Shown piece by piece: positions 1 through 41,458 of a stretch of 41,458 bases of DNA. Made by a program: the position numbers and the translations under genes. The stretch is taken from contig PS015011.1 in NCBI GenBank assembly GCA_048213135.1, forward strand, positions 22,308 to 63,765, given 5' to 3'. The notes under the pieces were generated by a model that saw nothing but the letters and a program-made list of their open reading frames with translations, was not told where the DNA came from and ran no database searches. Each line of letters begins with the position of its first letter. Positions within the stretch are counted from its first letter, which is position 1. The DNA comes from Reclinomonas americana ATCC 50394 (Eukaryota).

Positions 1-66
1 ACGTACGTACGTACGTACGTACGTACGTACGTACGTACGTACGTACGTACGTACGTACGTACGTAC

Positions 67-68
<2 letters not shown>
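1..68. repeat. (ACGT)17 self-complementary tetranucleotide repeat, truncated by the window start
   Basis: Perfect ACGT tandem array read directly. Confidence 0.95.

Positions 69-147
<79 letters not shown>
69..147. repeat. (CT)n microsatellite
   Basis: Perfect CT dinucleotide run directly after the ACGT array. Confidence 0.95.
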
Positions 148-149
<2 letters not shown>

Positions 150-315
150 GTTTCGCATCTGCCTCGCCGTACTGGCTTGCTCCATTGTGTGTGTGCGCGT
201 GTGTGTGTGGGCATGTCGTTCATGAGCGAGGCCACCGTCACCAGTGTGCCTGTCTTTTCCTGCCCTCCCCTGTCTGTGTCAGGCACATGCATTCTCACCA
301 TCAATCACCCCGCAG

Positions 316-2430
316 CTGATGCGCCCCGCTGGTGCTGTGCGCTACTTTGCCGCTGCTCCGAATGTCATTGAGATCCGCATGCCGGGTGTGTGTGTGTGAC
401 GCGCACTGCTCCTTCCTCCCTCCTGTGCGTCACTCTGACTCACTCCTTGCGCAGCGCTCTCGCCCACAATGTCACAGGGCAACATTGTGTCGTGGAAGAA
501 GAAAGTCGGCGGTGCGCAGCGTGTGCTTGCGTTTTCGCGCAGTGTCTGTTGTTGACTGTCTTTGGTGTGCAGATGAGATCAAGCAGGGTGAGATCATTGC
601 CGAGATTGAGGTTTGTTTCTTGTTCTCTTCGTGCTGGCCGCTGTTTGCGAATACCAAAACGATTGCGTGCAGACGGACAAGGCCACGCTGGACTACGAGT
701 CGCCAGAGGATGGGTTTATGGCGCAGCATGTCAAGCCTGCTGGCACACAAGAAGTCCCCGTTGGCGATGTTTTGTCATTCTCTTCGTCATTCCACCGCCA
801 CTCGTTCGTCTCTTGCTCACTGGTGGCCGACCGCCGCAGCTCATTGCGTTGATGGTGGAGAATGCTGCTGATGTGGCTGCGGTGGAGAAGGGTGGTGCAG
901 CGAAGCCTGCCGCCGCTGCCGCTGCCGCTCCGGCTGCTCCGGCTGCTGCTGCTGCTGCCCCGGCTGCCGCTGCTGCTCCGGCTGCCGCCGCCGCTGCTGC
1001 TTCTGCGTCTGGTTTGACGCATATCTTCTTCGCTTAATGTACAGCAGGCTGCGGAAGCACTCACACCCCTCAAAATCGGCAGCAGGTGGTCGCGTGGCAG
1101 CGACTCCCTTGGCCAAGAAGCTGGCCGCCGACTCGGGCATCAGCATCTCGTCGGTGCCTGGAACCGGTCCGTCTGGTCGTGTGGTTGCTGCGGACGTGAG
1201 AGAGTTCAAGCGTTGCGTACTTTATTCTCGTGTGAGATCTTTGCGCTGCGAGTCTCGAGTATTAGTTGACCGACACGTGCGCGCGTGCGCGTGTAGCCTC
1301 TGCTGCTCCTGCCGCCGCCGCTGCCGCTGCCCCTGCTCCTGCTCCTGCTGCTCCGGCTCCTCCGTGCGTCGCCTGCTCTTTTCTTCAGCCCACTCCCCCT
1401 CTCATTCTCTTACATGGCAACTGACGAGCAGGGCCGCCGCCGCTGCTGCTGCCGCTGCTGCGGGTTACACCGACTTGCCTCTGACCAACATGCGCAAGGT
1501 GATTGCCGATCGCCTGGTCCAGTCCAAGCAACAGATTCCGCACTACTACTTGACCGTGAGCTGCAACGTCGACTCTCTGTTGAAGTTTCGTCAATCGCTT
1601 CCTGTCTCTCGCACAATGCGACTCTCTGACGGACAGATTTTCTCATCGTGCTCAGGCTGCGCGCGGAGCTGAACGCTGCCGGTGGTGAGGACTACAAGTT
1701 GTCGGTCAACGACTTTATTGTGAAGGCTGCTGCCTTGGCGTGCCGCAAGGTGCCGGCAGTGAATTCATCGTGGCTCGGCAACGCCATTCGTCAGTACGAC
1801 TACGTGGACGTGAGCGTTGCTGTCAGCACACCCAGTGGACTGATTACGCCCATTCTGAAGGACGCCGATCGCAAGGTAGTTCTTCTCTCGCTGCATCGTT
1901 GTCTCCGTTCTTGTATCCCACTCGGCAACTGTAGGGCCTGGCCACCTTGTCGAACGAGATGAAGGTGCTGGCAGAAAAGGCGCGCAACAACAAGCTGACA
2001 CCACCAGAGTTCCAGGTCTGTTGAATATTTTGCATTGTGCATGATGCCTGTGTCGTCTCATCGTCTATGCCTTTATGCAGGGTGGCACATTCACGATCAG
2101 CAACCTCGGCATGTTTGGCATCAAGCAGTTCACCGCCGTGATCAATCCGCCGCAGTCGTGCATTCTGGCGGTTGGTGGAAGCGAGAAGACAGTGGTGGTG
2201 AACCCGAAGGCCAAGTTGCGTGACACACGGAATGCCGTGTTGGGTGAGTGTTGAATCCCTGTCGGCTCATCGCCCGTGGCCACAGGGATGGTGAGAGCCC
2301 CTACACGACGGCGACGTTGATGAACGTGACGCTCTCTTGCGATCACCGTGTTGTGGATGGTGCTGTCGGCGCACAGTGGCTGCAGCACTTCAAGTCCTAC
2401 GTCGAGGATCCACTCAAGATGCTCTTGTAG
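316..2430 (+). CDS. DLAT: Mitochondrial pyruvate dehydrogenase E2 (dihydrolipoamide acetyltransferase); single lipoyl domain, 11 introns; first exon/start codon unresolved
   Basis: Spliced translation gives the lipoyl domain (MPALSPTM...EIETDKAT), Ala/Pro linkers, a peripheral-subunit-binding domain ([21 protein letters not shown]) and a catalytic domain ([27 protein letters not shown]). TAG at 2428-2430. Donors at 386, 512, 611, 769, 1012, 1212, 1364, 1585, 1876, 2016, 2215. Confidence 0.95.
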
Positions 2431-2530
2431 GCGCCTGGTGCCCACCGCTGTATATGCTGTGGTTTCTGTTGTGGACCGAGAATACAGCGGCAAAGTGTTG
2501 AATTTACATCAGCGCATCGACGCGCTCTAC

Positions 2531-5500
2531 TTAGGAACTGCCACTTCTTACGGCGGCAAGGCTCATCGCCACCGCCTGTTGCTCCAACTCGCTCTCCGAG
2601 TGCACCAACACATCGTCTTCTGCGTCCACTTGTCCGTCGCCGGCCACGCCTGTCACAATCAAACGGTTAAACAGATGCACACACGAAGCACACCGCGCAA
2701 ATGCTGACTGGGCTGGTACCTTGCGCTTCCTCCTGCTCGTTGCGCATGTACACCAAGAACGAGGCCGCTGGTCGGTTGCGTCCAGTCGACTCCTGTCGCA
2801 TGAACCGCTCGGTGGCCTGCATGCAAACGTGAGGAACGAGGGGTTGCTGACAGCATTCTTCATTNNNNNNNNNNNNNNNNNNNNGCACTCAACTCGCTGG
2901 CCATCTGCGCCATCCAGAGTGATCCATGTGTTGTCGCGTGTGTCGAGCGCAAACGTACACTGGCCGACCACCAAGCGCAACGAGTACTCGTCGCCGAGGA
3001 TGGTCGAAAAGACACTGTCCAACTGTGCCATGAGCTCCGCCTTTTCCGCGTCACACTCTGCACACGCGTACAAGTGAGAACAACGCCACTCTCTGCTTGA
3101 GGCAACCAACCGCAAGCCACTACGCAACCTGTAATTCGCTGCCGCACGGTCTCGAGTTCGCAGTCCACCAGCTGGGCAGTCACTTGCAGGTCAGCGTTGC
3201 GTCGGAAGCCGCCACTTCTGCAGTACTCCTTCACTCCCTCCAAGAAGACTTGACGCTGGAACAACCGACTAGATGCGGGAAGGCCACTATGCAAAGTCTG
3301 CAGAGAGCAGCGTGAGCGACACGCTGATGAAACACGACAGTCGTTTCCTTTCAAACCTTGCAAGCCCGCGGCAAGCGCAGTAGTCGCTCTTTGCGATCCT
3401 CGCACGCTTGTATCCTACTGTAGATGGAGACAGCCTCCAGGAAGCATGCCTCCACATCACCCACAGCGTCGGCCGTGTAGCGGCGCATGTGAAGCAGCTG
3501 CTCAAACGCAAACTCGCGGATGGCTTCACCCTTGCCACACTGCCGATCGATCATCAGTCAGTCAGTCAGGCAACTCAGGTCCCCTTCGTGAAACATACAT
3601 CCCGACACTGCGACTCACATGCAACGAGACCACCAGCATCGGCGGCAGTCTCGTGATGGCGCGCGAGCCGATTGGCATCGGCGACGGTGAGCCCGTGTGA
3701 TCCATGGTCAACGGCAACAACTGGCGATCGAGCGCAGCCTGCACGCAAGCACAGTTCTTCACGTCGACGCCCAACTGTGCAAGAGTCTGTGCCACGCAAT
3801 CCAGCAACTGTCAGAGTCAGCGCGTGACAACGGCCAGCACGGCCTGTTCGCTCACTCACCGTGGACTCGCCGGTGTCGAGTTGTGTTGACCGAATGTTGA
3901 GAGCACTGGGGAAAACAGACAAACATCTGTGAGCAATCGAACCAAGCAGACACGAACAAGCACCCGGCGCGTACTCTTCCACTGCCGCCGCCACCGGCAC
4001 GCTGCTGCATTGTTGCAGAGTGTGCAACACAACCTCGTACAAACGCTCCCACACAAGCGCCACGTCTGTCAGGCAAGTGCAGAACGTGAGAGACCACATG
4101 GAGAACTGCAAGGCGAGTCACAAAGAGACAACACACCAGATTGCCGCTCTGCTGCGATCCGGCTCACGGTGATGAAGCTGTCCAACAGCGCCTCGCTTGT
4201 AAGCTCCACGACCTCACCGGTGCACATCAGATTGGCAAACAGATTCTGCACGAGAAGCACAACTGCAACACCCCCAGCTCAGCACAGCGACAGTGTTCAC
4301 CGCACACCACAACAACGCACACTCAATGCGCTGGAAATCGCGAAGCACAGCGTTGCTGTCGGCACGCTCGTCGACAGCCTTCACGGGGTCTGCAGATGCC
4401 ACAAAGACGCAGTGAGTAATGCACGCAGCAGTCAGTGCATGGACACACCGCAGTTGCCGCACCACGAATGTGCAGCGGGGTCGATGTCACCGGACGTGCC
4501 GGCACAAAAGCAAAAATGGCACGTCGCATCGGCAGAATCCAGAATGCCATCAACAAGCACGCATTCAGTGCCGCGTGTCCTCTCTTGGTCGGTTGCGACA
4601 CGAGATGATGCAGAGTGGAGGGATAGTATTGCTGGGTGGCGTCGGAGTCCAGAGAGAAATTCTCCAGTACGCTCGCTGGGCAACAGATGCAACTAGTAAG
4701 TTAGGCAGTTGATACCAAAGTACTCGGTTTTTCTCACACCATCCACACAGCGCATCAGCTCCTCGGATCCACGGGCCTCCGCAATGANNNNNNNNNNNNN
4801 NNNNNNNNNNNNNNNNCCGACAGACAGATCAACAGGCGTTCAGCCTGATCCGGGAAGAGCGACAGTCTGTTTTGCCCCCAAGAACGTAATAGATGTAAGT
4901 CAACTGCATCCAAGGTCAACAACAACACGAAAATGTCTCTGCACTTCATACCGATTACGTGTCGCCAGCAGCACCGCAGTGTCGCTGCTGGACGACAGCG
5001 CACCGAGGATAGTGAAAGCAGTTTCCACTTCCGGCACATCGTCCACCTCTGCAATTCACATGCATGCGTTCAGCACCGTGACATGGGCAGCAGATGGACA
5101 CGACACGACAGCAAACCTTCCACCACAGCGGCGACATCTGCACTCAAACCCAGCATGCGTCTGAGGTGCGAGACGAGCCGTTCGGGGCGCGTCGGCGATT
5201 TGACCGAGGTGACAGCAAGCTGGAAGCGGAGCGGTGGTGCGCGTCCGTTGATAACATCTGCGGTAGATCAGTAAAGGAAGTATCACCTCGCCACAAAGAA
5301 ACCACACACACCTTGCTGGCGATGCAAGCCACACATTTCGCCAAGCACCGAGTCTGTTTTTGGTCCACCGTCGACAGCAGACTCGGCTGTATCCACTGCA
5401 TGGATACGATTGCGCAGCAGCTCTTCCGCGAAAGCGTGCAAATCGGACGAATCTGTGCCCAAGCACGCCGACAGTCACACAGACGGCGGGAGACGCCACC

Positions 5501-6863
5501 GCATGCGAGGTTCATGGTATACTTACAATACTCCTGGAACTTGAGGTGGCACGCGGTGGTGATTGCGAAAAACTCGTCAATAACACGACGAACAAGTCCG
5601 TCGGGGCGACCAACGGCTTCGGGCTTCCCGTCAGAGGTGTCTTTCGGGAGGTTGTAGCCGTACCCGCCTCCGGGTTGATCCACACGTCGGAAGCCAGCAA
5701 TCTGCAACGATATGCGCGGACGGAGTCAGAATCGTGCTGCGCGCTCCAGCTGAAGGCAGACGGGGGAACCTCCAGAGTTCGGGGAAAATACGGAAGCGAT
5801 CGCAAGAGCGGCGACGACGAGGGGATCCAGCGAGCGCTGCATTCAGGTTTCAGCATGCAGCAGCGGCAGCAGCATGAATGCAACGGTACGTAACGAATCG
5901 TCTTCGGGGTCATCGAGAATCTTGTTGAACACTTGGTGCACCGCTTGCGACAGGCGGATCAGCGTCTGCACAGCCAAAAAGTAGTGTTCAGTGCGCAAGC
6001 GGCGGGGGAAGAGTCGACACCGAGTCGCGACTCACATCGTAGTTGCCATCCTCACTCAGCGCACGGAACACACGTGCCAGCAGCGCATCCCTCAACTGCA
6101 CATGCAGCTCCACCAGCGAATGCTGGCATCGGAACAGGCGTCGGTTCGCGGTGCCGTAGTGCTCCAGCCGTCGCCACGCAAAGCCCTACAAAGAGCAACC
6201 CGTGAGCAGTCCCTACCACCCTCACGCTTACCCACACCACGCACCGTATTCGCCGGCAACTCCACCGTCACATCTCGCGGAACTCGCAACTGCAGCACAG
6301 AGTGATGACTTGCGGCACACAGTCACAGAGAGAGAGAGAGAGAGAGAGACGCACAAACCTCCACAGTCATCTGGGTGAGTTGCATTACACTGACAAACGC
6401 GTGCAGAGTCACTGCGTACTCTCGATTGTAGGGCACGGACGACTCGGGCAAATAGTCGACCATGATCGTCTGATGATGATGATGATGAAGATGAAGAAGT
6501 TGTCAGATGTCCACACACACACGCACACACAATGCCACCCACTCACCTGTGTGGATGAGTAACCCTCGAGAGGGCTCACACGAAGGAACGACACACTCGG
6601 GTCTGTGGAGAAGGCCGTGGACTGCATGCAAATGTGTGAGATGAGTGGCGTGTGTGCGTGAGAAGAGAGAGACGAGTGTAGAGAGGGAGGTTGGAGACCA
6701 GGTGATCAAAGAGACGCTCCGGCGAGTAGTTGAGCATGGAGGCTGCGCGGAATGCAGGTTTTACATAAGCAAGACCTGCCAAGAGTGCCGAGTGTGACAC
6801 GTGAAGAGACTCACGATCCATGCGGAGGAGGCCCGCAAGCAGATCCATTCTTGAGAGATCCAT
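2531..6863 (-). CDS. Large multi-exon hypothetical protein with a degenerate PUB-like domain
   Basis: ATG at 6863 (MDLSRMDLL...). A chain of GT-AG-bounded exons runs down to the stop at 2531. Exons at ~5965-5640 translate to QVFNKILDDPEDDSARWIPSSSPLLRSLPYFPRTLEIAGFRR...YNLP, resembling the PUB consensus. Middle exons not fully resolved; two small N-gaps inside. Confidence 0.6.
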
Positions 6864-7022
6864 AACTGCTGCTGCTGCTGCTCACTTACTCGTCAAGGTT
6901 TGTGTGTGTAGTGTTTTATAAATTCGTGGTGACTCAAACAAATTTTCGACGACGCCTGCTTCCTCCCTCTCTCCCTCTCTGTTGCACTCGCGCGCGCCCG
7001 CACGCAGTCTCGCTGCCACTCA

Positions 7023-7081
7023 TCAACGACGGCGACGATGACGGTCGGGCGATCGGGATCCCGAGGCGGAGCGCGAACGGG
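7023..7081 (-). CDS. Orphan terminal exon fragment RSRSASGSRSPDRHRRRR*, probably the SNW1 3' end displaced by a contig inversion
   Basis: Arg/Ser-rich open frame abutting the gap and ending in TGA at 7025-7023. No other parent gene is visible, and SNW1 lacks its C-terminus. Confidence 0.5.
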
Positions 7082-7644
7082 NNNNNNNNNNNNNNNNNNN
7101 NNNNNNNNNNNNNNNNNNNNNNNNNNNNNNNNNNNNNNNNNNNNNNNNNNNNNNNNNNNNNNNNNNNNNNNNNNNNNNNNNNNNNNNNNNNNNNNNNNNN
7201 NNNNNNNNNNNNNNNNNNNNNNNNNNNNNNNNNNNNNNNNNNNNNNNNNNNNNNNNNNNNNNNNNNNNNNNNNNNNNNNNNNNNNNNNNNNNNNNNNNNN
7301 NNNNNNNNNNNNNNNNNNNNNNNNNNNNNNNNNNNNNNNNNNNNNNNNNNNNNNNNNNNNNNNNNNNNNNNNNNNNNNNNNNNNNNNNNNNNNNNNNNNN
7401 NNNNNNNNNNNNNNNNNNNNNNNNNNNNNNNNNNNNNNNNNNNNNNNNNNNNNNNNNNNNNNNNNNNNNNNNNNNNNNNNNNNNNNNNNNNNNNNNNNNN
7501 NNNNNNNNNNNNNNNNNNNNNNNNNNNNNNNNNNGACCCCTATCTCTCTTTCACACCTCAGCTCTCTTTCTCCCATCCCTCCCTCCCCATCCTTCTCCCT
7601 CCCGTCCCTCCCCCTCACTCCTTCTCTCGTGCATCCCCGAGCAG

Positions 7645-9363
7645 AAGACCGCGGGCAAGGTGGTGGCGCTCAAGACGGACTCGGATGGACGCCTGCAGTT
7701 TGATGCCATTGTGAAGCAGGGGCAGCGCAAGGACAAGAAGATCTTTTCGACGCGCGCCGATCTGGATGAGAAGGAGGTGAGTGTCGTGGTGTGCACACAG
7801 AGAGAGAGAGAGGGAGAAAGTGAAGAAGAAAGTGTGTCTCTGTGTGTGGTGAGTGAGGGAGATGTATATTGATAGAAAGAGCCAGAGAGAAGCAAAGAAC
7901 TTCTGCACACCCAATGTGAGAGACAAGACTGCCATGTGAGGGAGCCGCACTCACACTCTTGCCCTCTTCTCTCCGCAGTTCGGTGAGGATGAACTGGCTC
8001 GACCGGATACGGAGGCGGAGAAGGAGATTGCGGAGAGGACACGCAAGGCGCTGGAGGAGAAGATGAATGCGCGGGCCAAGGCCGCACGGCCGCAGGTGGG
8101 CACGCAGCAGGAGGAGCCGCAGTACATTCGGTACACGCCAGCCACGCAGAATGCGGCGCACAACTCGGGCGCCCAGCAGCGCATCATTCGTATGAGTTTC
8201 GTGATTCGCATTGCTTGGTCGCTGAGAGTTTCGGGAACGGGTTCACTCGTGTGAGCTCACCTGTCGCTCCGTCACCCTTCAGTGACGGCGCCCACGGATC
8301 CACTGGAGCCGCCAAAGTTCAAGCACGTCAAGGTCCCGCGAGGTGACTGACTATTCTTTTATTTTTTGTGTCACACATAGTGGTGATGATGATACACTCA
8401 ACATTTATCTTCGCGTGCAGGGGCTGGGTCGCCGCCGGTGCCGGTGATGCACTCGCCACCGCGCAAGCCGACGGCGCAGGAGGTGCAGGATTGGACCATT
8501 CCACCGTGCGTCTCCAACTGGAAGAATCCTCGCGGCTACACGATTTCTCTCGACAAGCGTCTGGCGGCCGATGGACGTGGCACACAGGAGGTCACCATCA
8601 GCAACAAGTTCGCCAAGCTGTCATCGGCCCTGTATGTGGCCGACCAGACGGCACGCGAGGAGCTTGAGCAGCGCAACAAGATCATTATCAAGATGAAGGA
8701 GAAGGAACGGACAAAACAGGAGGAGGAGCTGCGCGAGAAGGCGCGCCTGGCACGTCAGGAGCGCTCCGGTGTGGCGGGCATGAACGAATCGCTGAAGAGC
8801 CAGTTGCGTTGCTGTACTCTCCCCTCTCCCCCCTCTCTCCCTCTCCCCTCTTCTTCTCACACTGTTGCACCAGTCCGGAGGCGGATGAAGATCTGCGTGA
8901 GCGTGAGGAGCTGCGTGAGATGCGTCGCAAGCAGCGCGAGCGTGAGCATCGCAAAGAATCGCTGCGCGCTTCGGGTGGACTGAAGAAGCGTGAGGAGGAG
9001 CGTGATATCAGTGAGCGAGTGGCCCTCGGTCAGGGACCTTCCGCGCCCTCCAAGGAGCTCATGTACGATCAGCGTCTGTTTAATGCGAGTCAGGGTCTGA
9101 CATCGGGATTCGCCGCCGACGATTGTTGCGTCTTTTGTTTACGCGCACCCACACGTCGCTTCCGGCAGCTCACTGTATGAACAGCGTATGCCGTGTACGA
9201 CAAGCCGCTCTTCAGTGGCAGCAGTGCCAATCAATTGTACAGGCCCAAGGCAGTGGACACGGAGGTGTACGGTGGCGGTGATCAGCTGATGGATTCGCTC
9301 ACCAAGACTGAGCGCTTCCGACCCGACAAGGGCTTCTCGGGCACCGAGGGTGGCAAGACGGAG
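7645..9363 (+). CDS. SNW1: SNW domain-containing protein 1 (SKIP/Prp45), internal exons; both ends fall in gaps
   Basis: YIRYTP, QRIIRMM..DPLEPPKFKH, VMHSPPRK, IPPCVSNWKNPRGYTISLDKRLAADGRG, RDISERVALG, YDQRLFN, YDKPLF, RFRPDKGFSG. Confidence 0.95.
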
Positions 9364-9566
9364 GTGCGTTGCCGGGATTTGCAAGTCTCTATCTCACTCC
9401 TCCTTACTTTCATCTCGCTGCCCCACCATCGCGGTTTTTCACTCGTGCTTGTGTGACCTTTGTTTGCTCCCGTCCTTTCTCTCTCCCTCTCCCTCTNNNN
9501 NNNNNNNNNNNNNNNNTCTTGTGTGCGTGTGTGTGGCTCATATGTGTGTGTTATGTGTTTATTCAG

Positions 9567-9820
9567 GCTGGTTCCCGCATCCACGAGCATGGCGACGCAA
9601 CACGGCGTTTGCGGTGGTTGGCCTGGTTGGCATCTGCACACCGTTGTTCCTCTACTCAGCAAAGCGCGAGGTGTGTGTGTGTGTGTGTGTGCGCGCGCTT
9701 GCTCATTGTACGTGTCACTTTTCCTCATTGGCCTTTGTGTGCGTGTGAATGCAGACCCGCATTGATGCGCCGACACGCCCCATCCCCAGCGAGCTGTGGA
9801 GCAGTGTGCCGAAAGTGTGA
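9567..9820 (+). CDS. Small complex I accessory subunit, KFYI/NDUFC1 (plant)-NUUM (fungal) type; 5' exon missing in gap
   Basis: Exons 9567-9670 and 9755-9820 give GWFPHPRAWRRNTAFAVVGLVGICTPLFLYSAKRETRIDAPTRPIPSELWSSVPKV*. This fits the GW..P..WRRNTA-TM-SA..E.R...P.RPIPS..W family pattern recalled from memory. Confidence 0.7.
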
Positions 9821-10455
9821 GAGCGAGAGAGTGATAGAACGGAGAGTGGCGCAGCAGCAGTACTGTGGAGGGGTTTCTCGCGCTGAGTGCCTATGAATGA
9901 GTTGACTGTGGATGTGAGAGAGGTTGTGCATCGCAACAGCGAGAGAAGAGTGGGACTTGGAAGAGAGTTGCTTATCAGACTGTCTCGTCTGGCTGGACCC
10001 ACGCAGCATGGAAGAGGAACGCAGCTGTGCCTCTGGGTCTGAGCCTACTGCTTGGTGTTACGACGTTTGCGATTGTGTGTGACGTGATGAGTGCGATGGA
10101 TGATGCAAGATAGAGATTACGTTTCCGAAGGCTATCATGGAGAAGTGCTTCCGATAGTCTCCAGGAGTGATCGTGCTCTCGGCGACCCGCTTGCGCTCCT
10201 TGTGCATCTCATCGGCGACATGCTGCAGTCGCGCCTTCGCCGCCTTGACGCACAGGGCTCTACTTCCACCGCCTCGACTATTGTGTTGCGCATTCCAGTC
10301 GCGTCTCTGCCTTCACAACACACAGTGTGCCGCGCAGCTCGAATCAGATTATTTTCAAAGGGCGCTACTCATGTGTGTGTGTGCTCGTGCGCTCTGGTTA
10401 ACTTCAATTCCATGCATGAATTCATGTATTAACGGGATCGACACGCACACCCGCG

Positions 10456-13400
10456 TCAGCGACCGCCGCCATATTCCACAACGGCGTCACTCAACTCGAG
10501 CGCGCTTGGAGTCAGCGGAACGCTGTCGTCGTCATTATTAGCCCCGTCGATATCGCTGTCATCCTCATCTGCGCCATGCCGGTACAGTTGATTCACGGAC
10601 ACGACTCCGTCAACGTCACCGTCGACATCTTCCAGTGGCACTTGGGGAAACAACTGCGGCGACACGGCACCAGCGTCCATAAGCGCTGCCGCAGATGGCG
10701 ACATGTACTGTGGATTGCAGTCGACGACGACGTCCGCTGCGCGGGCCATGATGGGCGACGGCATGCTGACGATTGCTGCCGCAGACAGGTCGACCATCTC
10801 AATGGCGGAGCCAGGTGCACGCGGTTGTGAAAAGCCATCGACATCTGTGCGAATCATTCACATGTTGGAGGAAGCGAACAGTGAGTGTGAGAGCGCAGCG
10901 AGTGTGTGTACATGAAGCAATACTCATGATCAGTCAAGTCAATCTTCTAATGCATCAGTCAATCCACCACTTGCACTCACCTCTGCAAGCATTCGGGGAG
11001 AGCTGTACGCTGACCCTTTTGACTTCCTTGCGCAGTCGGCAGTACGCCACAATTCCACGAATGACCGCAAGTAGCGTAGGCCCCGCGAGAATCGCGCCGA
11101 CGATGGCCAGCAGCGTGATGCTGACAATCACCTTAAAGTCGACAGCTGCTCTCGAGGCGAAGACCGTAGAAATCACAACAAGGCACCCAAGGCCGACAGC
11201 CTGTGTTGCACAAAAATGAGCTACTACAATGCCTAACACGCGCACTACAATAGTAATCGCTTTCACCTCAAGCACGTTGTTCGCGGTTCTCTCGTACGGC
11301 ATCACAACTAAGTGGACTGCCAAGAATCCAACGCAGATCAGCCAAAGCGCCAACGGCAGTGCATCAAGCAGGTTGTATGCTGCCAGCGGGAACAGTACAC
11401 TCAGCAGCACGAGGCGACGCGAGAGCTGGTATGCTGCGCATGAAAGAGGTTCTTCGGTGACAAGGAGAGATAAAGGGGAGCCGAAGGCAAAAAGGGTAGT
11501 TGCAGGCGAACCATAGTACCAGACAACCGAGTGTCGATAGTGATGATAGAGAATGCCGAATCGTCGTCGCACCTGTGGTAGTGCACTCGTGAGTCGGGGT
11601 TCAGTAGCAGTCGTACACACGCATGATAGGATGCAACCGACGCGGTCGTGTGAGTCATCCCTCTCAACAGCACCAGCAGCTCACCTGCTCAGTGTCCAGT
11701 CGACGCTGTCGTCGCAAGCGCACCGTCCAGTACACCAGACCGATAGGAGTGCATATCACCAACAACAATAGAATCACAAAGAGCGGAAGCAGAGTGCTCC
11801 ACCTGTTGTAATGATCGTCAGAGTGAGTCAATTGCAGACGCACCGAAGAAGATACGGTGACGCAACACTCCGCTAAAGCAAACAATACTCGGCTCGAAGA
11901 GCATCACTCGAGATTCACCGACGGTGGTGCAAGTGAAGAACATGAGCGCCGTCTCGGCAAATCCCTTGTAGGCGCCAGTGAGCAGCAGTACCACGCTGGT
12001 CATAATGTAGCGTGGCGATTTGCCGACGCGGGTAAACCATGCGACGAACACCAACCAGCGGCGCCCAGGAGCACCGTGATGCATGATGCGACCGCCACGC
12101 ACGCAGCGCTTGGTCATAAACATGGCCAGCGCTCTGTGAACAACAAAAGTCGTCCACAACAGTGACAAGTACACCAGTGGCGAGAGGATGCGGGAGATAA
12201 GATCGCCAACGGCATCCAGGTGCATGGGACAGCCGACGGAGAAGAATCGTGGTATCCAGAACGTGAGAAGACGGCTGAGAACGAGCACCTTGACATTCGG
12301 GTAGAACAGCAGAGTTGCCGTTTGCAACGTAAAAATAATCATCTCGGCAGACGCTGTGCATGCGGCAGATCTTGAATTCAGAAAGCCATCAGTGTCACCA
12401 TGTGCGCCTGACTTATTAACATACCTTCACCGGTGCCAAGCTGGAAGAAAATGTGTATGAAGAGCACAAACAGCCACATCCTGACGATGGTCCAAAACTG
12501 CGCCAAGCGCGACGTAGTGAAACACGGTATGCACTCCGATTCCCAGTGCGAGTAACCGTCCTGGGCAACGAAACACACGCAGCGGTGAGCTCGACACGAA
12601 AGCTGTCGTCTGAGGCACTCTCTGGCACGTGATCAACAACCTCGCACGCTCCGCACAGCGGAGAAAGGGACTGGCGATGTGAACCCGCCTTGCAATACTC
12701 CGCACCGACTTGCACCAATGTTGAATCTTGTCGCTCACAAAAGTCGTATGGACAAGTGTACGCGACAATCTCGTCATTCGAAGGCGGCAGAATCTCCGAT
12801 CCAGTATAGCCCTTGGCGCGCACCGATGTCGTATTCCAGTTGGCGCTAACCGGGAACGTCCACAGCTGGCTGGCCAACAAAACTGTGGTTCCGCCCTCGC
12901 AAATCACATTCAACGGACATCGACGACATTCCTGATCAAATGTCGACAACGAGTACTCGCCAACGCCGCACGTCTGACAGCCAATGGACGTGTACTGCAT
13001 TCCGGCCGGGCATGGTGTATTTTCCATCGTCGCTTGTGGAGGAGATCCAGAAAACAACCCGTTTCCGCTCAGCGACACTGCAATGCTCAACTCGTCGTCA
13101 ACATTGATCCCCGCCCGTTCACCCAACGAGTGCGATCGCCCCGTCGTAGATTCGGTGTTGTTGGCACCATTTCGCCGAGCACGCTGGGAGACAAAGAGCG
13201 AAAAAGTCGCTTCGCCGTCCTCCGTGGCCTGCGATTGATCTCGTGTCTGCGCAGACCAGCACTGCAAATGAGAGTGCCGAACCGAGGTGCGTTTGTCAAC
13301 ATTGACATTGAATGAGACTCACCGTGTTGCAAGCTACACATTGCACGCGAAATAGTGTTCCATCCAGCGTGGACATACGCTGACGAAACACGTCAAGTGC

Positions 13401-16400
13401 CCACACGCGTACAATACGCGGATCCGACGGTGAAGGATATGTTACATTGTTGCGCGACATCACGGCGACGTCGACGCTGAATAGTGCTGCATCGTAACAG
13501 AGAGAATTAGATATGTGCGTGTTGGAGACGTCATACTGAAAGAAGCAAGAAGAGATAACGCAACTACTCGCGACGTTACCGCCGGCAACATTGCTCGCCA
13601 CATTGTCGGCAGCCACAACATTACGCGCTTCTTGCCACTGGCTCCAGCCGCCAGCTTCTTCGAGTGCTCTGTGGACACTTAGAAGCATCTGCGGATCGCC
13701 GATACCATTCCAGAAGATACCACCGCCAGAGCCTTCGCCCAGCAAGTGCGTTGCGCGCGAATCTCCAACCAGTGCCTCATTGCCAACCACTTCCACGTCT
13801 TGCATCAGAATTCCCACTGGCGTCAACGTTGCAAGAGTCATATTGATTGCCAAACCACCGCCGCGACTTCCGGATAAGTTGCCAACGAAACTGCTCGACT
13901 GCAGCCATGTGCGTGTGCTACTGGAAACGCTGGCTCCACCACCGTCACCGCTGGTCGCTGTGTTCGTCAGGAATCGACAGGCAACACACGTTGTGCTGCC
14001 ACGCCCACCTGAGAACAGACCACCACCAGCAGACGATGCAATATTGTCTTGAACAGTGCAAGAGCGCAATGTGACCGTCGGCTGGTCCTCCGTCGACACT
14101 CCACCTCCAGCCACTGCCCGGTTCCGCGTTAGAACAGAGCCCGTCGCGGTCACTGTTGCCCTCTCGGCCGCCGAAAGTGCGCCACCAGTGCCTTCCACAG
14201 ACGTGTTCCTGTCAAATGTCGTGCTGTTGAGATGGGCTTGTGCGTTGCCAGCTACCGACGCTCCACCACCAGAAGACTGAGCACGACCAGAAATCAATCG
14301 CCCGCGAGCGTCGATCCATGTGCCACGACCGCGGGCACACACCTGACCCCCAGATGTGTCCGCTCTGTTGCTGGCAAACTCCGTGTCTACCGTTGTCACA
14401 GTGGCCACCTGCGCCACAAACACTGCACCCCCCGAAAGCACGGCAGTGTTGGTGATGAATCTGCAACTTTGAATTTGCAGGCTTGACGATCCGTCGGCGT
14501 ACAGGCCGCCTCCGTCATCAGCAGCATTGTCAACAAAGGCAGTGCGAAGGAAAACGTTATTGCTGTCCTCACCCGCATACATACCACTGCCGAAAGCTGC
14601 CGTATTACGCTCGATAACACAGTCAGTCCACGACCCAGTCGACTGTGCATTCGCGAAAATGGCACCACCAAAGTTACGCGCTCGATTGCGCCGCAATGCC
14701 ACTCCGTCAACCGCGGTGACAGATGATGTCGCGGCCATGTACACACCACCGCCGTTGTGCGATGCCGAATTGTCGGACACAGAGCTTCCGACAGACATAC
14801 GGAGACTCGCTTGGTCACCTCGCACAGCGACTCCGCCACCATACTGTGCAGTATTACCGATGACAGTTGTGTTGAGCATGGTTACTTGGCTGCCAAAGTC
14901 ACTGATCACTACACCGCCACCATAGCCTGCCGAGGCAGCGTTGTCAGCGACTGTGGAGTTAGCCAGCAGACTGGTCGGACCACTGAGGGCCACACCACCG
15001 CCAGAAAACGACGAACCGTTGCGAGTGACATTGGCAGACGCCAACGTGGAGGTGGAGCCAACAACTGCACCACCGCCCACAACAAAACTTCCAGTCACAG
15101 TGTTCCGTAATAACAGAACATTGGTGGCCACACTCCCGTTGTCCAACAACAGAGCACCGCCGCCAGTCGACCGTCCCCCACCCCTGATGGTCTGTTGAAG
15201 CATGGTATTCTCGACGAACGTTGACGATCGCACCTCAGCCCCGTTTGCCAATAGAACCGCACCCCCACCACAGAAGTCACCCGAAGAATACTGAGAAGAA
15301 CCCGCAGCTCCCGCATCCACAACTACGTTTCCCCGAAACTCGCAGTCGGCAGCGGACACCGGCAATCCAACCAATAGTGCACCACCGCCGCCGTTGCGCC
15401 CACTCCCTACACCACTTTCAGAGTTGTCCGCGCCACCAGCCCCATCGAGACGTGAAGTGTTGTTGAAAAACGTGCATTGTTGAACTCGAACCCTCTGCGC
15501 ACGACAAGTTGTAAGTCACTCCCCACTCTGTCGCCTACACGTCCTGAGTGTTGTGCACCTTTGAATGAGTAACCCGGCCACTATAGCCCACCAAAAGTGC
15601 ACCCCCACCACTGTACGCGCCAGAAGACGCCCCATTCTGCGAACTTTGACCTCCAACTCCGTTCTGCGAAGAGGAATTGTTGACGAACTGAACTCCAGTG
15701 ACAGTCTATTGATGGTGACACTTGTGAGAACGACAAGTTGCCGACAAACGCAGATGAGAGGTGCACAAACCGAAAATGGAACTCCGGACGTCAGCACTGG
15801 TAAGTACAACAGAGCACCGCCGCCACCAGAAAACATGGCGGAACTCAATGCCGAAAGCGCTGCGCGTGGACCTCCATTGCCTGGGCATGTGGAGTCTTGG
15901 AATAAGTGTTCTGCGAAGAAGTGCACAAACTCACTCATCTCACCGTTGAAAGCAGCGGTGTTGTTCTGAAAATTCGAGTCACTGAGCTGTAAAAGAGTGA
16001 GCGATGATGTGCAACGTTAGAAATGCAGACGGAAAAAACCATAAAGATTCGAAGAAGTGCAACCAGCAGAGCGCCACCTCCACTGGCGACTCCCATGGAG
16101 TTGCTTCGACTCCCACTGTCCGAACCACCCATCGAATTACGAAGGGCAACGTTGTCCATGAAGCGACAATTGCGCACATCGGAAGTGGGCTAAAAACAGC
16201 AACGTCAACCACACCAACCACGATTGCGAATGTCAACGGAACCCCGCGAACAGAAAAAATATGCTACTCACGTTCTGTCCAACGCTGTCGCTGGCGGATG
16301 TGATTAGCACGGCACCACCGCCATTCACTGACCCAGAAGCGGACACATCGTTGCTGAAGCGGCCACCGGATCCGTTATCAGTGGCGCCATTGCTGCTGAA

Positions 16401-19400
16401 TGTACAGCCGTTGATTGTCTTGTGTAAACAGCGACGGTTCAGGACGAAGGGGAGCCTGCAGCGCTATAGCACAGCATCGACAGCAGCAGGCTCACCTGCG
16501 AACTGAAAACATCAGTGAACAGAGCGCCACCTCCGTTTTGGCCACGCTCGGATTGGGCGCTCCTGGCTTGCACATTCACTGATGAGCCTGCGAAAAATAT
16601 CAGTAAGGATCGATCTCCCGAGAGGGACGACCGATTATCAGGCTCACCTTGGCCACCACTGCCGTTGTTCACTGCCATGTTCGAGGTGAATGTGCTGTCG
16701 ATCACAGACTGCGCAAGGCAACATGTACGATTGTTTCGTGAGACACGCGAGCGTGCGTGCTTTTCGATCGTACGCAAACCTGCGAATATGCATGCGCCCA
16801 CACTGCACCACCACCATTCTCGCCACCCGAACTCTCAGCAGTTCCGATACCGCTAAGCGTGGCGACACCTGCACACACAAATGATTTGTTCAGACCAGTA
16901 CATTTGCCAGTAGCATCCGTGTGTAATACGTCGTCGGCCGCACCACCGTTCCCATTTTCCGACGCCAGATTTGACACAAATCTACAGCCCTTAATGGTCT
17001 ATGCACAACCCGGTTGGTCTTCTCATCACCTGACGCATCGAAAAACAATCGACCTGACGCAACTTGAATGACACGAAGTCCAGCATACACGGCGCCGCCA
17101 CCATTTTGACCGCAAAGACTGTCAGCATTGTCACCAGTACCTGTGCGGTTGCCGTGCGCTGCTGAGAGACCGACATGAACATTTTTTTGGAGAGCTCGCT
17201 GATACGCACGCACCGGCCTTTCCGTTCCCAATTGCAGAGTTCATAACGAATGTGCTCGCCGAAATTGTTTGCCACAAGGTGTAGGGCTCAGCAATACCGG
17301 ACCACACAGCGCCACCTCCGTGCTGTCCATTTTCACTCGACGCAGAGGCATCACCGCCGGCTCCTGCAAATTCGAACGTGATGTGCTCTCTCGCGAACGG
17401 GATTGGAATAAAGTACCAACTACGCCAAACCTCCACGGCCATTGTTGACCGCTAGGTTGGACAAAAACGTGCAGTTGGCAATCGTCTGCGACTCCTTTCG
17501 TCAGACAAGGGATACGAGAACAGAGAGAAAGAGACAGCGTCAGCAAAACCTCGTCGGCTCCAATTGTTCCGTAGAATGTCATCACCGCGCCACCTCCAGT
17601 TTTTGATGCCGTTGCTTTAGAAGAAACCGAGTTACCGACGCCGCCACAACCATTCTGCACCGCTTGGTTATTTGTAAAGGTGGAGTTCCACATCTGCAAA
17701 CCTTTGTTGGAGGAAATGGAGCGAGTCACCGAGTGGCAGCAATGCACATGACGCACCAGCTGGCGAACTGACTCATTGAGGTACGGGAATATGCTAAGAA
17801 TTCCTCCACCACCAGAGATGCTGGACAGGCGAGCGGTGTACGGATATTCCAAACTAATGCCAACTGAATTGCCACTGCCGATGTTGTTGCTTCCACCGTT
17901 GCTGTTGCGTATTGCCACATTGTTGGCGAAAGTGGAGAGCGCAACCTGGCGGAGTGTGTTACAAGGCACCCTCCACTAAGCGCGAGGTTCACGATGCCAC
18001 TTACCTCCACACGCGTCCACCCTCGAATCCACAACGCGCCTCCTCCATTGCAACAGCTTGCATCAGTGGTTGCGCCAGCATTCAAATACTGCCCTCCGTT
18101 GCCGCTATCTTGCACGGTGTTGTTGGAGAACGCTGAGTCCTGCTCGGGTGCGCTGTCTTAGGCAAGAGAAAACACATGCATGCACCGACGCACACGCACC
18201 GTGATAAGAGCGGACCGCTCCACGCCCACCACTTGCGCACCGATCAATAGCGACGCAGCCCCACCACCGATTTGACTTCCGCCAGAGGCTGTCTTGATAC
18301 TTGACGCTGCTCCGCAGCCAACTGACGAAGCGGAGCACTTGACACCGTTACCACTCTCAACAACAGCGTTGCGGGAAAATGTTGATTGCGAAATCGAGAA
18401 AACGGGACTTGTGGCTACTCCAAAGAACAGCAAGCCACCGCCTCCCACAAAACTAACTCCTGAGGGATTTGAAACATCACCGTTGCCACACTGTGAAACG
18501 ATGTTGTTCGTCCACAAACTCCCCCAGTCGCTGAAGGAGAGACTGGAGGCTCCAGCCAAGCGAACAAACGCCGCACCACCGCCGGTGGTGCCCCGGGAGA
18601 GCAGAGTGGCCGTGTTATTTGCGAATGTCATGTTCCGGAAGGAAACATTTACCGTGCCGGAGCCAGCTGCAGTCAACAGAAACAGCGCGCCACCGCCGGC
18701 GGAGCCGACAGACGTCGCACTTGAACCGGATCCGACAACGGCGTTGGAGGTAAACGAGACGTTGCGCAACGTGACGGCGATGCTTGGCGCAGCCTTCAAG
18801 CTCAGTGCGACTGCGGCTCCGGAAGCGTCATCGCCGCGCTTGGTGCAGTTGGTCCAGGACGAGTCCATGACGCTGACAGTGGTAAACGAGCCAACCGCTG
18901 ACACAGCAGAAGCCTGGATGCCTTTGGCGACGCTGCTATGAGAACCAAACACAGAAGACGTCACCACGAGATCTGCACGAGAGGCCGCGGTTGCATCAAG
19001 CGACAAGAAGCCCGCTTTCGAGTTGACAAAGTTGCAGCCGGCAATGGCGACTCGTGAGGCAGCAGCCGCAGGCGACGTCCACGACACTGACGGCTCTGTT
19101 GAGCCACCAATGACAGTTAGGCCAGTTATCTGCAACTCGGCAGTCTGTTGCAAGACCAGAAAGGCCGAGGTGGCGGCTGTGATGATTGGCGATGTTGCTG
19201 ACGTGGAAAGCAAAGTCACGTTCCTCCCTACCACGTGAGGAGCGGACGTGATCATAAGCATCACGCGAGGCACACAAACACACAAGCACACACGCGCACA
19301 CACACAGGGAGAGAGAGAGAGAGCACAGTGCACACATATGCAGAGCACATTCACTATCATTCGCGCACCCCTCTGCATGCGCACATCACGCATGCAAACA

Positions 19401-19884
19401 CGCACACATTCACAGCCGTAAAACAACGCACCCGTGAAGGACAATACACTACTGACAGTGTAAGCACCATCCAGAAACGCCACTTGCAGCTGCCAGTCCG
19501 ATGCCGCAACATCGTAGCCACGGGATGAACATGCACCCAAAAGCAGTGACGCAACAAGCGAGCACGGCACATCCTCGAGAGATGCACCGCTGCCACCACA
19601 AGGCAGCGTGGTGGCACCAGCGGGCGACACGAATACTGTGAGCAGAAGTCGTCGATCGAGGTCAGTGGATTTCTGGCTGCATGTGCGATTGTGGCGCACA
19701 CGCACACACCTTCACACAGTGCGGAAGGAGAGACCGAGTGTATAGCCGCATTCAGTGGCGCTGTGTATTCGTTTCCGCTGGCAGAAGCAAAAGCGAAGAC
19801 CAAAAACGCACACAATACTACAAGTGTACATGTGCGCTCTCGAGCTCGTCGGGATTGGCGTTGTACAACAAGTACAGCAGCCAT
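10456..19884 (-). CDS. Very large surface protein: signal peptide, Pmp-like GGA(I/L/V)/FxxN beta-helix repeats, Cys-rich GCC/ephrin-receptor-like module, multi-pass TM C-terminal domain, acidic tail
   Basis: ATG 19884 followed by hydrophobic LVVLCAFLVFAFASA. Dozens of FxxN...GGA repeats (ORFs 18158-19705, 13296-15374). CPAG..GCQTCGVGEYS..CRRCPLNVICEGG. TM region includes RFGILYHHYR..WYY...RRLVLL and HLVVMPYERTANNVLE. Stop at 10456. Not every internal junction was resolved. Confidence 0.85.
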
Positions 19885-20209
19885 CTGACTGTGAGAATGA
19901 CAGGAAGGGGTGGTGGTAGCTTCTGCTCTCGTGTTTGTGGACTGGAAGAGTTTTGGAACACACGCCACGCACGGACGACGATAATGCAAACGCATATGCA
20001 ATGCTTCAGTGCGACTTCGACGTCGACGCCGCTGCGCACAGCGCGGCAACGGGGAGCTAAGGCCGGCAATATCTGGAGTGGCAGTTGCTGCGCTCGCTGA
20101 TGCGGAATGCTACAAGCAGAGAATGAAGAATCGCAGACAGATGAGTGAGTGCAACGCGTCCCCCGTCGTTCATTCCGTCCCCTTCCTCCATTGCTTGCGA
20201 TCGCGATTC
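19885..20209. promoter_or_regulatory. Probable bidirectional promoter (Pmp-like gene / DUF3592 gene)
   Basis: Divergent start codons 325 bp apart. Confidence 0.5.
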
Positions 20210-21615
20210 ATGCAGCTGTTAGCCTTTGCGCGCTCCGTGCGCCCTCTGCTCGCTTGCCGGCATCATCGTTGCGCACGTTCTCTGCAGCAGTCAGTGCACG
20301 AGCAAGACTGATTCTCATCGTGTTTGATTCCCCCGTCAGCAGCATTGCTGCGTCAGTGCACGACTGCCGCTTTCTCGACCTCTTCTCCTGCCCAGTCATC
20401 GGTTCCATCATCCTCGCCACAGCCACCCGGTGTGTATGCTCCTGTGCATGCATGTGGATTCCGACTGTTGTCTGACGGAATCTCCCTGCTCCTTCCTGCT
20501 CCCCACAGTGAGTGCACCGCAACAACAACAACAACAACAGGACAAGGGCGGGAGTGGCAAAGAGGGAGGCGGTAGTGGTGGTGGAGCTCGGCCCAACGAG
20601 ACCAAGCGATCGATCTTTGGCTGGGAGCTTCTGATTGCTGTGCCAGTGGCGATGTTCTTCTCCTTTGTCGGTGTTCCTCGTTGCGTGCTGTGTCGTGCCG
20701 TCGCGCCGTTGATCCGCGCGGCCATATGTCGCTGATCGTGCCGTCATACGTTGTTTTGCAGCTCTGTACTACGGGTGAGTCTGCCCTCCATGTCTTCTTG
20801 ATATTCACTGCGCTGTTTCACGTGTGTGCGCGTGTGTGTGTGTGTATAGTGTCAAGAGCTCCAGCTGGCCCACAGTCGAGGGTGTGATTGTCAAGTCGGA
20901 TATCTTTGAGCAGTCCCGCAAATCGGTCGTGTTCTCCGGTAAGTAGTGCAGGGTGGAGGCAGCGCATCATGTGATCACTGTATGTATGACCGCGGTGTGC
21001 AGGCACGGACTATTTGCCCGATATCAAGTACCGTTTCCGAGTGCCCGGCGAGACGGCCGATCGCGAGGGATTCATTGTGTCGTTCCGTTACTGGGGTGCG
21101 CCGCCGGCCCGGCCCGAGGCCGAGTCTCTGCTCGCGCTGTACCCCGTCGGTTCCAAGGTGTTGAACTCGTTCACACCGCCATGGTCCGCTAGCGCTCACT
21201 CACTCCTTGCTGCGACACGTGCAGGTCACTGTGCACTATGACCCGTCGCAACCAGGTGTGCTCGCGCTCTCTCTCTCTCTCGTCATCTTGCTTCGAGGGC
21301 GTTCCCTCTTTGTTGGTTTGTTGGTTGACGATGCATGTATGTATGTGGCGGCAGAACGCGCGGTGTTGATTCCTGAGATCGGTTGCATCGGTCTGAGTGC
21401 GGCGTTCTCCAGCGCTGCTGTTCTCGCGTTCGGCTTCCGTGTGGGTCCTGCGCGTGGTATTGTTGCGTGTGAGCGTGCATGTGCATTTTGCACTCGATCA
21501 CTGTGTTTCTCAACCATCGGCCACACAGTTCACCAGTGCCGTGCTCATCCTCATGGGCTGGCTTGCGCAGTACGGCTGTCAGAACGCCAACAGAGAGAAA
21601 CCAGTGGGTGCTTAG
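20210..21615 (+). CDS. DUF3592-domain membrane protein with predicted mitochondrial presequence
   Basis: Spliced: MQLLAFARSVRPLLACRHHPALLRQCTTAAFST...TM...SSSWPTVEGVIVKSD..YLPDIKYRFRVPG..AESLLALYPVGSKVTVHYDPSQPERAVL..TM. Includes a 13-nt exon at 20762-20774. TAG at 21613-21615. Confidence 0.75.
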
Positions 21616-21828
21616 AGGGGAGTGGCATGTCAACCCATTCTTTGCCAGCAGACGGTAAACACACGAACGAGTGGATTGCACCAAACCCTTCCTCTTTCAC
21701 ACGTTGCCACTCTCCATGTTCTAGAGATCTCTGTCTGCTGACCAATCTGTCTCCTTCATCTTCTCCCTGTCGTTGCTTCGTTTTGTGTCATCACCTCTCA
21801 CAACAAGCGTTAGCTTGTTTATTAATTC

Positions 21829-24800
21829 TCAATCACCACCGGTGGGTGCGCCTTTTGCGTCCCACTTGATTTTCCTCGACGTGTCATTGGGTGCCTGCTT
21901 GAATTGCGGCGGTGCCAGCGGTCGCTTGAGCAAAACCGATGCCTGCCGATACATCGGTGCGTTCTGTTGCGAACTGCCTTGGCCCTGTAGCTGGGCGGCC
22001 ACATTCCGGAACGCATCGTTGACAAGAGCCACGCACTCGGCCGCCGACATGATGCACGTGACCACTGGTGGTCGTGCAAATGCGTCGATCGTCTTGACCA
22101 GGCTGCTCTTGAGCTGACCAGGTGCAGTGTTACCGTTGCGCTTGTCGAGGGCAGTGTGGGTGCTGCCGCGTCGCAATGTCTGAATCGCGACACGTCGAGC
22201 TTGCTCGTGCATGAGACGGTTCTGGTGGGGTTTTCGACAGAAATGTGCGTGAGACCACAACAGTTGAGTTGCCGACTTGAGCTGGTGGTGATCACTTACC
22301 GTCTCTGCGTTGACCAGCTCTCTCCGCCTTTCCACGTAGCGCATCATCTGACGGTGTGCCAGCCACCGCCGACGGCGGACGAATTCTTGCACACTGTTCT
22401 GTATGCATTCTCTGCGAAACAACAAGGTGAGTCCTTTTTTTCCAGTGGAGATCGGCGCGCGCGGGGGATAGCGTGACGCACGTGGTGACGAGGTGCAGCG
22501 GCGGCAATGGATTGAGCAGCTTGGCTCTGAAGGATCTTTCAAAGCTGCATGCATGAACATCGGAGAGAAAATGTCTGTCAGCAGGTGACCGCTGCGATAC
22601 ATGGAGGCCGAAGACGACACTGACCGGTCAAAATGCTTAAGGCCACTCTGCTCCAATAATGTCTTGAGTGGAATCTGTATGGTCGGGCGCGTCAGAGAAG
22701 AGCATGTGATGGAATGCACAAAAACACACACACACACACACATACACACCTGCGAATCGCAAGCCCAATCTGGCACTGGGTCTCTGTCTCGCGTTGCAGC
22801 CGATCGATGCAGCAGTTGAAGCAGACTCAATACCTTGATGTTGTTCAAGGCCGTTTGTGCGCGTCTGTACAATCAGCCGTGAGATGAGAGCAGCGCCACA
22901 CGCTTGCGCACGGTACGTAATGTGAACAAACCGTGAATGAATGAACGCCCGGATCGTTCGTTGCGCAAGACGCACTGTAGCAAGCACAGGAACTTCTGAG
23001 TAACCACCCTCACTCCCTCCCTCTCTGTCAACTGTGTACGCTGGTACCTCTCCGTAAAAACTTTTGCGCAGCAACCAGTGCGCGTCGTGCGAGGGCTGTC
23101 GCCCGCAAGAACCACCGAACCAGGACCAGCGCCTGCCGTTTTTTCTCAATGCGCTGATTCATCCGCTGTACCCAGAGCGCACTGCAGCAGTGGAACAAGA
23201 GTGAGTTTCACGCACATGGCACGCGGACTATGCATGCCCGGACGCACTCTTCGACGCCGTGCGGTTTGTGACCCAGTATTCGCTGGCGAACCAGCGGCCA
23301 GAACTGTTTCTGCAAGATGGTAGCTGCTCGTGTGCGCCTCCGTTCCACACAACGCACCGTCTCCGCGCGTACTTCCTGCGTGCGTGTGTGAGCAAGCGCG
23401 AAGATTTGCAACTCCAATCGCTCTGCGCTCACGCGCGCGCACGAAACGAGGAGGGCGGCAATCAGGGACTGGACACGCGAGGCAGCCGCTGCAGTGGTCA
23501 TCCACTGGCGCACCAGCTGCGCGTGTAGGTCACGATCAGGATTCCACCACATGTACGCTCTTATAATCTCTCTTGCACACTCACCGAGCGGTTCTTGATG
23601 CGATCTTTGAGCCGCTTGGAGGCTTCGACGGCCTGTGTGACCCGCGAGTCAGAAAAAATACTGCAAAGAGTGTGCAAGCAGCAACAGTGAAGACGAGCAG
23701 ACGCACCCGTTGCACTTTGTTGTCTACCGACTGAGCCAGTGCGGCGGCACGTCGCTCTTCTTCCACTAGCTGCTTATGACGCACGTCGGAAGCGTGCCGT
23801 GCCTGCGATTCGAGCTCCTCGTGCTGTGTGCCAGAATCAGCGTCAATGCATGCGACTCGTGCGCGTTACAATGGNNNNNNNNNNNNNNNNNNNNNNNNNN
23901 NNNNNNNNNNNNNNNNNNNNNNNNNNNNNNNNNNNNNNNNNNNNNNNNNNNNNNNNNNNNNNNNNNNNNNNNNNNNNNNNNNNNNNNNNNNNNNNNNNNN
24001 NNNNNNNNNNNNNNNNNNNNNNNNNNNNNNNNNNNNNNNNNNNNNNNNNNNNNNNNNNNNNNNNNNNNNNNNNNNNNNNNNNNNNNNNNNNNNNNNNNNN
24101 NNNNNNNNNNNNNNNNNNNNNNNNNNNNNNNNNNNNNNNNNNNNNNNNNNNNNNNNNNNNNNNNNNNNNNNNNNNNNNNNNNNNNNNNNNNGTCACTCAT
24201 GGGCGTGGGCGATCGTCTCGCTTTCCGATTGCGGAGATCATCCATCTGAAGGAGGACGGGAAGCGCGAGTGGCAGCGAGTGCTGGGCGTGCGCTCGATGC
24301 CGGTGTCGCCGCGACAGGCGGCGACGCAGACGTTGGTGTTGCCAGAGATTCATCACAGTGTGTCTCCGCAGCGATCTGACACGTCGCGATCGCCGCTGCG
24401 GAGGCTGGATCGAGAGTACGGCGTTCCGTGTCTGTCGCCGTCGTGCGCACACGAGGTGCATCACGGTCGTCGGGAGCGCATGGACAAGTTGTTGGCGTGT
24501 CACTCGACATCCGTCTCTCCGCCACCCTCCTCGCGCATCAGTGGCCATCTAGAGCGTCCCAACCAGTTTGCGTATCACTCGTCGCCAGGCAGTGAGGTCG
24601 GAGGTGGCGAACACCGTGGTGCACGATTCGGCGTTCCACTGGATCCTTTATTTGGTGAGTGAGGGAGAGAAATCGCAACCGGGCCCGTATGTCGCGGCGC
24701 TGTCTCATACGATGTACACACAGGGCCTGTCATGTCGACGAGTGTGGATATTGAGGACTCGGCAGACCACGGCAGCATGGGCGGCGGGTCGGAATTCCGC

Positions 24801-26239
24801 GACTCTCACAATGGAGCGATAACGATGCGTTCGACCCGAGCAGCGGACGTGTCGACGGAAATCGATCGTGTGATGCGTTGCGTGACCAGACACTTGCATC
24901 GCGTGCATCATACTGTCGTGTGTAGCCTCACGTGCTGCGTGCATCGCGACAGACAACGCCAAGAATCTCGCACAAGATCTGCACGACAATTTGCAAAAAG
25001 TGCTGACGACCGACGCGTCGCACCGGCACGGACACGCTGCGCATTACGGTCAGCACGGTGCAATGTTTCATGCAGCACCGTGCCACTCGACTCATCTTGT
25101 GCGCAGGCAACTCGTCGCCACCAACGGAGGAGGACGATGACACGACCGATCAAGCATTCGCCAAGAAACCAGACTCGCCCTCGACGCTGCACGATCGCAT
25201 CAAGGCCACGATGAACGAGTATCGCAGCTCTCCAGAAAAGTTTGCCAAGCTCGTACAGCGAGTCGGTGAGTGTTGCCAGTGACGCGCGAACGATACTGCG
25301 TGCGTGTGTGTGTGTGTGGTCTCACAATGGCGCAGAGGAGTACGAGCGACAGGCGCAAGAAGAGCGACGGCAGAAGCTGCAAAGTGGAGTCAATTACCTG
25401 CAACAGAATGCCAAGGCTGCTGTCGATGCCGAATCCATGAAGAGACGGCGGGCACAGCTGGTGAGTNNNNNNNNNNNNNNNNNNNNNNNNNNNNNNNNNN
25501 NNNNNNNNNNNNNNNNNNNNNNNNNNNNNNNNNNNNNNNNNNNNNNNNNNNNNNNNNNNNNNNNNNNNNNNNNNNNNNNNNNNNNNNNNNNNNNNNNNNN
25601 NNNNNNNNNNNNNNNNNNNNNNNNNNNNNNNNNNNNNNNNNNNNNNNNNNNNNNNNNNNNNNNNNNNNNNNNNNNNNNNNNNNNNNNNNNNNNNNNNNNN
25701 NNNNNNNNNNNNNNNNNNNNNNNNNNNNNNNNNNNNNNNNNNNNNNNNNNNNNNNNNNNNNNNNNNNNNNNNNNNNNNNNNNNNNNNNNNNNNNNNNNNN
25801 NNNNNNNNNNNNNNNNNNNNNNNNNNNNNNNNNNNNNNNNNNNNNNNNNNNNNNNNNNNNNNNNNNNNNNNNNNNNNNNNNNNNNNNNNNNNNNNNNNNN
25901 NNNNNNNNNNNNNNNNNNNNNNNNNNNNNNNNNNNNNNNNNNNNNNNNNNNNNNNNNNNNNNNGACAGGCCGTTTGTGCTGCTCGTCACCAAAATGGAGA
26001 TCGTCAACCGCGACTGCCGTCGTCGGCACAGGCAACGACGGCAGTGCGGGCGACACCGATCGCGCGCTGTTGCGCCAGTTATCGACCTCTCTCCTCGCCT
26101 CCTGGTGCACCGTCAGGAACGACGATGACTCACCGTCGCGCCGACGCACCGCTGTGTGTGCGTTTCGTTTGTTGGTCACCAGCGAACAATGAGAGAAACC
26201 GCAGCGTGGTTCATTGTTGAGGAACGCACCTGCCAACAT
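21829..26239 (-). CDS. Hypothetical coiled-coil / IQ-like protein; middle exons sit on an apparently inverted contig (24192-25466, read on +)
   Basis: ATG TTG GCA G|gtgcgt at 26239. The next exon runs into the gap ending ..CGG CCT GTC. The + contig starts GTC ACT CAT in frame and ends CTG|gtgagt. The - strand then resumes with a phase-0 acceptor (cag|CAC GAG GAG). AATILQKQFW is IQ-like. Stop at 21829. Confidence 0.6.
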
Positions 26240-26414
26240 GTCACACGCGTGCGTCTCTCAATCTGTGTTGCTCTCGCAAGTATGTGCGACAACGCGTGCG
26301 ACAATTGCTAATAATCTTTTCTCGCGTGATATCGATGAAAATGGTGTTCGAAAGTGAACGCGCCTCGTGAATCCACCGCCCATGCAATGAACCGAATTCT
26401 CATATCATCATATC
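26240..26414. promoter_or_regulatory. Probable bidirectional promoter
   Basis: Divergent ATGs at 26239 (-) and 26415 (+), 175 bp apart. Confidence 0.4.
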
Positions 26415-27182
26415 ATGTTTTTCGTCGCGCGAGGTAATGTCTCTCCTTCTCTCTTTCTCTCCTTGTTCTCTCCTGTGAGACTCACACACACGTTCTTGTT
26501 CATTCCTTCGTCCGATGTCTTTTCTCTCTGAGTATGTGTCTGTGTGTGTGGGAGAGAAAGAGCACGTGTGGCCGTTGTTCACAGCGTTCGTTTGTCTCAT
26601 GTGTGTCGCAGCTGCTTCCACTAACGTTCCACTGACGCGGTTGATGGTGAGTACGTGTGTGTGTTCATATGACAATGAGTGAGAAGAAAGGTGCTGTCTG
26701 AGCTCTGTCCTCGGACACTGACACACGCGCACAGTGTTCCGCCTCGTGGTCTCTCCCACTAATGGCCAAGGTCACTGTGATACCAGCGACGGCGGAGAGC
26801 GACACTGTCAAGTCTCCTTCTTCTTCTTCTTCACAATCATCACCAACTCCGATCGCCTGTCGTCCTCTCAATGCCGTGCAACCACAATCAATGTCACTTG
26901 CCGCACTACTGCAGCTGACCGACGCAGACACGGGCACTTTACAGATGAATTCGTTGGTGGTCTGTCGCGTGTCGGGAGCGGTCAAGTTGCGTTATGCTCA
27001 CTGATGGTTGCCGAGAGCGGCGATGGCTAAACTGTGCATTCCTTTGCCTGCTGTGCTGCTGCTGCAGTGCACAGGGCGAGGCCACGTTGAATGCCAAGGA
27101 GGCGCGTCACTTGCGTGTGTCGCAGGAAGCCATGTTGTCACGAACACCCTCCTCCGAAGGCTCCGCCTCCTCTGCCACATAG
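26415..27182 (+). CDS. Small hypothetical protein, possibly mitochondrion-targeted
   Basis: Phase-consistent exons MFFVAR|AASTNVPLTRLM|CSASWSLPLMAK...SGAV|NAQGEATLNAKEARHLRVSQEAMLSR..*. No recognisable family, and the last acceptor is ambiguous. Confidence 0.4.
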
Positions 27183-27370
27183 TCCTCCTCCCCCTCGCAA
27201 CCCGGCTACTCTGTACTACACTCTTCTCTCCTCTCTGTCCCCCGCGCACCTTGCCCGTGCGACTTACGCGCTGTTGTTGTGCTTCATTCTGATTCGTGTA
27301 AAGTATTTGTGATGTTTTGCTGCATTTTTGTCGCACTGGAAGAAAGAGAAAACGCGACCAGAGGCAGCGT

Positions 27371-29695
27371 TCAGTCGTGTCCCGCGATCTTCACGACTCG
27401 TGCCTGTAGCCGTTGGCTGCCTGTACGTGCCTTGTTCATGGTCTTCTCCAGCTCGGACTCGCCGTCCCTCGAGGCGTTCGGACTGCGGGGCGGTCAGCAG
27501 GATCAACAATAGCGACGACGACGACCACCACACCCACGCACCGATGGCGAATCTTTGGTCGCTCCTCGTCGTTGGCGTCGTACGTGCGCAAGTTGCTCGG
27601 CAGATCGAGCACCAGTCGCGTCCACTTTTCCTTGATCCGCTCCGCCGTACGCTTGTTGGCCTCCGTCTCGCGCGGGTGACGCGAGTACAGATTCACCAGC
27701 ACGCCGATGCGCGAGTCCTTCAAAAAGTCGTCGCGAATGCCCATGGAATCGCCCTGATCACCCGGCCGTTGTTCAGTGTCGTCGCCCTCGCACGGCAAGT
27801 CAAGCAGGATGCGCAGAATGCAGGTGCGCAGGCTGAGCGGCGGCAGCGACTTGTCCTTGGCGTTCGGCTTTAGCCAGTCGAACAGCGCCGACAGTAGTGC
27901 GTTCTGCAGCAGCGGTCCGACGAAACGCGGACTGTGGACGAGAGTGAGTGAATTGACACGTGAAGGAAAAAAGCACACATGCAGAGAGAGGTGAGCATGC
28001 ACTCAACTTGCGGACGTACTGCTCCAACTTTGACAGCAGTCGCTCCTTGTGAATCGCTGGCTTGCCCTCTGCATTCAGGCGCTCGTCGGTCTGCTGCGCC
28101 ACTTGCATTTCCTTGATGAAACGAGAGGCCTATGGCAGGGGTGAGACATCAATGATTGCGCATCTCACATCGCACTCGCACATACCGCCTGCACGTAGGA
28201 CTCGCGTTTGGGGGCCAGATCGGTGACTCGCCGCTTGATGTACGCCGTCACCTCGTCCTCCTCCTTCTTCTCTGTGGGCACACATACTCGCGTGAGGCCA
28301 CGTGCCTGCGGTGTGAGAGAGGCACACGCGTGCACTCTGACGCACTCTGCGACTTCTCCACCGGCTGCTCCGCAATCGCACTGTCAATGTTGATGCGCTT
28401 TCGCCGCCGGCCGACACCCTTCTCTTGTTCGTCGTCGCCACTCTCCTCCTCGCCAATCTCATCGTCGTCCTCGTCCTCGTCGCCAGACTTCTTTCGCCGG
28501 CGCCGCTTGCCTTGCGTCTCTCGCTCCTCGTCCATTTCGGCATCCATCGCAGTCTGCTCGGCCTCCATCGCCACACGCTGCACAGCGACACTGTGAGTCT
28601 TCCTCACACACGCACACACGCGCACAGCAGCAACAGCCATTGCACCTCCTGCACGAATCGCTCGACGGCCTTCTTGAACAGCGACTTGTACTCGTGCTTG
28701 ATCTTGTGCTTGAGGTGCTTCAAGTGGCTAATCACCATGTCGCGCACCGTCGACCGATTCACCGTCGTCAAATCCTCCAGCTCATACACCACCTCGCGAG
28801 TGACCTCTTCGATCTGTCGCTTGTCGAGCTCCTCGTCGTTCTCCTCCTCCTGCAGAGCCGCCGGCCGTTCCGCCTTGCCCTGCTTCTTCAGCTTCTTCAA
28901 CTTTTTCAGCTTCGACGACAGACTCTCGTCGTCGCCATCTCCCTCGCCCTCCTCGTCCTCTCCATCGCCATCACCACTCTGGCACACCGTTCAGCAAGGA
29001 CGACACACATACAGAGAGAGAGAGAGAGAGAGAGAGAGCATGCAACTCACCTTTTGTCGTTTCCTAGGTGGCTCATCATCGTCGTCGCCAAACAACTCGT
29101 CATCGTCGTCGCCCTCGCCCTCGTCGCTCTTCTTTGCGCCCTTGCTCAACTTGCGCCTCTTTTCCTGTGTCTTTTCACCTTCTCCACTGCCACTGTCATC
29201 GTCATCGCTGTCGGCAGCAGCCTTGGATCGCTTTCTCAGCTGCACTCACACATACACATCGTGAGCAGTGTGGTGTGTGTGTGTGTGCGTGTGCGTGTGC
29301 GTGTCTTGCTCACCAGTCGCTTCTTCTTCTCCTTGGGTGCATCGTCGTCCTCTTCTTCATCCTCCTCCTCCTCGTCTTCTCCACTGGCCACTTTGAAATC
29401 GCCATCGGCCTCCTCATCTTCATCGTCGTGCTCGCCTGCAAGCATGCACACACACATGTACGCACATGTGAGAACAAAGGACAGCGTACACTGCTATGTG
29501 TCTGTGTGCGTGTGANNNNNNNNNNNNNNNNNNNNNNNNNNNNNNNNNNNNNNNGAGAGAGGGAAACGCACCAAACAGGTCGTTGTACGCGTTCGACTCT
29601 GCAAACGATCACACACACACATGAGCGCGTTGAGTGATCTCACACACTCTTGCACACACACATGCACACACACACACACCGCCACCGCTTTCCAT
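27371..29695 (-). CDS. IWS1: Transcription elongation factor IWS1/Spn1 with acidic N-terminus and an extra DEK-C-like helical domain
   Basis: EMQVAQQTDERLNAEGKPAIHKERLL, LSALFDWLKP..KSLPPLSLRTCILRILLDLP, LKDSRIGVLVNLYSRHPRETEANKRTAERIKEKWTR (TFIIS-N/IWS1 domain). ATG 29695, TGA 27373-27371. Small gap inside an intron. Confidence 0.9.
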
Positions 29696-29927
29696 GACTG
29701 CAATGAGCGCGTGACGGATTGGAGAAGGAAGAAGGACGCGCGGACAACACTTGAGCAGCCCGTCACTCTAAGTTCATTTGCGTTGCACAGTGTGGGAGAA
29801 GCCACCCAGCACGCACATACACACACACACACACCCATCATCAAAATCACCAACACCCACCACGCAGTACGCGTCTCCACAGAAGAAAAAAATACAAAAA
29901 CCACTCTCGAGTGCAAATCACAACGCG

Positions 29928-32900
29928 CTACGTTGGCGAGTAGCGCATGCTGTGCGAACGAGGTGATCGGCCTGGCGACAAGCTGGCCAGCGAGTGCGGC
30001 GGCAGTGGCTTGCCGGCGACCGCGTCGTCGTGGATGCGCTTCTGACGCTGCCACTCCCTCTGCTTGTTCCACGCATCCGACAACAAAAAGGTGGTCTCCA
30101 TCTTGCGTCGCATCTGCGCGTCGCGCTCGGCCAGCATACTGTGCAACAGTTATCGAATATGAGCATGCACGTNNNNNNNNNNNNNNNNNNNNNNNNNNNN
30201 NNNNNNNNNNNNNNNNNNNNNNNNNNNNNNNNNNNNNNNNNNNNNNNNNNNNNNNNNNNNNNNNNNNNNNNNNNNNNNNNNNNNNNNNNNNNNNNNNNNN
30301 NNNNNNNNNNNNNNNNNNNNNNNNNNNNNNNNNNNNNNNNNNNNNNNNNNNNNNNNNNNNNNNNNNNNNNNNNNNNNNNNNNNNNNNNNNNNNNNNNNNN
30401 NNNNNNNNNNNNNNNNNNNNNNNNNNNNNNNNNNNNNNNNNNNNNNNNNNNNNNNNNNNNNNNNNNNNNNNNNNNNNNNNNNNNNNNNNNNNNNNNNNNN
30501 NNNNNNNNNNNNNNNNNNNNNNNNNNNNNNNNNNNNNNNNNNNNNNNNNNNNNNNNNNNNNNNNNNNNNNNNNNNNNNNNNNNNNNNNNNNNNNNNNNNN
30601 NNNNNNNNNNNNNNNNNNNNNNNNNNNNNNNNNNNNNNNNNNNNNNNNNNNNNNNNNNNNNNNNNNNNNNNNNNNNNNNNNNNNNNNNNNNNNNNNNNNN
30701 NNNNNNNNNNNNNNNNNNNNNNNNNNNNNNNNNNNNNNNNNNNNNNNNNNNNNNNNNNNNNNNNNNNNNNNNNNNNNNNNNNNNNNNNNNNNNNNNNNNN
30801 NNNNNNNNNNNNNNGGACGGGAGACAGCCAACACCACACCACGGGACGCAACTCGGCGTTGGCCTGCTGGATCTCCTGCAAGTCGGCGAGCACCTCGGCC
30901 TCGCGTTCAGCATACAGACGGTTCTTCTTGTCTTGGATCTGCTGTTGTAGCTGCTTGCGATGGTAGGCGCGGTGCGAGTGGGCGTCGTCCGGAGCAGGCG
31001 GCTCCACTGGGAACGCGGTGATATCGCGGTCCAAATCGATGGCGTGCGGTGCCCGTTGCACTTGCACCGACGCCAATCGCTGTCCCTCCCGCTCGCGCAT
31101 CTGCGCCTGCAGGAAGCGTCGGTGGTCGTCCTGGACTTTGCGACGCGACTCGCGATTCGCAGCATCCACACGACGGGTGATTTCCAGCTGCGATTGCTCC
31201 TGTTGACGCACGTGCACAAGTTAGCAAGGGTCGTCACTGCCGAGCCGGCGACATGTAGAGTGACTTGCCTGTTTCATGTAGTAGTCGTCTTCCTGGAACT
31301 CCTTCGCCAGCGTGTCCTCGTACCGCTTGAACGCCTCCTCCATGGCAGCATCTGTGGGACGTCAAAAAGAAGAAGTAGACGTCAGACGGGTGGCCACGAA
31401 ACACAGGAGAACACAAGACGAGACGCAACGCATCGCGGTGCTGCTGACACCTCGGCCAATGCTGTTCTTCATGGCCATGGACGGCAAGTTGGCCGCCAGA
31501 GTGTACGACGCACCGCCGACGGAGCCAGACGACGAGCGATTCGAGTGCGGAGAGGCCAGGCCGGGCCGACCGGGGGCGGTGACTGCGCGAGGAATGTCCA
31601 GTGATCCGACACGCGTCGCACCGTGCGGCGGCGTCATCGGGGCCAACTGCGGACTCGATTGCCGCACAGCCGAGGCGCCATTCTGCGCATCAACACACGC
31701 ACCGAAAAATAGTGAGCAACGACAACTTTGTGTCACAAACACAAAACGAGCAACGCGCACTCTTCTGTCCACCCAGTCCTTGCCGTGCTTGGCCAGCAGG
31801 TCTCTCTCCAGCTGCTCAAACTCGCTGTCGAGCTGCCGTCGTCTTCTCTCCTGTGCTTCGGCCTTGCTCAATGCCACCGGACTGTACTCTTGCACCTGTG
31901 GCCACACGAAATGAGCGACACGATCACGAGGCTGCGCGTAACCACCGCGCAAACACACACCTGGTGCATCAACTCGCCACGCGAGGTCTCCGTGAGATCG
32001 CGAGCGCGACGATCCAGCTCCTCCTCGTCCGTGTATGGCCAGTGGTCGTGCTTCTCGTGTCGCTTCTCGGCGTCGCGGCGAGCGGCAGCCTCGCGCTTCT
32101 GGTGCACCACATGCTGATTGTAGCTCAAGTCCTGCTGCGACACATTGGCGGCCTCCAGTCGCTTCCGCCTTTCGTAGTCGAGGGCGGCCAACACACTGCG
32201 CTGCGTCGACTCGTGCTCCGCTCTCTTGTCGCCATCGTCGCGGTGGCCGGGGCGGGCATCCTCGCGCGCGACCAGCGACTGCGACAGCAGCGACGAGCGC
32301 TTCGTCGGACTGCCGGGAGTGCCGAGTCGCGGCGGACCACCACGCGTTCTCGGTCGTGGCGACGTTTCACCGCCGTTGCTTGCTGCTGCTGCTGCTGCTG
32401 ATGGGGCAGATGCAGACGCACCGTTTCCATTCGACGCCCCAGCCGCCTTGGGAGACTCGATCGTGGCGTGATCGCCGTGCACGGTGAGCACATTGAGTGC
32501 GCCGGAACCGTTGCCTCCCTCATTGAGTTGCACGTGCTGGCGGCGACCGTGCGCAGGCGAGGCACGTGGAGGCGACACTCTCGACGGCGACACGTTGCCG
32601 CCACCACCGCCACCGGCCAGTCGACCGCTGCGTGAGGGTGGCGGTTGCATGATTTGACCATTGCCGGCGCCTGGCGGCAACGACAGGGTGGCGATCGGAG
32701 TCATGGTGGAGGCGCCGGTGCTTCCGCTGGCGCCCCCCGAAGCCACCTGCGGTGTCGTCAGGGCGTCCCGGTTGAACTCGTCGGTGTATGTGGTGCTCGG
32801 TACGAACTCCACAATCGCGTGCTCGCCCTTGATGGAGCCCATGCCACCGAGATCGATATTGATCTTCTTCCCGGACGACAGCACCTGCACAAAAACACGA

Positions 32901-33417
32901 ACACACGGTTGTGTGAGCGGCGTTGGGGAGGGCAGAGACGAGTGCGGACCACTGACCTCGCCCAATCGCTGCACAAACTGTCGCAACGCGGCCACAATCG
33001 TGTCCTTCTTGATCTGACTCTGCTGCGAAATCGCAAACGTGTTCACCTCGGCCATCGGCATCTCATTCGTCACGTGTGGCCTGTTGTGCAACCGCAGCGC
33101 GTGCGCCTGCGCAAACGCTTCGCTGATCACAAACAGCGGATTGCGCTTCGTGGTCTCGCCGGCCACGTTGCGAACGCGCTGCACGACAAACTTGCCCATG
33201 CCCGGCAAGATCACGCCCTGTGTCGCGCGATGAGCACATCGCGCCCTCCCCGCTCATCATCACCAAATCACACGCCCCGCACCTTTTGCAGCGCCAGTTG
33301 CCGCTTGACAAACGCAAAGGTGGCCTCGAAGACACTGCGATATGTGTTCTCGTCGATCTTCATGAGACGCGACCGAGCCGCACACTCGCGCATGAGATCG
33401 TCCATGGAGTACGCCAT
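29928..33417 (-). CDS. CCDC81: CCDC81-like protein (two N-terminal HU-CCDC81 domains plus coiled coils); one gap inside
   Basis: FAFVKRQLALQKGVILPGMGKFVV..RNPLFVISEAFAQAHAL..EVNTFAIS..LSSGKKINIDLGGMGSI matches CCDC81 HU-fold domains as I recall them. Coiled-coil C-terminus ending in TAG at 29928. Confidence 0.8.
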
Positions 33418-33877
33418 GATGGATGAGCAAGAAGAGTCTGTGACACAGAGAGATGAGAGAGACGATGATGGTTGGTGGTTTCCGAGATCCATCGGCTCCC
33501 ACAATGCATTCCCGTCATATCTTCATCACCACCCACTCTGTGCACCTCCACACACACTGTCTTCCACACAAGCACATATACACACACGCGAACCTTACAC
33601 GAAGAGCGATTGTCGTTGGTCAGTGCGCGTGTGTGTGTGTGGTGCTGGCGGCAATTTCTCCGTTTGGCGTTCACACGCGCTTGCCCTCGTGTGGCGCTGC
33701 TGTGGTTGTGCTAGGCGACACTGATACAGTCGGATCCACCACGGCAGGTGAACACACAGCCGGGATGTTTGCGTGGCGCGCAAAAGTGCGATTGATTGCG
33801 AGAGTCGCGGTGGGACAAATCGACGGATGTGTTAAACGGCATCGTGTTGTGCGGACGTTCACTCCCAAGTGCTTCTC

Positions 33878-35422
33878 TCACGGATCGGCATCGAGACGTG
33901 CCACCATGTCTGTCTGCGCGACGCGCTGGTATGGGTGAGCCAGCGTCATGGCCACGTTGTGATACACCTGTATACATTGGACTGGTTAGCAACTGTCACG
34001 ATTGCTGTATGCAAGCGGCCTCGTGCACACACACCTGGTGGTTGAGGCGACTGTGGTAGGCGAAAGCGGTGCCCGCGTTGCGGATTCGTGTCAGTGTCTG
34101 CACGAGAACGGTGAAGACTTGCTGCTTCAGAGCCTTTTTCTGCCGCGTGCAAAATACGGAGAATATTAGCGGATGATTGGAGCAGCAAGTCTACACACAC
34201 ACACACGCATAAAAAGAAGAAGCTCGCCTCTTCCCATCCCGGTTCCTCTGGATCTGTGCGCTCGCTGTGCCATCAACACGTGGTGTGAGTGACCGTCCTT
34301 CCTACGATATGCCAAACTCCTGCTTTGCGCGCACCACAAGAACACAGTATCCATGTAGAAGTTCTCGTCGTTGACCACCCGTTCGACTGCACGCATGGCC
34401 GACGGCGTCTCGCTAAACGTGGGCACGACATTGGAGCGGCCGTAGATGACCACAGCGCGCAGAATGAACTTGCCAATCTCTTCACCGCGCGGCAAGTACG
34501 GCTCACTGCCACGAAAGACAAGTCAGCGGGCGTGGCGAAGATGTGGCGACTCCCAGCGCTGCACTGCCCGATCGCACCATGACTCAAACACACTCGACAT
34601 GTCGAAGGATGTGTAGACGGAGCCGGGTCGGAAGTCGCCCAGCTTGCGCACCGCTGTGAACTCGCTGTATGTGAATGGTTGCACCTGGAAGAGGAGTGCA
34701 TGAATAGGGGGGAGGGCTGAGGTGAGAGAGGGCGCAAGGTGTAGGCCACCACGCACCAGTGTCGCCCGCTCACGCATGGTGGCCAGCGCGTACTCGTGCT
34801 TGTTCGAGAGTCGGGCCTTGGCGTGAATGAACGACTTGATGGCGTTCTTGACCACATCCAAGCGCGTCTCGTAACGACCGCGCATGTGCATCCTATGTTA
34901 AACACACACACACGCGTGAGTGAACAAGGCGAGTGCGTGCACAACAGCCGGGGGACAAGACACAACTCTTCGCCAGTGTAATCAAAATTCCTGCGCGCAC
35001 ACACACACAAGGAGACAACAATCAGCGCGCGCGCGTCGGAGAAAACACACACCCTAGCAGACAACAGCAACGCACATCATCTCGTCACCGAGATCAATGA
35101 AGAACATCTGTCGAGTGTGTGAGCTCGCAAGTCATCACCGCCATGTGCACTCTCTCTCTCACACAGACGCAACAATCTTCTCTGGGCAGCTCTTGGGCAA
35201 CTCCAGCCGCTCGGGCATTGGCGGCGGCACTGGTGCCACTGATGCAGCAGCAGCAGCTGACTCTTCCTCAGCAGGTAATGCAGCAGCAGAGGGTGCTTCC
35301 TCATGTGGCTCCGCGTGAGGAGGCTCGCTGTGTGTGGCTGCGTCGGCGGCCGGCGACGCCGCTGAGAAGCTCGTGTAGGCGTCTTCGGCCGCGCGGCGTG
35401 GAGAGGTTCGCGGGGAACTCAT
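33878..35422 (-). CDS. BABAM1: BRISC and BRCA1-A complex member 1 (MERIT40), vWA-like
   Basis: CPEKIMFFIDLGDEM, TRLDVVKNAIKSFIHAKARLSNKHEYAL, SFDMSSVF, ILRAVVIYGRS, NFYMDTVFL, YHNVAMTLAHPYQR. ATG 35422, TGA 33880-33878. Confidence 0.88.
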
Positions 35423-35544
35423 TCGCTGTGTGTGTGTGTGATTGGCTGTTGTCCGACGCGACGCGGACAGGGAAGATTTCGTTTCTCATTTGTGTTTTTT
35501 TCATTGTTAGTACTCTTGGTTCTCCACCTGGCCGGCTGCCACGA

Positions 35545-36919
35545 TTACGCCTCTGTGTCTTGCGAAAAGTAGTCGTCGTCGAAGTGGTGCACGCGGATCA
35601 CACCTTCCTCGCCACCGCTGACAAACCTGCATCAACAAGGAACAAACACAAAATGAGTAATCATCATCATCACGACTTCATCCTTCCATCCACAACGCAC
35701 CCTCTGCCGTCTGGTGCAAACTGCAGCGTGTTGACGGGTCCAAAGTGACCGGCCACGGCGCCCAGCTCCATGCCGTAGTACTTGTGGAAGAACTTGGTCT
35801 CGAACTTGCCGGCACGACCCGCTGTTGTTGTCACATCGCGAGCTTGCTGACCACCACCCAGAATCACGTGGTCGCGGATCGGACTGCGCACACGTCACAA
35901 GCTAAGCACACACGAGCAGCGCAACGCACCACCAACGCGCCACATCCAAACCTAATGTCCACATCGTTGACAATCGTGTCGCTCTCGTAGGCTTTCGCGC
36001 ACTCGCCGCTCCGCATGTCCCACATCTTCGCCGAGTGATCCGCAGACGCCGACAACACGCAGTGGCCGTTGTAGGCTGTCCTGATGTGGTTCACCGTGCC
36101 GTCGTGTGCGTCGATCTTGAGAATTAGCCTGCCCGTCTCCGTATCCCACTGTCGCACCGTCTTGTCTTCCGAGCACGAAATCACCGTGGCGTTCAGCGGA
36201 CCCCACTTGCAGTCGGTGATGCGCTTGTCGTGGCCGAGAATCTTCATCTTTGGTTGCGTCGTCTGTTCCCGCGGATCAAACGACTTGCTGGTCATCAGGT
36301 CCTCAGCCACATCGTACAGATTGATGGCCGGCTGGTAGCCGAAAGTGGAATCGGTGCACGACAAGAACTGTCGCTCACCCAGTGCCAGCGACACCGCACG
36401 GACCTGGCGACTCGTGTGTGAGACAATGCGCTGGCGGAAAGCAGTCAAGAACAACGCAACGGCAGTCGGATGCTCAATGGACCACAGCAGAGTGCCGGAT
36501 TGCACATCCCAAATGCGCACATTCTCGTCACCACCGGCGCTAATCAGGCGGGTCGAGTCGCGCGAGACGTCCACTTGCCACACCACACCATTGTGGCCCT
36601 GCGCAGAGTGTGAGCAAGAGAGAAAGAGAGAGGAAGAGAGGAGAAGCTCAGAAAAGAGACCTTGAAAATGCCCATTCGCTCGCCATTATCCGTGCGCCAC
36701 ATGGTGATCATCTTGTCCTTGGAGGCGGTGAACAGCAGATCGCCGTCGTGGTTGTAGCGCACGCACTGTGCAGTGCAGCTTCAGTGAGACATGTCGGCAC
36801 ATGCACACACACACACACGCGCACACACGCACACACGCACACACAACGAGCGCGTGTCTGCCAAGCAGTGCACTCACCGTGATAGGGCGCTCATGGCCCG
36901 TCAACATAATCGGTCGCAT
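35545..36919 (-). CDS. EIF3I: Eukaryotic translation initiation factor 3 subunit I (WD40)
   Basis: MRPIMLTGHERPIT|CVRYNHDGDLLFTASKD..NGERMG, HVILGGGQQARDVTTTAGRAGKFET, GHFGPVNTL, SGGEEGVIRVHHFDDDYF. Five introns; TAA 35547-35545. Confidence 0.97.
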
Positions 36920-37083
36920 GGTTGCGTGTGATGTGTGTGCGTGATTGGAGGTTACTGCGAGGTAGAATGGAATTCCACCTATGTCAGTAACCCCCTTTAG
37001 GGGTGGGACAGAATACAACAGCGAGCACTGTCCATTTACTTCGTGTTTGTGTGTGCGCGTGCGTGTGTGTTGGCCTTGCGCTC
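36920..37083. promoter_or_regulatory. Bidirectional promoter EIF3I/SRPRA with a CCAAT-like box and dyad elements
   Basis: 164 bp between divergent ATGs. ATTGG at 36944-36948, palindrome TGGAATTCCA at 36968-36977, ACCCC-N5-GGGGT at 36990-37004. Confidence 0.6.
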
Positions 37084-40000
37084 ATGCTTGATCAGTTTGT
37101 GATTTGCACACGTGGCGGCCTGGTGCTGTTCCACTGGGAACCTCGTGGCGCGCTTCCTGTGCCCGGTCGTCCCATCAACACGCTCATGTCCGCACTTCTC
37201 GAGGCATGTTCCTCCGCCCTGCCTTGCTCTCTCTCCGTTGCTCTCTGTCGCACCGCGCTCTCTCTCTCTTTCTGTTTGAATGTCTCTCAGTTGGATTGAC
37301 CACCAAAGTCTCAAATTGGTTGTTTCTCTCCTCCTGTGCGCGCGCGCGCGTCACACAGGGTCGCAGTGGCAGTGTGGAGACGGAGACACACGCGGTGAAG
37401 CATTTGGTGGTCAACGAGCACAGCATCATTCTTGCAGTTGCGTTGTTGAATGCGATCACACAATGCGCGCCGAATCACTTACGCCGAATCCCTCAGGCGG
37501 TGTTTAGCAAGAAGCGACCGCTGCCGTACATAGACCTGCTGTTGCGACAGGAGCGCGATGCGTTTGTGAAGGAGTTTGGCGCGGCTGCGTTGCGGCAGCC
37601 GGCGCTGCATCGGTTTGAGGAGTTTGTCGGGCGCTTTGACGCGGTGCTGGCCGACGTTGAAACCGATCACTTTTCGCGACGTGGTGCTGGGCGCAAGATG
37701 GTGACCTCGGCCGGCAGCGACGGCGACGATGATGAAGCGGAGAATAGCGATGGAGAGGTGTCGTCGCATGCGGTGCGAGGCAAGAACGGCACCATGACCA
37801 CCACCACCACCACCACCACGACGGTCACGGCGTCGGAGGAGGACGAGTCGTCGGGACCGCACACCCCGCAGGCGGATCGCTTCTTGCGCGTGGGCAACGA
37901 TCTCGGCCGCTCCTCGTCCGATCCCATGAGCTTGTCGCCCGACGGTTCCCCGTCGGCCGCCAGCGATGGTTCCGGTGTGCAGAGTGACCAGGGATCGCCG
38001 TCGTCGGCGGGCGACGCTGCTCGCAGGGCACTAGGCAAGCTGCTGCCCAGAGGAGTTGGTGAGTTCTCTTTGTTGTTGCTGTCGTGTGTAGATTGTCGCT
38101 GATTGGCTCGTGGTCAGGCGCCAAGGCTCCTCGTCGCACTGGTTTGGTGGCCAAGGCGGTCAAGAAGCCAGCCGAGTTGCGTGCTTGTGATTGTGTGCAT
38201 GAGTGTTTGTGCATGTGCTCACGATGGTGTTGTTGTTGTTGCTGCTGCCGTGATCGACAGGCCACCAAAACCAAAGGGCAAGCAGAAGACGAACTGGGAC
38301 GATCTGATGCCCGACGACGGAACACGCGCTGTGACCGAGGATCGCATTCGCGCTCACGACCGATCGGCGGTGCTGACAGAGGAGGAGAGGCGAGAGGCCG
38401 AGGAACGCGAGGTGACGGAGACACGTCGTCGCTTCCTGAGGAGCCCCAGCAGTGGTAACGATGGTGGTGGTGCCAGTGGATCGGGGTCCGGCAGCTCCGC
38501 CCCTGCCGACAATCCGCGCACCAGTGGAGGCTTGCTGTCGTACTTTAGTCGGCTGGTGGGTGGTGCACCGCTGACGGAGGAAACCCTGGCGCCGGCCCTG
38601 GAAAAGGTCAAGGACAAGCTGATGACGAAGAATGTGGCCGCCGGTATCGCCGACGAGCTGTGTGCCGGAATTCAGCAAGAGTTGCTCGGCAAGAGCCTCG
38701 GCACTTTTAATAGTTGCGTGGGGGAAGGAGGAAATAGGAGAGGGGAGGGAGAAGAGAAGAAAGATGAGGAGGAAGAGTGTCACAAGTACTGATCAAGGGC
38801 GCACTCTGCAGCTGTGGCGTCGTCCGTGTCCAAGGCACTGGAGGATTCACTGCGGCGTATTCTGACACCGAAGCAAAATATCGACGTGTTGCGCGAGGTG
38901 ACGCGTGCGCGGGAGGAGGAAAATCGACCGTACACGATTGTGTTTGTGGGTGTGAATGGTGTGGGCAAGAGCACGTCGTTGGCCAAGGTGTGTGTGAGAG
39001 AGAGAGAGAAAGGGAAGGGAAGGGAGAATGAGTGCGCAGCTCACGGTCGATTATTTCCAGGTGTGCTACTGGCTGCTTCAGCAACGCAAGCAAGTGATGA
39101 TCACGGCGTGCGACACATTCCGTTCGGGCGCCGTAGAGCAGCTGCGTACTCATGCGCGTGCCTTGGACGTGGAGCTGTTTGAACGTGGCTACGGCAAGGA
39201 TCCGGCCGCCATTGCGCAGGAGGGCATTCGATATGGTGCGTGAGACAGGGGAAGGAAGGAGAGATGGGGAGGGGGGAAGGAGGGAGGATGTCAAGGAATA
39301 GAGAGGAAAGGAAGGAGATAAGAAGAACGTGACAGAGGCAGAGAGGGGAAGGAAGGAGAGAAAGAGAGGGAAGAAAGTGAGGAGAGAGAGAGAGAGAGAG
39401 GAAGGAAGGAAGGAGAGAGTACGGAGGAAGTAAAGAAAGGAGTGAGAACTTGAGGGAAGAGTGAGCGAGCGGCGCAGTGAGAAAAGAATGAAAGAGACTG
39501 AGGCAGAGGTGAGAAGGGAGAGAATGAGACGGAAGAAAGTGAGGAGAGAGAATGGGGAAAGGAGAGAGAGGAAAAGGGAAGCGTGAGAGGGTCAGAGAGA
39601 GAGAGAGAGCAGGAGAGAGAAAAGAATGAGAAGACTGCAGAGTTGGGTGTGTGTGTGTGCGTGTATTCTAACAGCCTCCCTCTCCTACTTGCACAGGCAA
39701 GGACAACGGCAAGGATGTGGTCCTGATCGACACAGCCGGGCGCATGCAAGACAACATGCCGCTGATGGAGGCACTGGCCAAATTGATCCACTTCAATTCT
39801 CCCGACTTGATTCTCTTTGTCGGCGAGGCACTGGTCGGCAACGACGCCGTGGATCAGCTGACGAAATTCAACCAGGCTCTGCAGGACCTGACCCCGGCCG
39901 GTCGCCCATCGCGTCTCATCGATGGTATTGTGCTCACCAAATATGACACTGTCGACGACAAGGTTCGATATGTGCAGTATCTTCCTCGCTCGCTCGTTCG

Positions 40001-40159
40001 TCCCGTGCATGTAACACTGGCGTTCCGTTGCAGGTCGGCGCTGCCATCTCCATGGTGTCGTCCACGGGTCAGCCGATTCTGTTTGTGGGCGTGGGCCAGA
40101 CGTACACGGATATTCGTGTGTTGAATGTGGATCGTATTGTGGAGGCGTTGATGCGGTGA
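37084..40159 (+). CDS. SRPRA: Signal recognition particle receptor alpha subunit
   Basis: N-terminal longin [95 protein letters not shown]. Eight introns; TGA 40157-40159. Confidence 0.97.
39242..39635 (+). repeat. Polypurine (A/G) low-complexity tract within SRPRA intron 7
   Basis: ~390 nt that is mostly GA/GGA/GAA units on the + strand. Confidence 0.85.
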
Positions 40160-40861
40160 CACGCCGCGCATGCAACACGTGCGTGCGTGCGCGCGTGCCA
40201 CAATTGCTGCTGTTGTGTTGTTGTGTTGTTGTTATAGACGGTATGAATGAGGGGAATGATGAGGATGCGGTGGCATGCGTATGGTTGCAATCACAACGGG
40301 CGCGATATATGTATTTTTACCGGTCACCGCGCTCAAATTGACCCCCGCACCCGACACCGGCGTCGGGTGAGCGTGCGGAGATAGTACGCCAAAGTTTGCC
40401 ACCGCACATACGCACACGCCATTGGCAGAAAAAAGGAATGGCGCGTGCACATGCGCGAATCCACCAATTGCTTCCAATAAGTTGCCAAATTCCAACTAGC
40501 CGGTCGAATCGCCTGGCGCGGGTCGCAATCGGACCGAGACTCGATGTGGACCACCACCACCTGCCCCCGCCTTCCCCTCGAGATGCACACGTGGCATCCA
40601 CCGCCCTACGAGCACTGACTCCGCGCATCTCCGACACAAAGCATCACGCAGCGAGCACGATCGCGCCGAAGCGCCACCGACCGGACTTTCATTTTTGGAC
40701 ATGTGTCCGTCTCCGCCGCATTTGTATTTTTTGTCTCCTCGCCGAGAGAAGACCACCTACCCGCACCCAACACACTCACGCGAATCGCACATCGCTTTTG
40801 TGTCAACTCGACCTCTCTTACACACTCGCTATCTCTGTCGTTTGTTTGCTTTGTTTACACT

Positions 40862-41431
40862 ATGACAATGTATCGCGGCAGTGGCGGTGCATCAGCATCG
40901 CATCACCAGGTGGCGGCCGCATCACACGCGGTCTCCGCCGTGGCTGCAGCAGTCGCTGTGGCAGTGGCACAGCAACAGCAACACCAACACCAACACCAAC
41001 ACCAGCAGCAGCATCGCTCTCCACCTCCACCAGCATCATCATCACGGCTGACAACGACTGCTCACCCTCACGGCCACCACCACCACGCACAACGCAACAA
41101 TGGCGCACCTGCTGCTAGTGCGACTGCAACTGTGGCGCCCACATTGACGACGACGACGACGACAACGCGCCGGACACGAAACGAGTCAATGCGCCAGTCG
41201 TCGCCCACTCGTCGCCGCTCTTCATCGTCATCGACCGACTCTGCTGCACCAGTAGCACCAGCGCCAGTAGCAGCAGCAGTGGCGATCACCACATCACCCA
41301 CGGCAATGATGAGTGCTGCCGAGTCGGCGGCCGCCGCGCGCGAGAAGCTTCCACACTGGTTCTCCAAGAAGCAGTCGGCCAAGTACAAGACCGAGATGTG
41401 CCGCAGCGTGCTGGCCACGGGCTTCTGCAAG
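40862..41431 (+). CDS. First exon of a TTP/ZFP36-type CCCH zinc-finger RNA-binding protein (continues beyond the window)
   Basis: ATG 40862, low-complexity Q/H/T/S/A N-terminus, then KYKTEMCRSVLATGFCK (the KYKTEL-type CCCH lead-in) and donor AAG|gttcgt at 41432. Confidence 0.8.
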
Positions 41432-41458
41432 GTTCGTTTGTGTGTGTGTGTGTGTGTG

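Follow-up and report, generated by a model that had tools for sequence, protein, structure and literature searches.

GTT-NN-GT donors as a putative second class of 5' splice sites in a Reclinomonas americana window, possibly read by U1 in a register shifted by one base

At certain atypical human 5' splice sites, U1 snRNA pairs in a register shifted by +1, as described by Roca and Krainer (2009), whose work is cited and illustrated in PMC4856993. In humans, suppressor U1 experiments have proven this register, which is used only exceptionally. The oligonucleotide designed to test it, as printed in that source, presents an exonic A, GU, one extra base and then the consensus of positions +3 to +8. 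A table in the same source predicts human sites for further noncanonical registers, namely, 68 for a bulge at +2/+3, 51 for a bulge at +3 and 349 for an asymmetric loop at +3/+4. A second point of comparison is provided by the ordinary U2-type GT-AG introns of intron-rich protists.

Here we analysed a single 41-kb window, that is, the whole stretch of DNA under study, from Reclinomonas americana ATCC 50394. The source is an intron-rich protist, for which an SR-alpha tree suggests a probable kinship with jakobids. A first-pass annotation of this window had proposed that donors reading GT-T-NN-GT form a major class in it, rather than a rare exception, and had likened them to the noncanonical registers of Roca and Krainer. 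Donors with T at +3, G at +6 and T at +7 (GTT-NN-GT) are referred to as class B, and all junctions rest on homology together with the GT-AG rule. Sixteen introns, from five genes, were taken as fixed, meaning that the junction was set by protein homology or profile coordinates with the donor motif unused. In the homology scans, all GT/GC-AG pairs were scored against homologues of DLAT (n=11), SNW1 (n=12) and SR-alpha (n=8); statistics on 17 donors comprise the 16 fixed ones plus 36877, whose upstream exon is too short to scan. Genes were also modelled in a donor-blind manner, with no donor information except GT (73 donors), and in a donor-aware manner, with a learned donor model added (74 donors). 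Picks made solely by the donor-aware model are partly circular, because this model had learned the motif.

Class B accounts for seven of the 16 fixed donors, namely, 1585, 8196, 9125, 37437, 38713, 28007(-) and 36460(-), whereas the GTT-NN-GT pattern is found at 89 of the 5442 GT sites of the window (1.6%), which bears out its proposed standing as a major class. Relative to this background, the share of 7/17 obtained with the fixed donors plus 36877 has a binomial p=5e-9, and the 10/73 class B donors of the donor-blind model have p=3e-7. The donor-aware model yields 17/74, and the union of the fixed introns with those on which both gene models agree yields 11 of 46 rows, corresponding to 45 distinct donors since 38988 entered twice. 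The first-pass tally had been 16 among about 55 donors. Judged from the sequence, GTT-NN-GT is a putative second donor class, with some quarter to two fifths of the introns here, far above chance; a literature search found no description of such a donor class. The word GTTGCGT itself is present in 27 copies on both strands, against 10-16 expected under Markov orders 1-4, so that several copies are probably due to chance. Inside modelled genes, 18 of 22 copies lie on the sense strand and four on the antisense strand, a bias that is only marginal next to control words of matched composition, of which 63% are sense (p=0.048).

The seven homology-fixed class B introns all have a GT 5' end and an AG 3' end, and wherever the free-boundary scan ranks a GT..AG pair near the top, it is the listed one. 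First, the intron of DLAT (E2) at 1585..1655 (plus strand, 71 nt, gaa/GTTTCGT...CAG, the slash marking the cut) has the best donor among all GT/GC-AG pairs against 11 homologues and is the sole GT..AG pair among free boundaries of equal score, with Pfam PF00198 position 42, a split codon and position 44 continuous across the junction. Second, SNW1 contributes two plus-strand introns. The one at 8196..8282 (87 nt, tga/GTTTCGT...CAG) is the best pair against 12 homologues with a score of 2517, the GT donor ranked next, 8190, reaching 2273, in agreement with the free-boundary scan, and the gene models pick its donor at the donor-aware stage only; the one at 9125..9184 (60 nt, att/GTTGCGT...CAG) is the best pair with 2148, a GC donor lying 3 nt further on reaching 2054, in agreement with the donor-blind model. 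Third, SR-alpha (SRPRA) likewise contributes two on the plus strand. That at 37437..37496 (60 nt, in frame and stop-free, gca/GTTGCGT...CAG) is the best pair against eight homologues, including Seculamonas SR-alpha, its removal leaving a gap-free alignment. That at 38713..38811 (99 nt, ata/GTTGCGT...CAG) is the best GT/GC-AG pair and is picked by the donor-blind model; in the free-boundary scan the listed pair falls 33 below the best score, outside the near-best list. By the same scan, shifting the boundary by one base at 1585 and 37437 leaves the protein identical. Fourth, around the IWS1 intron at 27932..28007 (minus strand, 76 nt, caa/GTTGAGT...CAG), the match of the flanking exons to PDB chain 9eh1_O stops at residue 46 and resumes at 48, a single split codon lying in between, and the match of the upstream exon is weak (E=1.2); this intron is the sole frame-keeping GT/GC-AG pair within 15 nt and is picked by the donor-blind model. 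Fifth, in EIF3I, where the unspliced open reading frame matches PF24805 in two stretches, the exon upstream of the intron at 36404..36460 (minus strand, 57 nt, in frame and stop-free, gcc/GTTGCGT...CAG) ends at profile position 94/95 and the downstream exon begins at 96.

Further class B introns are assigned with less certainty. Three are probable, namely, 8803..8873 in SNW1 (plus strand, cca/GTTGCGT), which has the top homology score and the donor-blind pick in a variable region with small score margins; 38176..38260 in the SR-alpha linker (plus strand, cga/GTTGCGT), found by both gene models; and 21462..21570 (plus strand, att/GTTGCGT), also found by both and absent from the first-pass list. 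Another three, in DLAT on the plus strand, are possible: 769..839 (gat/GTTTTGT), at a domain/linker border, and 1212..1388 (agc/GTTGCGT), in an alanine-rich linker where the homology scan does not rank it among the best six pairs, are both found by the two gene models, and 2215..2285 (caa/GTTGCGT), in a loop that is variable in PF00198, is picked by the donor-aware model only, its homology scan tying with a GC donor (3343 vs 3346). Ordinary introns of the same genes include 39236..39696 in SR-alpha (plus strand, 461 nt, atg/GTGCGT), the best homology pair; 35627..35700 in EIF3I (minus strand, agg/GTGCGT), with PF24805 position 298, a split codon and 300 continuous; and 2016..2080 in DLAT (plus strand, cag/GTCTGT), a clear best pair at which PF00198 position 146 is followed by 147.

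All 25 donor positions listed in the first pass carry the reported word on the reported strand (19 GTTGCGT, two GTTTCGT, and one each of GTTTTGT, GTTGAGT, GTTGTGT, GTTACGT and GTTGCGC, the last, at 20268, without T at +7). As actual donors, the seven named above are fixed by homology and about a third of the list is unconfirmed. Of the remaining positions, 769, 1212, 8803 and 38176 are picked by the donor-blind model, and 2215, 20680, 34966(-), 17063(-), 13564(-) and 3128(-) by the donor-aware model only, while 20268, 24877, 26986, 30852(-), 31429(-), 35173(-), 5894(-) and 11866(-) have neither a pick by either model nor a homology fix. Among these, 26986, 31429 and 35173 are plausible donors by open-reading-frame logic, and 30852(-) adjoins an N gap, its scan giving no solution.

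The two donor classes differ at linked positions. Ordinary donors read AG/GT with G at +5 (GTGCGT, GTGAGT, GTGTGT), whereas all seven fixed class B donors have G at +6 and T at +7 without G at +5, and six of the seven have C at +5; in the donor-blind class B set, G at +4 occurs in 8/10 and C at +5 in 7/10. T at +3 is linked to G at +6 among the 17 donors (8/9 versus 0/8), and to G+6/T+7 among the donor-blind predictions (10/24 versus 1/49, Fisher p=3e-5), so that, within the window, GTTNNG donors exceed what single-position base frequencies predict; the opposite outcome, named in the first pass as refuting the class, is not seen. The exon side differs too. At -1, fixed class B donors have A in five cases, T in one and C in one, with G in 0/7, against G in 9/9 of the other fixed donors (10/10 with 36877; Fisher p=5e-5 for the difference between classes); the donor-blind set gives 0/10 for class B versus 19/31 for ordinary donors (p=7e-4). 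This absence of the exon -1 G is a new observation, not part of the first-pass annotation. An unsupervised two-component model returned a/GTTGCGTg (31%) and G/GTGtGT (69%). Intron length and the CTNAY motif (branch-like, of the YTNAY type) are common to both classes, this motif, its A lying 11-27 nt before the intron 3' end, being found in 7/7 class B introns, and in 6/10 of the others. In their GT...AG termini, their size range (57-99 nt) and CTNAY, class B introns resemble the ordinary U2-type introns of intron-rich protists; the difference lies in a donor consensus with two modes, which are offset from each other by one base. U12-type introns begin with a longer consensus, such as RTATCCTT, and a U12-type reading was rejected since none of the listed class B donors has it.

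Class B is most like the human shifted register. The GU at the predicted cut is followed by an extra base, the +3 to +6 consensus arrives one position late (G+6, U+7), the exon -1 G is missing, and A-1 and G+1 stand in the usual -2/-1 places, a layout that is the one of the test oligonucleotide in PMC4856993. The likeness drawn in the first pass is apt, the human sites predicted in that source numbering only tens to a few hundred. In contrast with those rare sites, the shifted register would here serve some 25-45% of introns, with a tight GTTGCGT consensus that includes a C which standard U1 cannot pair.

Our preferred reading, to which we give a probability of roughly one half, is that one U1 target would be used in two registers, the +1 shifted register serving class B as a routine mode. 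Read from the 3' side, A-G-T-T-G-C-G-T is the ordinary A-G-G-T-G-C-G-T with one substitution and, because only this substitution separates them, U1 snRNA would find one and the same eight-base target in either class. For class B, this target would sit one base downstream of the cut GU, with intron G+1 pairing in place of exon G-1 and exon A-1 in place of A-2, and it would be the GU itself that determines the cut site when U6 and Prp8 take over. The relation of A/GTTGCGT to AG/GTGCGT by a single substitution fits such displaced pairing better than a bulged U, and the exon -1 pattern favours the shifted register over a bulge, a choice that had previously been left open. Against the standard U1 5' end, 12 class B sites match at 3-5 positions when read canonically and at 4-8 when shifted by +1, the corresponding figures for six ordinary sites being 5-9 and 3-7; the organism's own U1 may differ. 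With standard U1, the C that class B favours at +5 would be mismatched, but U1 may have a G at the facing position here, which would make both classes near-perfect matches.

It is rather unlikely, but it deserves to be weighed, that a dedicated RNA, either a second U1 or a single U1 whose 5' end is longer or changed, pairs with G-U-U-G-C-G-U in the cut-site register, in which case there would be two partners and not two registers. Variant U1 genes occur in animals. The high uniformity of class B at +4 and +5 speaks for a dedicated partner, as does its poor pairing with standard U1, whichever register is taken. Predicted duplexes with standard U1 range from +0.7 to -5.1 kcal/mol for class B, over all registers, versus -4.1 to -8.8 for ordinary sites, and a dedicated or altered partner would account for such weak duplexes no less well than a simple shift. 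Moreover, the two pseudouridines of the standard U1 5' end leave the C unexplained. However, a dedicated RNA alone predicts neither the loss of G nor the gain of A at exon -1. In the first pass, modified donor recognition had been put forward, by a variant U1 or U6 or by altered contacts of U1C, Luc7, SNRNP27 or Prp8, all of which are candidates only. No snRNA gene was found within the 41-kb window.

A bulge is improbable. Ordinary U1 would here pair with exon -2/-1 and intron +1/+2, one U of +2/+3 would bulge, and pairing would resume from +4 to +7, which keeps G+1 opposite its usual partner in a register validated for rare human sites (PMC4856993). As in class B, the human bulge and loop registers of that source start with GUU and resume pairing downstream. 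Nevertheless, they keep the exon-side pairs, so that the usual preference for G at -1 should persist, and this preference is absent from class B (0/7 fixed and 0/10 donor-blind, against 9/9 and 19/31 ordinary donors).

A GC-AG donor at GTT/GCGT was tried and rejected, with lower scores at 9125, 37437, 38713 and 8803, a tie at 2215 only, and an EIF3I profile that fits GT. That the junctions are mis-assigned or artefactual altogether, by such a GC-AG donor 3 nt on (GCGT), a second GT five bases on, a homopolymer T error or in-frame coding insertions, is very improbable, for although GC donors at +3 come next to the listed donor in four scans, with a tie at 2215, the 37437 and 36460 introns are in frame and stop-free, and 10-16 GTTGCGT copies are expected by chance, the GTTTCGT donors 1585 and 8196 have no GC alternative, homologues and profile coordinates make the GT donor gap-free where the GC alternative inserts a residue, the second GT scores below the listed donor, and random T overcalls would neither track the exon -1 base nor strike 7/16 donors.

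How the cut site is chosen after U1 binding is a long-standing question, and since U1 binding and cut-site choice nearly always coincide in model organisms, the two are hard to separate there. Somewhat more tentatively than the shifted register as such, we suggest a two-register splice code, in which U1 or a second U1 would bind one base off the cut phosphate at up to two fifths of introns, recognition and cleavage-site choice would be routinely uncoupled, and the spliceosome would have adapted to this, possibly via an altered U1 5' end pairing with GCGU. If true, this would provide a genome-wide natural system for studying the hand-over of the 5' splice site from U1 to U6, and would show co-evolution of snRNAs and 5' splice sites. 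In addition, class B donors score poorly under a single donor matrix, and a neighbouring GT or GC is chosen instead, so that gene finders of this kind would mis-annotate such genomes, including those of other little-studied relatives if the trait is common to them. As the pattern is frequent here and a rare oddity in humans, R. americana may be a suitable organism in which to study how the start of an intron is chosen.

The window is eukaryotic nuclear DNA of 41.5 kb and ~57% G+C, with eight N gaps and frequent runs of (GT)n and (CT)n, in which densely packed genes are broken up by short introns. DLAT (dihydrolipoamide acetyltransferase; plus strand, to 2430), SNW1 (plus, 7.5-9.5 kb), IWS1 (minus, 27.1-29.4 kb), EIF3I (minus, 35.5-36.9 kb) and SR-alpha (plus, 37.1-40.2 kb) were confirmed as genes, and a CCDC81-like protein with HU-CCDC81 domains is encoded on the minus strand. 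A very large gene occupies 10456-19831 (minus); its 739-codon exon at 13299-15515 has GGGALL-type repeats and a match to the right-handed beta-helix family PF13229. The codon usage of this gene is far from that of the housekeeping genes, and a codon model trained on the latter scores it negative. Rfam at gathering thresholds detected no RNA genes in the window, and up to E of 1 it returned only low-complexity miRNA and snoRNA chance matches; at 1-220, tandem repeats of the GTACGTAC type with (CT)n after them are the source of spurious sub-threshold miRNA matches.

Introns were fixed along two routes, neither of which used the donor motif. First, for each exon gap in the homologue alignment, all GT/GC...AG pairs near the homology breaks with an open frame were taken, and each spliced translation was scored against 8-12 homologues. 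Second, single exons were compared with Pfam profiles or PDB chains, and gap-free continuity of coordinates was asked for. The EIF3I junctions were obtained from Pfam PF24805 coordinates, as the homologue search and two PDB searches were swamped by multi-repeat WD40 proteins. ORF length alone was rejected as a coding signal, since many long ORFs sit in wrong frames.

Sixteen introns were fixed by homology or coordinates, with the following results. First, seven donors begin GTT-NN-GT, with G at +6 and T at +7 (class B), namely, 1585 and 8196 (plus, GTTTCGT), 9125, 37437 and 38713 (plus, GTTGCGT), 36460 (minus, GTTGCGT) and 28007 (minus, GTTGAGT). Second, six are ordinary donors with G at +5 (class A): 2016 (GTCTGT), 38988 (GTGTGT), 39236 (GTGCGT) and 39963 (GTTCGA) on the plus strand, and 35951 (GTTTGG) and 35700 (GTGCGT) on the minus strand. 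Third, 1876 (plus, GTAGTT), 8343 (plus, GTGACT) and 36660 (minus, GTCTCT) have neither G+5 nor G+6; AG or G at -1 precedes all three, as if they were carried by exon-side pairing. A consistent seventeenth intron starts at 36877 (minus, GTGAGT), but the exon before it is too short for a scan.

When the boundaries are left free, homology locates every class B junction to within a few bases, and any GT..AG pair found among the near-best solutions is the listed one; at 38713 the listed pair scores 33 below the best solution and falls outside the near-best set. Sliding both boundaries by one base at 1585 and 37437 gives an identical product, and support for 28007 in IWS1 draws partly on a weak match of the 40-residue upstream exon (E=1.2). 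Homology together with the GT-AG rule suggests that class B donors would be cleaved before G+1. A GC donor three nucleotides downstream (GTT|GCGT) scored lower at 9125, 37437, 38713 and 8803 and tied only at 2215, and this reading is impossible for the GTTTCGT donors, which have no GC there. Six bases upstream of 8196 (plus), at 8190, lies an ordinary-looking GTATGAGT with C at exon -1, which could be a tandem alternative donor; splicing there instead would lose two conserved residues.

Class B introns are 57-99 nt long, lengths common to both classes, and a CTNAY motif lies near the 3' end of 7/7 class B introns and 6/10 of the others; both classes therefore probably use the same U2-type machinery. 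Two class B introns, 37437-37496 (plus, 60 nt) and 36404-36460 (minus, 57 nt), are stop-free multiples of three whose retention would add 20 and 19 residues, respectively, with the frame intact; the gene model built without a donor matrix left both unspliced. At 461 nt, the intron at 39236-39696 (plus) is the sole long one in the fixed set; purines make up 83% of it (A 39%, G 44%), in contrast to most of the short introns, which are rich in T and C.

The last exon base differs between class B and the other donors. The fixed class B donors are preceded by A, A, T, A, A, A and C, never by G (0/7), whereas G stands at -1 of all nine other fixed donors (Fisher p=5e-5), and also at 36877. A similar difference is seen in the donor-blind set described below, where the exon end played no part in donor choice: G precedes 0/10 class B donors versus 19/31 donors with G+5 (p=7e-4). 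This pattern is a new regularity. Taken model-free, the base preceding all 27 GTTGCGT copies (A 33%, G 15%) is too diluted to inform.

The first-pass annotation had listed 25 class B donors, and the words are present at all 25 positions. Counting both strands, the window has 27 copies of GTTGCGT where Markov models of order 1-4 predict 10-16, a 2-3-fold enrichment, so that some copies must be due to chance. Of its 5442 GT sites, 89 (1.6%) fit GTT-NN-GT, compared with 7/17 of the fixed donors plus 36877 (binomial p 5e-9). The bases of the motif are also linked, and the refuting condition named by that annotation, a motif no commoner than single-position base frequencies predict, does not hold here: at these donors G+6 accompanied T+3 in 8/9 cases versus 0/8 of the rest.

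A gene finder that chains exons was also used; it relied on the GT and AG dinucleotides, codon usage, intron length and a matrix for acceptors but none for donors (donor-blind). Early runs, trained on housekeeping exons only, overlooked the 10.5-19.8 kb gene owing to its divergent codon usage, and the finder was retrained. Of the 11 donors fixed by then it found 8, and it placed GTT-NN-GT at 10/73 donors (p=3e-7), including 769, 1212, 8803, 38176 and 28007; T+3 came with G+6/T+7 in 10/24 versus 1/49 (Fisher p=3e-5). An unsupervised two-component donor model separated G|GTGtGT (69%) from a|GTTGCGTg (31%). With this learned model added (donor-aware), class B made up 17/74 donors, a partly circular figure, and when fixed introns were pooled with those agreed by both models it made up 11/46 rows. 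Inside modelled genes, 18/22 GTTGCGT copies lie on the sense strand, a bias only marginal (p=0.048), since control words matched for composition lie on the sense strand in 63% of cases.

The core of the observation is real and statistically strong, although roughly one in three listed sites stands unverified. The candidate donors at 2215, 769 and 1212 fall in variable or linker regions; 20680, 34966, 17063, 13564 and 3128 were called by the donor-aware model only; and 20268, 24877, 26986, 30852, 31429, 35173, 5894 and 11866 by neither, with 26986, 31429 and 35173 being plausible on ORF logic. Off the list, 21462 (plus, GTTGCGT) is a donor in both models, within a weakly scoring gene at ~20.0-21.6 kb. 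Modelled gct|GT donors with neither G+5 nor G+6, at 16472, 17535, 19413 and 4348 (minus), lie in low-confidence genes and could reflect either errors of the model or an additional pattern. Introner-like repeats were rejected, the sequences downstream of GTTGCGT being unlike each other.

Seen from its 3' side, A|GTTGCGT differs from AG|GTGCGT by one substitution at the ordinary +1 position, and the class B layout is that of U1 pairing shifted by +1. With a standard U1 5' end, the number of matched positions at class B donors is 4-8 when the register is shifted and 3-5 when it is canonical, and the predicted duplexes are weak in every register; ordinary sites match at 5-9 positions in the canonical register. 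Moreover, the near-invariant C at class B +5 cannot pair with standard U1. The weak duplexes and the unpaired C+5 lead to two readings, an altered U1 5' end or a second U1-like RNA. If U1 carried G opposite C+5, the two classes would both pair almost perfectly, class B with a single mismatch. We give a probability of about one half to a shifted U1 register, possibly on such an adapted U1. That a dedicated variant U1 reads class B is a less likely alternative, which the weak pairing fits at least as well as it fits a simple shift. Pairing with a bulged U at +2/+3 is unlikely, as it keeps the exon-side pairs and hence favours G at -1, a preference that class B donors do not have. Mis-assigned junctions or an artefact are very improbable; random T overcalls in homopolymers would neither track the exon -1 base nor strike 7/16 donors.

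The closest named protein to the SR-alpha of the window is that of the jakobid Seculamonas ecuadoriensis, its sister in a tree of 17 rows (support 100/100, identity 74%), and no closer named relative was present among the clusters of the ten best matches. The source of the window is therefore probably related to jakobids. Top identities in the searched collections were at most 76% for DLAT and 65-66% for SNW1. A metagenome scan with an SNW1 exon gave 76 loci; the four examined (L064, L069, L070 and L072) offered no close relative for donor comparison. They belong to other eukaryotes, reach no more than 79% identity in one segment and have introns at different positions (three alignments inspected).

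Jakobids may be intron-rich, according to a 2006 paper (PMC1501061), and Andalucia godoyi is intron-poor, with 134 verified introns, all GT...AG, presented without a donor logo in the available text (PMC7050145). Our literature search, which covered article text, found no report on jakobid donor sites and no eukaryote with noncanonical-register sites as a major class; a tunicate paper, in the portion available, raises a shifted register merely as a possibility (PMC13326754). Validation of the shifted register at atypical splice sites in humans has been described, and the class B layout resembles the test oligonucleotide of that work, namely, exon A, GU, one extra base and then consensus; predicted human sites include 68 with a +2/+3 bulge, 51 with a +3 bulge and 349 with a +3/+4 asymmetric loop, as given in the accessible part of that study (PMC4856993). 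Human noncanonical-register sites are exceptions amid far more introns, whereas in the window sites of the class B layout are routine. A noncanonical 5' splice-site register is known as a rarity in humans, and its proposed routine use here would be new.

Follow-up and report, generated by a model that had tools for sequence, protein, structure and literature searches.

In about a quarter of the splice donors of this DNA, the GT is followed by one extra T (GTT-N-CGT, in most cases GTTGCGT), and such donors are used almost only by exons whose last base is A, C or T. That a G before the donor gives the normal register and A, C or T a shifted one had been claimed in a preliminary description of the sequence. 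A contingency test on curated donors bears this out: the extra-T class accounts for 2/57 donors after G and 22/30 after A, C or T (Fisher p=5.5e-12, 87 donors), and the statistical rule stands confirmed as an observation.

Donor classes and the last exon base

The sample comprises 87 donors from 12 rebuilt genes in the window, by which we mean the whole 41-kb stretch of DNA analysed; 42 of them lie in seven conserved genes (DLAT, SNW1, SR-alpha, eIF3i, BABAM1, CCDC81 and IWS1). Junctions were called by reading frame, by splice signal and by protein homology, 45 of the 87 donors on frames and signals alone. Donor classes were set from the intron letters only: N5 donors, the ordinary ones, have G at +5; S6 donors, those with the extra T, have T at +3, a base other than G at +5 and G at +6; the rest form class O. 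The genes of the window are intron-rich, and their introns are short (median about 70 nt), GT-AG and of the ordinary U2 type, with G/GTGCGT as the best donor.

After a G at -1, the curated set holds 2 S6, 49 N5 and 6 O donors (n=57), and after A, C or T it holds 22 S6, 6 N5 and 2 O donors (n=30). An earlier tally in eight conserved genes (about 20 donors after non-G, 16 of them shifted; about 35 after G, none in need of a shifted reading) agrees with what we find in the seven conserved genes (n=42), where S6 accounts for 0/25 donors after G and 14/17 after A, C or T (p=1.3e-8). The association is present in each intron phase (p=3.3e-6, 3.6e-4 and 0.026). By single position, +3T, +5G, +6G, +7T and +5C each depend on the -1 base with p<1e-6 and +6T with p=3e-5; the same single-position test on the curated donors gave no association for +4C. 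GTTGCGT is found in 17 of the 24 S6 donors, and C occupies +5 in 21/24, the corresponding +4 position of N5 donors being A20 C17 T18 (n=55), such that S6 is more than an N5 donor displaced by one base.

Beyond the donor, S6 and ordinary introns did not differ in length or composition, nor in branch motif, spacing or acceptor. Their lengths are 71 and 70 nt (p=0.81), their branch scores are alike (p=0.59) with CTCAC as the most frequent branch motif in both classes, and CAG acceptors occur in 20/24 and 48/55, respectively. Compared among themselves, S6 introns showed no sequence similarity outside the donor.

The exceptions are listed with the other donors in Table 1. The counter-example reported at 3128 on the minus strand, GTTGCGT after G in a hypothetical gene, is real. 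Three of the ordinary donors after non-G that had been named before are recovered (1364, 28345 in IWS1 and 35075 in BABAM1), but the one in CCDC81 (31760, minus strand) is one of several in-frame options for its intron and was kept off the table. As a separate matter, G/GTTGCGT at 36921 (plus strand) was considered as a coding donor and rejected: SR-alpha has its start at ATG 37084, and from residue 1 on its product gives a weak match to the SRX profile.

Table 1. Gene models, S6 donors and donors that depart from the rule (after G, donors of class N5 unless marked O).
Feature	Positions	Strand	Exon end	Donor	Class	Remarks
DLAT (pyruvate dehydrogenase E2) gene	316..2430	+				after G: 386, 512, 611, 1012, 1876 (O), 2016
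DLAT intron	769..839	+	T	GTTTTGTC	S6	frame and signals
DLAT intron	1212..1296	+	C	GTTGCGTA	S6	
DLAT intron	1364..1431	+	C	GTGCGTCG	N5	no in-frame alternative
DLAT intron	1585..1655	+	A	GTTTCGTC	S6	flanking exons adjoin in homologue alignment, one split codon
DLAT intron	2215..2285	+	A	GTTGCGTG	S6	alternative donor 2239 gives 8 residues more than any homologue
Hypothetical gene, two internal gaps	2531..7081	-				after G: 6358, 6244, 5311, 4136, 3859, 3356; four ambiguous introns and a fifth (donor near 4448) excluded
Hypothetical gene intron	3058..3128	-	G	GTTGCGTA	S6	GTTGCGT; counter-example; no in-frame alternative; top signal score
Hypothetical gene intron	4263..4320	-	T	GTGCGTTG	N5	no in-frame alternative
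Hypothetical gene intron	5453..5531	-	A	GTATTGTA	O	+6 G, +7 T, +3 A
Hypothetical gene intron	5837..5894	-	C	GTTACGTA	S6	no in-frame alternative
SNW1/SKIP gene	7535..9456	+				5' end in gap; after G: 7777, 8343 (O)
SNW1 intron	8196..8282	+	A	GTTTCGTG	S6	no gap at junction vs 7 homologues
SNW1 intron	8803..8873	+	A	GTTGCGTT	S6	in variable alignment region
SNW1 intron	9125..9184	+	T	GTTGCGTC	S6	junction gap-free; junction residue S as in homologues
Large repeat gene (GGGA..F..N repeats)	10456..19884	-				after G: 18199, 18004, 17430, 17213, 16779, 16647, 16495, 15943, 15770, 15573 (O), 13322, 10980; five ambiguous introns excluded
Repeat gene intron	11797..11866	-	T	GTTGCGTC	S6	acceptor uncertain
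Repeat gene intron	13487..13564	-	A	GTTGCGTT	S6	
Repeat gene intron	16190..16271	-	C	GTGAGTAG	N5	
Repeat gene intron	16999..17063	-	A	GTTGCGTC	S6	repeat pattern
Repeat gene intron	17486..17549	-	G	GTTTTGCT	S6	GTTTTGC, +7 C; second, weaker counter-example; exon ends match repeat pattern
Small membrane-protein gene	20210..21615	+				after G: 20430, 20775, 20939, 21158 (O), 21256
Small membrane-protein gene intron	20680..20761	+	C	GTTGCGTG	S6	no in-frame alternative
Small membrane-protein gene intron	21462..21528	+	T	GTTGCGTG	S6	acceptor 21528 or 21570
IQ-motif-like gene	21829..23874	-				after G: 23706, 23584, 22749, 22299
IQ-like gene intron	22975..23032	-	A	GTTGACAG	O	
IQ-like gene intron	23182..23247	-	A	GTGCGTCC	N5	
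IQ-like gene intron	23376..23447	-	C	GTTTCGTG	S6	no in-frame alternative
Gene flanked by two gaps	24192..25466	+				after G: 24655, 25058 (O), 25266
Intron of the same gene	24877..24925	+	C	GTTGCGTG	S6	acceptor 24925 or 24952
IWS1 gene	27371..29515	-				after G: 29313, 29050, 28185, 27541; intron ending 28578 excluded as ambiguous (28645 G/GTGCAA or 28615 T/GTGCGT)
IWS1 intron	27932..28007	-	A	GTTGAGTG	S6	
IWS1 intron	28272..28345	-	A	GTGCGTCA	N5	
CCDC81-like gene	31221..33417	-				after G: 33282, 32956, 31960; intron ending 31683 excluded, three in-frame donors (31760, 31754, 31742), each after non-G
CCDC81 intron	31352..31429	-	C	GTTGCGTC	S6	
BABAM1-like gene	34166..35422	-				after G: 34756, 34577; last intron ambiguous
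BABAM1 intron	34893..35075	-	T	GTGCGTTG	N5	
BABAM1 intron	35108..35173	-	T	GTTGCGTC	S6	
eIF3i-like WD-repeat gene	35545..36919	-				after G: 36877, 36660 (O), 35951, 35700
eIF3i intron	36404..36460	-	C	GTTGCGTT	S6	57 nt, multiple of three, no stop
SRP receptor alpha (SR-alpha) gene	37084..40159	+				after G: 38059, 38988, 39236, 39963; first intron with donor options 37188, 37208, 37237, each after non-G
SR-alpha intron	37437..37496	+	A	GTTGCGTT	S6	60 nt, multiple of three, no stop; Pfam SRP-alpha_N match begins at first residue after intron
SR-alpha intron	38176..38260	+	A	GTTGCGTG	S6	
SR-alpha intron	38713..38811	+	A	GTTGCGTG	S6	no in-frame alternative

Robustness of the rule

Several donors were picked by judgement, and a two-class donor score, used by the gene finder for some models, might have favoured the pattern, such that an artefact of hand annotation or of the small sample has to be considered. 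However, this reading is highly improbable and has already been largely refuted. The donor score is blind to the exon side, and the rule is kept in a gene model without any splice-signal model (S6 0/23 after G vs 9/35 after non-G, p=0.008). It is also kept in a worst-case annotation (n=94), in which all manual choices were reverted, four stop-free introns with lengths in multiples of three were removed and 11 ambiguous introns were set against the rule (S6 3/47 after G vs 19/47 after non-G, p=1.6e-4). Furthermore, both strands of the window together hold 27 copies of GTTGCGT compared to 10.5 +/- 3.3 in shuffled sequence (2.6-fold; 0/100 shuffles reach 27), and the copies that are not in the donor table are preceded by G in 3/10 cases vs 1/17 for those in the table.

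Homologue alignments confirm nine junctions, namely 3 of the 5 SNW1 donors and 6 of the 11 DLAT donors. The S6 donors 8196, 9125, 1585 and 2215 agree with them in junction position, and the DLAT donors 512, 611, 1876 and 2016 are consistent with them. In the other conserved genes, the junctions lean partly on what we take to be family conservation; this assumption also supports the SR-alpha intron 37437..37496 beyond its Pfam match, and the homology around the eIF3i intron 36404..36460 is presumed by us in the same way.

Exon side, pairing and compensation

A register shift by one base predicts that S6 donors have at -1 the composition that N5 donors after G have at -2, and this is what we find (A10 C7 G2 T5, n=24, and A21 C16 G4 T8, n=49; chi-square p=0.97), with G in 2/24 and 4/49, respectively. 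At -2, the composition of S6 differs from that of N5 (p=0.03).

The preliminary description had further proposed that the G at +1 may take the place of the -1 G in the U1 duplex, and had called for pairing to be calculated in both registers. The proposal is supported in part. Against the canonical U1 5' end, the mean pair count of S6 donors after non-G is 4.0 if they are aligned in the canonical register but 6.5 if the alignment is shifted, which fits the shift. However, a register with one U bulged reaches 6.5 pairs as well, and counting pairs therefore does not separate shift from bulge. Moreover, the minimum-free-energy duplexes of these donors with canonical U1 are weak whatever the register (mean -1.3 vs -8.0 kcal/mol) and spread over many registers, and canonical U1 offers no explanation for the near-invariant C at +5.

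Donors that lack the -1 G are restricted to the optimal core, GTGCGT for N5 and GTTGCGT for S6; the N5 core is GTGCGT in 5/6 donors after non-G vs 8/49 after G (p=0.002), which also speaks for the claimed role of the G at +1. After non-G, the preference for GTTGCGT over GTGCGT is about 4 to 1. Since H/GTGCGT would form six contiguous pairs, the stability of the helix alone does not account for this preference. The idea that such a compensatory rule frees the coding sequence gains support from the intron phases: non-G exon ends make up 8/40 in phase 0 (20%), 12/32 in phase 1 (38%) and 10/15 in phase 2 (67%; p=0.0047), an increase with coding constraint.

Discussion

We lean, with some reserve, towards the view that extra-T and ordinary donors are one recognition heptad, with the helix one base deeper in the former and the cut at the GT. 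The heptad, G-(G/T)-T-N-N-G-T, would be the same in both, its first G being the last exon base in ordinary donors and the first intron base in extra-T donors, such that in the latter the snRNA helix, formed by U1 at first and probably by U6 afterwards, would lie one base deeper in the intron with respect to the cut. The cut would stay at the sole GT; as the preliminary description had it, U5/U6 would reset it there. In effect, an exon with a non-G end for coding reasons could still present a G at the place in the helix where the -1 G normally pairs. In this explanation we infer the identity of the pairing snRNA, the state of the extra U (mismatched in a shift, or bulged) and the way in which the cut site is set.

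A bulge instead of a shift would let G+1 and U+2 pair with C8 and A7 of U1, with one U bulged, the GCGU core paired one step later and the exon end outside the helix. Its pair counts equal those of the shift not only with canonical U1 but also with a hypothetical U1 whose positions 5 and 6 are G and C (7.4 vs 7.4), and in human a register bulged at +2/+3 is known from experiments (68 predicted sites, of which curation left 54; PMC4856993). Nevertheless we regard it as rather unlikely: position -1 would remain opposite C9 of U1, which gives no reason for the avoidance of G at -1 or for its match to the N5 -2 composition, and in the minimum-energy duplexes of the hypothetical U1 the S6 donors place G+1 on nucleotide 9 and G+6 on nucleotide 4 in 12/24, compared to 3/24 with G+1 on nucleotide 8 and G+6 on nucleotide 4. 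One could also imagine that exons ending in G rely on U5 loop 1, that those ending in A, C or T need strong intron-side contact, and that the extra T is a spacing peculiar to the lineage. U1 energies do not account for GTTGCGT over GTGCGT, as this reading would have it, but C at +5 is not what the canonical U6 ACAGA box would favour. The AG//GUNNN class and the NN//GURAG class are anti-correlated in many species (PMC11732430) and -1G/+5G compensation has been attributed to U5 and U6, not U1 (PMC8283771), but no extra base is present in the U6-type class as published, and we hold this reading to be quite improbable. Another candidate is a second U1, or one whose 5' end is non-canonical, that would be complementary to the whole of GUUGCGU and read the extra-T donors while another species reads the ordinary ones. 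For Ostreococcus with its GTGCGTG donors, Irimia and Roy suggested that an snRNA might have changed (PMC2483917), and the optimum GTGCGT is unlike the usual GTAAGT. S6 donors are far more stereotyped than N5 (17/24 and 21/24 for the heptamer and the +5 C), and canonical U1 accounts poorly for them. However, compensation would lead one to expect a tight core just as much, N5 donors after non-G being no less tight, and the two classes are alike in all other intron features compared. Because the 41-kb window holds no snRNA gene, a second U1 finds no support there, and it seems improbable to us.

Returning to the single heptad, Roca and Krainer reportedly described in 2009 atypical human 5' splice sites that U1 reads in a shifted (+1) register. 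For rare human sites, shifted and +2/+3-bulged registers have been established by experiment (PMC4856993); these sites resemble the donors described here in having GU plus an extra base with the remainder of the consensus one step later, a non-G exon end and, on our reading, a cut at GU despite a displaced helix. The core differs, being GCGU here and AAGU in the human sites. So does the scale: the human +2/+3 bulge is rare (68 predicted sites genome-wide; PMC4856993), whereas S6 donors make up 24/87 here, and 22/30 after non-G. The kind of compensation and register is already known, and its scale and rule-like use appear to be new. If our reading is true, a rare human oddity, a signal read one base further along, would be a routine rule in this DNA.

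The compensation itself, with two principal kinds of 5' splice site, AG//GUNNN and NN//GURAG, is on record (PMC8283771, PMC11732430; also PMC9803359, PMC11842720). Our donors share with it the strong negative dependence between exon-end G and intron-side strength, the intron side being tightest without the -1 G. In contrast to that system, the intron-side class here has an inserted U and its conserved G at +6 rather than +5; as far as the passages drawn on here go, the published classes differ in the positions matched, not in register (PMC8283771, PMC11732430). Mamiellophyceae green algae have GTGCGT-type donors and CTGAC-type branch sites (PMC3879977, PMC2483917), and the window resembles them in its optimum donor, AG/GTGCGT(G), and a branch motif of the CTGAC kind. 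An extra-T class like the one found here is not mentioned for Mamiellophyceae in the portions of PMC3879977 and PMC2483917 on which this comparison is based. Furthermore, their genomes are intron-poor, whereas the genes of the window are rich in introns, with CTCAC as the commonest branch motif.

Genes of the window and calling of introns

No fewer than 12 protein genes, interrupted by numerous short introns, are encoded on the two strands of the window, which also has eight N gaps. Its G+C content ranges from 39 to 61% in 2-kb windows, with the lowest values in those that contain N gaps, and an Rfam scan returned 0 families at gathering score. IWS1, CCDC81, BABAM1 and eIF3i are taken by us to be what their translations and the preliminary description suggest, rather than being database matches.

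Protein genes of the window, with position, strand and basis of the assignment
Gene	Position	Strand	Remarks
DLAT (pyruvate dehydrogenase E2)	316-2430	+	conserved gene
SNW1/SKIP	7535-9456	+	conserved gene; SNW domain confirmed by protein search
IWS1	29515-27371	-	conserved gene; name from translation
CCDC81-like	33417-31221	-	conserved gene; name from translation
BABAM1-like	35422-34166	-	conserved gene; name from translation
eIF3i-like	36919-35545	-	conserved gene; name from translation
SRP receptor alpha (SR-alpha)	37084-40159	+	conserved gene; weak profile matches to SRX and SRP-alpha_N
Hypothetical gene	7081-2531	-	
Large gene of GGGA..F..N repeats	19884-10456	-	relatives with PF02415/PF13229
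Small membrane-protein gene	20210-21615	+	
IQ-motif-like gene	23874-21829	-	
Gene between gaps	24192-25466	+	

Self-trained gene models (without signals, with signals, with mixed coding, and forced to a single gene) were partly wrong, with spurious short introns and read-through of introns whose length is a multiple of three, and the introns were therefore curated by hand. All in-frame GT..AG alternatives were enumerated for every predicted intron. The choice among them took into account the reading frame, the signals at branch and acceptor, the conservation of the protein and, in the large gene, the pattern of its repeats. GT starts and AG ends are found in 87/87 curated introns because the search imposes them; GC-AG and other ends lie outside its scope. 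The final table comprises 87 donors: 42 belong to the seven conserved genes, and the remaining five genes contribute 45. It omits 13 introns with competing alternatives, one close to 4448 and some introns that are the first or last of their gene, and the regions 25964-27420, 29555-31260, 40100-41458 and 9517-10500 fall outside the resolved gene models. A first intron of SR-alpha at 36921 was discarded as an artefact of the gene models.

The SNW1 junctions at 8196, 8343 and 9125 align gap-free with seven homologues, and comparison of exon translations with six full-length homologues supports the DLAT donors at 512, 611, 1585, 1876, 2016 and 2215. Rival DLAT donors at 521, 1879 and 2239 extend the translation by residues that are surplus or do not align. 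Several choices in eIF3i, SR-alpha, BABAM1, CCDC81 and IWS1 follow the presumed conservation of these families.

Four introns, at 36404-36460 (-), 37437-37496 (+), 16588-16647 (-) and 22222-22299 (-), are stop-free and a multiple of three in length, and ORF-based gene models read through them as 19-26 surplus residues. Many introns contain GT- or GTGC-rich microsatellites, which create runs of in-frame alternative donors. The acceptor at 16419 (-), placed by the repeat pattern, is AAG rather than CAG or TAG.

The last exon base and the form of the donor

The preliminary description held that the last exon base (position -1) predicts which of two donor forms follows: an ordinary one after exonic G, and mostly a shifted one with an extra T after A, C or T. 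We assigned donors to classes from the intron sequence alone, as N5 (G at +5, e.g. GTGCGT), as S6 (T at +3, no G at +5 and G at +6, mostly GTTGCGT) or as neither. The description is borne out by the 87 donors, where S6 accounts for 2/57 after G and for 22/30 after A, C or T. After G there are 2 S6, 49 N5 and 6 donors of neither class; after A, C or T the corresponding numbers are 22, 6 and 2 (Fisher p=5.5e-12). The association is real in the window and far beyond chance. It is present in the seven conserved genes (S6 in 0/25 after G vs 14/17 after A, C or T, Fisher p=1.3e-8) and in the other five (2/32 vs 8/13, Fisher p=2e-4), in each intron phase (0, 1 and 2), and in every gene with at least one exon ending in a base other than G. 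Taken position by position, -1G is associated with +5G, +6G and +5C (all p<1e-8), and a conserved G stands at +6 in 22/30 donors after non-G.

The rule also survives less favourable annotations. A gene model without splice-signal scoring, although noisy, gave S6 in 0/23 donors after G and in 9/35 after A, C or T (58 donors, p=0.008). In a worst case, in which all manual choices were reverted, the four stop-free introns dropped and 11 ambiguous introns set against the rule, the proportions were 3/47 and 19/47 (94 donors, p=1.6e-4). The S6 share of non-G exon ends thus lies between 19/47 in the worst case and 22/30 in the curated set, so that to speak of "most" such ends is safe for the conserved genes only. 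The heptamer GTTGCGT itself occurs 27 times in the window, with 10.5 +/- 3.3 expected; it is preceded by G at 1/17 donors of the table vs 3/10 of the remaining occurrences.

As to exceptions, the counter-example reported at 3128 (G/GTTGCGT, the slash marking the exon-intron boundary) is real, and we add a weaker second one at 17549. Ordinary donors after non-G had been reported as well: those at 1364, 28345 and 35075 stand, each with GTGCGT, while the CCDC81 case is ambiguous.

Exons end in a base other than G at 8/40 introns of phase 0, 12/32 of phase 1 and 10/15 of phase 2, a rise from 20% to 67% (p=0.0047); non-G ends are commoner as the last exon base is less free to change. This trend fits the earlier proposal that the extra-T donor frees the coding sequence from the need for an exon-end G.

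Outside the table, GTTGCGT after A or T at 26986 (+), 30852 (-), 41098 (-), 9601 (-) and 19555 (-), and GTTGAGT after A or T at 2893 (-), are likely further S6 donors, located beside gaps or in incompletely resolved genes. Among the competing alternatives are two C/GTTGCT candidates, at 37237 (+) and 31754 (-), which resemble GTTGCGT with T at +6. SNW1 probably has one further intron, with G/GTGCGT at 9364 (+), across the gap at 9497-9516. A G/GTTGCGT at 36921 (+), between eIF3i and SR-alpha, is perhaps a 5' UTR donor and perhaps due to chance.

S6 introns are ordinary introns with a stereotyped donor

At the S6 donors at 8196 and 9125 in SNW1 and at 1585 and 2215 in DLAT, the protein junctions fit the homologues when the cut is placed before GT. 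Judged from these alignments, the GU is where cleavage would take place, one base upstream of the position that the U1 helix predicts. A cut one base later, before TT, is disfavoured by the junction residue S at 9125, which matches the homologues, and cutting GTTGCGT at its second GT would bring in extra residues that the homologues lack.

The S6 donors are stereotyped, with GTTGCGT in 17/24, C at +5 in 21/24 and T at +7 in 23/24. N5 donors are variable, their commonest forms at +3 to +6 being GCGT (13/55), GAGT (12/55) and GTGT (7/55); those without -1G equal S6 in tightness, 5/6 of them being GTGCGT vs 8/49 with -1G (p=0.002). These tight cores in both classes imply that GCGT is the optimal core here and is obligatory for donors that lack -1G.

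Beyond the donor the two classes are alike. Median intron length is 71 nt for S6 vs 70 nt for N5, median distance from branch to acceptor 21.5 vs 22 nt, and G+C content is equal; acceptors are CAG or TAG in 23/24 and 54/55 introns. The commonest branch motif in both is CTCAC (11/24 and 20/55, together 31/79), followed by CTCAT, CTGAC, CTGAT and TTGAC (examples at 425-445, 8860-8873 and 36780-36800). No pair among the 24 S6 introns was similar at E<0.01 in blastn-short with the first 8 bases, the donor, removed. Since the classes share all but the donor and S6 introns have no common sequence, S6 introns are ordinary U2-type introns. The same absence of similarity excludes introner elements or other mobile-intron copies. 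U12-type introns have a long conserved donor similar to RTATCCTT and a branch site resembling TCCTTAAC; the S6 donors read GTT-N-CGT and share their branch motifs with the other introns, so that a minor-spliceosome origin was rejected too.

A displaced U1 helix, a bulge, or a later step

Both donor classes could be read as one heptad, G-(G/T)-T-N-N-G-T, which would be cut before its only GT. At S6 donors the U1 helix would then lie one base further into the intron, with G+1 in the place of -1G; alternatively, one U could be looped out as a bulge. With the canonical 5' end of U1 as given in PMC4856993, which may not be that of the host, S6 donors after non-G form 4.0 pairs in the canonical register and 6.5 in the shifted one (+2.5), and N5 donors lose about 3 pairs when shifted. 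This gain does not single out the shift, as the bulged register ties with it at 6.5 pairs, and minimum-free-energy duplexes with this canonical U1 leave S6 weak in every register (-1.3 vs -8.0 kcal/mol). It is the exon-side composition that favours shift over bulge: position -1 of S6 matches position -2 of N5 (p=0.97; G in 2/24 vs 4/49), and position -2 of S6 differs from the ordinary -2 (p=0.03) and not significantly from the ordinary -3 (p=0.12).

The dependence on -1 may also act at the stage of U5 and U6, as has been proposed, in excerpts of the respective papers, for compensation between -1G and +5G (PMC8283771) and for the two main 5' splice-site classes (PMC11732430). Those two classes, which lean on U5 or U6, share with the window the anti-correlation between the exon end and intron positions +4 to +6; they differ in that both keep one register, with G at +5, whereas the non-G donors here mostly have G at +6. 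After A, C or T, GTGCGT is expected to pair better than GTTGCGT but is used only about a quarter as often. We regard the displaced register as probably the best available reading, and it has experimental precedent in human.

The +5 C of S6 would face a pseudouridine in canonical U1, whose 5' end, ACUUACCU, is to our knowledge almost universal. From the GCGU core and the near-invariant C, a U1 is predicted in which G and C replace the two pseudouridines. With such a hypothetical U1, carrying G at position 5 and C at position 6, S6 donors after non-G would strengthen from -1.3 to -6.5 kcal/mol, and the shifted register would be adopted by 12/24 S6 donors. That about a quarter of the introns are subject to a routine, rule-governed displacement of helix and cut by one base, coupled to a U1 5' end departing from ACUUACCU, is a tentative model which we consider possible but rather unlikely.

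Relation to known systems

That the intron side compensates for the absence of -1G is old knowledge, for which an excerpt of PMC8283771 cites Burge and Karlin 1997 and Carmel 2004. In human, U1 registers with a shift or a bulge have been established experimentally at rare sites, with 68 predicted +2/+3-bulge sites, according to part of PMC4856993, and parts of PMC3879977 and PMC2483917 give a GTGCGT donor with a CTGAC-type branch site as the consensus of the mamiellophycean green algae. Of the papers listed by searches of the openly licensed PMC and bioRxiv literature, none was found to describe a GTTGCGT-type donor class.

Should the rule hold genome-wide, gene finders trained on a single donor matrix would fail at about a quarter of the donors here, either placing them wrongly or missing them; our own models repeatedly made such errors and also read through the stop-free introns. 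It would also mean that flexible U1 registers, rare in human, can turn into a principal way of recognising splice sites, that donor form is tied to coding constraint, because of the rise of non-G ends with intron phase, and that a prediction follows for the U1 5' end of the organism. If both the displaced helix and the altered U1 were true, the organism would offer a natural system for studying how the cut is fixed by the spliceosome without dependence on U1.

Searches for relatives and further features

A search with an SNW1 exon gave best identities of 60-68% among the matches listed, mostly land plants, to whose sequences the SNW domain is most similar in that listing; the organism may be of the green lineage. 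Homologue searches with an exon of the repeat gene and one of eIF3i returned no protein of the same genome and no close relative. PDB searches with the read-through translations of eIF3i and SR-alpha were dominated by WD-repeat matches or gave nothing informative. Scanning metagenomes with the SNW1 exon gave 80 loci of 50-71% identity, no close relative among them; no locus has more than one GTTGCGT, and SNW1 lacks introns in the one locus that was inspected.

The eIF3i and SR-alpha genes lie head to head, with start codons (36919, - and 37084, +) 165 nt apart, and the SRX profile match improves when SR-alpha exon 1 is extended beyond 37188. Positions 1-150 consist of (ACGT)n followed by (CT)n microsatellites. 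The repeat gene (10456-19884, -) encodes more than 20 GGGA[LV]...F..N repeats and a hydrophobic C-terminal part; its codon usage is unlike that of the remaining genes, and the first coding model overlooked it. Its relatives have Chlamydia-PMP and beta-helix domains, and its best named eukaryote matches are from Mesostigma, Phytophthora, Aphanomyces and Cymbomonas.
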